DNA from: Selaginella moellendorffii
Taxonomy: Eukaryota; Plantae; Lycopodiophyta
Assembly: GCF_000143415.4 (NCBI RefSeq)
Contig: NW_003314292.1
Coordinates: 868,444 to 932,443, forward strand
Length of the DNA: 64,000 nucleotides
Direction of reading: 5' to 3'
Shown: piece after piece, positions 1-64,000 of the stretch
Position numbering within the stretch: position 1 is the stretch's first letter
Layout: the number at the start of each line of letters is the position of its first letter
Translations under genes and position numbers: made by a program
Notes under the pieces: generated by a model
Told to the model about the DNA's origin: nothing
The model's input: the letters and a program-made list of their open reading frames with translations, nothing else
Database searches by the model: none

Positions 1-1
1 G

Positions 2-64
2 CCGGAGCAACCCACGGCGCCGCCCGAGCCGGAGCCAGCCCGTGCCGCCCAAGCCCGCAACTAG
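2..64 (+). CDS. Probable 3' end of a GC-rich CDS truncated by the window edge (PEQPTAPPEPEPARAAQARN*)
   Basis: GC-rich open frame ending in TAG at 62-64, followed by AT-richer UTR-like sequence; too short to identify. Confidence 0.35.
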   Translation, partial: PEQPTAPPEPEPARAAQARN

Positions 65-958
65 TTGCTTGTTTTGGGGTTCTCCGGGAATTCAAACGGG
101 TGTCATGGTTCTAGCTTATAAAGTACAGAAATAGCTGAGAGTCCACACAATTGATGAATAAAGATGTTTTGAAGGAAAAGCATTCAACATACAAAATAAA
201 ATTTAAGAGCAGCGACTCTGCCAAAGTCCTTCTGTTAGTTTTGATTTTTCTCTTTTCTTATACAAGAATGAAGTTTGAAAGTGCATCCATATGACAGAGT
301 CGGTCCTTGGATTTATTGTCTCCTTCGGCCACTGTGGCAAAGCGGCTTCAGGTCGGTATGGGCTGCCATGAATGCATCAGCAATTAGGCGAATATCCGTA
401 TGGATATGCATGAGTACATGTCAGGCCAAGGACATGTAGGTGCAAGTGGTTGTGACAAAAACTCGACAGTCTCTGGCCTTCCTCCTCATGCGAGGTAGCA
501 GCAACGCACTGGACGATCAAACGCTCGTATTTCGCTGCATCGTCTCGAGGTGACCCCCTTGCAGACAATGCGAATCACGACCAATGTCCGGGGGCGGGTG
601 CTCCTTGTTTCCTGGTTTCAGATCTAAAAGGAGCTATGAAGAAATCACAGGCAATGCTGATTTTGGAACCGGGACAGCCACTCACAGAACCTGGAAATCA
701 CCCTCGGCTACTTTGATCATCACAGCCTTCCACAGTTTGAAAAGCAAGATCACTGGGTTTGTCCGCAATGCACACACGGGCATTGTGGTGGAAAAATGCG
801 ACAAGACAGTGAGGATGTGCAATCTTGAAAGAAGAAAGAGGATGAATTAAGCTCAAGACTCTAAAAAGAAAGTCAGAGAGTGAGCCACTCAGTTTTTATT
901 TGAAGCTGGCCGCCATAGATCTATAGCGGCATGCATACACATCCACACATTATCCATT

Positions 959-1419
959 TTACAGGTTGCCAAACGTGACTGTAGACTTGGGACACATCTT
1001 GGTGCAGCCATAGCCATTTTTCTCACAGCAGTAGTGCTCCACACCATTCTCGCATCCATTCTTGAGGCAGCATGAGTAGTTCTTGGATGAGTCGCAATTT
1101 TGCATGCACCCATAGCCGTTCTTGAGGCAACAGTAAGTGTCGCCCAGAACACTTGTTAGTCCTGCACAAAAAAAGACATAAGAATTAAATAACAAAAAAA
1201 ATCTCATCAGCACCTAGGCCTTCGTTTCCCAGGATAGTAGCCAAATATCGTGGATCATGCATAGCATCCACCCCTTCCAAAACCACCGTTGCTATGGAAC
1301 AAGACTGATATTTAGCTGAAACATTATGCAATCAAATCTATACCTTCTTTAGCAGCATTGGCAATTGCGAGCAAAAGCAATGGCAGCAGAAAGATGCAAG
1401 AAACTCGAACAAGAGCCAT
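959..1419 (-). CDS. Secreted cysteine-rich peptide precursor, ~118 aa, 3 exons (1419-1344, 1291-1214, 1161-959)
   Basis: Signal peptide MALVRVSCIFLLPLLLLAIANA; two 52-nt phase-1 GT-AG introns keep the frame; C-terminal YCCLKNGYGCMQNC / YSCCLKNGC / YCCEKNGYGCTKMC repeats. Confidence 0.75.
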
Positions 1420-3439
1420 GACTATTGAAGCAAACAGAAATAATAGAAGCAATAGTTTATACAAATGGCCTTTGGTGTGGGCAACTTATAGTAGAAGTTG
1501 TCATCCCACATATCTCTCGTGTTGTGGATGATGTATGCACATAATTATTTTACAATAGAAAAATGATAAAAGTCATCAAATATTTTAAATGTTTTTGGTA
1601 CTTAAAGAAACTAGTTTAAAAAATTTAAAATGTCTTTCATATAAATATTTATGAGATGGTTGTAATATTATTTTCCTCTTTTAGCTTCACATTGTTATAC
1701 CACTTCACCTAAAAGTGTAATAAAAATACATATATTTAAATAAAGTTTAATAATTGGCATGAAATCTAAAATTATTTTTTCTATAGAAACAGTATATAAT
1801 TTTGTTATCTCCTCATGAAAAAATATTTCATAAATGCAAATGAAAAAAAAGTATGTAATACCAAAACAAATTATACAAACATCCAAATTTTTGTAAGTAT
1901 CAAAAGGATTGTTTAATATTACTACTATGAAAGTTACACAAAAAATATAAAAATCATGATAAATATCACTTTTATAGATTTTTTAAATAGAATCTATATA
2001 TCAGTAGAAATTTATAATAATTCTTGTATATAATATCAATTTAATAATATTACGCATTAACAACTTTGATTGGAATTAAGATATGTATTATGATCACAAT
2101 TCTCAGTCATATTTATTTGCTTATGTTGAGAATATAAACAATTTAAAAAATTATTGAACAAAATATTAAAAAAATGAGAATTTATATATTTTGAAGAGTA
2201 AAAATTAAATAATGAACAAATAAATTATAATTTTTTAATTTTTTAATATACTATTATGTTATGGTGTACTATTCCTTCTGAACATTTGTATATAATAAAT
2301 TCATTAAACACTGACATAATTGTTGGTACTTTAAATAAACTATACATAATCTCTGAAGGTATGTGAGTTTATGGTATATTCCTGAAAAATATGTAAATTT
2401 TAAAAATTTTGATTTTTTTAATTTAAATGATAATCCTTCATATATATTATTTTCTCAATTAGATTAACTAAGTATTTTATATGTAAACATTAAATAATTT
2501 GCTACGTGTCACATGTACCAATGTTTGGTTTGATTAATAGTAGTGTTATTTCTACTTATTAATCCAATTGATCAAATAAAAATTCATAATTATAAACATG
2601 CTTATAATTTATAAACACAAGATTAATTTTATTGCATAGCAACCATTAGATGGTAGAATAAAAAGAATATACTTCAAAGAGTTTAAGCAAATGTATAAAT
2701 TATAAATAAAAAATAAATCTAAATGAATAACAACCATTAGATGGTAGAATATCCTAGAATATCCAAGCATATTCTAGGTATATTCACTACAATCTCAGCC
2801 CCCTACAGGTCTGCTTAAGCAAACCAAAAACATTTAAGCTTCTCTTATTTCTTATAATACAACTTATTAAATCTAATAAAAAATACTATCTAATTAAAAA
2901 ATAAATATATATCTTATTAAATATAGACATAAATAAAAATTTAAATTTAGTCTTGATAAACTGCCTAGTGCTCTAGAGGCTGCAAAATAAATAAATATAA
3001 TTTAACCATAATAAGGTTTTTGATTTATGATATAATTTAACTAATATATTAAACTATATATTAACTAATATTATTCATATTAATTATTTATTAATAATTT
3101 TTATTTAGTAATAAAAATGTTGAATTAATAAAGCTTGCTAACTTTATAAGCATGAACTCATAAATTTATTAATTCAAGGTTTTTATTTATGTTATTTAGA
3201 AAATTAAAATGTGAAAGAACATTAGAAAGTACAATGTACTATCCATCAATAACACTTTCAATCACAATATTTATACTATATGTTTAACCTTCTTGTATTA
3301 AAAATTATTTAAGTAGCTTTAAAATATTTTACTAATTAATAAACGTTCAATATATTATTAAAACCGCCCTTTTTTTTATATTCATAAATATTACTAATTA
3401 TAATTATTGAAAACCTAGATATATGTGAATTTGTTATTA

Positions 3440-4312
3440 TTATTTTGGAACTCTCCATATAGAAGTTTGTTCAACTATATTAGAAACACTTATATGACCA
3501 GTATCTTCAACACATAATGCCATTGGTCTCCAAATATTTTTCCAATAAATATTATATGACCATATAACATTATGAAATTCATCATACAAAACTAAATTAC
3601 CATCAATTTGCATTGTTAAATAACAATTATTTCCTTTATTTTCTGTATTAGTCTGCCATATGGTAATAGATTCTTTATATAATACAACATTACAATTTGA
3701 ATGAACATGTAATGAGTACTGTTTATTTAAAGATTGAAGAAATTCTCCACTTAATAAATTAGAAAAGTATGAAAAATTAGATGTACTTTTAATGCATGTA
3801 CGCCTCCACGTACAATCTTGATTTTGATTTAAAAAACTTAAAGTTTTTATCTTTTGTATACTTTGAATATTAGTATCTTCAACTATATATTCAATTAACA
3901 TATTCCCTAAATAATAATCTGTAACCCCATAGTTGATCATCTCATGATCAATAACGATGTAATTATTATAAATTCTTTCAAATTCAGCTCTTAATCTCAA
4001 ACCTTCCCATGGAATAGTGTAATTTGGAAATAAACTACAGAGGCGTTGATAGTTAGGAACATACAATTCAGAAGTCATAGTAGATAATAATATCCTAATA
4101 CCATAATTGCGATAAACTCTTGAATATCTAGTGTAAAATGGAACATTAACATCTATTTGATCTATAGCCTCTCTTATTGCTCTTAAAATGTTTATTTTTG
4201 TAGATAATGAGAGATTTCTACGATTATCTCTCAAAATACTAGCTGCTAAGCTGTTATCACTAAATATTATTAGCAAAACTAAAACATACACTGTAATACA
4301 GTTATTAATCAT
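3440..4312 (-). CDS. Secreted protein with unknown N-terminal domain and C-terminal bulb-type (GNA/B-type) lectin domain, 290 aa, intronless
   Basis: Hydrophobic N-terminus; B-lectin-like segments CNVVLY..IWQTNT, YLTMQIDGNLVLY..VIWS and LCVEDTGHI..IW. Confidence 0.75.
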   Translation of the reverse strand: MINNCITVYVLVLLIIFSDNSLAASILRDNRRNLSLSTKINILRAIREAIDQIDVNVPFYTRYSRVYRNYGIRILLSTMTSELYVPNYQRLCSLFPNYTIPWEGLRLRAEFERIYNNYIVIDHEMINYGVTDYYLGNMLIEYIVEDTNIQSIQKIKTLSFLNQNQDCTWRRTCIKSTSNFSYFSNLLSGEFLQSLNKQYSLHVHSNCNVVLYKESITIWQTNTENKGNNCYLTMQIDGNLVLYDEFHNVIWSYNIYWKNIWRPMALCVEDTGHISVSNIVEQTSIWRVPK

Positions 4313-4763
4313 TATGATTTCTAGAGTTAAAATTGCGGCTAATCTGTATTAATAGCCGTTGAACATATTAAACAACAGTTTACTATTTTGGACTTGTTAA
4401 AATATAAAATTATTTCTCTTAAAATAACAATTACTTTAGTTAGAAGTTAGAATATATGCATGTAACAACTGGAAGTTGTTACTGCAAAGACTATAAGACC
4501 AAATGTCAAGCTTTACTATAAACTACTGAAATAAAGCATATAGAGAAACAATATGAAGCATGTACCAAAAATGTACAACAGTCATTAAAAAATGGCTTGA
4601 CCATTAAAATATTTAGTTTGTTAGATCTAGTTAAATCTGTAACTAGGGCTTCCAATTTCAACTATTTTAACGGTGTTATGACGTGGCGAGGCTGTTTTCT
4701 GTTGTTCAGGAAACTTGGTTGGCTTTTAAGCATTCCTCCCTACCTAGGTTTTGGTTTTGCGCC

Positions 4764-6938
4764 ATGGGATGCGCCAGCGACTACGAATGCGAGCTCTGCC
4801 GGAGCTCGTATTTCGGGGAATCTCCTGGCGGGGGAGGCGCGGCGGCGTCCAGCGCCTGCGATCCATCGTCGTGGATCAACCCCGGCGATGTCCGGCACTT
4901 GTATCGGATCGGGCGTGGCCAGTTTGGCGATGTGTTTCTCGCCAGCGCCAGATTTCAATCCCAGGAGCGCCAGGTCGCTGTGAAAATGCTGCCGCTCGTT
5001 GGCTCGGAGATGATCGAGACGGTGTTGAGGCGATTCGACGCCGCGCTCTTCGCGTGCCAGGGTCTCAAAGGCGTGAGCGTCCCTCTCGGGGTTTCGATGA
5101 AGAATGGCAAGGTGTGTGTTTCTTTAAGATCTTTCCATATAAGCTCTCTTCTCTATCGTGCTCTTCCAGGTTTGCATTCTATCACCTCTGTATGAAGGCT
5201 CCGTGGGTGGTCGATTGGCTCATCTCCCGGACAACAGGCTCTCGCCCTCGGAAGCTCTCAAGTAAGCTTTCTCCTAGATTTGAAAGAGAAAGAGAGCCTC
5301 TTTCTCTTTTCTGGCGTTGGAAACCCCTGACACTTCGCTCTCTTTCACGAACTTTACACAGGTATGCCACGGACATAGCCAAGGGTGTACTCGAGCTCCA
5401 TTCTCGCGGCGTTCTCTCGCTCAACTTAAAGCCTTGCAACTTTCTCCTCGACCCGAGCAACGACGCCTTCGTCGGAGACCACGCGCTCCCGCTGCTCTTC
5501 TCCGGATGCAAGAGCTTCCTGGATTTCAAGTTCTACATCGGAACTCCAAACTACATGGCGCCAGAGCAGTGGAGCGTGGAGACGAGGGGTCCGCTGGCGT
5601 TCGAGACGGACTCGTGGGGATACGCGTGCAGCATTGTGGAGATGGTCACAGGGAAGAGGCCGTGGGAAGACAAGACGCCGCAAGAGATTTACAACCTGGT
5701 GGTTTTGAAAGGTGACAGGCCCAGCGTCCCGTCCGAGTTACCAGCAGCGATACAACGGGTCTTGGAAGATTGCTTCGAGTATGACTACCGGAATCGGCCA
5801 GACTTCCGCCAAATCCTGGCGACTTTGACGAGGTAAAACTTGTTCTTCACACACCACCTTTGCTAACAAGTGTCGTTGCAGTCCTGGTTTGAAACGAGGC
5901 GACTGGATTCACGTCTACGACGAGCCGAGCAAGCAGACGAAGATCGGGCTGGTGATCGAAGAGGACGACTCCCACGTCCGAGTGCGCCTGCCGAGACAGC
6001 AGATCCAATCCTACTCCCGCGAATCGAGGAAGCTCTGCCTGTGGAAGAACCCGCTGCAAGCCGGAGATCACGTCACAGTGAAGAAGTCGGCGAGGCGCGG
6101 CTGCTGGCGCTACACGCCGCACAACGCCGAGGGCGTGGTGGTGGAAGTTGACAGAGAAGAGATCGTGGTCCGGGTGAAGTTTTGCAGCTCGCAGGACCTC
6201 TGGGAAGGGAGCCCGGACGAGCTGGAGCTGGTCTCGTTTGGAATCACCGTCGGGGACTGGGTTCACAGGTTCACAAACGAGGATCACCACTACTCGGGCA
6301 GTCGGCCGTCCTGCGTCGGGATCGTTCACAGCATCCAACGCGATGGAGAGCTGCAAGTCGCGTTCGTTGGCTGCGACATGCTCTGGACTGGAGTTCCAAC
6401 CAGGCTCGCGAAGATCCAGCCGCTCAGAGTCGGGCAGATGGTGCGACTAAGCTGCTGTGCTCGGGGAAGTCCGCGGTTTGAGTGGCCGTGCAAGGAGAGG
6501 AGCGGCCGGATCACCAGGATAATGCCCAACGGCTGCCTGGTTCTCTCGTCGAGCAGCTGGAAGTCGAAGGAGCGGTGGTTTGGAGATCCGGCACAGGTGG
6601 AGCTGATCGAGAGGAAAAAGTACCGCCGCACTGGAAACGATCTCCTGTCGAGCTTGCACTGGGGTCTGATGAATCCGATGGTGTTTGCGCTGGGAGTGCT
6701 GGCAGGAGTTTTGCTCGGAAACTCGATTCTACAATCGAACGCTGCTGCTGCTGCCTCGAGCTGCGATGGGAGAAGCTATTGGGACCACGAGATTCTGATC
6801 ACGTACCCGGAGGGCTACAGTTCTTCTCTTACGGAGCCAGCTTCTCTTCCTTCGCCACCATCGCCGGGATGGGTGGTGAGAACGTTTAATCGATTTGTTG
6901 CTCATCTAGCAGAGAGTGCCGATGATTTCCTTCATTGA
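4764..6938 (+). CDS. Protein kinase with HERC2-like/KEG-type repeats and C-terminal transmembrane anchor (KOC1-like); exons 4764-5111, 5170-5261, 5362-5832, 5882-6938
   Basis: Kinase motifs IGRGQFGDV, VAVK, LNLKPCNFLL, GTPNYMAPEQW and DSWGYACSIVEM; repeats GDWVH, VGIVHSI, PRFEWP and IMPNGCLV; TM segment PMVFALGVLAGVLLG; splice sites conserve the frame. Confidence 0.85.
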
Positions 6939-7021
6939 CATAGAAAAAGAAAAGCTAACTGTCATTAGTACGCGAAAGAAAGACTTGAATCTATAGAGGA
7001 AGAAAAAAAACGCACAGACCA

Positions 7022-10000
7022 TTAAGAAGAGCAAAGAGCTTCTACTGCCAAGAACTTTTCTCGGACCCCGGGACACGCGGAAGTGGTAAAGTCGGGAGCC
7101 AAGCTGCAGCTTCTCTGTCCAACGCAAGCCTGGAATCCAAATGAGAGAAAACTTAGCTATGAAACAGCGAAAGTAAATGAGCAAACCTTCTCCACTGTGT
7201 TGGATAGATCGTTCGTGTGACAGCTTCCTTCCTTGAAACTCCCGCAACTTCCTTCGGGATTTCCCAAGCTGGCGAAACGTATCTGGGAGATGACTTGCTT
7301 TTCACCCGGGCACCAGAGCTTCACGGAAGCTGGATGGGATTCATAAACTCGTGCGCAGATCACGTTCGTGGATCTCGTCACGAAGTCTATGCTCGATGGA
7401 TCACCACCGGTTTCTTCGAAAAGGACCAGAAGATTTCCTCTCGGCTTCATCCAAGAACGAGGAACGTGATACCTGGAAAACCAGAAAGTTTTACAAGGAA
7501 TGAAAGGATGGCAAGGAGCACTTTGTTACCAGCGCTGAGATGACTGTCCGCAGCCTGTTAGGCATTTGTTTTGATCGTAGCTCCCACGATAGTCACAGCT
7601 CTCGGGGCAGACCGAGTCCGCAGCTTTATATGCTGGCCAGTATCGTCCAATGCTCTGTCCGTTCACCCACGCTTGACCTTTACCCATGCTTGCCAAATCC
7701 AATGCAACCGGATCATCTCCGGGTGGAGCATCGAATTCTGTCTGCACTTAAGGAAGAAAACATATTGAAGAAAGCTTCCACCAAAAACTTCAATGCTCTT
7801 ATAATTACCATGTACCATGTCAGAGGCTTTTTTGTCGAGACGGCTGACCAGTTTACGCTACGAGAGCCTTCTACTGTGAAAAGTTTAAGATCTTCGCCTT
7901 TGAGACCGACCTGTTATTGCGGTTAGATAGAATGGAAAGTAATAGTTCAAAAAACCTGGTATGTCCACTCTTGTTTTGACAAATTCTGATCTCCACCCGG
8001 AAGGCCCTTGAGTATCAGCGAACCGCTCAGGCCCGCACTCCAAGTCTCGATAAAGGCTCCAAAATTCTTGAAAGCATCCAAACTTTAGCATCCAAAAAGA
8101 GTTGGGAAATGGTAGCTTACTTGAAGGCCAACCGTAGCGCTCAGTAGTGCAATTGTATTTGAACCAGGAGCTAGCTTAATAGGTGCCTCCACCGAATTAT
8201 ATAGAACCGACTTACTAGTATGCCAAGAGCTTTGGAACTGTCCATTCACAAAAATGTGGACAACGTCCCTCATACTTTCAATGGAAAGCCATGTTGAACC
8301 AGTTCCCGTCGCCTCAACGCTGTAAACTTCCATATACACCTGCTTTTACAGAAAGATAGCAACATACCTTGTCGTGTACCACAGATAATCACTCGTGTCT
8401 TTAGTCGTCTCCATTTGCTCCAGTAGCTGCTTAGCTTTGAAACTTGATCCCGAGATTCCTACAGGTTCATCGAATGATGTCCATGATAAGCTCGATTTTG
8501 AAGGATTCATGCTCACAACCGCAGATTGCGATTTCACCTGCGAGTATCTTAGAGGAAAAGAAAAAAAGTAACAAAAAGAAGGCAGAACAAACCTTTGCGG
8601 AGTTGAATGCCACGGTTTTGCAATCAAGAACAATGCTCACAGACCAAGCTGGCAGGGAATAGGAAACGTTTCTAAACTCTACAACTGTGTCGTTCATACT
8701 GTCGACGTTGGCAAGGAATGCCACACATCCGTTTCCATATGAATAGACATGGGCCTGCAACTTAGCTTGATAAGAAACACGAACATTCAAACTGAGAAAC
8801 ACCTCTTGATTTGGACCGAGTTCACTATGCTGTCCTTCGCTTGACAAAATAACTTCTTCGCCCAGTTTTAGCGTTTCGTGAAGGTCCTTCAAGTGTCCCC
8901 ACTTAGGAAGATGCTGCATGCCTTCAACTCAAAACAAAAACTTTTAAGCAACTCAACTTGAGCATGATTTTTACCATATTCATCTAAAGGTGCGTCGTAG
9001 TCATAGCTACTTGCGACATATGGACCACCTGACGTCCTCCCAAAATTTGTTCCCCCAAAATACTACACGCATTTAGCACGATCAGTTTCGAGACGATGAT
9101 ATCAAAACCCAGACCATGTAATAGTTGTGGAAGCTACCCCCGCGTTCAAAAAATCGTGCAACTGCGAAGGCAATGTCCTCCACAGGCCTGTGCGGAAGTG
9201 GCCATCCATAATATGTGAACCTACAACCAAAAGACGGACATACAAACTGCTTCTAAGGAATAGAATGAGTTGTGCTTTACCAGCCAGTGTAGCTTTCAGT
9301 CCACATAGTTGGCTTCTTGTATAGAGTTGGATTCCAGCCGTCGCAATACATTCCATTGCAGGTGTCAATCTGCACACAAGCAAGATACTTAGAATGTAAG
9401 AGACAAGATCAAGTTGCTAAAAATTACGATGTACTCGGGAACTTTAGACTGCGCACACATTATCCAAGGGACGCCTGTGTTTTGAGCTTGAGCCATCTCA
9501 GCTGCCCAGTTTATGTACCTCACACCAGCCTCCCCATAATGCGAATCAACGTTGCCGTATTCGTTTTCAACCTGAGCTAGAATTATAGGACCGCCCTGGG
9601 AAGCAAACAAGTTTTCTTCTTTCATCATGTTTACGATCTTTGTCAAGAAACTTTGCATATATTTCTGTAAGGTACCAGGTAGCATCAGTCAGGTTAGCAA
9701 AGAACGAAGCGAAATTTACTTTGAAAGGCTCGTTGTCTGTCCTGAAGACAATATGGGGAATGTCCCTTAGCCAGATGGGAAATCCTCTGCTTACACAGCA
9801 ATTCTTCTCACTGGAGTTGAAAAAGAAAATGAAATGCTTGGTTGCAACGTACCCGAGGTTCCATTCTGCACAAACGTATGGGCCGATCCGGAGATTCACA
9901 AGAAGCCCAGCTTGCTGCACGAGTTTCACGAATTTCACCAAGTCGTATCGACCCTCAAAGTAGTACTACATGAACAAAAGAGAACAACTTAGGAGAAAAC

Positions 10001-10332
10001 TTGACAAGAAAAAACGAAGGACATTGAAAAGCTCACCTGTCCTGGAGATGGTTCATGCCGATCCCAGAACACATACGTTTCAATCACATCCAGCCCACCT
10101 TCCTTTGCCTTCTGGATGATCCCCGGCCACATCTGATGTATCAAAACAAGAAGATCTATTTAGCAGTAGCAAAGAGCTGGCAGACCTCGGGTGTCGCTCG
10201 AGGATAGTGCACGGATCCAGACAGAAGAATCCTCCGTTTCCCATTCAGTATAAGCGATCGATGATCATAGGAAACGTTCTGCGCCGCGGAGAGCTGGAGC
10301 AGCAGCACCAGAGCAAGCGAGAGCAGCCACAT
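7022..10332 (-). CDS. Glycoside hydrolase family 35 beta-galactosidase with C-terminal SUEL/Gal-lectin domain, multi-exon
   Basis: Signal peptide [17 protein letters not shown] followed by [21 protein letters not shown]; [12 protein letters not shown]; [14 protein letters not shown]; GGTNFGR; [17 protein letters not shown]; [12 protein letters not shown]; stop at 7022-7024. Confidence 0.95.
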
Positions 10333-10722
10333 TTTCTCCTTTCTTCGTCCTGGAGCTGCCGAGGGCCGATCTTAACTGCGAAAACTCTGCCAACGCTTGA
10401 CTTGTGACCATCGTGTCGTATCTGTTGGCCTGCGTTTTCCATGATAGCCCTTGTCGGTATCGCTCGCTCTCCTGAAACTGTCGATCAAGACACGCATTTT
10501 GGATCACGGAATCATACCTCTTGGCTTGAGCGGGGATACTCGCATCGATGGCAGCGGCGCCAGAAGAAACATCGCTGCCCGACAGCGAAAATAATGGCGA
10601 TACCGGTACAAGAATCCCCTCATCAGTCAGGACGGAGGCGCGATTGCATCGAGGGAATGCTGTGCTTGAGAATCTATTCCCCGGCGCTCAAGAACCCTAG
10701 CATGCTTGGAATGCGCGCCAAC

Positions 10723-10784
10723 GTTCTAGAACCCTAAGGAATATTCTTCCCCGTAACAAATATTCTTGTCAAGAGCCTATAAAA
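10723..10784 (+). promoter_or_regulatory. Gap-type heat-shock element plus TATA box upstream of the orphan gene
   Basis: Phased gTTCt-aGAAc-(5 bp)-gGAAt-aTTCt at 10723-10747; TATAAAA at 10778-10784. Confidence 0.55.
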
Positions 10785-10807
10785 AGGGCAAATGATTTTT
10801 AGGGTTT

Positions 10808-12042
10808 ATGGCGGCTATGGAGCAGGCTATGGCGGATGCAGCGTTTGCCAGAAAGGGCGGCCAAGTTCCTGTGGCTCTCGAGGAAGCTGTTCGCGAGACG
10901 CTCGAGATGAGGAGGGTGATCACCGCGTTCCGGCGGGATTGCTTGCACTTTAGGGAAGGAGGCTTGCTGTACGAGATCGTGAAATCGTGGTATGACGAGC
11001 GCTACGCAGCTGAGCGTTCCACGGACTACCCCGAGGTCAGCTCCAATCTCTCTTTTTTCTTGTTTATCTCATCCACGACGTTTATAGTCGCTAGAGCGGA
11101 GGAACCCTTACGCAGCGTTCAAGGGAAAACATCCTGAGTTGGCCGAGTGGTATGGAGAGCTCGATTTTTTGCTCCAAGAAATCCCCGTCGGGAACTCCGC
11201 CACCACTGTGCTGAACCTCCCTTTGGATTCGGGTAGGATTGATCTGCGCGTGTTTCTTGTTCTGAGCTCGGTCTTGTTAAAACAGGTGATGCCTCTCGCG
11301 CTCTCGAGCCCGACGGGATCCTCTCCCGGATAATCTCTCCGTGTCCCTTTCTCACGCACGGCGAGAACGTCGCTCTTGCCGTCCTCGACGCGAGGCTGTG
11401 GCTGTGCCGCTCTGCTCTGCCGCTGGCGATCGGGCAGGAAACATCGTGTGAGTGTGATCGAATTCATTTCAACTTTGTTGCAAGGCTGACGCGTGAGTGC
11501 TTGCATGAAACAGACTGGGACGCATCTGGCGGTGGCGGTGGTGTTGTCTTGCCCAAGAGGCCGACTTTACCTTCAACGTTTTATGTTTTACTCCAGGAGT
11601 CGGCTGTGCAGGTGCACGCTACGCTCCTCAGGCATTCCAGCAACAGGCTGTACGAGCTGGCTCCGTCGGATTTCACAGACGACAAGCGGGAATGCTTCTG
11701 GGCACGCATGGCTCGAGTGCGCTTCCCGCATGTTGACAACCGAGGGATGTCGAGCAGGGAGTTTGCCGCCACGCTCGCCCGCAGTAGCGCGGGAGAAGAT
11801 CGCGACTTGGACTATTTGGAGTGCTGGCGGGAGGATGAAACGAGGGACATGTACAGGCTGTTGGCGATGTTCATCCATGATCGGTAAGTAGACTAGTTGT
11901 TTGGTTCCTCACTTAGTTGTTTGGTTTTTGGTTCCTCACTTGAGAATCTGTCTTTTGGTTTTCCAGGACACCTGAGATGCACGAAGAACAGATGGAAAAA
12001 CTGGCCAAAGAAGAAGAGGAAGAAGAGGAAGTTGGGAGGTAA
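10808..12042 (+). CDS. Multi-exon hypothetical protein with acidic C-terminus (EKLAKEEEEEEEVGR*)
   Basis: GC-rich open segments separated by short T-rich GT-AG gaps; no recognisable domain; internal splice sites only approximate. Confidence 0.5.
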
Positions 12043-12664
12043 GACTTTCGACTGGCAAGACAAGCAGTTCTTCCAAATGAATGACGGCAAGCCTGTGATC
12101 GAATCCAAACAACAATGTGATGTGAGTTGCCGTGAAGAAAAAAGCAAGTACCTTTCCAAATGTTGCGGAAGCATTTCTTGGTCCGTGATCTTCTGTCGAG
12201 GCTGGCGAAGCTTTGGACCGCCACAGTTATCTTGGTCTCCAAGGCCTTCATCTTGTCTACGACGTCGGCTTCGCGCCTCTAGCGTCCAAGTTGCGAAGAA
12301 GCCTGCGCTTTCGTTCCAGCTCCGTAACAGACCTGAGAAGAAGAAAGCACAGAGAATAAGAGCTTGGTTCCAGATCGAAAGTAGAAGCATTACCTTGACC
12401 TGTTCATACAATTTCGTAAAGTCTATCCAAAGTTCCAGCGTGACTCCCGGCCTCGATGTCAAATCCACTGGGCGAGCTCAGAACCAATGCCCGAGCGAAA
12501 GAGCGCTCAGCAATCGGGACCAATGATCCGAGATGCACGATCATCGAACAAAGAATCAAACTCAACCTTATGAAACCATAGTTCCTTAACCTCTCTTGAG
12601 CTGGACTTCGCCCGCCTCCAGTCCCACCACTGCACTCCACTGGAGCTCGCGGCGCCTCCTCCAC
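12043..12664 (-). pseudogene. Exon-like gene fragments of unknown family, partly duplicated at ~15231-15610
   Basis: Exon-like blocks (VDLTSRPGVTLELWIDFTKLYEQVK; MKALETKITVAVQSF) with splice-like borders and stops; second degraded copy. Confidence 0.3.
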
Positions 12665-13750
12665 CTCACTGTTCTCGGTCGATCCTATTGATTCTGCCGT
12701 ATGAGTTGTAATCGCGCAATCTATGAGTGGAGCTCGTCGGAAGCTCTGAACTGGTCTTGAATATCCGGGACTTGCTGGAGCTGGACGTCGTTAAGTAGAA
12801 CTTCCGTTTAGGCCATCTTTCTTTCGCGTAATTTATCCCCATGGTGCTGCTTTGTCGATCACATCCACGCCAGTTGTCGAAGAATACATGTGTGATGCCT
12901 TTGATGTACGCTTTACAAGCTTTGTCTAGGAAGAACAGGGACCTTGGGCGCTTGTCAGCATAAAGCATAACATCCGCTTCACGTTCAGGATGCTCTTGAA
13001 GTATCATGACGAGGAGGCTCTGTTGCAGTTTCCAAGGTAGTATAAGAATCGTGCTAATATCTGGTTTCGAAAGAATAGCCATTTAGATGAATTATGTGAG
13101 AAATGGAGCTCATTATTCTAGAAGATTTGCCTAGAGCCATACAACTAGGACCTTTGGGTTGGGGGTTCGAATCCCCCGAGTGGCGTCTTTGCCTCGTGTT
13201 GCATGGCAGCCCCTTTTGCAGCTTTGGCATACAGGGGACTGTAGCCTACCGACACACGCAACATTCACATTTACTAAATGTATAGATACGTTGTAAGAAC
13301 GTATTTTCTGCAGGTATGGGGTCCCGAGGTCGACTCTCGGAACGCCCTCCATTCCAGTCTACGGAAGCTCAAGACTAAATACACTACAAGACGAGCTCTC
13401 TCGATCATGTTAAACACGAATTGGAACCGACATGAATTGGAACTCTACCCCTTCTGTGACCTTTCGCAGCACGTCAACCTGGTGGCACACGGAGTGGTGA
13501 TCCTGCTGGAGCTACGTGTACTTCGCGCTGAGCTGCTCAAAGTCGAGCGAGCTCTCCGGAGCCTCGAGCTGCTGAGCTTGCCAAAGATCAAAGAACATAA
13601 CTCTAAAACTTGTATTTTTAAAATCTTCATATGCGATAAAAGTCCATTACTTTGATCACAATGTAGCTCGTTTTGTCAAACCAACTCACATGTTTTTACT
13701 TGTTAGCTAAGAACTAGGATTCCTTGCTACTACCTCTGGAGTTGCCTCTA

Positions 13751-14121
13751 ATGGATTCTAAAGCACTACAGCTTCTTATCCTCAGCTTGGTTTCAATTGT
13801 CCATTTCCCCAACTGCGGGACTTCTCAGTGCGATCGAGCTCATCTTCTCAAAGAATGCGTCCCGTGTGTGGCATCTGGCACTGTTCTTGAGCATCCAGAC
13901 GTCAATTGTTGCAAAGCAGTGAATGCTCTAGGCCACAACTGCTTGTGTTCACTCATTGTTTCTTCTACTGGTGTTCTTGCCAAAGAAACAATGAAGAGAT
14001 ATGTAGAGTCCTGTCAAGTAGTGCTCCCAGAGGATTACCAATGTGAGTTCAATGATCAAAGTGTTTGTAGTTACTAAAATTTATTATGCTATTGTTCTTT
14101 GCAGGTGAAGGCATCATGTAA
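13751..14121 (+). CDS. nsLTP-like / 8-cysteine-motif secreted protein (LTP1 copy A), 102 aa; exons 13751-14042, 14105-14121
   Basis: Signal peptide; C-x8-C-x2-C-x13-CC-x9-CLC-x21-C-x9-C; intron inside the last Cys codon gives ..YQCEGIM*. Confidence 0.85.
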
Positions 14122-14311
14122 TGTAAGTATGGATACATGTAAACTTTCTAGTTATATACGTATTTCTATGCAAGTTGAATTTTAATTATAAACTTAAGAC
14201 CATTTGGTTCACTAGATTTTTAGAAAACTTGCACAGAATTAACTTTTGGCTTTTGTATAAATCTCAAAGAAATTCTCAACATAAAACATCAATTCATCAA
14301 TCCATTTTTTA

Positions 14312-14893
14312 ATGGCAACTTCAGTCGTGTTTTGCTTCGTTCTCTGCACCTTTCTGGTTCAAGTCAGTGTGGGTTTGCTTGTACAATATGGCTCCACCAC
14401 AGTCGGGAATGGCAACTTCGTCTCATTGAGCAGCACCAGTTCAGCCCCTACAGTTGACATTGAAGGATTTGGGAAGAATGGCACTACTCGTCTCTTCTCT
14501 GTGGTCATGGCAGATCAAAAGGCATTGGTAGCGTCAAATAAAGTTTATCCCTACATCAACTTTTGGATTGCAAACATTCCAGCCGGCAGCACTGGTAAGT
14601 AATATATATTTTGGTTTACAAAACTTTACAAATCATGGTGGCTTGGTACAGGAGCTGTGAAGGACAGCATTTTGGAGCCTTATGTATCTCCTTCCAACAC
14701 CAGCAAGAACATTCCATACCCAAATCCATTCAATGCAAGGAACCACACGTATGATTTCGTGCTTGTACCACAGAGGAATCCCTTGGTGAAGCCCATGGAT
14801 AGTCGACTTGTCAACTCACTGGCTGATATCATCCAGCAATACCACTGCGGAAGCCCTCTCCAAACGGTCTCCTTTACGACATCACTCCATTGA
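14312..14893 (+). CDS. Secreted divergent PEBP-family (FT/TFL1/MFT-fold) protein, copy A, 174 aa; exons 14312-14594, 14652-14893
   Basis: Collinear with the FT/TFL1 pattern: LLVQYG..VGNG, APTVDI, FSVVMAD, FWIANIPA, PYVSP, HTYDFVL, YHCGSPLQTVSF; signal peptide; 57-nt intron; TATAAAT at 14256. Confidence 0.8.
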
Positions 14894-14968
14894 TGTTATT
14901 TTGATATTGATATAAGAGGCATGACTCAATGAGTTGAAAGTACTGAGTGATTCTAGAATTTCCATTTA

Positions 14969-15230
14969 TGGAAAAAGGCCATCTTTCTTTCGCGAAGTTT
15001 ATCCTCATGTCCACGCCAGGAGTGCATTCTATGTGTTGTAATTGTGCAATCTGCGAGTGGATCTCATCGGAAGCTCTGAACTGGTTTTGAATATCCGGGC
15101 CTTGCTGGAGCTGGACGTCGTTAAGTAGAAGTTTTAGCCCCATGGGCTTTGTTGATCAAATCCACGCCAGGAGTGCATTCCATAAACGTCTCTTCTTGTC
15201 GAAGAATACATGTGATGCCTTTGATGTAGC
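14969..15230 (+). pseudogene. Truncated 5' fragments of the LTP2 gene
   Basis: Translates to MEKGHLSFAKFILMSTPGVHSMCCNCA, matching the N-terminus of LTP2 (24990-24652). Confidence 0.65.
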
Positions 15231-15611
15231 CTGCGCTTTCGTTCCAGCTCCGTACCAGACCTGAGAAGAAGAAAGCACAGAGAATAAGAGCTTAGTTCCA
15301 GATCGAAAGGAGAAGCATTACCTTGACCTTGACCTGTTCATACAATTTCGTAAAGTCTATCAGCGTGACTACTCCCAGCCTCGATGTCAAATCCACAGGG
15401 CGAGCTCAGGGATCTCGGCGACCAATGTCCGAGCGAAAGGACGCTCAGCAACCGGGACGAATGATCCGAGATGCACGATCATCGAACAAAGAAAGAAAAA
15501 ACTCAAACTTATGAAACCATAGTTTTCTTGAGCTGGTCCAGTCCCACCACTGCACTCACTGGAGCTCGTGGCGCCTCCTCCACCTCACTATTCTCGGTCG
15601 ATCCAATTGAT

Positions 15612-15877
15612 TCTACAGCGGCCGCATTCTCTTTCCTGGATTGACACTAGAATCCACTCCGCGCTCAAAATTTCCTTTCTAGCGGGAAATATATGTAGAA
15701 GCAAGAACTCTACTTAACAATCCACTAACTTTTAAACGGAAACTTTCTCTTAGCAAAAATCGTTCTTAGTGGGTGGAATGGAAAAAGAAATTTAGTTTGT
15801 CGACTTCCTCCATCTTGCTCCCCTCGGCATCGTTCCCTTCCTCGAGTGGCGGCATCTCAACGTCGGCGGCATCGCCC
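15612..15877 (-). pseudogene. Captured 3' fragment of HSP90 (last ~26 codons plus 3' flank)
   Basis: Encodes [26 protein letters not shown]; flank matches ~21335-21680. Confidence 0.85.
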
Positions 15878-16253
15878 CAGCTGGAGACAAGAGAAGACTT
15901 GAATATCTATCTATCTGCTGAGCTATGGTCACGAGGGAAGAGCCTTCGATCGTCAATTTTCCTTCGCACTTCGGCCATTTTTGCTATAATAGGCGAAAGA
16001 CTATAGGCAAAAGTTGGGTTTGGGCATGCAATGTACAGTTGTTTGACTAAGCAAGTTGTAACAACCTAAGAGAGAGTGACAAAGGTTCTTATTTCCTACT
16101 GGTCCGAGTAAAATATTTCGCTTGTATTTTTAAAATCTTCATATGTGATAAAAGTCCATTACTTTGATTACAATGTAGCTCGTTTTGTCAAACAATCTCA
16201 CATGTTTGTATTTGTTATAGGCTTCCTTGCTGCTACCTGTGGAGTTGCCTCTA

Positions 16254-16624
16254 ATGGATTCTAAAGCACTACAGCTTCTTATCCTCAGCTTGGTTTCAAT
16301 TGGCCATTTCCCCAATTGGGGGACTTCTCAGTGCGATCGAGCTCATCTTCTCAAAGAATGCGTCCCGTGTGTGGCATCTGGCACTGTTCTTGAGCATCCC
16401 GACGTCAATTGCTGCAAAGCAGTGAATGTTCTAGGCCACAACTGCTTGTGTTCACTCATTGTTTCTTCTACTGGTGTTCTTGCCAAAGAAACAATGAAGA
16501 GATATGTAGAGTCCTGTCAAGTAGTGCTCCCAGAGGATTACCAATGTAAGTTCTATGATCAAAGTGTTTGTAGTCACTAAAATTTGTTATGCTATTGTTC
16601 TTTGCAGGTGAAGGCATCATGTAA
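16254..16624 (+). CDS. nsLTP-like secreted protein (LTP1 copy B); exons 16254-16545, 16608-16624
   Basis: Near-identical to copy A, frame intact. Confidence 0.85.
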
Positions 16625-16872
16625 GGGAAGTTGTGTATGTATTTATATGCAAATACTTTCTAGTTATATACGTATTTATATGCAAGTTTGTTCTTGGTGT
16701 TTTCTAATTTCAGCCTATACCATTCTTATTATAAACTTAAGACCATTTGGTTCACTAGAATTTTAGAAAGCTTGCACAATTTATCAAAGGCATGGACGGA
16801 ATTAACTATGGCCTTTTGTATAAATCAAAGAAATTCTCAACATAAAACATCAATTCCTCAATCCATTTTTTA

Positions 16873-17454
16873 ATGGCAACTTCAGTGGTGTTTTGCTTCG
16901 TTCTCTGCTCCTTTCTGATTCAAGTTAGTGTGGGTTTGCTTGTACAATATGGCTCCACCACAGTCGGGAATGGCAACTTCGTCTCATTGAGCAGCACTGA
17001 TTCTGCCCCTACAGTTGACATTGAAGGCTTTGGGAAGAATGGCACTACTCGTCTCTTCTCGGTGGTCATGGCAGATCAAAAGGCATTGGTAGCGTCAAAT
17101 AAAGTTTATCCCTACATCAACTTTTGGATTGCAAACATTCCAGCCGGCAGCACTGGTAAGTAATATATATTTTGGTCTACAAATCTTTACAAATCATGGT
17201 GGCTTGGTACAGGAGCTGTGAAGGGCAGCATTTTGGAGCCTTATGTATCTCCTTCCAACACCAGCAAGAACATTCCATACCCAAATCCATTCAATGCAAG
17301 GAACCACACGTATGATTTCGTGCTTGTACCACAGAGGAATCCCTTGGTGAAGCCCATGGATAGTCGACTTGTCAACTCACTGGCTGACATCATTCAGCAG
17401 TACCACTGTGGAAGCCCTCTCCAAACCGTCTCCTTTACGACATCACTCTATTGA
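16873..17454 (+). CDS. Secreted divergent PEBP-family protein, copy B; exons 16873-17155, 17213-17454
   Basis: Near-identical to copy A, frame intact. Confidence 0.8.
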
Positions 17455-20002
17455 TGTTATTTTGATATTGATATAAAAGGCACGACTCAATGAAATGAAA
17501 GATTTTTTTATTAAGACCAATCAAAGAATAGATGCGATCTTTGCTCGTGCGGGTAGACAAGTGTTAGACAACAAGCCCGAGCTTCCATGTAGCTACCACC
17601 AGATTTCTATGTCAGTCTACCGCTCTTAGATTCCACCTTTGGATCGCTGACGAAATTTATCCCCATGGTGCTGCTTTGTTGATCACATCCACGCCAGGAG
17701 TGCATTCCATAAACGTCTCTTCATGTCGAAGAATACATGTGTGATGCCTTTGATGTACGCATTACAAGCTTTGTCTAGGAAGAACAGGGACATTGGGTGC
17801 TTGTCAGCATAAAGCATAACATCGGCTTCACGTTCAGGATGCTCTTGAAGTATCATGACGAGGAGGCTCTGTTGCAGTTTCCAAGGTAGTATAAGAATCG
17901 TGCTAATATCTGGTTTCGACCATTTAGATGAATTATGTGAGAAATGGAGCTCATTATTCTAGAAGATTTCCATACAACTAGGACCTTTGGGTTGGGGGTT
18001 CGAATCCCCCGAGTGGCGTCTTTGCCTCGTGTTGCATGGCAGCACCTTTTGCAGCTTTGGCATACAGGGGACTGTAGCCTACCGACACACGCAACATTCA
18101 CATTTACTAAATGTACAGATACGTTGTAAGAACGTATTTTCTGCAGGTATGGGGTCCCGAGGTTGACTCTCGGAGCCCTCCATTCCAGTCTACGGATGCT
18201 CAAGACTAAATACACTACAAGACGAGCTCTCTCGACCATGTTAAACACGAATTTGAACCAACATGAATTGGAACTCTACCCCTTCTGTGAACAAATGGAT
18301 ATGGCCTTTCACCTTGATCTTGAAGATCCGGGAATTGCTGGAGCAGCACGTCTCGCTGGTGGCACACGGAGTGGTGATCCTGCTGGAGCTACGTGTACTT
18401 CGCGCTGAGCTGCTCAAAGTCGAGCGAGCTCTCGGGAGCCTCGAGCTGCTGAGCTTGCCAAAGATCAAAGAACAAAACTCTAGAACTTGTTCCAGAAAAA
18501 TCAAAGAACTACAGGGACGAGATGAGCGCTTCCTTTGGCTGGATCACGGTCTGCTTCCTAGCACGCGTTGTTGGATCTCAGGGATTCTTCCGGGCTTTCT
18601 TCGTGCAGCTCCTTTGAAACTTTGATCCTCTGGAGCCAGACGATTCACCGATGGAAAACTTGGACGGTTGGAAGGCTTTCAAAGAGATTGCGAGCACACT
18701 CGAAACGATCCAGTGGAACTCTGGATCTCACCAACGAGATTGGTCAAGTTCTAAACCTCCAATGCCGCAGCCGCACAGCGAGCTAAGAGTTCGCCATGTT
18801 TAATCTTATTTTGTGTAGGGTGTAGATCCTCCTTTTCGAGGTGGAGCTGCGCTGGATGGCTGCACAGTGAACACGGCATCCATATTCGCGGAAGAGCCGA
18901 TTGTGGAATTGGCTCCTCCCATCCTCTACCCCCCAAGTATTGAAAGATTTGCTGACATCTTCCCAGATCTAAGGATGTTCCTTCCTTTGGGTATTGATTG
19001 ACTTGATGGATATAGAATCTCACTCTAGGTACGACTTTGTCAAAGCCATAAAATCCTCAAGCAGCTATGATATTGATTTTGTTTTGCACACATCTGACAT
19101 GAGGCTTCAGCGCGCGTTTTTTTTTTCCGAAGCCTTCCTCTAGGGATTGTTTATCACCAAAGAGACCATATCTTCTTCTGTGTACCTCCACAGCACCCAA
19201 CCATTTTGAGTTCGCCATTGGAATGCTTGATGGCGAAAATGAGATAGTGCTTAAACACCATTAATGTCTGATCGGCACCTCAAATACAAGCAAAGACCTC
19301 GAGGATCCCACATTACGTTTGCTATACTGTGTTTCGTGCTCCAAAAATCGATCCAACAGTTCAAGAGGTCCAAAGCTATATAACTCTGCCAATTTTCTCG
19401 TCAAGGCATATAGACATATACATATGTGATCCCAAGGGCGTATGTATACCTTTCTTGCTCCATGATGGAACTATAAGAAAGGAGAACTTGGCAACAAATG
19501 CGTGTACTTTTGGAGACAGCCTCAGGCAAGTGGATAGAAAAGAAATAAGAAAGGTGGCGATGCGCAACCGATGATCATCCCTTGATTTAGAAACCGTCCG
19601 GGCTCTTGTCTGACTAAGGCTCAGTTGTGGCATCTCTTTAAAGCGCGTGAATATATCTTTCTATCTGCTGAGCTATCATCACGGGGAAAGAGACTTCGAT
19701 CGGGAATTTTCCTTTGCACGTCGGCCATGTTTGCTATAATAGGCGAAAGACTATAGGCAAAAGATGGGTTTGGGCAGGCAATGTACAGTTGTTCGACTAA
19801 GCAAGTTGCAACAAGCTAAGAGAGAGTGACAAGGTTCTTGTTTCTTACTGGTCCTAGTAAAATATTTCTCTTGTATTTTTAAAATCTTCATATGCGATAA
19901 AAGTCCATTACTTTGATCACAATGTAGCTCGTTTTGTCAAACCAACTCACATGTTTTTACTTGTTATAGGCTCGCTTGCTGCTATCTGTAGAGTTGCTTC
20001 TA

Positions 20003-20373
20003 ATGGATTCTAAAGCTCTACAGCTTCTTGTCCTCAGCTTGGTTTCAATTGTCTATTTCCCCAATTGTGGGACTTCTCAGTGCGATCGAGCTCATCTTCT
20101 CAAAGAATGCGTCCCGTGTGTGGCATCTGGCACTGTTCTTGAGCATCCAGACGTCAATTGTTGCAAAGCAGTGAATGTTCTAGGCCACAATTGCTTGTGT
20201 TCACTCATTGTTTCGTCTACTGGTGTTCTTGCCAAAGAAACAATGAAGAGATATGTAGAGTCCTGTCAAGTAGTGCTCCCAGAGGAGTACCAATGTAAGT
20301 TCAATGATCAAAGTGTTTGTAGTCACTAAAATTTGTTATGCTATTGTTCTTTGCAGGTGAAGGCATCATGTAA
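20003..20373 (+). CDS. nsLTP-like secreted protein (LTP1 copy C); exons 20003-20294, 20357-20373
   Basis: Near-identical to copy A, frame intact. Confidence 0.85.
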
Positions 20374-20597
20374 TATATGTATGTATACATATATACTTTC
20401 TAGTTATATACGTATTTCTATGCAAGTTGAAATTTCCACCTGTACCATTCTTATTATAAACTAAGACCATTTGGTTCACTAGATTTTTAGAAAACTTGCA
20501 CAATTTATCAAAGGCATGGACAAAATTAACTATGGCCTTTTGTATAAATATCAAAACGATTCTCAACATAAAACATCAATTCATCAATCCATTTTTA

Positions 20598-21179
20598 ATG
20601 GCAGCTTCAGTGGTGTTTTGCTTCGTTCTCTGCTCCTTTCTGATTCATGTTAGTGTGGGTTTGCTTGTACAATATGGCTCCACCACAGTCGGGAATGGCA
20701 ACTTCGTCTCATTGAGCAGCACCAGTTCAGCCCCTACAGTTGACATTGAAGGATTTGGGAAGAATGGCACTACTCGTCTCTTCTCTGTGGTCATGGCAGA
20801 TCAAAAGGCATTGGTAGCGTCAAATAAAGTTTATCCCTACATCAACTTTTGGATTGCAAACATTCCAGCCGGCAGCACTGGTAAGTAATATATATTTTGG
20901 TTTACAAAACTTTACAAATCATGGTGGCTTGGTACAGGAGCTGTGAAGGACAGCATTTTGGAGCCTTATGTATCTCCTTCCAACACCAGCAAGAACATTC
21001 CATACCCAAATCCATTCAATGCAAGGAACCACACGTATGATTTCGTGCTTGTACCACAGAGGAATCCCTTGGTGAAGCCCATGGATAGTCGACTTGTCAA
21101 CTCACTGGCTGATATCATCCAGCAATACCACTGCGGAAGCCCTCTCCAAACGGTCTCCTTTACGACATCACTCCATTGA
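20598..21179 (+). CDS. Secreted divergent PEBP-family protein, copy C; exons 20598-20880, 20938-21179
   Basis: Near-identical to copy A, frame intact. Confidence 0.8.
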
Positions 21180-21599
21180 TGTTATTTTGATATTGATATA
21201 AGAGGCACGACTCAATGAAATGAAAGATTTTTTTCTGAAAACCAATCAAAGAATCGATGCGATCTTTGCTCGTGCGGGTAGACTAGTGTTAGATAACAAG
21301 CCATGTAGCTACCACCAGAATTCTATGTCAGTCCACCGCGGCCGCATTCTCTTTCCTGGATTGACAAGATTCCACCTTTGGATCGCTGCCGGGTAAATTT
21401 CCGGGAGACCAAAGAAAATTTGGTCTCCCGCCCAAAATGTTCTTTCTAGCGGGAAATATATGTAGGGCTAAGATTTGAAAATATAAACTGGATTGGAGAA
21501 ATCCACTTAACAATCCATTAACTTTTAAACGAAACCTTTCTCTAAACAAAAATCGTTCTTAGTGGGTGGAATGGAAAAAAAAAAATTAGCGTGCGTTGT

Positions 21600-23967
21600 T
21601 TAGTCGACTTCCTCCATCTTGCTCCCCTCGGCGTCGTTCCCTTCCTCGAGCGGCGGCATCTCAACATCGGCGGCATCGCCACTCACATCATCGTCGATGC
21701 TCAGCCCCAGCTTGAGCATGCGATGGATCCTGGATCCAAAAGTGTTGGGATCATCCAGGCTGAATCCCGACGTGAGCAGCGCCGTCTCGAACAGCAGCAG
21801 CACCAGATCCTTCACCGCCTTGTCATTCTTGTCCGCGTCCGCCCGCTTCCTCAGCTCCTCCATGATCGTGTTGTCCGGATTGATCTCCATCGTCTTCTTC
21901 GAGCTCATGTAGCTCGACATGGAGCTGTCCCGGAGCGCCTGAGCCTTCATGATCCTCTCCATGTTGGCGGTCCAGCCATACTCGCCGGTAACCAGGCAGC
22001 ACGGCGAATCCACAATCCTGTCCGAGACCACCACCTTCTCAACCTTCTCGCCCAGGATATCCTTCACCACCTTGCACAGCCCCTCAAACGCCGCCTTCTT
22101 CTCCTCGAACTTCTTCTTCTCGTCGTCGGTGTCCTCGAGCTTCAATCCCTCCTTGGTGGCCGAGACGAGCTTCTTGCCATCGTACTCCTTGAGCTGCCCC
22201 ACTGCGTACTCGTCGATCGCGTCCACCATATAGAGAACCTCGTACCCCTTGCGCTTGAGCCTCTCCAGGAAGGGAGAGTTCTCCACCGCCTTCTTGCTTT
22301 CGCCGGTGATGTAGAAGATGTCCTTCTGGTTCTCCTTCATCCGGGTCACGTAGTCCTTGAGACTCGTCATCTCGTCGCCGCTCTTGGTCGAGTGGTAGCG
22401 CAGCAAGTCGGCCAGCTTCTGCCGGTTCTGGCTGTCCTCGTGGATCCCCAGCTTGATGTTCTTCGCGAAGGCCTCGTAGAACTTGTTGTAGTCCTCCTTG
22501 TTCTCTGCGATCTCGGCGAACATCTCCAGGCACTTTTTCACCAGGTTCTTCCGGATCACCTTCAGGATCTTGTTCTGCTGGAGCATCTCGCGGGAGATGT
22601 TGAGCGGCAAGTCGTTCGAGTCCACCACGCCCTTGACGAAGGCCAGGTACTCGGGGATAATCTCCTCGCAGTTGTCCATGATGAACACCCGCCTCACGTA
22701 GAGCTTGATGTTGTTGAGCTTCTTCCTCGTGTCGAAGAGATCAAAGGGAGCCCTCTTGGGAACGAAGAGGATGGCCCGGAACTCTAGCTGCCCCTCCACG
22801 GCGAAGTGCTTCACCGCGAGATGGTCCTCCCAGTCGTTGGTCAGGCTCTTGTAGAAGGCCCCATACTCCTCCTTGGTGATCTCATCGGTCTTCCTCATCC
22901 AGATGGGCTTCTGAGTGTTTACGTGGCTCCACTCGTGAGACACCTCCTTCACCGTCTTCTTCTTCTTCTTTTCCTTCTCCTTCTCTTCATCGACCTCCTC
23001 GATCTTCCCCTCCTCGTCATCCTTCTTCTCCTCTTCCTCCTCGTCGTCCGAGATCTCCTTGTCAGTAGTCTTCTCGATCCAGACGGAGATGGGATAGCTG
23101 ATAAATTCGGAGTGCTTCTTGATGAGATCCTTGAGCTTCCTCTCTTCAAGGTATTCAAGCTGTGCCAACCAAAATCAGAGTAACTACTTGTTTCACATCG
23201 ATGAAATAGAAACGCCTACCTGGTCTTCCTTGAGATAGAGAACAATCTTGGTTCCACGACCCAGCCTCTCAGTGGTATCGCGAGTCACAGTGAAAGAACC
23301 ACCGGCCTCAGACTCCCAGATGTACTGCTCGTCATCGTTGTGCTTGGTCGTCACGACAACCTTCTCGGCCACCAGGTACGCCGAGTAGAACCCAACACCA
23401 AACTGACCAATCATCGACACATCGGCGCCGGCAGCCAGAGCCTCCATGAACTCCTTCGTGCCAGACCGGGCGATGGTACCCAGATTGTTCACGAGATCTA
23501 ACAAAACAAGCTCGAGTCAGACAAAAATCTAGAAGAAAAGATCTTAGTCTAGAAATCTGGAATTTCTAGAATCTCAAACTCACCGGACTTTGTCATCCCG
23601 ATGCCGCTATCGATGATGCTCAGGGTCTTGCTCGCCTTGTCCGGAACGATGTGGATGAAAAGCTCCGGCTGGCTCTCGAGCTTGCTCTTGTCAGTCAGCC
23701 CTTCGAACCGAATCTTGTCGAGAGCCTGGAAATCGCAGAAAGAACGCAAAGATCGGTGAGAAATCGCAGAAAGAAGGCAAAGATCGATGAGAATCGCAGT
23801 GAAATATCGCCGAACGAGCATCTAACACTCACATCCGAGGCATTGCTGATGAGCTCCCGCAAGAAGATCTCCTTGTTGCTGTAGAAGGTGTTGATGATGA
23901 GACTGAGAAGCTGGTTGATCTCCGCCTGGAAGGCAAAGCGCTCGACATCGCTATCGCTTTCCGCCAT
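21600..23967 (-). CDS. HSP90: Cytosolic heat shock protein 90, 704 aa; exons 23967-23833, 23725-23584, 23497-23220, 23159-21600
   Basis: [54 protein letters not shown], charged linker and terminal MEEVD; exon phases consistent. Confidence 0.98.
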
Positions 23968-24011
23968 TGCTCACAAAGCCAAACTGCGACCTCGGCACAA
24001 ATAACCCTAGC

Positions 24012-24048
24012 TATATACCAAAGCCGTCCAGTTCTTCTAGAGCCTTCT
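24012..24048 (-). promoter_or_regulatory. HSP90 promoter: TATA box and imperfect heat-shock element
   Basis: TATATA at 24012-24017; cTTCt-aGAgc-cTTCt at 24034-24048. Confidence 0.5.
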
Positions 24049-24130
24049 ACAGAGAATATGCCTTACGGGCGCCGGAGGATATTCTAAGGAAAGTTTCCCG
24101 CCGTTTTTTGGCGGGACCGTTGACTTGGCT

Positions 24131-24510
24131 AGTCAAGGGTGGTCAAGATCTCTGTTTGAATGAGAATTTCTCACGCACAAAATTCTGGGCTGTATGGATC
24201 AAGCATCAATTGGAACTCCCAAGATCTCACCCATTTCGATCATCCAATTTGGTCCCTCTCACCCCAAATTCTGGCCTGTCTGGATCAAGCATGAATTGGA
24301 ACTCCCAAGAATTCATGAAAAGTGAAGATCATTGCCATTTTCTTTAGTCAATGGTGGCCAAGGTCTTTGTTTGAATGAATTGGGCGAGATCTTAATTGAT
24401 GCTTAATCGAAAGCCCAGAATTTGAGCGTGAGAGCGTTCAAATTGGATGATTGAAAAACTGGATGAACGAATGGGAGTTAGACAGCCCAGAATTTGGGCG
24501 TAAAGAGCGA
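24131..24510. repeat. Modular direct plus inverted (fold-back) repeat
   Basis: Unit aaattctgggctg..gatcaagcat..aattggaactcccaaga occurs twice forward (~24180, ~24266), with inverted copies at ~24381-24433 and ~24480-24507; tcatccaatttg/caaattggatga form an exact inverted pair. Confidence 0.7.
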
Positions 24511-24651
24511 CAAATTCCTTATCTTCAACGAAAAGATCATGAGAGTTATGGATGGATTTACAGTGTGAAGTGGAAGCTTACAATTTGGGGCTTTCGCAAC
24601 AGAGAAAGAGAAGTGGATCAAACACTAAACATCCTTAATTGGAATAACATT

Positions 24652-24990
24652 TCAAGGATGCGCTTGGCTTCTCTGGATACAATCGAAGTGCCCAGGGAGA
24701 CGAATTTTACACTTACTGGAGTATGCCTTGATCACTCTATTAGCATTCTTCCCTTTGGTAGCAACCAGCATGCTACACAGGCAATCCAAGCTGAGGAGCT
24801 TGACGGCCTTGCAGCACGATGCGTCTGGGCTGTTCTTCACGGATCCAAACTGGACACAAGGAGCACACGTATCGAAGACTTGTGCGCGATTACACCTCAT
24901 GGAATGTGCTCCTGGCGTGGATATGATCAACAAGATCATCACAAGCACCAGGGGGATAAACTTCGCGAAAGAAAGATGGCCTTTTTCCAT
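24652..24990 (-). CDS. nsLTP-like secreted protein, paralog LTP2, 112 aa, intronless
   Basis: Signal peptide MEKGHLSFAKFIPLVLVMILLIISTPGAHS; same Cys spacing as LTP1, including the extra CxxC cysteine. Confidence 0.85.
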   Translation of the reverse strand: MEKGHLSFAKFIPLVLVMILLIISTPGAHSMRCNRAQVFDTCAPCVQFGSVKNSPDASCCKAVKLLSLDCLCSMLVATKGKNANRVIKAYSSKCKIRLPGHFDCIQRSQAHP

Positions 24991-25339
24991 TTTGGAAGCT
25001 AGAATCACACTTTCTCACTACTGCTGCGATCTCGATTCTTTTTCTTATAAAGCTAGGGATGGATGTTTGCTTCGTGCTGCCGCAATGATTCAGCTTTACA
25101 CGATCAACATAAACGCGTCGTGAATCGATCACTTCAAGAACACTTCAAGCAAAGCAGTGCTGTCATGAGCTCGCTACGAGCTAGCAAATTAGAAATCAGC
25201 TGGTAGCTACATGGAAGCTCGGGGTTGGGGATACTCCCAAATAACTTACCTTGTCCAACACTTGTCCACCCGTTATCTTGATAACAAAAATCTTTCATTT
25301 TATTGAGTCATGCCTTTTATATCAATAAAAGCAATAACA

Positions 25340-25921
25340 TCAATAGAGTGAGGTTGTGAAGGAGACGGTTTGAAGAGGGCTTCCACAATGGTATTGCTGA
25401 ATGATATCAGCCAGTGAGTTGACAAGTCGACTATCCATGGGCTTCACCAAGGGATTCCTCTGTGGTACAAGCACGAAATCATACGTGTGGTTCCTTGCAT
25501 TGAATGGATTTGGGTATGGAATGTTCTTGCTGGTGTTGGAAGGAGATACATAAGGCTCCAAAATGCTGCCCTTCACAGCTCCTGTACCAAGCCACCATGA
25601 TTTGTAAAGTTTTGTAAACCAAAATATATATTACTTACCAGTGCTGCCGGCTGGAATGTTTGCAACCCAAAAGTTGATGTAGGGGTAAACTTTATTTGAC
25701 GCTACCAATGCCTTTTGATCTGCCATGACCACCGAGAAGAGACGAGTAGTGCCATTCTTCCCAAATCCTTCAATGTCAACTGTAGGGGCAGAATCGGTGC
25801 TGCTCAATGAGACGAAGTTGCCATTCCCGACTGTGGTGGAACCATATTGTACAAGCAAACCCACACTAACTTGAACCAGAAAGAAGCAGAGAACGAAGCA
25901 AAACACCACTGAAATTGCCAT
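25340..25921 (-). CDS. Secreted divergent PEBP-family protein, copy D; exons 25921-25639, 25581-25340
   Basis: Intact frame, near-identical to copies A-C. Confidence 0.8.
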
Positions 25922-26158
25922 TAAAAAATGGATTGATGGATTGATGTTTTATTTCTTTGATATTTATACAAAAGGCCATAGTTAATTCCGTCCATGCCTT
26001 TGATAAATTGTGCAAGTTTTCTAAAAATCTAGTGAACCAAATGGTCCTAAGTTTATAATAAGAATGGTATAGGTTGAAATTAGAAAACACCAAGAACAAA
26101 CTTGCATATAAATATATAACTAGAAAGTATTTGCATATAAATACGTACATAACTTCCT

Positions 26159-26500
26159 GATGACTTCACCTGCAAAGAACTAGTGACTACAAACACTTTG
26201 ATCATTGAACGTACATTGATTATCCTCTGGGAGTACTACTTGACAAGACTCCACATATCTCTTCATTGTTTCTTTTGCAAACAAGAGAAGAAACAATGAG
26301 TGAACACAAGCGATTGGGGCCTAGAACATTCACTGCTTTGTAACAATTTACGTCTGGATGCTCAAGAACAGTGCCAGATGCCACACACGGGACGCATTCT
26401 TTGAGAAGATGAGCTCGATTGCACTGAGAAGTCCCATAATTGGGGAAATGGCCAATTGAACCAAGCTGAGGACAAGAAGCTGTAGTGCTTTAGAATCCAT
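26159..26500 (-). pseudogene. LTP1 copy D pseudogene
   Basis: 1-nt deletion in the signal-peptide region (TTG GTT CAA versus TTG GTT TCA); further deletions in the CDS and intron. Confidence 0.8.
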
Positions 26501-26909
26501 TAGAGGCAACTCCATAGGTAGCAGCAAGGAAGCCTAATTCTTAGCTAACAAGTAAAAACATGTGAGTTGGATTGACAAAACGAGCTACATTGTGAACAAA
26601 GTAATGGACTTTTATCGCATATGAAGAATTTAAGCATACAAGGGAAATATTTTACTAGGGCCAGTAAGAAACAAGATCCTTACTTGCTTAGTCGAAGAAC
26701 TGTACATTGCCTGCTCAAACCCAGCTTTGCATATAGTCTTTTGCCTATTAGCCAAATTGTGAAGGAAAATTAACAATCAGAGTCTCTTCCCCCATGACAA
26801 TAGCTCAGCAGATAGATATTCACACATTAATGGTGTTAAGCATTATGTCATTTTCACCATCAAGCATTCCAGTGGCAAGCTCAAATGGTTGGGTGTTGTG
26901 GAGGTATAT

Positions 26910-29900
26910 AGATACAGCAAGTATATATAATGCTAAGAATTAGTAGTTGATCATTAGGGAACAAATAATTAACATTTATTATGCCTAACCATATACCAAA
27001 TGTAGTCTCCCGACAGGATTGTGTGAATACTTTTACTATCAGTGAAAACATTGATTGGTTGCTCAATGTCTTGCCACAAAACAAAATTAAAACTAAAATC
27101 AAATCCTCAAATTCAAAGAACTTACAAAAGCTAGTATATATAAAATAGTGTCTTCAACTGATTCAATCTTCCTCTTTTTACTATTTGTATCACCAATAGT
27201 AATCCACTTATATTGCTTTATAATTATTGCAGAAACACTGTTGGAAATGTATTAGTATTAGCAATCTACTATGATTTGTTGTGAATTATCACAAAACTTA
27301 CTTCTACCCATGAGACTTGAGCTAGTTGATTAATTTGTCTCCCCTGGATCAGTATGTCATCATAATCATGCTAAGATCAATTGCATGTTGGACACCTTTA
27401 AAAAAAAGAAAAGGAGACTTTAGAAAAAATAAAATAAAAGTGCATACCTCATCCTCCTTCTTCTAAGTGTAACCTAAGCTATAAAATGTGGCCATTTACA
27501 ATGTTACACCATAATATTTACCTCCAACAAGAATTGTGATGTGCTACACTTCACCATGAAAAACTCAATAGTAACTTGATCTAGTTATTGCTACTTTAGT
27601 GCCCCAAAGATGGGAAGTAGAAAACTTAAATATGTGTGGCTGAAGAAGAAGAATAAATTGAATCCTAGAATGCAAAAAACCCTAAATTTGTTTTTGAGGG
27701 AAGTTTCTCAAATACATTTGAAGTTTCCCACCCATGAAGCTAAAGTTTCCTTTCAAGAGGCATATATTCCTGTTGGGAAGTATAAAACAAATATTTCCTG
27801 TTAGGAAGATATTTTTCCCATTAGGAGATTTTTTTATCGGGAAAATGTGTATCTATTAGAGTATATTAATTGTTTATATAAATAAGGTTTGAAAATTTTT
27901 CTTTCTTTATATTTTATAACTACTATGGTAAATCACTTTGTTAGATATAAGGACTTAATAGTTCTCACATCTACATTGTTCAAATACAAAAAAGAACATG
28001 CTAGAGATTGCAAAGAAAGGCTAAGATACTTAACAGCCAATTTAGTAGTTCACTCTTATGAATGTGTTATCGAAGAGTCAGGATGAAACAAAAGAAATAA
28101 TGTTGGGTGCAAATAATATTTATAATTTAGTCAAAAACAATAATCTTGAAGAACATTTAGGCCCATCAGGAAACATATCTTTTCCAATCTAAATTAGATG
28201 AAGAAATAACAAACTTGCAAAGTCAATTAAGATTAAATTGTTATAAAAATATAACTTTATCTTACCTTTTACAATATATTATCTTTATAGGTGTATAGTA
28301 AATGCCCTTATGACCTTGAGGTTCACTTGGGCATTCATGAAAAAAGTTTATGCTAAAGTTGTTCACGAGAGGAAGGTTGATTATAAAATTCTAAAAGCAT
28401 GGACCATTATTCCTGTTAATTGTAATAGAAAAAGACTTTTGGAAGTGGTTAATGAGGAAAACACGCAATAGAGCTATAATAACAATATTAACTTGAAGTT
28501 AGTCAATAAGGAAAACATGCAATAAAGCCATAATAATAGTGTCGAGTTAGAGTTGGGCAACCTTTCCATCATGTTCATAGTTGATGAGTGTGCCAAAGTT
28601 GTGTAACATCTTTCGAATGGATCTAGCACTTCAACATTAAATCCATATTAACTTTTCTAAAACATTGCAATTGATTCTTCTGAAACACAAAGAAGTAAAG
28701 TTCTTGGACCAAGTGTCAAAGTGATTAAGACGTAGTGTTTTCCAAAAAAAAATTGAAGTGTTATTATCTGCAAAAATTACATACTTTCCTAATATAAGTT
28801 TATTATTCCTACCAAGGAACTTCCTATTGAACTTAGCTCTCATTGGTGTTTCTAATAAGTAACTTTTCATTAGACTTTGTTCCTGACAAATAACTTTCTA
28901 TTAGGTTTTTTTATTAATAATATTTTCATTTGGCAACCTCCCACTGGACTTGTTCCCAATGGTGTTCCTAATGGACCTCATTGCATTAGCAATGCATTTG
29001 AAGCCCACCCGAATAAACAAGGTTTTTTATAAAATTGTTTCATTTTTTAAATAGATCTTCTGTTAGGAATATTTGATGATTAAGGCTATTGTTTAAACCC
29101 ATGTTGCAATTGCTTGAAGAAGCTATGAGGTAAGAGGGAAGGCTCTCAATCTCATCCCTCATATCTACTAATTTAAGAGAAATGAAAAAACCAATTTGAG
29201 AACAACTATAATTTGATTCCAAGGAGTTATATCAATTCTAAACTTTTATAGTATGAGATGATGGAGGAAATTGTGCATGGCCTTAGCTACTCAAGGATGC
29301 ACTTTTATTGAGAGCCACGTAAACACAAATAGTCAAATGTTTACAAATTAAAGGACCCATAGAAGATTTACCAACAATTAAAGAATCAACATGAAAGCAA
29401 ATGAGCTTAGATGGGGCATAAGCTATGGTATAACAATTTTTTAACAGTTGACTTAATGGGCTTCACAACACAATACAATGAAAGCATTGCATTTATTTGA
29501 TCCAAAGTTAATGGAGAAGTAAAAACTTTGTGGCATTTAGATGGTTATTATTGTTTTTTATTGTTGTCACTACTCTTTACTATCTCAAAATATAGGGTAT
29601 ATGAATTTCCAAAATTGTCCACATGATCATCGATAGTAGCATAAGATTAATAGCTAGCCACTACCTTTCAACATTGAAAGTTGATTTAATCATTTGTAAC
29701 ATATACACAGCATGGTATGGCATCTAAAAAACTCCATAGTGACTTTGCAGAAAAGTTCAACCTTATTGAAGTGGATATAAATGAATTCTAAGGAGAGTGA
29801 AGATTCATTTAAAGTAAAAATGTCCATTGTACTAGCGGATTGAGCAACTTTGGAAAAACATCTTTGACAAGGTTGCTATTAATATTTTCATCTTATTTAT

Positions 29901-30465
29901 ATTGTTATATTTAAAAAATTATTTTTAGAATTATTTTTATATAAAAATTTATTCAGCTTGAAAGCTTTCAATAAGTGGTTTTACACACATTCAACCATAA
30001 TGGAATAGAAGGGTGTTCTTGATTGGGGAAGTGATACATATATACAAAGTTTGTATGTTGCATTGTCTTAGACTTAGAAAAGGAGTTTAACATCTTTGTG
30101 GAGTGTCATAACCTCCATAAACTCCATGCTAATAGAAAGTTAATTACTCCTCATTCATCATGGCAATCTAATACAAGTTTCAAACCAACAGAAAATCATT
30201 AATTGATATAAAAATTGTGGCTGACATACTTGTTTCTCACATATTGGTAGCCCTTGAAGCAAACAAGGACATAATGCACTTGGACATAACAAAGATATTT
30301 CCACCAAATGATTTTCCACTCCCATAGGTAATTCAGTTGTCTCACGGACAACTATAGTACTATTGCAGGATTTTTGTTATTTACATGATAAAGCACAGAA
30401 GGATGCTGTGCTAGATGCCATAGGGGAATAAACATGCGAGATTCTACTGAATATTCTCCATTCTA
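26910..30465. other. ~3.55 kb AT-rich insertion of unknown type inside one repeat unit
   Basis: Flanks (gtggaggta.. and ..aagata..caatcccta) are ~40 bp apart in the sister copies at ~19140-19190 and ~34140-34190. Confidence 0.55.
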
Positions 30466-32044
30466 AGATATCAATCCCTAAAGGAAGCCTTTGGAAAAAT
30501 AAAAAACACGCAGATGTGTGCAAAACAAAATCAATATCACTGATGCTGCTTGAGAGTTTTGGCTGGCTGGCGTGTTTGACAGTCGTGAGTGTATTCACCA
30601 AGTCAATCAATACCCAAAGGAAGGAGCATCTTTACATTTGGGAAGACGACATGGATAGTTCCAGGAGTGGAGGGATCGGAGGAACCAGTTCCATATCCAG
30701 GCCCAATCGGCTCTAATATGGACGCAGTGTTCACTGTTTAATCCAGCGCCCTCGAAAAGGTGGAGGTAATCACGCAGTACACCCTAAATAAAATAAGATT
30801 ACGTGTTGGCGAACTCTCATTGGGCTTGGACACCGCTCTGGATCGTTTCGAGTGTGCTCGCAATCTCTTTGGAAGCCAACCGTCCATGTTTGCCATCGGT
30901 GAATCGTCCCGCTTCAGAGGATTGACGAAGAAATCCCGGAAGAATCCTTGGGATCCAACAATGCGAGCTAGGAAGCAGACCGTGATCCAGCAAAAGGAAG
31001 TGCTCATCTCGTCCCTATGGCAAGCTCAGCAGCTCAAGGCTCCGGAGCGCTCGCTCGACTTTGAGCAGCTCAGCGCGAAGTACACGTAGCTCCAGCTGGA
31101 TAACCGTGTGCAACCAGCGAGACGTACTGCTCCAGCAATTCCCAGATCTCCAAGATTAAAGTGAAAGGTCATATCCATTTTATTACAGAAGGGGTAGAGT
31201 TCCAATTCATGTAGATTGTAACCCCTCCAATTCGTGTCTACCATGATGGAGAGAGCTCGTTCATTCTCGTTTCGGGACCCCATACCTGCAGAAAATGTGT
31301 TCGTACAACGTACTTGTACATTTAGTGAATGTGAATGTTGCTGTGTCGGTAGGCTACAGGCCGCTGTACGCCAAAGTTGCTCCCATGCAACACGAGGCAA
31401 AGACGCCACTGGGGGGATTCGACCCCCGACCCAAAGGGAAGGGATCTTGTATGGCTCTAGGCAAATTGAATTACTTCTAGAATAATGAGCTCCATTTCTC
31501 TCACATCATTCCGAATGGCTATTTTTTAGAAACCAGATTCCTAATTTGCAACAAACCTTCCTTAGCATGATGCTTCAAGAGCATCCTCAACGTGAAGTGG
31601 ATGTTATGCTTTATGCTGACAAGCGCCCAATGTCCCTGTTCTTCCTAGACAAAGCTTGTAAAGCGTACATCAAAGGCATCACACATGTATTCTTCGACAA
31701 GAGACGTTCACTCCTGGCGTGGATTTGATCAACAAAGCAGCACCATGGAGAAACTTCATGAAAGAAAGATGGCCTAAATGGAAATTCTACTTAATGACGA
31801 CCAGCTCCAGCAAGTCCCAGAGATTCAACACCAGTTCAAAGCTTCTGATGAGCTCCACTTGCAGATTGCACAATTACAACACATAGAATGCACTCCTGGC
31901 GTGGATCTGATCAACAGGATCATCACAAGCAGCACCATGAGGATAAACTTCGCGAAAGAAAGATGGCCTCTTTCCATAAATGGAAATTCTAGAATCACTC
32001 AATTCATTGAGTCATGCCTCTTAATATCAATAAAAACAATAAGA

Positions 32045-32626
32045 TCAATGGAGTGAGGTCGTGAACGAGACGGTTTGGAGAGGGCTTCCACAGTGGTATT
32101 GCTGGATAATATCAGCCAGTGAGTTGACAAGTCGACTATCCATGGGCTTCACCAAGGGATTCCTCTGTGGTACAAGCACGAAATCATACGTGTGGTTCCT
32201 TGCATTGAATGGATTTGGGTATGGAATGTTCTTGCTGGTGTTGGAAGGAGATACATAAGGCTCCAAAATGCTGCCCTTCACAGCTCCTGTACCAAGCCAC
32301 CATGATTTGTAAAGTTTTGTAAACCAAAATATATATTACTTACCAGTGCTGCCGGCTGGAATGTTTGCAACCCAAAAGTTGATGTAGGGGTAAACTTTAT
32401 TTGACGCTACCAATGCCTTTTGATCTGCCATGACCACCGAGAAGAGACGAGTAGTGCCATTCTTCCCAAATCCTTCAATGTCAACTGTAGGGGCAGAATC
32501 GGTGCTGCTCAATGAGACGAAGTTGCCATTCCCGACTGTGGTGGAACCATATTGTACAAGCAAACCCACACTAACTTGAACCAGAAAGAAGCAGAGAACG
32601 AAGCAAAACACCACTGAAATTGCCAT
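32045..32626 (-). CDS. Secreted divergent PEBP-family protein, copy E; exons 32626-32344, 32286-32045
   Basis: Intact frame, near-identical to copy D. Confidence 0.8.
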
Positions 32627-32863
32627 TAAAAAATGGATTGATGAATTGATGTTTTATTTCTTTGAGATTTATACAAAAGGCCATAGTTAATTCCGTCCAT
32701 GCCTTTGATAAATTGTGCAAGTTTTCTAAAAATCTAGTGAACCAAATGGTCTTAAGTTTATAATAAGAATGGTATAGGTTGAAATTAGAAAACACCAAGA
32801 ACAAACTTGCATATAAATATATAATTAGAAAGTATTTGCATATAAATACATACACAACTTCCC

Positions 32864-33295
32864 TTACATGATGCCTTCACCTGCAAAGAATAATAGCATA
32901 ATAAAATTAGTGACTACAAACACTTTGATCATTGAACTTACATTGATAATCTTCTGGGAGCACTACTCCAACACTGCTTGATTGAGAAGGAAATATCTAA
33001 TTGTAATTGTAAATGTATTAGCAAAAACAGTGACTTCCATTTAACATATCTCTTCATTGTTTCTTTTGCAAAAACACCAGTAGAAGAAGCAATGAGTGAA
33101 CACAAGCAATTGTGGCCTAGAACATTCACTGCTTTGCAACAATTTACATCTGGATTCTCAAGAACAGTGCCAGATGCCACACGGGACGCATTCTTTGAGA
33201 AGATGAGCTCGATCACACTAAGAAGTCCTGCAATTGGGGAAATGGCCAATTGAAACCAAGCTGAGGATAAGAAGCTGTAGTGCTTTAGAATCCAT
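32864..33295 (-). pseudogene. LTP1 copy E pseudogene
   Basis: CAG>TAG nonsense at the first mature residues, a 2-nt deletion, and a ~75-nt foreign insertion at ~32968-33043. Confidence 0.8.
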
Positions 33296-35804
33296 TAGAG
33301 GCAACTCCACAGGTAGCAGCAAGGAAGCCTAGTTCTTAGCTAACAAGTAAAGACATGTGAGCTGGTTTGACAGAACGAGCTACATTGTGATCAAAGTAAT
33401 GGACTTGAAGATTTTAAAAATACAAGCGAAATATTTTACTAGAACCAGTAAGAAACAAGAACCTTGTCACTCTCTCTTAGCTTGTTGCAACTTGCCTAGT
33501 CGAAAAACCGTACATTGCCTGCCCAAACCCAGCTTTGCCTATAGTCTTTTGCCTATTATAGCAAACATGGCCGAAGTGCGAAGGAAAATTGACGATCGAA
33601 GTTTCTTTCCCCGTGACCATAGCTCATCAGATAGATAGATATTCACGCGCTTTAAAGAGATGCCACAACGGAGCCTTAGTCAGACACGGTTTCTAAATCA
33701 AGGGATGATCACGATTAAAGGTTTATCGAAACTTCTCCGGTCAAATGAAATCCACGTAACAAGAAACTGCGGACCGCCACCTTTCTTTTTTCTTTTCTAT
33801 CCACTTGCCTGAGGCTGTCTCCAAAAGTACACACATTTGTTGCCAAGTTCTCCTTCCTTATAGTTCCATCATGGAGCAAGAAAGGTATACATACGTTCTT
33901 GAGATCACATATGTATACGTCTATACGCCTTGACGAGAAAATAGCTGATCCATATTTGGACCCTTGAACTGTTGGATCGATTTTTGGAGCACGAAACACA
34001 GTATAGCAAATGTAATGTGGGATCCTCGAGGCCTTTGCTCATATTTGAGGTGCCGAAATCAGACATTGATGGTGTTTAAGCACTATCTCATTTTTGCCAT
34101 CAAGCATTCCAATGGCGAGCTCAAAATGGTTGGGTGCTGTGGAGGTACACAGAAGAAGATATGGTCTCTTTGGTGATAAACAATCCCTAGTGAGAAAGTA
34201 TTTGCATATAAATACATACACACCTGCAAAGATGCAAAACAAAATCAATATCAATCGTGGTGCTTGAGGATTTTATGGCTTTGACAAAGTCGTACCTAGG
34301 GTGAGTTCTATATCCACCAAGTCAATCAAGGAACGGGAAGATGTCAGCAAATCTTTCAATATTTGGGGGATTTTGGGACATGGATAGTTCCAGGAGTAGA
34401 GATTCCACAATCGGCTCTTGGCCGTGTTCACTGTGCAGCCAGATCCTAAGAATTCAGCGCATCCACCTCGAAAAGGAGGAGGTGATCGTACGCAGTCCTG
34501 TACACCCTAAACAAAATAAGATTAAACAACGTGTTGGCGAACTCTTAGCTCGCTGTGCGGCTGCGATGACCAATCTTGGCGAGATCCAGAGCTCCGTTTC
34601 GAGTGTGCTCGCAATCTCTTTGAAAGTCCAACCGTCCAAGTTTGCCATCGGTGAATCGTCTGGCTCGAGGATCAAAGTTCCAAAGGAGCTGGACGATGAA
34701 AGCCCGGAAGAATCCTTGGGATCTAACAACGCGTGCTAGGAAGCAGATCGTGATTCAGCAAAAGGAAGCGCTCATCTCGTCCCTGTAGTTCTTTGAATTT
34801 TCTGGAACAAGTTCTAGAGTTTGTTCTTTGATTTTTGGCAAGCTCAGCAGCTCGAGGCTCCGGAGAGCCCGCTCGACTTTGAGCAGCTCAGCGCGAAGTA
34901 CACGTAGCTCCAGCAGGATCACCACTCCGTGTGCCACCAGCGAGACGTGCTGCTCCAGCAATTCCCGGATCTTCAAGATCAAGGTGAAAGGTCACAGAAG
35001 GGGTAGAGTTCCAATTCATGTCGGTTGTAACCCAATTGATGGAGAGAGCTCGTCTTGTAGTGTATCACCACAAACTTATCCGTAGACTGGAATGTGGAGG
35101 GCGTTCCGAGGCGTTCGTACAACGTATTTGTACATACATTTAGGTTAGGCTACAGTCCCCTCTACGCCAAAGCTGCAAAAAATGCTGCCATGCCGCCACT
35201 CGGGAGATTCGAACCCCCGACCCAAAGGTCCTAGTTGATGGCCTGTATGGCAAACTAATTACTTCTAGAATAATGAGCCCATTTCTCACATCATAGCAAC
35301 GATTCTTATACTACGTTGGAAACTGCAACAGACCCCCTCCTCGGCATGATGTTTCAAGAGCATCCTGAACGTGAAGTGAATGTTATGCTTTATGCTGACA
35401 AGGGCCCAATGTCCTTGTTCTTCCTAGACAAAGCTTGTAAAGCATACATCGAAGGCATTACACATGTAATCTTCGACAAGGGACGTTTATGGAATGCACT
35501 CCTGGCGTGGATGTGATCAACAAAGCAGCACCATGGGGATAAACTCCGCGAAATAAAGATGGCCTAAATGGAAGTCTACTTAACGACTGCAAGTCCCCGA
35601 TCTTCAAGACCAGTTCAGAGCTTCCCACTCGTAGATTGCGCGATTACAACTCATAGAATGAACTCCTGGCGTGGATGTGATCAAGAGGATCATCACAAGC
35701 AGCACCATGAGGATAAACTTTGCGAAAAAAAGATGAAGTTCTAGAATCAATAAGTACTTCCAATTCATTGAGTCATGCCTCTTATATCAATAAAAGCAAT
35801 AACA

Positions 35805-36226
35805 TCAATAGAGTGAGGTCGTGAACGAGACGGTTTGGAGAGGGCTTCCACAGTGGTACTGCTGGATGATATCAGCCAGTGAGTTGACAAGTCGACTATC
35901 CATGGGCTTCACCAAGGGATTCCTCTGTGGTACAAGCACGAAATCATACGTGTGGTTCCTTGCATTGAATGGATTTGGGTATGGAATGTTCTTGCTGGTG
36001 TTGGAAGGAGATACATAAGGCTCCAAAATGCTGCCCTTTACAGCTCCTGTACCAAGCCACCATTATCACATTTGTAAACCAAAACATATAAGTTGAAGTT
36101 ACCTGTGCTGCCCGCTGGGATGTTTGCAATCCAAAAGTTGATGTAAGGGTAAACCTTGTTTTGTGCTGACAATGCCTTTTGATCAGCCATAACCACCGAG
36201 AACAAACTAACAGTGCCATTCTCACC
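35805..36226 (-). pseudogene. 5'-truncated PEBP copy F
   Basis: Exon 2 complete (36046-35805); exon 1 present only from GENGTVSLFSVVMADQKALSAQNKV; no signal peptide or ATG. Confidence 0.75.
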
Positions 36227-36229
36227 ACA

Positions 36230-37585
36230 CGCTTAAGAAGAGAATATCTCATGTGTGCCTTTGTAGAAAACACCTGGTATCTCTTGAGAAAAGCTTGACG
36301 TTCTATAGCAGCACTTACATCCAACGGGGAGTGTCCGATCATCCTCTCAACCAGCTGCATAATCGGCGACCATTCTTGATTAAACAGAATTGCTCGTGGT
36401 TCACTAGAGCTTCCATTAAAAGGCTTTCATCTTCGAGCTGGTATGCATCCTTGCTCAGAAAACAATTTCTTTTCTTTTCTTTTATTACCTTAACTCGGCC
36501 TGATTGAACTACACCGGACTCCAAAAACCGCCTCTGTAGAACTGCCAGACGTAAAGGGAGGGGACTCCAGGCTGTCTGCGGCTGAAAAATGGACGTGAAG
36601 ATCATAAAACTTACTGCGAAGTTTTCTTCTACTCCTGGTTTCCTGATTGGATTGGAGGAAAAGCATACGAATACGCGAAGTTCCCAGGCCGACAGGTCCG
36701 ATGCTGTTCTGAAGTGAAGATAACAAGAATTATGCATGGAGAGAAAACTTGAAAGGCCTTCTTTGTGTTTACTTGGTGTTTGTTCACTGTAGGAATCCGA
36801 ACCGCGAGAAAAATCTTCTATAGAAACAGGTGCTTGCCTTGAGCCAGAAAATCAAAATAAGCAAACGCAGTCACTGCGCAAAGTTAGACCTGTATATGGA
36901 TGATCACGAACAGTCGAAGAAGGTTGCTGCTCATTCCAGGATTGGCTGCAGCGCCATTGTTTTCTTGGAGTTCGGGGCCAGGCAGCTTGTGTAAGCTGCT
37001 CTTCCAAGTAGTACCACGCGGGTGCCTGCAAATATCCTTAACTAGTACTTGAAGAAGAAAACTTTACCTGTTTCCCCGAGGAGGTTTGTGTACTTTATGT
37101 ACCACGCTCTGTCGAGCCTCTTCAAGGTCCTCCAAGAACAGTAACAATTTCCGGGACGAGAAGAAACATCCCCCGACATTCCTTTCGCATTGGAAGAAAA
37201 GAAAATTCAAGGCAAAGACTTGTAATACTTTGAGCTGTGGGGTAGGACGATACTCAATGCCAAAAACTCGTTGAGCATCATCGGTCATGGATAGCTTCAA
37301 GCTTCGACTTCCAATTCCTTCCTGGTAGTGATCCTTGAAAATGTCCACCGCTTCATCTACCTGTGTGCTATGCTTCCATCGATGAAAAGCTATAGAAACC
37401 TTCCACTTACTTGTAGAACATAAGTGCATCGCCTGGACCTCTGGAGCGTCGGAGGAGCTGCGCGAAGCATTTCTCGGCGCGAGAGTCTACCGGTAACTGA
37501 GACGCTCCGATCTGCTCGCACAGGCAAGAAGAGAGCCACTGCGCCTTAGGCGAGAACCGTAAAACCCTACTATGGTTCTAAACAT
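36230..37585 (-). pseudogene. Multi-exon gene or pseudogene of unknown function, 3' end abutting PEBP copy F
   Basis: Exon-like blocks with GT/AG borders (e.g. VDEAVDIFKDHYQEG.., QLVERMIGHSPLDVSAAIERQAFLKRYQ); I could not assemble one consistent frame. Confidence 0.3.
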
Positions 37586-37648
37586 CCCGCCATTTTGCGA
37601 GCTTGAAAGGTTCCAGGAATATGCTTGCCAAGCAGGGTCTAGGGTTTT

Positions 37649-39221
37649 ATGGCGCTTTGCCGCTTCTCTCGCGCACTCTCTTCTCTTCCAGATCGCGCAT
37701 TGCGGCAATTCGCTCCTGCGGCGCCGAGGAGATCGTTCCCCAAGACGCGCCACGGCGTGACATGGGACGATCCCTACCACTGGCTGCGAAATTCCGAGGA
37801 TCCGGCCGCCATCGCGTATCTCCAGGCTGAGAATCAGCACGCGCAGTCGACCATGGCTGGGACAAGGGAGCTCCAGTGCCAGATCCGCCAGGAAATGGCG
37901 AGCAGGATGGAGAAGGAGCTCGCATCGCCTCCAGAGCGCTGGGGGGATTGGTGAGTTCTTCCTTGCTCGTTTTGATTTTTTTTTGCCTAGCTGAGGAACT
38001 TAGAAACAATGTAGGTACTATTTCGTGCATATCCCGCAAGGGAAACAGTTTCCCATCTACTCGAGACGAAGAGCCCGCCAAGGTGGAAGGCTGAAGGCTT
38101 TCTTTACAAGTTTTTTTGACAAGAACAGTGAAGTTATGATCGACATCAATGAGCTTGCTGCCGAGCACGGTAAAGTTTTGAGGATCTTTCCTTGTTTCTC
38201 TCTTCTTCCTAATTACACAAGTGTAGGCCATGCGCAGCTTGGAGTTTTTAAGCTATCCAGAGACCACAAACTGTTAGCATACACGATCGACTTGGGTGGC
38301 AACGAGATGTTCACATTGTTTATCAAAGACTTGGAAACTGATAGCCTCCTCCTGGAGCACAAAACCGATGGTGTAGTAAGTGTGCAGTGGTCTGATACTG
38401 GAGAATATCTTTACTACACTTGTAGTGATGTGGCACAGCGACCTCACAGGTTTCTAGTTGAAGTTTCTTCTAGAATCATTTTTTCTCGATCTCGACAGGG
38501 TTTTGTTGTGGAACTTGCGATCTAAAGATGATGACATTGCAATTTATCACGACGACAATCCAAAGAACTTTGTTGATGTTACAAGAACCAAAAACTGGCA
38601 GTACGTTTTGATTAATGTCAACTCAAAGACGTCCTCTGAGGTAATTGCGTTTCACAAATGTGTTGCTCGAGCCTCTACAGGACAGATTTTTCTGGTAGAT
38701 CCGAAAACTTCAGCCACAACATTGCGGAAAGTTGCAGATAGAGTTGATGGCATCCAGTATTTCGTGGAACACCATGAAGAGCACCTGTATATTCTTACCA
38801 ATTTTTTGGGCGACAAGAAGCTAGCGTCGCTAGGAAACAACTATCGGCTTGTCCGCTGCAAGACAGATAGCTTGACCTCGAAGGCGTGGGAGGTAAGTCA
38901 ATTCTCGTTTTTTTCACAGCAAATACTGAAACACTTTAAGAGGTTGTCCCAGTCGAGAGCGAAAATTGGATAGAGGATATGGATATTTTTGCGAAGCATT
39001 TGATCTTATACAGACGACAAAATGGTCTTCCCATTGTGCATGTTTTCAACCTGGATGTAAGCATATGGTGAAAGTTTTGGTCTCACTAATCTCTTTCCTT
39101 TCAGAGCCTGAAAACTCCTCCTTGGACTGTAAACCTTCCCTCCGGGATAACAGTTCTTACTCCTGGAGCAAACTGTGACTTCAATTCGTCTACTCTACGG
39201 CTGTCGATATCTTCACTGGTG
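37649..39221 (+). CDS. Oligopeptidase B / prolyl-oligopeptidase S9A N-terminal (beta-propeller) portion with organellar transit peptide; catalytic domain absent
   Basis: HGVTWDDPYHWLR, YLQAEN, PPERWGDWYY, LSRDHKLLAYTID, NVNSKTSSEIFL, IEDMDIF, DFNSSTLRLSISSLV; no GxSxGG domain follows. Confidence 0.85.
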
Positions 39222-39266
39222 GTAAGCTCTCTTTCTTTCTTGCATTAGATGTTCGGCAATATAAAG

Positions 39267-40710
39267 ATTGGGCATGTAACGAAATCTGGAGAAATAGCGG
39301 GGCCACGTACATTGGAGCACATGGTTGATGTTTGTCTTCACTCGGAGGTAAGAGGTTTTTATCTTTGTTCGTTTGAGGTTGCCATATATTTCTTGTCTCT
39401 AGGGAGACCGTCTTTTGTCTCAACGGCTTCTAAGATCACTAAAAAATCGCTTCGCTTCTACGAAAGAGGTGACTGTCTTCCAGCACTTGCTTTTAAATTG
39501 AATCTCGCTGTTTTATCTTTAGTACAGGTCGGCGTGTTTGAGATGGTCGACAACGGTTTACGAGCGGTAGAAAATCCCAGTTTGAAGTTTCTTTCTGATA
39601 GAACTGGGGAGGACACTAATGCATCAGCCACCGTTGGGGTGGCTTTGGAAGGATCTCGGCCGCTGCTGGTTGAAATCCAGGTAAGCGACTTCTAGGATTT
39701 ACGTTGGATGATGATACTTTTAGCCAAATCTGAGCGTTGTCTGGCTGCTCTAGCTTTCCAGGTTCAACGAGAGACCGGTGGTAGATTCTTTGGAATTTCC
39801 CGAGTTTCGAGTGAGCTGGACTGCCAAGAACCTCTGACTTGCCATGATCTGACTTTAAAACCGAGAAGCGTATCTGACAACGATCAAAAGCTAAAGTTTT
39901 CTCCGGCATGAACGCGCGTTTTGCAGGTCTTATGCTCTCCTGCCACTTCACTGCCAAGTAAAAGAACGTTCACTGGAGTGGATCCATCTCGATTCAATCT
40001 GATTGTTGCCGTAAGTCACTCCATAAATATTCTCCACTTTTGTGAGGCTTGACGCTGTGATGCCAGGTCTTACTCAAACAAGCGCGCTTGAGACTTGCAA
40101 GACAGGTGCGTTCTATACTTTGTGATAGCAAAAGTTCTTATGCTGAAATACTGCTCTAGGATATTTTTGTTAATGTCGTTGGAGGCTTTCGTTTGGAAGA
40201 GCCCGCCACAGATATTGCTGTTGCCGTCGCTATTGCCAGCAGGTACTTTCTCTCGACTAGCTGGGCATACCAACTCACGAGCTTCGTCTTGCTTGCAGCT
40301 ATATAGAAAGGCCGGTTCCTCGGGACACAGTCTTCGTTGGTGAGCTAGGACTCGGGGGAGAGCTGCGCTTTGTAAGTTCTTACGTGGTTTCTCACTTTTC
40401 AATGCTGGAAGTTCCGTCCATGCAGGTAGCTCAACTCGAAAGGCGACTGTTTGAGGCATCCAAGCTGGGTTTCAAGAAATGCATCGTCCCACAGGGTGCT
40501 AAAGGAGTCAAGGTGGACGGAATGGAGCTTATTCTTTGCTCGAGCCTCAAGGACGTTCTAGAGAAAGTCTTCAACTACAAGAGCCTGCCCCAGCAGCGAA
40601 AGAGTGGAGCCACGGTTCATTTGGATGCGTTTCCGGAAGAAGACGGGGTGTGTGGTGAGGTCCAAGTCGGTCAGGACGCTCTTGACGATGATCTTGCTAA
40701 TGATAAGTAA
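39267..40710 (+). CDS. radA: C-terminal half of DNA repair protein RadA/Sms (KNRFG region plus Lon-like domain); N-terminal Zn finger and Walker A absent
   Basis: IGHVTKSGEIAGPRTLEHMVDV, KNRFASTKEVGVFEM, LEGSRPLLVEIQ, DIFVNVVGG..EPATDIAVAVAIAS, GELGLGGELR, EASKLGFKKCIVP; exons in frame. Confidence 0.9.
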
Positions 40711-41087
40711 TAAGCTTTTGCATCGTAAAATTTTAATGTCACAGGTGTACATATAATCTAGGAGCTTATACGAATTGTAAATAACCATATCGTTCCAAGG
40801 ATATAGATCTAGCAATACGATTGGTGGTCTTGATTGTTCTCTTAGCCTCAACAGGCATCACCCAGAAGAAGGGGCTGTGATTGTCTCCTACCTTGGACAG
40901 TGCTTGGAGCAATCGCGTGTGCCTTCCTCGTCGTGCAGTGGCTGCTTGGAACCAGTGGCACGTAGAGATTGAGCCACAAGAAGAAGAGTGAATCTTTCCG
41001 AGATGACCAAAGATGACTCTAAAGCAATAAAATGCTTGTTATTAATAATGTAAAATGAATTAACCTAGAAATTAATGAAAACATGAT

Positions 41088-41864
41088 TTAATTAAGATTA
41101 TTATTCCTCCAGATTATCTTCTTAAAAACTTTTTCATAAAATGTTACTATTAATTGTCCAGTATCTTCTATTTTTAAAATTGCAAATACTATGCAGTTTG
41201 AGTAAAATATATGATTTTTCCATATAATGTTATTGTTATTAACTATTATAAGTAAATGACCATCTAGTTGAAGATGAAGATAACAAAATATATTTGATCT
41301 TTCTGATATTGTAGACCATATACTTTTGATTGTTTCAATATCATCAATAACAAAATTACAATTTTCTAATTTAGCTCGAAATTTATTATTAGAAGAAATT
41401 AAACTATGACTATTTATTATAAATGTGCCATAAAAATTTAGAGGACTGTTAAGTAGTTGTGTTCAATATGGCCAACATTGTAAAAAAAAACATCAATTCT
41501 ACTATATAAAATATTAAGAGATAGATTAGGATAACCTATATCAGAATATGGCTCATGAGGATCTCTCACAGAATTTATTCCAAGTGCAATAAAATAAAAA
41601 TATAAATTATCTATATACGGTTTCAATCATTTCTAGACCATGTAATCTTGCATGATATCCTACTAATCTTAGCATTTCTAAAAAAGTTCTTCTAACACAG
41701 AAAACTGATAATTATCAGGAAGTGAAAAATTTCTAAAACCTAAAGGAGTTGTTGAAAATATGTTGATTACCAAAAAGACCAAACAGTCCAATCCATCTAG
41801 TTTGAGGTGGTTGTGCATTCGATAAATTAACAATTATAAATAATAACAAGAAACTAAATATCAT
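41088..41864 (-). pseudogene. Frameshifted AT-rich paralog of the secreted bulb-lectin gene at 3440-4312
   Basis: Signal peptide MIFSFLLLFIIVNLSNA, then stops and frameshifts; open C-terminal block LENCNFVI..IWST..CYLHLQLDGHLLI..IIWK..LKIEDTGQLIV..IIWR. Confidence 0.7.
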
Positions 41865-43188
41865 TTCAGATTTAATAAGAAGTTTTTAGAAATTTACTAT
41901 ACTAGGTAGATGAAGAAAGGTGTTTAAATGTATGTAAAGAAATTCTAGACTATGTATAAAATGATTTTTCTTAATTAAAAAATAATAACTACCTAAACTT
42001 TATTATATAATATTTAATCTATAAATCATTAAAGGCATAATTATATTTAGTTTTAAAAATTATAATAAATAATTAATTTTTTAGTATCTTAATTATATTA
42101 AATGAAATCATTAATATATTTTAATTGATAAATAAAATTTAAATTTAAAACTAGTACAAGTATTTAATTAATAAATTAATAATTATCTTCTGTGAGGTTC
42201 AGATATACAGCTATGATGCTAAATGCTATTATTAGCATAGTAGGATTCAGATTAGATTAAATAATTTAATAATTTTAGGCTTTTATATTTCATTCACTCA
42301 TTGATCCTTAAGGAGTGATTAGATTTATGTTTTCTAATTTAAATCTAACTTGTCCATCACCTAGATCTCTTTTTTTTGTAATTTTTCCATTTTGTCTCTT
42401 TTGTTTTTCTTCTTTTCATTCATTTTCATGGTAGAGTAATTTACTCCTTCTTTATAGCAGCATAATTCTATATAATATAAGAATCCTTAAACCCCAAAGT
42501 GGAGCTGAATGTGATTCATGTGGTAGTGGCCAAGGTAGAAGTCTGACGAGTGTAACACATTTGCATCAACTCGGAAAGTCAAAAACATAAGTGGAACTTT
42601 TAAAGAAGTGCTTAAGGAATAAACACGAAATCATTAGTAAGTGAGTTTCAAATAAAAGACAAAAAAATTACCAACATGTGGCAAGTGTTGTGATGTGTGA
42701 AAGACCAAGCTTGAGATAGAGTCCAAAACTGAGACCAAAATTGAGTCCAAAACTAAATTTAAAACCAAGCTCGAGTTTGAGGTGAAAGCCCAAATGATTG
42801 TTTCTCAAACCCTAAAGGGTCCTTATATAATCACCTTATATAACCTTATATAATCAAGGACAATCAAAAGTGCCCCCTTCCACCAATCTGAGTGCATAAA
42901 ATATAAAAAAGGAATATAGAAAATGTGAATATCAATTAGCTCAAAATTCTTAATTTATATATAGGTGCAAATGGTCCAGATTGAAACTAATCCCATAATT
43001 ACCAAAATCTAATTATGCTAATATTAGTATAGAACATCGTAACTGTACATTTGGATGTGGTAAAATCCTTTCCTTTCAATTTGCATTCTCCTAATCTGTG
43101 GGCTCTAGAGCTATGTTTCCAGTATGATAAAGTTTTTGCCAAATGGCCATACAGGATTGTGTTGAGATCTCTTGAGGTGGACCAAACA

Positions 43189-43214
43189 CTCTCACTCTCT
43201 CTCTCTCTCTCTCT
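43189..43214. repeat. (CT)n microsatellite
   Basis: Direct reading of the CT run. Confidence 0.8.
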
Positions 43215-43668
43215 TAAATAGGGAGATAAAATTTAAAAAAATATATTTGTGAGGTTGTGGTCAAGTATAAAAATTTTCTTTAAGGATAGCTTTCGAGATT
43301 ATTTCGTTTCCGCAAAGGGCACGCGATTTAAATTTTCAAACTAGTTCCAGTAGAACATGTTTGTATTTCTCATCCATGAAGCCGCCGCTGAGAACAAGGG
43401 CAAGGGTAGTAGAGACAGTTCCATCATGAATTTCTGGAAGGTCCTCACTTCTGATCTGCAACCCCTTCCAGATCATGCAATCTGGAGCATTCCAGTTTTT
43501 CCTGCATTGGTGGAACAAGCAATGAAGACAATATTATTAAATGGGGGATGCGGGGGTGGGGGGCGGGCAGTCAAGGATGCCCAAGAGAAATATCTCCCTC
43601 AGTACTTAACCGGCAGGTGGAGTTTTCTAAGCTGTGAAGGCTGAGATACCATGTCTCATCAACATTAG

Positions 43669-43885
43669 TGACTGGAGTCCACATTCTGATTTGCAGGCTC
43701 GTGCTCATGGGGTCAGACGAGCAAAGTAGGTATTAAAACTTGTTCCAGATGCTGTTACTCAAGTTTTTTCATTTGTCCAGGTGATGATCTATATAGGCTC
43801 CGCTAATTAGTGCTAGCGGAACTATTGAGGAGAGGATGATGCAGTTAACAAGAAGAACATGGTGGTTGAGCATCTCGTGGTATTC
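43669..43885 (+). pseudogene. Degenerate fragment of a CHD3/PICKLE-type SNF2 helicase C-terminal domain
   Basis: DWSPHSDLQA-RAH, intron, VMIY..GTIEERMMQLT..NMVVEHLVV, with frameshifts. Confidence 0.7.
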
Positions 43886-45082
43886 GCTCAAAATGCTTGG
43901 AAATGAGGGCTCATGTCTAAGTCAAGTTTCCCACAAAAGACCTCAGCATATCTTCCATGCACTTTGGGGTGTGAATGCCTGAGCTGTATAATCTAACAGT
44001 TGAAGCTTTGGCTTTGCAGTGATATGGATGTCAAGAACCGGACCTGGTAGTGGGGTAAGATGATATGATCTAGGGCTTGATGTCGTGGAGGCGTGACAAA
44101 TCACGGTTTGATCAGGGTTTTTTGGTCTACAAAGAAGATCAGATCAAATTGGTGCTTCAACAGGTGCGTGAGAACAAACAATTTGACTAGTTCATCACTG
44201 CTTTTGACCTGTTTTCTCCTGTGCACATCCTTGGCCTATCAGCACACTGAGCAAGAATTGATTGAGCAGTACTGGTGGGGATGACAATATAGGCAAAGTC
44301 TGGTAAGAACATTATGAATCTCTTGCATCAAACACTGTCACCTCTCAGCATCATTGCTACCAAACTCCATGGACCAGAACCTCCTCCAGATCAACAACGA
44401 CAACAAGCAACCCAGCAAGAGATGATAAAGTTTTTTTCTCTGTTTTTTATTTTATTTTTCATTTTTAGAATAAAATAAAGATGCTTAGTACATAAAACTT
44501 GAAAAATTATATCGATACAATGTTAGCGCAGAGGCCCTCCAAGGGTAATAAGGTCCAAGAGTGACCAGAGGTTTAAATTCAGTATTGACATGATATAACA
44601 CAAATTTGTTTTAAAACAACAAATACAAGAATTAAAATTTAAGACCACCTTAGCCATGAAATTGTCGCTCTGTCAGATGATGGCATTCCAAGATACACAT
44701 TTCTCACATGCATCTTCTGAAACTGTTCTATATGGAGTCTAAAACGCCCCTCAAAGTACCTATTCAGTGATTAGATCGATAATACTGTTGTCCAGGCATT
44801 GCAGTTGCATCATTGCCTGCTGCAAGTGCCCATTCCAGGCAAGCGCTACGAGCATGCCATTCCCTGAAACAACAGTCAGCTGCTGAATTCTGGCAAAGCA
44901 CTGCCACGCATGTTGAATGCTGCCATTCTGTCCATACATCTTTGTTGGATTGTGGAACTATGGACACTAGAGAAATGTATATTCTACATTCAATTCATAA
45001 GAAGCATGCCATACTTCATAGAATATAACAAACCAGCTCCTCTTTATTTACGTATATGAATCCATGTCAGAGGAGCATAAGC

Positions 45083-45811
45083 TTACATGATTCCATAGCT
45101 AGACATTGGGTTGAAGCCCACAGGCACAACAGCAGCACTGAAGATCTGAACCTCCTTGAGTTCACCATGAAAGTAGCGTTTGTTGTCACGGGGGTCATAA
45201 CCAATGAAGACAGGTAGGCTGGAATTGAGGTTGACTATCTTGGAGCCGTTCTGTGACTTATCAAGTTTAGAATCAACGTAGATAGACCCAACAGTGCCAT
45301 TTCGGACTGCAGCAACATGGTGCCAAGTTCCATCAGTGACTGGCACTGTTCCCTTAATGTTGAACTGGTACTCACGATTGTACACCGTAAACCATAGATT
45401 GCCATTGAGGATCCATAGCCACCACTCACCATAGATATCAGAGCGTTGCTGGATGACGCACAGTTGCTGCTTGATGTGGGGTGGGACCTTCACCCAAGCA
45501 TGAACAGCAAAATCAGTCTGCCCAGAGAGAGAGGGCGTGGTGCCCATGGAAATGTATGTTGCACCATCAAACACAATACCATCAGTTGTGTGAGCAAGTT
45601 GGGACCCGGCCTGCTTCACAAGCCCAGTTGCCTTGTTCCCAGACGAGTCTGCGACCAGGAAGCCTATCTTCTCATCCAGCTTCCACCATGCAAACAGTGA
45701 CTTAGAGATGCCCACAGCCTCATCTGATGTCGAAGAAATGGAATTCGAAGCATCCACCACAGTGGCCAGAAGAACAGCAAGAGCAAAGTAGAAAGAGAGA
45801 CGGGAAGCCAT
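45083..45811 (-). CDS. Secreted LamG-like / Concanavalin-A-like jellyroll protein, 242 aa, intronless
   Basis: Signal peptide MASRLSFYFALAVLLATVVDA; AWWKLDE..ADSSGN, FDG..YI, FAVHAWVK, DGTWHHVAAVRNG, IYVD, FIG..YFHGELKEVQIFS; TATA ~35 bp upstream. Confidence 0.85.
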   Translation of the reverse strand: MASRLSFYFALAVLLATVVDASNSISSTSDEAVGISKSLFAWWKLDEKIGFLVADSSGNKATGLVKQAGSQLAHTTDGIVFDGATYISMGTTPSLSGQTDFAVHAWVKVPPHIKQQLCVIQQRSDIYGEWWLWILNGNLWFTVYNREYQFNIKGTVPVTDGTWHHVAAVRNGTVGSIYVDSKLDKSQNGSKIVNLNSSLPVFIGYDPRDNKRYFHGELKEVQIFSAAVVPVGFNPMSSYGIM

Positions 45812-46619
45812 TGTGTTATGATTTTCACTTGCTGCTGCATTCTTATATATCCTTCTTGTGGCCACGTACTTACGGAGAACTTCAGAATGCCTTAATGCAT
45901 TAATTAACAAGGAAAACCTGAAAATTTAGAACAAACAACAGTTCATACATAGACCCTTGTGGAGTGCGTGGGAAGGTATAACAACCTATGGTCCATAATA
46001 TTGAATGTCTCAAGACTTTAGGAATTGCCTCAATTAACACGAGACATGAATATCTGGCCAGACCTCTAGAAATATTCCACGTGGCAGCTGTGCCTTATCC
46101 ATGCCACCTAGGTCAATGCCTATGTGGCAGGCAGGTTGGCTCTGAGCTGCAGGAGATGCATGTTTTGCATTGTGGCTAGTAGGTCAGACTCAGTGTTCCT
46201 CCTTATCCTTCATCTAGAAGTCTACTATGGGATTCCTGCATGGGGGATGTTGCAGCCTGACTGTACAATGATAGCATGAGGTGGTGTGGTCACAAACTAT
46301 TATCACATATGTCTTTTGTAGCAACTTGTTCCCAAGTCCATTGTCATCATCAAAACAGATATAGACAGAGGTCTATAGCTTGATTGATCCATTTGATCAA
46401 CTTGACACCACTTACTACTACCATGGGATATGTTACAATTTCACGAGTATAGAGTTTTGTTAGTGCTTCACTATATAAACTCTTTTATAGTCATGATCCA
46501 ATATTACTAATAGAGTTGAGTTTACCTTTATGATTGCTATGAGTTGCAGATGTTAAGTCATGGGATTAATATTTGATGAGCATTCTTCCACTTGTTAAGG
46601 TAGAATTTACCAAACACCT

Positions 46620-47010
46620 AGGCTATGTACAAGTGTGACAACAATAGTGTTATAACTTCTATCATCATCCACCTGCAGAGTACAAAGTGAATGACTTGGT
46701 GTTAATTCTTTTCCCTATCTTATAGTACGTGGTTTATCTAAGGGGCTTCTTGCTTAGTGGAAAGGACCATATTAGGTGTTGCGGCAAGTTAAATTGCAAG
46801 TTTATGAGATTCGACATGACGTCCACCAAGTTGATCCTCCAGAAATTGTGCATGTGCAGTGGTTGAAACAATTTGTATAAAGGGATCAGGAATAATTGGT
46901 ACCACCTACAAATCCACTGATGCCTCCTGATATTCCTCTAGATCTTAGCTCATCTATGAGAGAACCCTGATGGTCTTCTATCATTTTGAGAGGAAGGGAT
47001 GATGTGAGGT
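46620..47010 (+). mobile_element. Ty3/gypsy 3' remnant (post-integrase region and polypurine tract)
   Basis: YKVNDLVLI..WKGPY.VL..YEI..IVHVQWLKQF with stops; GAGAGGAAGGGATGA followed by TGT. Confidence 0.6.
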
Positions 47011-50000
47011 TGAAGTGATGCTGTATACTAATATTAATGTAGTGGGATTTTAATAGCTGTTGGATTGGCTTATATATATTAACTTGCTGACAACCATAGT
47101 AGAAATAGAACTTAAGACTATGGCATAAATATCATCCAACTATGGAATTTTGAAGAGCCAACTACAGCCTCATTTGCAACTAATAAATGCTCAAACCAAT
47201 CTCAAAACCATAACTTTGAACCGAAACAAGGGAATTTAAGAACTATTGCAATCTATAAAATACCATAATAATAAATGATACATTCCGTTTCTAAATCTGT
47301 CTACTAGCTAAAGACTCCATAAATATATGAGTCTCAAAGGTTGACCAAAGGGAAGACGTAGAGACAAGTCTTACTGATGGTCATATATCCAAGTCTTAGA
47401 TTATTACTTATTTTGTGTTGGCTGAAATAGTTTATAATAAGATATCCCTTGTTATCTAGCCTTTTTGCTTGGACAAAGTCTTATATACAAGGAGGTCTAT
47501 TGTTATCCAAGATTTCTTTCTTATTATTTCTCCATTTCTATTTTGACAACTATTAAAAAGTTTCCATCTAATGCTTTTTTATCCACTTTTTCTTCACTTA
47601 TCCACTAAAAGAGATGGATAAGAGTTTAACCTTAATGATGGATTGAGGATGAATAGATATAATACTAGAGTAAGGATAAATGATATAGATTGTGGAATGA
47701 GGATAAATGTAATGAGTCCAAATGAAACACTTATATCTCCAATGCAATAAGGCTAAATAAATATAATAGAGGACAAGCATAACAAACCCAAATAAAATCA
47801 GTATTTTCCTTTGAGGAGGGGATAACGAAGATGCAAAAGAGAAATAAAGTGAGTGCAACCTCTTAGATGTAATGTTGGACAAAAACAAAAGTAATAAGTC
47901 CAAGTTAATATAATTACTACTGAAGTAAGGAGTTCTTTCATTCTCTTGAGAGCATTAAAATTTTCTTTAATTTTCCCATGTCAAGTATTGTTAGGGAAAA
48001 TGCACTCAACTTGAAATTTTAGCAAAAGTTACTCCAACCCTTAAAACAAAAGCATACTCAACACCAGAAATAATCTACTAATGAAACAAAAATAAGATTT
48101 TTGGTTTCACAGATATGCTCCATATTACTTAGCTCAACATCAAATTGAGAATAAGAATCATAAGAGTCATAAATAATTGACATATTATGAAAAAGAAATG
48201 TTGCAAATGAGGAAAATATATTAGAAATCTGAAAAGATGGCATAAGCCAAGAAATAATAAAAAGGTTAGGAAAGAGAGAAAGGCAAAAAGAAATAATCAC
48301 GTGACAGATTTAAAGGTTGATACTTATTTTGTGAAATCTCTAGCTTGTCCTCACATCCATCTTTAAAACAATTAAATTCCTCATTAATGCTAGGAATCCT
48401 ACATTTCTATGTCTTTTGAAATTAATGTGTGCTTCTTTATGTATTCATAGAGGCTTGACATGAAATTAGAATGTAAATGATTTACTTGAGCTTGTATACA
48501 TCATTTTTCTATAAGCTTGATCATTAAACATCCTCTAAGAACTAAACTGCATTATCCATAATTCTCTAATTGATATCATGATCAAAATCCATGTTAGTGG
48601 GAAATAATAGGACATCAAGAACAAAAAACATTGTGTAATCATATCCTATGGAAGTTAGTATTGGCAATATATTATAGACAAACATAACATTAATATGATC
48701 ACACTTTACATGATTAAAAGCTTGATCTAACATTAGAATAGTTCTAGAGCATTCAACATCCCAATACTAAGACTAATATACAAAATGGAGCCAAATAGAG
48801 TTTGGCATTATTTCACTATATTGGTGGCCTAATAGAAGGATATAAAAATTCCACTAACTAGTATGGTATAGAGTTTGAGCTTAAATTGTAATATACATAA
48901 AGTTGGAGCCAAACTTCAATTTTGTTGCACTATAAAACAAAGCTCTAATATGCATTTATATCCCTTACAAACATTAGCTCTCCGTATTTAACTCTTGTAT
49001 GCAAAACAATATCAAACGGTGTCTAATACAATTTCAACATAACAATGGCTTAATGTGAGGAGATGGGTACCCCATTGATTAGAGCAATATGGAACTTAAG
49101 CTTATGCCCAAGCCAGATAATAAAAAGCAATATAGCCTAATGAAAGTCAAACTAATGTCTCAGATGGTCAACTATGCTTTTAACCACTCCCTATTATACA
49201 TTTAAAACCCCCTTAGCCCCCTCTCCCCCTTCCATATGAATGCATGCTTTAGGCTTTCACCTCAATCCAAGGAGTTAAGGATGTACCTAAAGGAGGAATT
49301 AACATTCTTATAATACAAAAAGATGCTTATCAACACCACCACTAGGTCAAAGCCCCAAAGCCCATTTATCCACTAAGTCCTATTAACTTCTGAGACTTCT
49401 TCACCATATAATTATACCCTTGGTTACTAAGTAAGAGGACCACTCCTTTTTGGGATTTTGGGATGACATTTCAAAACATTATAGCTTAATGCAAGTTTTA
49501 TAAATACTCTCCCCACCTTTTGCCACCAAAGTGCTTTAATCATATGGCTAAAGCAAAGTTCTGATGAGTCAAGTAAGATATCCAAATAAGCAATGCCACC
49601 CACACTTAGATTGAGAGCATTAACCATTTGATCTCCCAAAAGAGGTAGAATAACTTTTTGAATATTTCACCAAGTTATTTCACTTATTCATTCATATTCA
49701 CCTTAGCTTTGAACTCTCTAACATTTATATTATCACTTATCATATGGCATAACCTTTCTGAGTCATACTAGCCTTCCCTGGCCACACTAGTTTTTTAGAG
49801 TTATACCCTAGGATTTTAGTTTAGATCTAGCTTTTTCCATTTTCTTTCTTTTGTTCTTTCCTTTTGGGATTTTGGTTTAGATTTAGCTTTTGCATTGTCT
49901 AAATCTCCTTTTTCTTTTAGCTTTTCTTATTTCCCTTCTTTTGCTTCTTCCTTTTTCATTTATCTTCATGGCAGAGTAGTAGTTTCCTCTTCCATTAACT

Positions 50001-50012
50001 TTAGAGCAGCAA

Positions 50013-50420
50013 TTGGTGCAATTGCTTGATGCTATGCAATTGCAATTGAACAACCAAATTCAGTTGATGGTGGCATTCATAACACATGGTACAACTCCTT
50101 TTGCTCCTAGTGCTAATCCTTGCGTTCGGCTGGAGTTCTTTCATGGGAATTCTGGGGATGATGTGTACCATTCGTTTGATCACTTCACGGTGATTGCCAT
50201 ATATCATTCTTGGGATGATACTCAATGTTTGTGTGAGTTTCCCACGTGTCTCCAAGGGACGGTGCTGCAGTGGTACAATAGTTTGAGTGTAACCACTCAT
50301 GGGGATTGGAATGTTCTCCCGGACATCTTCAAATGCACATTCGGACATGCCGATGATTGTGATAATGCCTTCTAACAATTGCATTATCGTTGTCAAAGGC
50401 CATCTGAGTTAGTGATGTAA
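50013..50420 (+). mobile_element. Retrotransposon gag fragment
   Basis: FHGNSGDDV..F..IA..HSWDD..LQGTVLQWYNSL..DW..IFKCTFG, typical of gypsy gag. Confidence 0.55.
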
Positions 50421-50599
50421 TTTAGCATTTGTTTTCAAAGCCGTTTGTGATAAAGTGGATTTTTGGCAATTTTTCAACAAAAATTGTGATCTGGAGATTT
50501 AAAATGACCCAAAAACACAAGCTTTTTATTATTAATTATGTATTTCTTTTTAACAAAATATAAGGTATTGATGTGAATATGGAAACAAGATGCTCGTGA

Positions 50600-50833
50600 T
50601 GTTAGGCACTAGCTTTGACCACGTAGTCAACATCGGTCAAAGGGAGGCTCAAGGGTATATTAAGGCATATTAGGCTAAGGGACTTAACCTACTCTAACGC
50701 TCACAGTGGAACGGTGGTACAATAGAGTTTTTGAGGTAGTTCAGGGGTGGTTAGGTGGTGAGTAACCTCAAGAAATGGTATAGCATAATCCAAAGTGACT
50801 AGATCTTTGTTTTTTTTTCACCAAATCATAACA
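50600..50833 (+). repeat. 5' LTR of the gypsy element
   Basis: tgttaggcac...aatcataaca, homologous to 62480-62712. Confidence 0.9.
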
Positions 50834-51557
50834 TTAGTATTAGAGGGGTTGGTTCTAATGGCCAACCAAGCTAAATGCTGGAATCCTATTGTTGATGGTG
50901 GTGCTGAAGATAATGCTCACGGAGTTGTGGAGGTTTGGACCATTCAAGATGTTGTTCATAAACTGCAAGCCTTTAATCGAAATCAACAAGAGATGCAAGA
51001 TGAGATGCATGGCATGATGGATACCATGCATGGGCGTGTTGAAGCACTTGAGGTTGGATGTGGTAGCACTTCAAGTAAGCCTTCTTTGGTAGATCGACTC
51101 AAGATTCCAACCTTTTCCAGTGATAGTGGTGTGGATGAGTGTCTTGCTTGGTTAGCCAATGTGAAGAAGTTCTTGGTTGCTAAGGGAACTCTAGATGTAG
51201 AGGCTTTAGTGGCTATTCCAATGGTTTTGCATGATGCGAGAATTGGCTTAAGGAGTCTCATGTTGCAAATAAAAAACCATTAGTGTCTACTATGGATAAG
51301 TTTGAGGCTGCTTTCCATTTACGTTTTGCCCCTCACTACGATGTGAAGAATACTCATACAAAATTTTGACATTTCTAGCAAAGGAAAATAATACTCGGGG
51401 ACTATATTTAGAAGCTTACTTGTTTAATTAGCTGTGTTCTAACAAAGGAACTAGATCAGAATAAGTCCTACTTCATTGATGGCCTTCATAGTGAGAACAT
51501 GCGGCAACACTTGCATTATTCTTAACCTACAAAGAGTTTAGAGAAGTTCTTTGATAT

Positions 51558-54500
51558 TGTAGTGCACGTGGTTTTTACCCTTTATCCTATGGTGATTTAC
51601 CATAGGATAACACCACGAAGCAGAACCTAAACCCTCTTTGTGCCACGTGACAGATGCCACGTGTCACATGCCACATGTCCAAAGAATAATGGTGTGGAAC
51701 CCAAGGTTCAAGGCCTTAGGGCCACTGAACGAAGGAACAGTGCCAAACTCCCAAGCATGAAGCTAAGGAGTGATGGAACCGAACCATGGAGCAACTCCTA
51801 AGCAAAAAGCCCAAGGAGCGAAGGGACAGGAGCCCAGAGCGACTTGGAATAGTCCTGGAGCAACTAGCATCCCAATGCCAGGACCAGCACGCAAAATGGA
51901 GCTAAACAGAGTCTGGTGCTATTTCAGCATACTAGTGGCCTAACGTGAGGATATGGGTACTCCACCAGTTAGCATGGAATGGAACTTGGGCTTAGACCCA
52001 AGCCAGATGCAGAACAAGGACAGGCACATAAGCGGGAGCTAGACTATGCCTCAAGTTTGTCAGCCATGCCCGACCTACCCCCCCCCCCCCTTGAGGAACA
52101 CACGCTTTGGGCTTTCACCACAAGCCTCCCTTAGTATCAAGAGTTAGTCTTTGGGACAAGCTCAAAACTTACTAAATATGGAATGATACTAGATTGCAAA
52201 TTTGGACATGGGATGAACACCATTGTGTTCAAGCCAATCTCTACATTCCATAGATATGCCAAATGAGCAAATCTAGACACTTTCCATAATTAGTATTTGG
52301 GACCAAATTGAGACTAACACAAATGGGCATGATAGTGAGGGTGTTTGGCAGACACGGTAAGCTATCATCTAGCGAATATTGAGGGACCAATCTCAATATC
52401 ATAGGGGTTCTCAACACTAGCAAGTGCAAGTCAACAAATGAGTTTCTCTAATCAGGTCAAGTATGCTTGACTAATAACACTTAGGAATTCCGTCCCTATG
52501 CCCATCTGGTCAAGTGCACACGCGAGGACCAGTTTCTCAACTAGCTTAGGCGGAGACTGATAACAGGTCCAGCAATACCGACCTCCTGCTGTCGCGGCAG
52601 TAACGTAAAAGTGTCTGTAAGGACTGGCCGACAGGTAACTTTCGATACCCGAAGTCACATTTGCGACACTCTTCCCCCCTTGGGAAGATTGAAGTCCTTG
52701 TCGATGCATACTCCAGTCTAGAATACTGCCAAGGAAACAACTCTAGAAAAAGTTCACGGTACTCACACTATGTGAGAAATGCACCAACTTAAATGAGTTA
52801 GGGTAACCTCTTTGTCTAACGTGGATGTGCTACCAGCTTAGACACCTTTTGGCCGTCGCCGACAAGGAAATGACCAATGGAGTTAGGCACCCTTGCTGCT
52901 CTGGTTGTCACCCAGTTTACAAAAGTGTGATATGCCCCTACCTGTAGGGACATAGAGAGAGAAGCAAGAGGCCCCAACCCTCAACCCATCAGTAAGGTTT
53001 AAATAGACTATTGTAAATAGGCAGTAAAAGTTGTTTACACGGTCACGCCCTTTGACAGAATAAAGAACATCGACAGAGAGGCGGGTGATGTGACCAGTTG
53101 ACAGTAGCTACCCCATGACTAGAGATTTCAACATGCACATGAAGTGCCGAAGCCAGTCTGCCTTTACTGGCCCAAATTGAAAGATCAATAGATGGACAAT
53201 ATCAAAGTCAGAGACAATGATATCTTAGAGACTTAATTATCAGTGAATAAAGCTTAAAAGTAGAATACAAAAGTATTCCAAGTAAATTATCATCCGATAA
53301 ACTAGTATTAGAGGATAGGAACCACCAAGATCACTATCATTGGAAAACATAGGATGCACCATCCAACAAAATTCAATAGCAAGTATATCATCAAGTAAAC
53401 TCAATGATGAAACTTAACTACCAAAAATCGCAGATAGCATGCCAAACAACTCACAAAACACAACTTAAAGAACACAAAGTATCATTGACGAACAAGCAAA
53501 ATGCTCGCGAATGTATCACCCGAAGGAGAGAACATCTTAATCTATTAGAACTAACTCGAGCAATAATCAACAGAACAAAATAAATGTTGCAAAGCAAACA
53601 AACACTTGTTCATATCAACCATTGCACTAGCCAATCTAAATAGATCCCGATCAACAATACCAAGGAACTAGAGTTACTTAAAGCAAGTGTCAGCAATATC
53701 CTACTGATGTCTCAAACCCAATAGACCAATCCTGAGCAAACCACAAAGAACATATGGTATTGCGAAAAGCCATAAGCCATCAAGGAGAACAACTAACCAT
53801 CATGAAATATCATCAATCATCCCATCAAAAAGAGATATGTATAATCATCGTATAAGAAGGAATCCACCATTCTGAAGAATAACAAATCAATCTAGATCAA
53901 CAATAATCAAGCAAAACCTTTGACAAGGATAATCAATTATCTTAGATGATAGTCAATCATTACCAATGATTGTTAGATGCAAATACTAACTTCAACATTG
54001 AAGCTAGGAGCCAAAATGCCTTCCCCAACAACTTCTAACAAATGGAACAATGAGCATAAAACTCAATGAACCAAAAGCTCAAAGAAGCCTATAGCCAAGT
54101 CTTGCCTAATAATGATCATAAGTTTTATAGAAGCTAATTTCAATGTTAAAGAAGAAATCATGGTATGACTTACAATATCCTCCTCAATACATCCATAAGC
54201 CAAACTTCATAATGCTAAAGCTAATGAAGAGCATGTCTGCATCAATCCAAAAGCAAAGCATAACGAAGTTATGCTCAACAAGTGATCATCTAATCGATCC
54301 TTCATAAATCCATCTATAGCAAGACGTAACTCACTTCATAACAAGCAGAAGAAGAATCATCAATGATCGATATATATTAATTGAAGTCTAACAAGGATTC
54401 AATCATTTCAATACCAATCACTAACTCTTCCTCTCATAGAGGTAGCATTGTCCAAGACTAAATCACTTTTCAAGGAAAAGCCAATGCTCAACCTCGACTA

Positions 54501-57500
54501 AATAATCTCATCTAGAACACAACTAACTCAACTTGCCACTCAGTTCATTTGAACATCGACATAGTTGCTAACTAGCAAATGCATGAATGCCAACAACACA
54601 AAGCTAAAGCCAAATCATCAACACTATTTTCATCAAGACTGATGAAACTCAATATCAATCCTTGGAAGGATATCTCATTTCACTCGAATCTCAATATCAA
54701 CAATATCAATGACAAGGCATCACTTCAATGCCATCAACACCATAACAAAACTAGAAGAAAGCAAGAGTGAATCACCACCTAAAACTTTCTAGTAACAAAG
54801 CTAACGAAAGTCGAAGATACTTTAGTTAGTATCTGAGACTAATCTTCTAACAATACTTAGTTTCAGATAGCACATCATCAAGGCGTGAATCACCACATCC
54901 AAGACTCAATGAAATCCAACACTATAGACCAAACGTAACCAAATGATATTGTCAAAAGGAATCAATATGCCAATATGGAAAAACCATGTAAGTCTAATGA
55001 CACGATCCTCCGTAACACCATCCGGTAAAGCAAGCCCATCACTACTAAATCATCATCGAGCGAAGTAAGTGTCAAATAGTCCTCAACAAAGTCTACAAGC
55101 AATCACTAGTTGCAAAGCAACTAACAATCACCCCTCAACTTACCTTCACAAGACCCAAACACCAACTCTTGTCACCAAGTTATATATTTGTCCAACATGA
55201 ACGTGATACCTCATGCACAAGATATAAGTTCATTGACAAGTATGAACTAAATGACCACTCGAATCTAACTTAACCGAAATAAGCTTACTAATGCATTTAG
55301 CCAACAACTCTAAGCATGCCTTTGAAGAGGCTAGCTATGCAATTAACACTCAGTCAAACCTAAAGTGAAGATCATGAGATGGACTCATATTAGTACACAA
55401 CATCTTCATAAACAAAGCTATAGTACAGGTACTAACATCTTAAACTCAAACAACTAAGTTAGACATCACCATCCTCAGCCAAGGCACAGGGCTACCAAGA
55501 CTAAGTCAAGATCAATGAGAGTTCACTATTCTCATAGAGTCTTAACGAAATGCAAAGTGCAACCTGCCACCAAGCATAACACTACAGAAGAAAGGCACAA
55601 GGGTCACCCTTCTTAGAAAAGTGCAACGGCCACTTTTGTACACCAACTCCAGACTCTATCCAACTCAATTGCCTTAGCCCCAAAAGTTCGCATCCCTTTC
55701 GAGCCGCATCATATAAACTATCTACTAAGGTTTAAGCCAACTGAAGTCAACTCCAACCCTTTCACTAGTTTGTACTGGCTTACGAAAACGGAATGGTTTT
55801 CGGCAAAGTGATCAATAGATCAGCCATTGAAAAAGCCTAAGAAAATTTGTGGAAAATTTTCCATCCCAGAGAAAGAATGAGTCTCAGTCCAGGAATGCAA
55901 ACTTTCAAGACTCAACCAACTTCCTCCTACTAACAACTTCACATAGGTTCACCTCAACACAAACTCTCATAATCCAATAATATGCTTAAGCACTGAACAG
56001 TTTTGCCCATTTTTCCGATATCCAATATCGTCATCCGCAAAGTGCAAAATGAACATCCAAAACTTAATCACGAAGACCACATCTTCGGATATCCACATTG
56101 CACTAACACTCTTCACCTTCAAGATCTAATGTGAAGCCAAAACACTAACAAGAAAAATGACATGGAAAATCAAGGTCCAAGGAAAATTCCTTATCACTCG
56201 AAATAATAATGTTACTTCCACTAACATAAGTGCTAGTGATGTCAATACCCCAACTACACATTTTCTCCATCCAACAATCTACTCCAAGTGCTAACAGATC
56301 ATTCGACAAGCTATAGCAAATGAATGCTACAACCCCTTTTCCAACACCTTATGGGCAAACTCTCAAGGAAACAAGGTACCAACTTAAGTTTAGCATAATG
56401 GACCACCATCAAGAATTCAGTCAAAGCTACTATAATGCTACTTCGTGTAGGTAGACTAGCATCACTATCAACCACTTTGGGGTTGATCATCATTTAACCA
56501 AGCAACTTCGTAAATGCATTGCTCATTATCACATGGATATGATATAAAAATCACAATGTCTTGACCATCAATTGAGCAACACCACGAGCAACACCCATGT
56601 CATTACTTCAAAGGTTTATATGAATATCAAGTGCTAACTCAATTTGACAAAATGCAACATAAATGCCACACTTCACCAAAAGAGATTTACAACACCCAAC
56701 ACCATTAACTTTTGTTTATAACACAGACAAACTCATGCCACTCTCTTTTTGACCAAACTCAAAACTAATCCAACACCAAGCTACTCAAGGAGCAATAGCA
56801 AGGTTCCCCAAAAAAGAATTAAGCATTGCAATCCAAGTCTTCAATAGCAAGCTTAAACAAAATGGTTTAGCGTTTCACTACTATCCATCCCACAACTCAC
56901 TATTTGTAAGACTATCATTTCCAACATGCATCAAGGTAGGGACTCTTGATTGCATGATGTGAACACGAAAAATGAGTACCTTGTTGCAAATCATCTCTCT
57001 AAGAAGAGAAAATGATTTACATGTTTGATCCTTCGTCCTTGACAACTCTCTTTTCGGTTTTAACTTTGACTAAACGTCAAGCTTGCTTTTGCACTGCCTT
57101 TAGTCCAATCCAAGAAAAGTTTATGAGAGAGCACGGCAATAACTACTTGAATCAATAGATTGATCCACTTGTAGTCTTGCCTAGGAAGGATCCACTAGTG
57201 CCGTGCTAAATAGCTACGGACTAGCCCATTTGCAACTCATAGCAAACCCAGGGAAAGTTTATTTTCTCCCATGGTACAAAGAACAACTTATGGACCCAAC
57301 GGAACAACTCATGGAACCATCAATAGGCTTACATTAATCCTACCAGCTTAAAGTATAACTTTGAGTTGCTAATGTGCCTCACTCACGAGCCCAAGCGCAA
57401 ACTCGTGCTACTGGTACACCTCAAATCCATCCTATGAGCCCAAGAGCAAGCTCACATTATCATGGTACAAAAAGGTAACAAAACCCATACCCAAGGAACC

Positions 57501-58762
57501 ATTGCAAAGCCTTTGCACCCAAATGTGTACCCACTCAGATCATCGTTTTCATCTCTACATATGCAACGAGACTAGTTGCCCAATTTCATTGGATAGTACT
57601 CGCTGAGACTCATTCTCTGATACCAAATGTAGCGCATGTGGTTTTTACCCTTTATCCTATGGTGATTTACCATAGGATAACACCATGAAGCGGAACCTAA
57701 ACCCTCTTTGTGGCATGTGATAGATGCCACATGTCACATGCCACTTGTCCAAAGGACAATGGTGCAGAACCCGAGGTTCAAGGCCTTGGGCCACTGAACG
57801 AAGGAATGGTGCCAAACTCCCAAGCATGACGCCAAGGAGTGACGGAACCGAACCATGAAGCAACTCCCAAGCAAATAGCCCAAGGAGCGAAGGGATAGGA
57901 GCCTAGAGCGACTTGGAATAATCCTGGAGCAACTAGCATCCCAATGCCAGAACCAGCACGCAAAACGGAGCCAAACGGAGTCTAGCGCTATTTCAGCATA
58001 CCAGTGGCCTAACGTGAGGATATGGGTACTCCACCAGCTAGCATGGAATGGAACTTGGGCTTAGACCTAAACCAGACGTAGAACAAGGACAGGCACGCAA
58101 GCGGGAGCTAGACTATGCCTCAGGTTTGTCAACCATGCCCAACTTACCCACTATCCCTACTATATATTTGGAACCCCCTATAGCCCCCCCCCTTGAGGAA
58201 CACATGCTTTGGGCTTTCACCCCAAGCCTCCCTTAGGGGTTAGTCTCTGGGACAAGCTTGAAACTTACTAAATATAGAATGGTGCTAGATTGCGAATTTG
58301 GACACGGACGAACACTATTGTGTTCAGGCCAATCTCTACATTCCGTAGATATGTCAAATGAGCAAATCTAGACACTTTCCATAATTAGTATTTGGGACCG
58401 AATTGAGACTAACACAAAGGGCATGATAGCGAGGGTGTTTGGCAGACATGGTAAGCTATCATTTAGCGAATATTGAGGGACCAATCTTAATATTGCGGGG
58501 GTTCCCAACACTAGCAAGTGCAAGTCAACAAATGAGTTTCTCTAACTAGGTCAAGTATGCTTGACTAATAACACTTAGGAATTCCGTCCTTATGCCCATC
58601 TGGTCAAGTGCACATAGGAGGACCAATTTCTCAACTAGCTTAGGCGGAGACTGATAACAGGTCCAACAATACCGACCTCCTGCTGTCACGGCAGTAAGGT
58701 AAGAGTGTCTGTAAGGACTGGCCGATAGGTAACTTTTGATACCCGAAGTCACATTCACGACA
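51558..58762 (-). mobile_element. Nested LTR element with ~1.1 kb LTRs and ~5 kb internal region lacking recognisable gag-pol (LARD-like)
   Basis: LTRs at 51558-52668 and 57628-58762; TSD GATAT/GATAC; PBS tggtatcagag on the minus strand at ~57615-57625; PPT at 52669-52685. Confidence 0.85.
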
Positions 58763-58767
58763 GATAC

Positions 58768-61700
58768 AACTTGTCGACTTGACAATAATAAGCACAAGTC
58801 TTTCAAGCATTTGCAAAGTCCTTCTGTCAAGAATTGTCGTGATCACTGTGGACACAAGGATCGGAATAAACACCATAAGTTAAAGTTTGTGGTGACTACT
58901 TCAGATGCAAAGGGGTCAAAGAAGTAGAAGTTCTTTGTGAAGAATTATAAACAAAGTTGTTATCATTGTGGCCAGCTTGGACACTACAAGGCTGATTGTC
59001 CATAGTTGAAGAACAAGCAGCATGGCAAGAAGAATGGCCAATCTTTTATTGATGGTAAATCCGATGCTAAAAAGTTACAAACTTTGCAACGTGAGGACGA
59101 TGAGGACAACCATTCTGGTCGAAAGAAAAGGCTTTCGATCATTGCTCGCCAACTCAACTGTGTGTGGAACAAAATGAAGCTCAAGGATACTCATGAATCA
59201 ACTTTAATGCTAGAGGGTGTATTTCATAGTGGTCCAATGCAGATTTTACTGGATAGTGGGAGTGATGACAACTTTGTTTCAGCAAAGTTTGTTGTGAAGC
59301 ATGGCCTGGTCACATGAGGAGTTCTTCCATACATGGTGGAAGGTGCAACTACTTTTACTCAACATTTCGATGCTTGTGTAGAGGGGCTAGAAGTGTTGGT
59401 TGGCAACACCACACTTGTGGAGACTTTTTATATTGTGGATATCCATTATGTGGATTTCATTCTTGGGATGCCATGGTTAGTGAAGGTGGATCCGAAGATA
59501 AAGTGGAGTATTAAGCATGTTTCGCTGGAGTATGGCAGCGTTAAAGATGTGTGGTTTGGAGAAGGAGTTCAACCTCTAGCTGTTATGCTCTCTGCTACAT
59601 CTTTGAAGCAAGCTTGTTATAATAGAAAAGTACTTTCAAATTACTTGCTGTTTGTTTGTGATTTAGGGGACCAAGGCACATGTGGGGGAGAAGCAATAGT
59701 ACGGGATGTATCAATGAGTTTTCTGATGTTTTTCCATCTAAACTTCCTCATGGGTTACCTCTATTACAAGGTGTAAAGCATGGGATTACATTAGAGCCGG
59801 GGACATGGCTAATTTACCGACATCCATTTCAGTTAAATTATGCAGAGGAGCAAGAAGTTCAACGACAAGTCAAAGAGTTACTTGAGTTTGGATTTATTCA
59901 ACCAAGTAAGTTTCTATTTGGTGTTTCAGCCTTGCTTGTGAAGAAGGACGATTCAATGCAAATGTGTATTGACTGCCATGCCTCGAACAAGAAGACAGTG
60001 AAGGATAAGATGCTAATGCCATATGTGGATAATATTTTAGACAAGCTTGGTAAAACACGAGTGTTTACCAAGATTGATCTGAGGAGTGAATATCATTAGA
60101 TTGCAATAGATGATGCATCTATCTCCAAGATAGCATTCAACACAAGCTTTAGGCATTTTGAGTTTACAATTATGCCATTTGGTTTGATGAATGCATTAGC
60201 CATTTTTACTCGGTTGATAACAAAGGTATTTGGGTGTTATCTTCATGAGTTTGTAGAGATTTTCTTGGACAATATTCTTGTTTTCAATAAAAATATGGAG
60301 GACCATAAGATGCATTTGCGTAACATTCTTTTGTTACTCCGTGACAACAAACTTTATGTGATGAAGAGCAAATATGAGTTTGTAAAGTCGGAGGTGGAAT
60401 ATTTAAGCAATATTATGATATTTACGGGTGTCAAGACGGATCCAAGGAAGGTGGCTGTGGTGGAGAATTAGCCTACACCAACTACAATGGCCAAGTTATG
60501 CAGTTTCCTTGGAATGGCTAGTTACTATCAATGTTTCCAACATAAGTTTGTGGAGGTGGCTATTCCTTTGACACAGTTGTTGCACAAGAACGTGCCATTC
60601 GAGTGGAAGAAGCCACAAAAGGAGAGTTTTGTGGTGCTAAAACGATTGTTGAAAGAGGCTCTAGTGTTTCGCATTGCTAATCCATCAAAACCTTACGAAG
60701 TAACATGTGATGCGAGTGGTTATGTATTGGGAGGAATTCTCATGAAAGAAGGACAGCCTATTGCATATGAGAGTCGAACTTTGAATCTTGTAGAACAATG
60801 CTATTCCATATATGAGCAAGAGTTAGTCTCTATTGTTCATGCTTTGCAGACGTAGCGGCACTATCCTTATGATGCAATGTTTGTGATGTTGACGGATCAC
60901 AAACCACTTGTGTATCTTTTCACACATGAGGAGTTGAACACTAGGCAAGCTCGTTGGATAGTTAAACTCATGGAGTTTAGAAAGTTTCTTATTGAGCATC
61001 GTCTAGGAAAATTGAATGTGGTGGTGGATGCTTTATCTTGTATTCATCATGTGACAGCATTACAAACATAATTTTGTTATCATTTGAATAAGGTGGTCAA
61101 TGAGTTTGGGTTGTTGATTGAGCGTGCTCAGGCTCAAGATGCTAAGGTGGCCTCTTTGCGTGACCAAATGGAAGCCCCTTTCTCATTGGTGGATGGGATT
61201 CTCTATTATAATGGTTGTGTATATTTGTCATGGGTGGATGTGTTAATTACTTAAGTTTTATTCCACTATCATAATTGTCCGGAGGCTAATCATTTTAAGG
61301 GGAAGAAGACGTATGAGTTGATTAAGTGCAATTTTTATTGGAGGAATATGAAAGCTGATATCCTCAAATATTGTAAATCATGCGAGCTCTGTTAGCAAGT
61401 TAAGGTGCCACAGGAGAAGCTAGAGGGACTTTTGCAACCTTTACTTATTCCTCAGAGCCGTTGATGTAGTATCTCTATAGACTTCATCACTTGTTTGCCA
61501 TGAACACAGAGGCAAAAGGAGCAAGTATGGGTCATAGTGGATCGATTGACGAAGTATGTGCAGTTGTTGGCTCTTTGGAAAACTATCATTGCCCTAGACT
61601 TGGCTATAGTCTACTTAGAGAAGATTTTTTTTTTTTTGATTTTGGTTTGCCAAAAGACATCATTAGTGATCAAAATTCAAAGTTCACAAGTGGATTTTAA

Positions 61701-62340
61701 AGGAGCTTTGCGAAGGGTATACAAGTGACTTTGAAACTCTCGAGTGGAGATCATCCTCAGATAGATGGGCAAACCGAGCATGTGAATCAAGTGGTAGAGG
61801 ATATGCTACGTTGTAGCGTTAGTCAAAGGCAAGGACAATGGGATTTATATCTTTTGTTAGTGCAATTTGCTTACAATAATAGCCCACACAGTGGAACCAA
61901 GCTAAGTCCTTACTTTGTTATGTTTGGAAGACATCCCCAAACAACAGTGGAGTTGGGATTGCATTTGAGTAAGGATGTTCAAGATAAACTTGATTCTGAA
62001 GCAACTGATCTAGCCATAGAAGTTGATAAGATTCTAGTGGTATGCAAATAGAATTTGTAGGTAGCTCAAGATAGAGTGGAGAAGTTTGCTAATGAGAATC
62101 GATAAATTTGGGAATATAAAGTGGGTGATCTTGTCTTTGTGCGAGTGATCTTTCTGTCAAATGAGTGGTAGAACACCTTGGTGCTTTTGCAGAGAGGGAA
62201 GAGTGATAAACTTTTTCATTGATATGCTGGTTCATATAAAGTGCTAGAGCACATTGGTAAAGCAGCTTATCGGGTGCGGCTACCAGCTAGGGTTAAAATT
62301 CATTTAGTATTTTATGTCAACCAATTGAAAGGTGTATTAT
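58768..62340 (+). pseudogene. Disrupted gag-pol remainder of the gypsy element: Zn knuckle, protease, RT, RNase H, integrase
   Basis: CYHCGQLGHYKADC; LLDSGSDDNFVS; FTKIDLRSEYH, MPFGLMNA, FLDNILV; VTCDASGY, TDHKPL; HPQIDGQTEHVNQ; many stops and frameshifts. Confidence 0.9.
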
Positions 62341-62479
62341 TTCGGAGTGACGGGCCCAATGTCTCCTTGATGTGTATGGCTATGGAAGTTGGATCAAGAG
62401 TTTGAGTAGGGTTCCTTAGAAAGGGTAATCACCAATACAACTCGTCTTTGGGATAAGGACTTTGTTGGGGGGGAAGAAT

Positions 62480-62712
62480 TGTTAGGCACCAACTTTGACC
62501 ATGTGGTCAACATCGGTCAAAGGGAGGTTCAAGGGTATATTAAGACATGTTAGGGTAAAGGACTTAACCTACCCTAGGGCTCACAGTGGAGTGGCAGTAT
62601 AGTGGAGCTTTTGAGGTAGCTTGGGGGTGGTTGGGTGGTGAAGAACCTCAAGAGGTGGTGTAGTATAGTCTAGGGTGACTAAATTTTTGTCTTTTTACGC
62701 CAAATCATAACA
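62480..62712 (+). repeat. 3' LTR of the gypsy element
   Basis: Homologous to 50600-50833; followed by TSD CGTGA. Confidence 0.9.
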
Positions 62713-62883
62713 CGTGAAACATCCTCTTTAGTTGCTGAATTTATACCAAGGTTAAGACTTGGAAGTAGACTAGGTCGAAGTTCTAACAAGAGGGGTGTAA
62801 GCCACAAATTTTTCCTTTCCAATTTGTTAGCTTACCTTGTCTATCTGACCATCACGACTTTGGCCTTTGCTAAGTTCCCTCGC

Positions 62884-64000
62884 TGTAGCGCACCTGAATT
62901 TGGAGTCGAAATCCAAGCCCGTTGCGCTACGAACGAGGGTCCGGTACAATCCCACGAGCACCAGCTCCCCGTATCCAGCACCTGCACGCAAAATAGTGTC
63001 AGACGGAGTCTGGCACAATTTTGGCATACCGGTGGCCTAACGCGGGAAGGAGGGTACTCCACCGACTAGAGCAGCGTGGAGCCTGGGCTTAGACCCAAGC
63101 CGGACGCAGAACAAGGAGCGACACAGCCCAGTGGGAGCCAAACTAATATCTCAGGTGGTCAGACATGCATTCCAGCGATTTTGAGGGACTAGTCTCAATA
63201 CGCGAGGGTTCTTGTCACTAGCCAGTGCAAGACATAACGAGATGGGAACTCCTTACCGGGCTAAGTATGCTTAGCTAATAGCACATAGGAATTCCGTCCT
63301 TATGCTCGTCCGGTCTAAGTACACTCGAAATGCCCAGTTAACTCCACTAGCACAAGAGGGGCTACTAAAGGGATCCAACTGTACCGATCTCTTGCCGTCA
63401 TGGTAGTAAGGAAAGAGTGTCCATAAGGACCGGTCAACAAGTATCTTTCGATACCCGAAGTCACATTCGCGACACTCTCCCCCCCTGGGGAAGATCGACG
63501 TCCTCGTCGATGCATACCCGAGTCTAGCAAACCGTCAAGGAAACAACTTTGAAAGTTAATGGAAAGCACACTATGTGGGAAATACACCGACTTAAATGAG
63601 TTATAGAATGACCTCTCCTCTACGTCTAAAGACGTTAAGACTCAGACATCCTCCGGCCGTCACCGACAAGGAAATGACTAACAAAGTTAGCCCCCCTTGC
63701 TGCTCCGAGTACCACTCGGCTTACAAAGGAATGATACATCCCTGCCCGCAGGGACATAAAGAGAAGGCTAGAGGCCCACTTCCCCTGAGCAAGAAATCAA
63801 CCCCATCGGGAAGATTTAGACAGCTATTATAAACTGGCAGATTATGTTGTTTACACGACCATGCCCCTTTTCAAAAGTGAGGCATCGAGAGAGAGGCGGG
63901 GACTTGTGATCAGTCTATAATAGTTATCCCCATGGTTATGGATTGGACCCATGCACCGAAGTGCCGAAGTCAGCATGCCAAAACTGACCCAAGTACTATC
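62884..64000 (-). mobile_element. Related LTR element with a shorter ~590 bp LTR (62884-63474), extending beyond the window
   Basis: tgtagcgcac...cacattcgcgaca, then PPT complement ctctccccccctgggg and internal sequence homologous to 52669-53190. Confidence 0.8.

What the first reader, a model, noticed from the sequence alone, without database searches (positions are those of the whole stretch)
13751..36226. Co-amplified secreted nsLTP + secreted PEBP gene module (candidate undescribed extracellular lipid-binding system)
Seen: an nsLTP-like gene is followed on the same strand, 190-250 bp after its stop, by a PEBP-fold gene. The pairing recurs five times, plus one truncated PEBP. In the unit next to HSP90 a second LTP paralog follows the PEBP, and LTP2 5' fragments follow most other PEBP copies, implying an ancestral LTP1-PEBP-LTP2 triplet. 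All three proteins carry signal peptides. Known: nsLTPs bind lipids in the apoplast and PEBPs bind phospholipids, but the two folds are unrelated. Inference: a clustered, co-regulated apoplastic module (spore wall, cuticle, defence or signalling) under dosage amplification. I know of no description of such a pairing.
Basis: partly seen in the sequence, partly recalled or inferred. Interest (0 to 1): 0.9.

Follow-up and report, generated by a model that had tools for sequence, protein, structure and literature searches.

The report
Amplified LTP and secreted-PEBP neighbour genes
In the spikemoss Selaginella moellendorffii, a lipid-transfer-protein gene and a highly diverged PEBP-fold gene that probably encodes a secreted protein were copied together several times around an HSP90 gene, but they are separately promoted and very unequally expressed neighbours rather than a working two-gene module.

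Summary
The sequence features are real, with corrections. The window is Selaginella moellendorffii. Six units lie around HSP90: A, B and C on the + strand, D, E and F on the - strand.

- **PEBP-like gene:** 174 aa, two exons. It is intact in five units and truncated in F.
- **LTP1:** intact only in A, B and C. The D and E copies are pseudogenes.
- **LTP2:** intact only in D.
- **Fold:** the PEBP fold is confirmed (Foldseek E 3.7e-10 to Hd3a/FT/TFL1). Both pocket motifs, DPDxP and GxHR, are lost.

The "co-regulated module" reading is not supported.
- Stranded RNA reads show LTP1 as its own abundant mRNA that ends before the PEBP start codon. PEBP signal is at least 100-fold lower, at antisense-noise level.
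- The PEBP gene has its own TATA box and upstream motif, also conserved at solitary paralogues.
- The closest paralogue and five other PEBP-like loci have no LTP within 10 kb. One locus has a different LTP type 2.3 kb away.
- Dead fragments of HSP90 and LTP2 were amplified along with the genes.

The more interesting result is the PEBP-like family itself. In the databases searched it is found only in lycophytes. It carries a signal-peptide-like N-terminus, is under purifying selection (dN/dS about 0.03-0.13) and is homogenised by gene conversion. I found no paper describing it. Two earlier notes of this scan covered the same DNA.

The parts
13751..14121 (+). LTP1-A. Intact 8-Cys LTP gene of 102 aa; exons 13751-14042 and 14105-14121. 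Identical to XP_024537359.1, named 'tapetum-specific protein A9-like'.
   Evidence: The homologous intron in unit B is confirmed by 119 reads.
14220..14261 (+). Core promoter of PEBP-A inside the LTP1-PEBP spacer: upstream motif TTAGAAAnCTnG at 14220-14231 and TATA box GTATAAAT at 14254-14261.
   Evidence: Both are conserved upstream of the solitary paralogues in L001, L002, L003 and L006.
14312..14893 (+). PEBP-like A. Intact, 174 aa; exons 14312-14594 and 14652-14893.
   Evidence: PEBP fold shown via paralogue P0001.
14968..15132 (+). LTP2 5' fragment after unit A; non-functional.
   Evidence: tblastn gives 42% identity to LTP2 residues 1-54.
15612..15876 (-). Dead HSP90 3' fragment: the last 26 codons plus downstream DNA, co-amplified between units A and B.
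   Evidence: tblastn 100% over 26 aa; blastn 87-90% to 21332-21680.
16254..16624 (+). LTP1-B. Intact; exons 16254-16545 and 16608-16624. Abundant mRNA with its own 5' end at about 16238-16244 and 3' end at about 16713.
   Evidence: depth 179-676 in run X28; intron joint seen in 119 reads.
16873..17454 (+). PEBP-like B. Intact; exons 16873-17155 and 17213-17454. RNA barely detectable.
   Evidence: Sense depth is 2.5-3.6 in X28 and 0 in X29; the intron joint is seen in 2 reads and 1 contig.
20003..20373 (+). LTP1-C. Intact; exons 20003-20294 and 20357-20373.
   Evidence: Depth is 90-125 in X28, with the mRNA 3' end at about 20439.
20598..21179 (+). PEBP-like C. Intact. From the mature-protein part of exon 1 to the stop codon it is identical to copy A, which marks a gene-conversion tract.
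   Evidence: 0 differences in 519 nt.
21600..23967 (-). HSP90 gene at the centre of the convergent array. Highly expressed; used here as the expression control.
   Evidence: Depth is 136-783 in both raw RNA runs.
24652..24990 (-). LTP2, the only intact copy (112-aa ORF). It passes the Pfam PF00234 threshold.
25340..25921 (-). PEBP-like D. Intact.
26190..26500 (-). LTP1-D pseudogene: 1-nt and 5-nt deletions, one Cys codon changed, stop region lost. Coordinates approximate.
31873..31977 (-). LTP2 5' fragment after unit E.
32045..32626 (-). PEBP-like E. Intact. It is the basis of the mis-extended GenBank model EFJ22365.1 (Smo416612).
33040..33295 (-). LTP1-E pseudogene: 2-nt deletion, in-frame TAG, 64-nt insertion.
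35461..35735 (-). LTP2 5' fragments after unit F.
35805..36226 (-). PEBP-like F. Truncated at the 5' end: only residues 54-174 remain, with no start codon and no promoter.

Best explanation
This is a lineage-specific tandem and inverted segmental amplification in Selaginella moellendorffii. Six units, 88-95% identical, converge on an HSP90 gene. Each unit was copied as a block of DNA that happened to hold two neighbouring but autonomous genes for proteins with signal-peptide-like N-termini.

**The two genes**
- LTP1 is an 8-Cys lipid-transfer-type protein. It is transcribed at high level from its own start site and polyadenylated about 90 nt after its stop codon.
- The second gene is a 174-aa, strongly diverged member of the PEBP fold. 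The usual N-terminal segment is replaced by a hydrophobic leader, and the DPDxP and GxHR pocket motifs are lost.
- The PEBP-like gene has its own ancestral promoter (a TATA box plus a TTAGAAAnCTnG motif) inside the 190-250 bp spacer.
- It is almost silent in the tissues sampled.

**After duplication (shown)**
- The PEBP copies stayed intact under purifying selection and were homogenised by gene conversion.
- LTP1 decayed in two of the five units.

**Inferred**
- The pairing is a by-product of physical adjacency, not a functional module.
- Selection acts on PEBP copy number or dosage.
- The PEBP-like proteins are tissue- or condition-specific secreted glycoproteins. They more likely use the PEBP scaffold for protein binding or inhibition than for phospholipid binding.
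For: - **Species and gene models.** LTP1-A is 100% identical to S. moellendorffii XP_024537359.1.
- **Unit map and identities.**
- **Pseudogenised LTP1-D and LTP1-E.**
- **Co-amplified dead fragments of HSP90 and LTP2.**
- **Other haplotype has the same layout.**
- **PEBP homology and fold.**
  - phmmer against PDB finds Hd3a, FT and TFL1 at E 4.5e-5 to 2.6e-3.
  - The AF2 model has pLDDT 80 and pTM 0.77.
  - Foldseek finds Hd3a/FT/TFL1 at E 3.7e-10, TM 0.67-0.70.
  - Atlas structure search finds a TFL1 cluster at TM 0.71, and the nearest feature clusters are animal PEBP clusters, one named a conserved secreted protein and one PEBP4.
- **Separate transcripts and unequal expression.**
  - LTP1-B depth is 179-676 against PEBP-B sense depth of 2.5-3.6 in X28.
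  - In X29 the figures are 7-18 against 0.
  - HSP90 is 136-783 in both runs.
  - LTP1 mRNA ends at about 16238-16244 (5') and 16713 (3').
  - No LTP-PEBP joint was reported.
- **Expression atlas.** Smo416612 is 0 TPM in 48 of 49 stored columns.
- **Own promoter.** It is conserved across paralogues with dS of 0.5 to over 1.
- **Selection.** For the mature protein, dN/dS is 0.03-0.13 among window copies at dS 0.06-0.12, and 0.12-0.25 against the close paralogues P0001, P0006 and P0018.
- **Gene conversion.** Copies A and C show 0 differences in 519 nt while the flanks differ by 3-10%.
- **No LTP within 10 kb** of the PEBP-like genes in L001, L003/L008, L004, L006, L007 and L009.
Against: - **A second locus with an LTP.** L002 has an LTP-family gene 2.3 kb upstream of a PEBP-like gene, with a PEBP pseudogene fragment abutting that LTP. 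The association may therefore be older than, or more frequent than, a single accident.
- **Weak co-variation.** PEBP reads were seen only in the run where LTP1 is high (X28). That fits weak co-regulation or read-through, but there are only two runs.
- **Fused gene models.** JGI gene models on the other haplotype fuse LTP1 to PEBP in frame (P0027, P0028). With only about a dozen PEBP reads, a rare fused transcript cannot be excluded.
- **Unsampled tissues.** The tissues of the RNA runs are unknown. The strobilus, stem, microphyll and stress columns of the atlas table were cut off in the stored file, so co-expression in sporangia or under stress is untested.
- **Other species.** No other Selaginella genome could be searched.
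Confidence: 0.72

Rival explanations
1. LTP1, PEBP-like and LTP2 form a co-regulated extracellular lipid-binding module whose pairing is maintained by selection and amplified for dosage.
For: - Same-strand pairing with a 190-250 bp spacer in every unit.
- All three proteins have signal-peptide-like N-termini (read from the sequence).
- A second locus, L002, also has an LTP-family gene 2.3 kb from a PEBP-like gene, plus a PEBP fragment beside it.
- PEBP reads were detected only in the run with high LTP1.
Against: - Expression differs by at least 100-fold, and the mRNAs have separate ends.
- The PEBP gene has its own ancestral promoter.
- LTP1 is dead in units D and E while the PEBP is intact.
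- LTP2 is intact only once.
- The nearest paralogue and five other loci lack an LTP within 10 kb.
- The L002 LTP differs: it is in divergent orientation, its intron lies 4 nt after Cys8, and it is a 203-aa LTP_2-type model.
- HSP90 and LTP2 debris were amplified just the same.
- The PEBP pocket motifs are lost.
Confidence: 0.1
2. Read-through or fusion. LTP1 and PEBP are spliced into one mRNA encoding a two-domain secreted LTP-PEBP protein, as in JGI models P0027 and P0028. The splice would run from a GT donor overlapping the LTP1 stop codon to an AG acceptor just after the PEBP signal peptide.
For: - Two independent JGI models carry the same in-frame junction.
- The donor GT and acceptor AG are present in all units.
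- PEBP-region depth is about 0.5% of LTP1 depth and continues through the spacer.
- The searches found no RefSeq protein for the window's PEBP copies.
Against: - More than 100 reads run on unspliced through the putative donor, and no such joint was reported.
- LTP1 mRNA 3' ends cluster at about 16713 and 20439, upstream of the PEBP gene.
- Solitary paralogues keep the same leader and promoter without any LTP upstream.
- The PEBP leader is kept as an open reading frame in all five copies.
Confidence: 0.05
3. The PEBP-like copies are unexpressed relics, that is, young pseudogenes that have not yet accumulated lesions.
For: - Near-zero RNA in two raw runs and in the 49 stored atlas columns.
- The searches found no RefSeq protein for them.
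Against: - Five intact ORFs with intact splice sites, although the LTP1 copies beside two of them (units D and E) picked up frameshifts and a stop codon.
- dN/dS is 0.03-0.13 within the array and 0.12-0.25 against paralogues at dS 0.55-1.2.
- The promoter is conserved.
- A few reads are correctly spliced.
Confidence: 0.06

Closest known systems
Plant EuPEBPs (MFT / FT / TFL1; rice Hd3a, Arabidopsis FT and TFL1)
   Same: - Detectable sequence homology (E 4.5e-5 to Hd3a).
- Same fold (Foldseek E 3.7e-10, TM about 0.7).
- Similar size, about 175 aa.
   Different: - The N-terminal segment is replaced by a hydrophobic leader.
- DPDxP has become ADQKA, and GIHR has become NHT, which is an N-glycosylation sequon.
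- There is an insertion of about 10 residues before that motif.
- It fails Pfam PF01161.
- Bennett and Dixon 2021 (PMC8408984) report only MFT-like EuPEBPs in lycophytes and note that divergent members could have been missed.
Secreted animal PEBPs (vertebrate PEBP4; nematode 26 kDa secreted antigen / protein D2-type)
   Same: - PEBP fold combined with an N-terminal signal sequence.
- NCBI names the Selaginella intermediates P0009 '26 kDa secreted antigen-like' and P0011 'protein D2'.
- The nearest language-model clusters are an arthropod 'conserved secreted protein' cluster and PEBP4.
   Different: - The signal sequences are most likely independent acquisitions.
- The animal clusters found still match Pfam PBP, which the window family fails; whether they keep the pocket motifs was not checked here.
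- No function has been tested for the Selaginella proteins.
Yeast Tfs1p (PEBP-fold inhibitor of carboxypeptidase Y, PDB 1wpx)
   Same: A PEBP scaffold used for protein binding or inhibition rather than lipid transport. It appears among the fold matches (rank 37, E 7.9e-7).
   Different: Tfs1p is cytosolic and only distantly related. An inhibitor role for the Selaginella proteins is only a hypothesis.
Plant nsLTPs (8-Cys motif proteins; DIR1/LTPd-like; NCBI label 'tapetum-specific protein A9-like')
   Same: - 8-Cys pattern, hydrophobic leader and a mature protein of about 8-9 kDa.
- LTP2 passes PF00234.
- LTP1 is 34-37% identical to LTP2.
- The four-helix model's 11 best fold matches are all DIR1 and nsLTPs, though the E-values are not significant.
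   Different: - LTP1 itself gets no Pfam or PDB sequence hit.
- It has an extra Cys (C-x-x-C after Cys2).
- Its intron lies inside the Cys8 codon.
- Salminen 2016 (PMC5052319) lists no LTPc (A9-type) genes in S. moellendorffii, so the 'A9-like' name is only a best-hit label.
Tandemly arrayed gene clusters formed by unequal crossing-over and gene conversion
   Same: - Repeat units 88-95% identical.
- Inverted and tandem copies, dead fragments at the junctions, and conversion tracts.
   Different: Nothing unusual, except that the unit holds two unrelated genes for proteins with signal-peptide-like N-termini.

Membership tests
PEBP (Pfam PF01161 PBP) | Score above the Pfam gathering threshold | tested here: not met
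   No PBP hit for the window exons, P0001 or P0006, even at E up to 1 or 10. The intermediate relatives P0009, P0011 and P0014 do pass, at 26-52 bits against a threshold of 24.
PEBP (Pfam PF01161 PBP) | PEBP beta-fold | tested here: met
   The AF2 model of paralogue P0001 (about 75% identical to the window copies) has pLDDT 80. Foldseek top hits are Hd3a, FT, TFL1 and RKIP, at E 3.7e-10 to 1e-8 and TM 0.6-0.7. Atlas structure search gives TM 0.71 to a TFL1 cluster.
PEBP (Pfam PF01161 PBP) | Sequence homology to established members | tested here: met
   phmmer against PDB gives Hd3a at E 4.5e-5 and FT at 3.6e-4. A chain of hits runs from P0009-P0011 (E 1e-11 to 6e-9) to P0014 and P0015, which have canonical motifs.
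PEBP (Pfam PF01161 PBP) | Anion-pocket motifs DPDxP and GxHR | tested here: not met
   The alignments show ADQKA in place of DPDAP and (R)NHT(Y) in place of GIHR(Y). The His of the YLHW motif is also replaced.
nsLTP (8-Cys motif superfamily, PF00234/PF14368) | C...C...CC...CXC...C...C pattern in a small protein with a leader peptide | tested here: met
   The Cys columns are invariant across LTP1 copies, LTP2 and the L002 LTP. The hydrophobic N-termini were read directly from the sequence.
nsLTP (8-Cys motif superfamily, PF00234/PF14368) | Pfam score above threshold | tested here: inconclusive
   LTP2 scores 24.0-24.3 bits against a threshold of 21.7. LTP1 has no hit, but it is homologous to LTP2: tblastn E 3e-20, 34-37% identity.
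nsLTP (8-Cys motif superfamily, PF00234/PF14368) | Four-helix LTP fold | tested here: inconclusive
   The LTP1 model has pLDDT 64 and four helices. Its 11 best Foldseek hits are DIR1 and nsLTPs, but with E of 0.6 or more.
LTPc / tapetum A9 type | Membership of the LTPc class, defined by Cys spacing, intron position and anther/tapetum expression | tested here: inconclusive
   Only NCBI's automatic name supports it. Salminen 2016, Table 1, lists no LTPc in S. moellendorffii. Formal typing by Cys spacing was not done.
Co-regulated functional gene pair / module | Correlated expression at comparable level, or a shared transcript | tested here: not met
   LTP1 depth is 90-676 against PEBP 0.2-3.6 in X28. 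In X29 LTP1 is 2.5-18 and PEBP 0 to 0.7. The mRNA ends are separate and no joint was reported. Only two raw runs of unknown tissue were examined.
Co-regulated functional gene pair / module | Linkage conserved at paralogous loci or in other species | tested here: not met
   No LTP lies within 10 kb at L001, L003/L008, L004, L006, L007 (Diphasiastrum) or L009. L002 has a different LTP type 2.3 kb away in divergent orientation. Other Selaginella genomes could not be searched.
Co-regulated functional gene pair / module | Both partners retained under selection in each unit | tested here: not met
   LTP1 is pseudogenised in D and E, and LTP2 is intact only in D. The PEBP is intact in A-E with dN/dS of 0.03-0.13.

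The most novel reading that the evidence does not exclude
Under conditions not sampled here (sporangium development, or pathogen or stress induction), LTP1 and the PEBP-like protein are co-induced. Alternatively they are spliced into the single LTP-PEBP two-domain secreted protein predicted by the JGI models. Either way they would act together as an extracellular ligand hand-off system. The LTP neighbour at the second locus (L002) would then be a second instance of a selected association.
Probability: 0.07. Interest if true: 0.75.

Novelty: new variant of a known kind. Interest (0 to 1): 0.35.

Why it matters
The proposed LTP+PEBP "system" is best read as a duplication by-product, so it should not be carried forward as a new extracellular lipid module.

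What remains is a modest but real point for PEBP evolution. Lycophytes are reported to hold only MFT-like PEBPs. S. moellendorffii, however, has several clades of PEBP-fold genes with signal-peptide-like N-termini:
- the window type, with at least eight genes at four loci;
- the P0019 type;
- the 'protein D2 / 26 kDa antigen-like' type.

Diphasiastrum has a less derived leader-bearing PEBP that still has the GIHR motif.

The window type has lost the ligand-pocket motifs. Even so, it is under purifying selection, is kept uniform by gene conversion, and keeps a conserved promoter. This points to an extracellular, non-florigen use of the PEBP scaffold in an early vascular-plant lineage, and that use can be tested experimentally.

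Tried and rejected
- **Pfam on single exons and on full-length paralogues** gave no PBP hit. Homology had to be shown through PDB phmmer, intermediate relatives and the fold.
- **tRNA and Rfam scans** of the window found nothing, so there is no 5S- or tRNA-derived element in the inter-unit repeats.
- **The look-up of encoding contigs** had no record for P0002, P0005 (both RefSeq) or P0022 (GenBank EFJ11718.1). I therefore could not read RefSeq's own annotation of the window.
- **Exact look-ups of unspliced LTP1 and LTP2 ORFs** found nothing. The highly expressed atlas rows next to Smo416612 (Smo101308, Smo271610, Smo271611, Smo271613, Smo78872) could not be assigned to LTP1, HSP90 or LTP2, and I did not use them.
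- **Gene-ID search of the literature** returned nothing.
- **Run X27** was set aside as probably DNA. It covers intergenic 19486-19988 and shows no HSP90.
- **Run X25** is Logan contigs. It shows presence only.
- **The L002 LTP as a true counterpart of LTP1/LTP2.** I considered this and could not establish it. Its intron position and gene length differ, and identity is only 26-32%.
- **Folding of the JGI fused model or a multimer prediction** was not attempted.

Full report
**Identity of the window**

The window is nuclear DNA of Selaginella moellendorffii.
- My spliced model of the first LTP gene is exons 13751-14042 and 14105-14121, 102 aa.
- It is letter-for-letter XP_024537359.1, 'tapetum-specific protein A9-like', on a 1,846,953-bp scaffold.
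- The GenBank model EFJ22365.1 (P0007), from the same scaffold, starts with the PEBP copy of unit E.

**Anatomy of the array**

tblastn with the three proteins and a self-comparison of the window give six units that converge on an HSP90 gene (21600-23967, - strand).

| Unit | Strand | LTP1 | PEBP-like | After the PEBP |
|---|---|---|---|---|
| A | + | 13751-14121 | 14312-14893 | LTP2 5' fragment 14968-15132 |
| B | + | 16254-16624 | 16873-17454 | none |
| C | + | 20003-20373 | 20598-21179 | none |
| D | - | pseudogene, about 26190-26500 | 25340-25921 | intact LTP2 24652-24990 |
| E | - | pseudogene, 33040-33295 | 32045-32626 | LTP2 fragment 31873-31977 |
| F | - | absent | truncated, 35805-36226 | LTP2 fragments 35461-35735 |

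- The units are 88-95% identical.
- The spacer from the LTP1 stop to the PEBP ATG is 190, 248 and 224 nt in A, B and C.
- The other haplotype scaffold (GL377586.1, L005) has the same order: three units, then HSP90, then LTP2. The array is therefore real and not an assembly artefact.

**Corrections to the observation**

- The DNA alignment of the five LTP1 regions shows that only A, B and C are intact.
- Copy D has a 1-nt and a 5-nt deletion and has lost the stop region.
- Copy E has a 2-nt deletion, an in-frame TAG and a 64-nt insertion.
- These two copies also differ by 7-9% from A-C in exon 1, against 2-3% among A-C.
- So there are three intact pairs, five intact PEBP genes and one intact LTP2.
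- LTP2 fragments follow only A, E and F. The ORF list suggests one more fragment near 12.7-13.0 kb, with no PEBP before it.
- A dead piece of HSP90 (last 26 codons plus downstream DNA) sits at 15612-15876 between units A and B.
- The amplification therefore copied whatever lay in the segment, debris included.

**What the second gene is**

- Pfam is silent on it.
- A word-based search with exon 1 found one S. moellendorffii paralogue, P0001 (D8SMH6, 73% identical over exon 1). UniProt's automatic name for it is 'PEBP-like protein'.
- phmmer of P0001 against PDB sequences finds rice Hd3a (E 4.5e-5), FT and TFL1.
- An AlphaFold2 model (pLDDT 80, pTM 0.77) matches Hd3a, FT, TFL1 and RKIP at Foldseek E 3.7e-10 to 1e-8, TM 0.6-0.7.
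- The exhaustive HMMER search of 1.84 billion representatives found only ten relatives. Eight are from S. moellendorffii, one is from the lycophyte Diphasiastrum and one is from an unnamed Logan contig.

The alignment shows a graded series:

| Proteins | DPDxP position | GxHR position |
|---|---|---|
| P0015 (N-terminal extension holding a hydrophobic stretch) | canonical DPDAP | canonical GIHR |
| P0014 (Diphasiastrum, with leader) | DLDSS | GIHR |
| Selaginella P0009-P0011 | IDRRAS | HxYEF |
| Window family | ADQKA | NHT, with a 10-residue insertion before it |

- P0014, P0011 and P0009 still pass Pfam PBP.
- In the window family, the N-terminal segment of plant PEBPs is replaced by a hydrophobic leader, with Ser at -3 and Gly at -1 before the start of the fold.
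- Three N-x-S/T sequons are conserved among the close paralogues. One of them replaces the GIHR motif.
- The nearest clusters by protein-language-model features are an arthropod cluster named 'conserved secreted protein' and vertebrate PEBP4.
- I conclude that this is a PEBP-fold protein that is very probably secreted, with a remodelled pocket. Secretion and glycosylation are inferred, not shown.

**What the LTP genes are**

- LTP1 and LTP2 share the 8-Cys pattern plus an extra Cys after Cys2, and the C-terminal LPxxYQC-like motif.
- They are 34-37% identical.
- LTP2 passes PF00234. LTP1 gets no Pfam or PDB sequence hit.
- The LTP1 model is weak (pLDDT 64, four helices). Its 11 best Foldseek matches are DIR1 and nsLTPs, at non-significant E-values.
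- Salminen et al. 2016 (PMC5052319, Table 1) list 43 LTPs and no LTPc (A9-type) in this species. The 'A9-like' name is only a best-hit label.

**Are the two genes co-regulated?**

I laid two stranded raw RNA-seq runs (X28, X29) and two contig sets on 16150-22140. This stretch holds units B and C and the HSP90 3' end.

| Feature | X28 depth | X29 depth |
|---|---|---|
| HSP90 (control) | 136-621 | 149-783 |
| LTP1-B | 179-676 | 7-18 |
| LTP1-C | 90-125 | 2.5-3.8 |
| PEBP-B, sense | 2.5-3.6 | 0 |
| PEBP-C, sense | 0.2-1.3 | 0 to 0.7 |

- Antisense depth over PEBP-B in X28 is 0.7-4.9, about the same as the sense depth.
- The LTP1 intron (16545 to 16608, GT..AG) is supported by 119 reads in X28 and 8 in X29.
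- LTP1 molecules start at about 16238-16244 and end at about 16713 in unit B and about 20439 in unit C. That is upstream of the PEBP promoter and ATG.
- The PEBP intron (57 nt) is seen in two reads and one contig, so the gene model is right, but the RNA is at noise level.
- No joint between LTP1 and PEBP was reported, while more than 100 reads run on unspliced past the LTP1 stop codon.
- At 97% likeness, reads from unit A and the other haplotype also land here. The numbers therefore describe the gene family, not single copies.
- In the Selaginella expression atlas (bioRxiv 10.1101/744326, Table S2 as stored), Smo416612 is the model built on PEBP-E. It is 0 TPM in 48 of 49 columns (aerial diurnal series, roots, root zones, rhizophores) and 0.19 in one. 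The strobilus, stem, microphyll and stress columns were cut off in the stored file.

**The PEBP gene has its own promoter**

- A GTATAAA box lies 35-55 nt before the ATG.
- A TTAGAAAnCTnG block lies about 30-40 nt further upstream.
- Both are conserved in the window copies and also in front of the solitary paralogues in L001, L002 and L003, and even the distant L006 gene.
- Those paralogues are separated from the window copies by dS 0.55 to about 1.2, where neutral DNA would no longer align.
- The promoter therefore predates the LTP linkage and sits inside the short spacer.

**Is the linkage found elsewhere?**

| Locus | PEBP-like gene | Neighbours | LTP within 10 kb? |
|---|---|---|---|
| L001 | P0001, the closest paralogue by dS (0.55) | amidohydrolase and PPR genes | no |
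| L003 / L008 | P0018 / P0016, allelic | | no |
| L004 | 'protein D2' type | | no |
| L006 | P0019 type | | no |
| L007 | Diphasiastrum P0014 | | no |
| L009 | P0009 type | | no |
| L002 | P0006 | LTP_2-type gene model (203 aa) 2.3 kb upstream | yes, but a different type |

- At L002 the LTP gene is in divergent orientation, and a degraded PEBP fragment abuts its 3' end.
- That LTP is only 26-32% identical to LTP1 and LTP2.
- Its putative intron lies 4 nt after Cys8, not inside the Cys8 codon as in LTP1.
- With 43 LTP genes in roughly 22,000 genes (gene count from my own recollection), one such neighbour among about seven loci is only mildly unexpected. This is a rough estimate of a few per cent, not a formal test.

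**Selection and concerted evolution**

- Among the five window PEBP copies, the mature part shows dS 0.06-0.12 and dN 0.003-0.014, giving dN/dS of 0.03-0.13.
- Against the close paralogues P0001, P0006 and P0018, dN/dS is 0.12-0.25.
- Copies A and C have 0 differences in 519 nt, from the start of the mature protein through the intron to the stop. Their leader, spacer and LTP1 regions differ by 3-10%.
- Copies D and E have 0 differences in 340 nt over the leader, exon 1 and the intron.
- The PEBP genes are therefore functional and kept uniform by gene conversion, while the neighbouring LTP1 was allowed to decay in D and E.
- The three intact LTP1 copies show dN/dS of 0.23-0.29, based on few changes.

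**Gene-model notes**

- On the other haplotype, JGI models P0027 (257 aa) and P0028 join LTP1 to PEBP in frame (..EGI|IVGLLVQYG..). They use a GT that overlaps the LTP1 stop codon and an AG just after the PEBP leader.
- Both sites exist in all units, but the reads give no support for the joint.
- P0007 is a mis-extended model of PEBP-E.
- The database searches returned no RefSeq protein for the window's PEBP copies. That fits their very low RNA support.

**Conclusion**

- The functional reading, a co-regulated LTP+PEBP apoplastic module, is not supported. The evidence is separate promoters and mRNAs, an expression difference of at least 100-fold, loss of LTP1 in two units, co-amplified dead fragments, and no linkage at the nearest paralogue or most other loci.
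- The pairing is best explained as a by-product of segmental duplication, with later selection on the PEBP copies.
- The PEBP-like family is the more notable item. In the databases searched it occurs only in lycophytes. It has a signal-peptide-like leader and a remodelled pocket.
- Bennett and Dixon 2021 (PMC8408984) found only MFT-like PEBPs in lycophytes and state that divergent members may have been missed.
- I found no paper describing the family. My literature search was limited to the held library.
- Two earlier first-stage notes of this scan cover the same DNA.

**Limits**

- The tissues of the RNA runs are unknown.
- Only two raw RNA runs were examined.
- The atlas table is truncated.
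- No other Selaginella genome could be searched.
- No signal-peptide predictor or multimer prediction was available.

Noticed in passing
window 14375-14893 vs 20661-21179; 25581-25921 vs 32286-32626: Gene-conversion tracts. PEBP copies A and C have 0 differences in 519 nt (mature exon 1, intron, exon 2), although their flanks differ by 3-10%. Copies D and E have 0 differences in 340 nt over leader, exon 1 and intron.
   Followed up: partly
window 15612-15876 (-): A dead HSP90 3' fragment (last 26 codons plus downstream DNA) lies between units A and B. It marks a duplication breakpoint inside the HSP90 last exon.
   Followed up: yes
L005:10001-11164 and L005:13135-14095 (other haplotype, GL377586.1): GenBank/JGI models P0027 and P0028 fuse LTP1 and PEBP in frame. 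P0007 (EFJ22365.1) in the window's own scaffold is a mis-extended PEBP-E model that UniProt names after an unrelated domain.
   Followed up: partly
window 14220-14261; L001, L002, L003, L006 at about 9880-9965: A conserved TTAGAAAnCTnG block and a GTATAAA box lie upstream of every PEBP-like gene examined, including distant paralogues. This is a candidate family-specific cis-regulatory module.
   Followed up: partly
L002:6253-6639 (+) and L002:6734-7674 (-): A degraded PEBP-like pseudogene fragment lies tail-to-tail with an LTP_2-type gene, 2.3 kb upstream of the intact PEBP-like gene P0006.
   Followed up: partly
window 18511-18557: A 47-nt patch in the inter-unit repeat collects about 4-5x RNA depth in both raw runs. 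All reads carry G>T at 18537 and continue into unrelated sequence on both sides. It is probably a captured exon fragment whose reads come from a parent gene elsewhere.
   Followed up: no
window 12875-13459, 17724-18290, 18305-18707, 34595-34991: Inter-unit repeats, 95% identical, flank the LTP-PEBP units and may have mediated the rearrangements. They are not tRNA- or 5S-derived.
   Followed up: no
window 26800-31200: An AT-rich stretch (GC 0.30-0.34) without long ORFs separates units D and E. It is probably an insertion.
   Followed up: no
window 51558-52668 vs 57628-58762; 2001-4000: A direct repeat of about 1.1 kb, 92% identical, lies in a region of strong GC/AT skew (52-58 kb). There is also a very AT-rich block (GC 0.21) at 2-4 kb.
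   Followed up: no

Follow-up and report, generated by a model that had tools for sequence, protein, structure and literature searches.

The Sdic gene of Drosophila is reportedly a chimera that was made at a duplication junction and then amplified, tandem-duplication chimeras of Drosophila are said to be a known class of examples, and new chimeric genes have reportedly been surveyed in rice. The locus described here, at positions 37649-40710 (+) of the window (the whole analysed stretch of 64,000 nucleotides of Selaginella moellendorffii DNA), is a chimeric duplicate of this known kind. The fusion of parts of two neighbouring genes, OpdB and RadA, took place in the DNA, introns included; the promoter and 5' exons of one parent would drive the 3' exons of the other, neither parent was lost and the chimera later gave rise to further copies. 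Unlike the established duplication-junction chimeras, four of its five copies are disabled and the fifth is without its native splice acceptor, which gives the look of a failed or decaying chimera and not of an established new gene. We consider it likely that the locus is a young chimeric duplicate, one of several decaying copies, and not a working protein-coding gene.

The two halves have well-described relatives. Exons 8-15 (E8-E15) share 98% identity with the last 286 residues of RADA from the same species, a member of the RadA/Sms family (plant RADA; S. pneumoniae 5LKM, 5LKQ and 8RXC), and their predicted P domain superposes on 5LKQ (TM 0.93). Unlike RadA/Sms, the fusion has no zinc finger, Walker A or Walker B, and its KNRFG motif is changed to KNRFA. 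What is left of the RecA core is predicted to be unfolded. The fusion cannot act as a helicase that drives branch migration with ATP. Exons 1-7 (E1-E7) share about 97% identity with residues 1-431 encoded by the intact OpdB-like gene of the species (oligopeptidase B, family S9A; 2XE4 and 4BP8). The fusion has nothing of the alpha/beta-hydrolase catalytic domain with its GESAGG serine and therefore cannot be a peptidase. The locus also resembles duplicated (non-processed) pseudogenes in its youth, its retained introns and the frameshifts, nonsense codon and splice-site losses of its copies, whose exons carry indels at a density no lower than that of their introns. It differs from the usual duplicated pseudogene in two ways: a conceptual reading frame is still open in the window copy, and the locus is chimeric and not the copy of a single gene.

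Exon structure and domain content

The gene model at 37649-40710 (+) comprises 15 exons (2124 nt in total) separated by introns that are all GT-AG, and 707 codons remain in frame across the exons up to the TAA stop at 40708-40710. E7 ends in phase 0 at 39221 (SISSLV, followed by gtaagc) and E8 starts in phase 0 at 39267 (IGHVTK, preceded by ag). The exon arithmetic of the in-frame S9A-RadA spliced chimera in the original prediction thus holds, with a frame of 707 codons that is open through a GAG acceptor before E6.

37649-37950, 38015-38169, 38227-38449, 38499-38640 (+): OpdB-derived E1-E7, part 1 (exon model, Pfam, PDB sequence search, tblastn)
38686-38892, 38943-39056, 39105-39221 (+): OpdB-derived E1-E7, part 2 (exon model, Pfam, PDB sequence search, tblastn)
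39267-39347, 39403-39468, 39528-39680, 39927-40010 (+): RadA-derived E8-E15, part 1 (exon model, NCBIfam, PDB sequence search, tblastn)
40067-40105, 40160-40242, 40299-40371, 40426-40710 (+): RadA-derived E8-E15, part 2 (exon model, NCBIfam, PDB sequence search, tblastn)

Domain searches were run on single exons. E1-E7 encode an N-terminal extension and the S9A beta-propeller as far as SISSLV, and E1-E6 matched Peptidase_S9_N (PF02897) collinearly (profile positions 7-355 of 414; E-values from 6e-13 to 4e-3, Pfam). E8-E15 encode a fragment of the RecA-like core from IGHVTK onwards, the KNRFA motif and a complete Lon-like P domain; E8, E9, E10, E13, E14 and E15 matched TIGR00416 (RadA) collinearly (profile positions 218-453 of 454; best E-value 8e-12, NCBIfam). 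Single RadA exons had no match in Pfam because they are too short, and NCBIfam detected them. The PDB sequence search matched residues 260-308 of RadA 5LKM and the oligopeptidase B entries 2XE4 and 4BP8.

When the whole 64-kb window was compared by tblastn with intact OpdB (P0023) and intact RadA (P0024), only residues 1-431 and 327-611, respectively, were found. OpdB residues 432-735, with the peptidase catalytic domain, were unmatched anywhere in the 64-kb window, and the GESAGG of intact OpdB (residue 585) lies beyond the matched part. Neither the RadA zinc finger (parental CxxC pair at residues 81-98) nor Walker A (parental GDPGVGKS at residue 207) was present in the window, in agreement with the predicted lack of all three elements. 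E7 reaches parental residue 431, and the propeller strands at the end (MPEATYDVDL...) are missing from the fusion. KNRFA, which had likewise been reported in place of KNRFG, is present at 39442-39456 (+) through a change of GGT to GCT (G>C at 39455); all five chimeric copies have KNRFA and both intact RadA genes have KNRFG.

The fusion and the intact parent OpdB have the same N-terminus, and the RefSeq models of the intact OpdB genes share the splice pattern of E1-E7. All 13 parental introns are kept at their parental positions, the 14th being the chimeric one at the junction. This does not fit a retrogene or processed copy, which would have lost its introns and carry a poly(A) tract.

NCBI annotates the locus as two fragment genes: LOC112348677, which covers E1-E4 and then runs out of frame, and LOC9649537, whose model begins at a Met in E6. 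In RefSeq isoform X1 of the latter, a model, the SLV-IGH splice is used, which suggests that a junction-spanning transcript of the fusion may exist. The RefSeq protein XP_024537431.1 (P0144) holds E7-E15 of the window letter for letter and was used for structure prediction. In the resulting model, the P domain has pLDDT values of 84-96 and is matched by Foldseek to 5LKQ (TM 0.93, rmsd 1.7 Å) and 5H45 (TM 0.94), while the RecA-core fragment (IGHVTK to VGVFEM) has a pLDDT below 50 and is predicted to be unfolded.

Junction, flanks and intact parents

Homology to the OpdB locus (L002) stops, and homology to the RadA locus (L003) begins, at 39255 (megablast), and the breakpoint lies at 39254/39255/39256, within a short chimeric intron.

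39222-39266 (+): chimeric intron, 45 nt (megablast and base-level alignment)
36222-37648 (no strand assigned): upstream flank of the OpdB locus, duplicated with the gene (blastn)
40711-41227 (+): RadA 3' flank, carried along (blastn)

Positions 39222-39254 come from OpdB intron 7 (about 34 nt including the shared base), 39256-39266 (about 11 nt) are the last bases of the RadA intron before the IGHVTK exon, and G39255 is common to both parents, constituting 1 nt of microhomology. As both introns are of phase 0, the fusion was automatically in frame. Four further loci on S. moellendorffii scaffold GL377596.1 (L001, L004, L005 and L006) share the junction to the base and each has private mutations; in the alignment it is base-identical in the window, L001, L004 and L005, and L006 has the same limits. 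The five-copy set consists of the window and these four loci; a further copy, LOC9641411, lies on GL377586.1.

On the left, the window aligns from 36222 to the OpdB parent locus L002 (from 8486) and, at 99%, to the chimeric loci L001 and L006 (blastn). This segment includes a minus-strand fragment of an RMI1-like '256-aa' gene and the shared intergenic promoter region. The upstream flank of the chimera is the upstream flank of OpdB (isochorismatase-RMI1-Pkinase-256aa), and the homology limit is exactly 36222 in every comparison, with a truncated PEBP-like repeat adjoining on the left. On the right, 40707-41227 aligns to the RadA locus L008 (13049-13625; blastn), and in L004 the RadA downstream flank runs on to L008 position 14515 past an inserted repeat. 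In several copies this flank gives way after 0.5-1.5 kb to other sequence (a LamG gene region), which indicates a history of more than one simple tandem duplication.

A search for intact parental loci found four, OpdB and RadA on each of two scaffolds. GL377586.1 carries OpdB (SELMODRAFT_98843 / LOC9641417, 735/717 aa) and RadA (LOC9641407), and GL377596.1 carries OpdB (SELMODRAFT_105460 / LOC9649178) and RadA (LOC9649546, 612 aa), both RadA genes having KNRFG. As to whether the parents adjoin, on GL377586.1 RadA at 706 kb (+) precedes OpdB at 773 kb (+), and the two are neighbours in the same orientation. The intron-to-intron deletion or recombination that had been proposed stands as far as a non-homologous join of two introns is concerned, but not as a deletion, for both parents survive intact. 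Their presence on the same and the partner scaffold indicates an origin by duplication instead, and OpdB upstream flank on the left with RadA downstream flank on the right fits a duplication junction. The junction has a single origin and both parents are intact. The route appears to have been a tandem duplication, which would have joined OpdB intron 7 to the RadA intron before the IGHVTK exon non-homologously, with 1 nt of microhomology, and would have placed the OpdB promoter and exons 1-7 ahead of the RadA exons from IGHVTK to the stop while leaving both parents intact. Later the chimeric segment was copied to at least five sites on GL377596.1.

Two other explanations of the structure were weighed. 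The join at 39255 might be an artefact in which unrelated reads or contigs were put together, as the original prediction had allowed; the same junction occurs at five separate loci of the public assembly, however, and private substitutions and indels of each locus lie no farther than tens to hundreds of bases from the join (at 39258, for example, L005 has G and the other four copies have A). This recurrence of an identical junction marks the fusion as genuine genomic sequence, and the probability of a misassembly is negligible. A transposon such as a Pack-MULE or Helitron, instead of segmental duplication, could also have captured two gene fragments with their introns and spread them, joined, in several copies, and repeats and insertions do surround the copies. 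Against it, more than 9 kb of flank on the OpdB side, with Pkinase, RMI1 and isochorismatase, runs collinearly with the parent locus, the RadA half is followed by the flank of RadA itself, a search of 35000-45000 found no inverted repeats on either side of the block, and the chimeric copies end at different places. We regard such a capture as extremely unlikely and retain segmental duplication.

Decay of the copies and constraint on the two halves

Four of the five copies are disabled, variously by frameshifts, a nonsense codon, splice-site loss or truncation at the 5' end. L001 has a 1-nt deletion in E7, AT at the E11 donor, a lost intron-5 acceptor and in-frame deletions; L004 has no ATG and carries TGC>TGA in E11; L005 lacks E1-E2, has 1-nt deletions in E4 and E10, has lost two splice sites and bears a deletion that takes the E14 acceptor and 14 nt of E14; L006 has a 55-nt deletion in E1 and a 1-nt deletion in E7.

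The window copy has a single damaged splice site, all others being intact.

38937-38942 (+): damaged intron-5 acceptor (alignment to parents and copies)

The weak GAG acceptor noticed near 38942 is real and is explained by a G>A change at 38939, which turned the parental TAG before GAG into TAA GAG. TAG is kept in the OpdB parent L002, in the chimeric L004 and L005, and also in L006 and L007, and TAA occurs only in the window and in the broken copy L001. The first remaining AG (AAG) sets the exon start at 38941, shifts the frame and leads to a stop at 38971-38973; only the GAG acceptor (AG at 38941-38942, exon start 38943) keeps the frame open. We infer that the first AG would be used. With the native acceptor gone, an mRNA, if made, would most likely be frame-shifted and end after about 353 codons.

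Selection was assessed by polarised counts with both parental copies as reference, which replaced pairwise dN/dS against one parent; the latter was uninformative owing to small counts and mosaic copies. The two intact RadA genes differ by no nonsynonymous and seven synonymous changes (N0:S7), in addition to 22 intron changes, whereas the derived changes in the RadA half of the chimeric copies amount to N15:S9, one N being a stop (Fisher p=0.0068 against N0:S7). The constraint of the intact RadA genes has been lost or relaxed in the chimeras. The OpdB half is ambiguous. Its derived changes (N22:S18) include fewer nonsynonymous ones than simple neutrality predicts (p about 0.003-0.03); the two intact OpdB genes differ in the same proportion (N8:S7). 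Exonic sites with a change common to four copies, counted from the per-site list, number about 13 in the OpdB half vs 1 in the RadA half. The pattern is read here as sequence probably imported from functional OpdB copies, and residual constraint on the OpdB half may also be present. The window copy has no private substitution in 37649-40710, and its open frame consequently says nothing about selection. Lesions in four of five copies and the N:S counts together gave no sign of selection for the fused coding sequence, with the ambiguity of the OpdB half noted above.

The copies are decaying in the manner of pseudogenes, the window copy being the least mutated. It is probably a pseudogene, a dying by-product of duplication, and we infer that it lacks function. 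The new gene, possibly a dominant-negative RadA subunit, that the original prediction had proposed is not borne out: four of the five copies are disabled, the RadA half lacks the constraint of the intact RadA genes, the open frame needs the disfavoured GAG acceptor and RefSeq splits the locus into two fragments.

Possible roles of the locus and its wider meaning

The fusion could be a working chimera, that is, a protein of about 706 aa with a putative OpdB targeting peptide, a near-complete propeller and the RadA P domain, which would join organellar RADA hexamers and modulate or poison branch migration as a dominant negative. In its favour, use of the GAG acceptor leaves the frame open, structure prediction gives a folded P domain that matches the protease-like domain of RadA, the change from KNRFG to KNRFA is common to all copies and a RefSeq isoform spans the junction. 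Weighing against both the protein and its role are the disabled state of four copies of five, the relaxed constraint on the RadA half, the uninformative open frame of a window copy with no private changes, the loss of the native intron-5 acceptor (where the first AG shifts the frame), the predicted unfolded RecA-core fragment and, among the 120 best hits listed, the lack of any two-domain protein outside S. moellendorffii. Jointly, protein and role are distinctly unlikely, and it is very unlikely that the window copy is still expressed through GAG as an organelle-targeted propeller-P-domain protein that enters RADA hexamers and damps organellar recombination. Alternatively, the loci may be non-coding host genes, in which the reading frame is irrelevant and the OpdB promoter drives extra copies of a candidate RNA.

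39701-39883 (+): candidate intronic box C/D RNA, inherited from RadA (alignment of copies)

This candidate sits inside the oversized 246-nt intron 10 and shows a terminal stem (CGTTG/CAACG), a box C of sequence ATGATGA and CTGA boxes. All five copies retain the intron with this stem, the C and D boxes and both guide regions, and its GT and AG are intact in each. The RNA region is nevertheless conserved no better than other introns, L001 has three substitutions in the RNA, of which one hits the stem and another guide 2, a 5-nt internal deletion (at 39832 in the window) is common to the window and L006, Rfam gave no match for the whole window or for intron 10, and the promoter-proximal exons are absent in L004 and L005. 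We consider a host-gene role improbable.

As a decaying duplicate, the locus provides a base-resolved example of a duplication junction between two phase-0 introns that yields an in-frame chimeric gene, and of the usual sequel, with five copies at different stages of decay that can be compared beside both intact parents. It may serve as a teaching case of gene birth and death in a lycophyte. Its importance would be greater only if the window copy were expressed and interacted with RADA; were the dominant-negative reading true, it would be a dominant-negative RadA that evolved in nature out of a duplication junction. For annotation, these loci have a practical consequence: several public 'hypothetical protein' entries that combine S9_N with ChlI/Lon_C are modelling artefacts of them.

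Gene model and domain content

Base-by-base rebuilding of the gene model at positions 37649-40710 (+ strand) yielded 15 exons (E1-E15), with every intron bounded by GT...AG. The exons total 2124 nt, i.e. 707 codons and TAA, in agreement with the predicted open frame across both exon sets, and the introns measure 45-64 nt, with the single exception of intron 10 (246 nt). The phase-0 exon ends of the original prediction, placed around a 45-nt intron, were reproduced exactly:

39221, + strand: 3' end of E7, phase 0 (SISSLV/gtaagc)
39267, + strand: 5' start of E8, phase 0 (ag/IGHVTK), after the 45-nt intron

Domain searches were run with single exons, one by one. Exons E1-E6 matched positions 7-355 of 414 of Peptidase_S9_N (Pfam) collinearly, and E8, E9, E10, E13, E14 and E15 matched positions 218-453 of 454 of TIGR00416 (RadA; NCBIfam), also collinearly, while a PDB sequence search with the exons retrieved Streptococcus pneumoniae RadA and trypanosomatid oligopeptidase B. 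These matches agree on the proposed identity of the two halves, a propeller and a RadA C-terminal part. In tblastn searches with the parent proteins, the window proved to contain residues 1-431 of OpdB and 327-611 of RadA and no other part of either. The OpdB-RadA chimera, in frame in the gene model, is therefore real and was correctly described.

Public databases contain several automatic "hypothetical protein" models of chimeric loci (Peptidase_S9_N plus ChlI/Lon_C), and a full-text literature search found no paper describing them. A HMMER search of the whole library, with E15 as the query, identified SELMODRAFT_416656 (95% identical to the query), which is itself a propeller-RadA chimera; among the best 120 matches listed for this protein there was no two-domain protein outside S. 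moellendorffii.

Parental genes, copies and origin of the junction

Searches with SELMODRAFT_416656, together with cluster listings, led to the parents, located on two scaffolds of GCA_000143415.2. Intact OpdB and RadA loci, which the original prediction had proposed to look for, were both found on each scaffold, accompanied by other chimeric loci:

GL377586.1: intact OpdB-like SELMODRAFT_98843/LOC9641417 (OpdB-like parents range from 717 to 736 aa), Peptidase_S9 present
GL377596.1: intact OpdB-like SELMODRAFT_105460/LOC9649178 (same length range), Peptidase_S9 present
GL377586.1: intact RadA LOC9641407, with zinc finger, Walker A and KNRFG
GL377596.1: intact RadA LOC9649546, with zinc finger, Walker A and KNRFG
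GL377596.1, ~955 kb: chimeric locus L004
GL377596.1, ~1156-1158 kb: chimeric locus L005
GL377596.1, ~1177-1180 kb: chimeric locus L006
GL377596.1, ~1222-1225 kb: chimeric locus L001

A RadA-C fragment model (LOC9641411) indicates that GL377586.1 has one or more additional copies. The window is the fifth chimeric locus on GL377596.1, since XP_024537431.1 (LOC9649537 isoform X1) and XP_024537433.1 (LOC112348677), both recorded on this 1,846,953-bp scaffold, correspond to its exons letter for letter.

At window position 39255 megablast homology to an intact OpdB locus (L002) stops and that to a RadA locus (L003) begins. Alignment resolved the join as follows:

39222-39254, + strand: 5' part of OpdB intron 7
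39255, + strand: G common to the OpdB and RadA parents
39256-39266, + strand: final 11 nt of the RadA intron ahead of the IGHVTK exon

The breakpoint thus lies within intron sequence of both parents, as the suggested intron-to-intron recombination implied; the join is non-homologous apart from 1 nt of microhomology, and because both parental introns are of phase 0 the frame was kept automatically. The junction is identical at all five chimeric loci, each of which carries its own substitutions and indels nearby. This indicates that the chimera arose once and was then copied, and it rules out the misassembly against which the original prediction had cautioned.

The left flank is collinear with the OpdB upstream flank for >9 kb in L001 and L006 (isochorismatase, RMI1, protein kinase and a 256-aa RMI1-like gene), and the matching sequence in the window starts at 36222. 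The right flank is the RadA downstream flank, which extends to ~41227 in the window and further in L004, past an inserted repeat. As for the adjacency of the parents, RadA (706 kb) precedes OpdB (773 kb) on GL377586.1 and is co-oriented with it, with an RMI1 unit after RadA. A tandem duplication whose end points lay in the RadA intron and in OpdB intron 7 would create an OpdB-5'::RadA-3' gene at its junction and leave both parents intact, which is exactly the flank and parent pattern seen; this was probably the route. Transposon capture is disfavoured by the long collinear flanks and by the lack of inverted repeats bracketing the duplicated block around the window chimera. A single event does not account for the whole history, as shown by the downstream LamG region, the inverted arrangement on GL377596.1 and the copy-specific ends.

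Decay of the chimeric copies and possible roles

Exon-by-exon comparison revealed that all four of the other chimeric copies are disabled:

L001: in-frame 54-nt E1 deletion; intron-5 acceptor lost; 1-nt E7 deletion; AT donor after E11; in-frame E15 deletions
L004: first 197 nt of E1, including ATG, missing; TGC>TGA in E11
L005, 5' part: E1-E2 missing; 1-nt deletions in E4 and E10; TG acceptor before E5
L005, 3' part: E8 donor deleted; deletion of the E14 acceptor and 14 nt of E14
L006: 55-nt E1 deletion; E7 frameshift as in L001

Counts from per-site tables gave ~10 indel events in 2.1 kb of exon versus ~3-4 in 0.9 kb of intron, so that exon density is at least that of introns. Substitutions were polarised with both parental copies. 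Between the two intact RadA genes there are 7 synonymous, no nonsynonymous and 22 intron differences, against 9 synonymous and 15 nonsynonymous changes (including a stop) in the RadA half of the chimeric copies (Fisher p=0.0068 versus the intact pair); constraint on this half is clearly relaxed. The OpdB half is ambiguous (N22:S18 in the chimeras, N8:S7 in the intact pair). Changes common to four copies occupy ~13 exonic sites here versus 1 in the RadA half, and in L005 the OpdB half hardly differs from the parents. We interpret this pattern as the outcome of exchange with OpdB copies that are functional rather than of selection acting on the chimera. Private substitutions are absent from the window copy across 37649-40710, so that its uninterrupted frame reflects a low number of mutations rather than selection.

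The weak GAG acceptor reported near 38942 proved genuine. Intron 5 ends in ...TTTAG/GAGGTT in the parents, L004, L005 and L006, and the intact OpdB RefSeq models read AWE/EVVPV at this splice. In the window and L001 the end is TTTAAGAGGTT, through a G>A change at 38939 that removes the native TAG acceptor and makes an AAG one base downstream. Use of AAG (exon start 38941) shifts the frame to a stop at 38971-38973; only GAG (exon start 38943), unique among all acceptors of the gene model, preserves it, with one Glu lost. The first AG past the branch point is preferred as a 3' splice site, and G is the least favoured base at -3, for which reasons the frame-shifted product would probably dominate. 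Consistent with acceptor loss, no RefSeq model bridges E5-E6 at the window locus: LOC112348677 ends out of frame in E5 and LOC9649537 starts at a Met in E6.

XP_024537431.1, comprising E7-E15 of the window and 26 residues of E6, was folded with an alignment of RadA and OpdB relatives. The Lon-like P domain (~residues 140-310; pLDDT 84-96) has structural matches in 5LKQ (TM 0.93, rmsd 1.7 Å) and 5H45, both of the RadA protease-like domain, while what is left of the propeller and of the RecA core (IGHVTK ... KNRFA ... VGVFEM) has pLDDT <50, and in this model the P domain is hence the sole RadA module that could work alone. As hexamer formation is reported to use the RadA P domain as its scaffold (Chevigny et al., bioRxiv 10.1101/856716), the proposed dominant-negative RadA subunit stays conceivable, yet the decay of the chimera family makes it very unlikely. 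A minor and improbable rival is that the loci serve as a non-coding host gene for a candidate box C/D RNA in intron 10 (39701-39883; CGTTG/CAACG terminal stem, box C ATGATGA, CTGA boxes). The element occurs in all five chimeric copies, and in the window its stem, box C and two CTGA-adjacent guide regions are intact. However, it is conserved no better than the other introns: compared with both RadA parents, the window and L006 lack the same 5 internal nt (AGTTT), and of three substitutions in L001 one affects the stem and another a guide region. An Rfam search of the window and intron 10 gave no match for it, and we treat it as a putative passenger. The window chimera is most likely a young chimeric pseudogene. 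Chimeric genes that arise at duplication junctions and are later amplified and decay are a well-known phenomenon, of which this real feature is a further example.

Duplications and repeats in the surroundings

On GL377596.1, at ~1,106.7-1,111.0 kb (between L003 and the intact OpdB locus L007), the RadA unit (RadA ... RMI1-Pkinase, plus) abuts an inverted OpdB unit (ABC transporter-491aa-OpdB, minus); on GL377586.1 RadA and OpdB are both plus. The opposite orientation is either a haplotype inversion or an assembly join. Upstream of every OpdB or chimera copy there is a partial RMI1 duplicate, annotated as the 256-aa protein, followed a few kb further on by full RMI1 and then a diverged OpdB exons 1-2 fragment (~87% identical); these nested duplications are therefore older than the chimera. 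The arrangement concerns window 36222-37600 (minus) and L001 4260-6155 and 8390-9945.

A ~520-bp repeat overlapping a secreted-PEBP family is found immediately 3' of the intact OpdB genes (L002 12911-13435, L007 12880-13439) and occurs six times in the window, a truncated copy adjoining the left boundary of the OpdB block at 36222. These and other elements of the window are:

35811-36221, minus strand: ~520-bp repeat
14368-14887, 16926-17448, 20651-21173, 25346-25868 and 32051-32573: ~520-bp repeat
41513-44376: ~2.9-kb segment separating the RadA flank from the LamG-like gene, found in the window and L001, missing from L005, probably an insertion
45083-45910, minus strand: LamG-like gene
59596-62572, minus strand: ~3-kb repeat, probably a transposable element, 84% identical to an insert downstream of the L004 chimera and upstream of the L005 chimera
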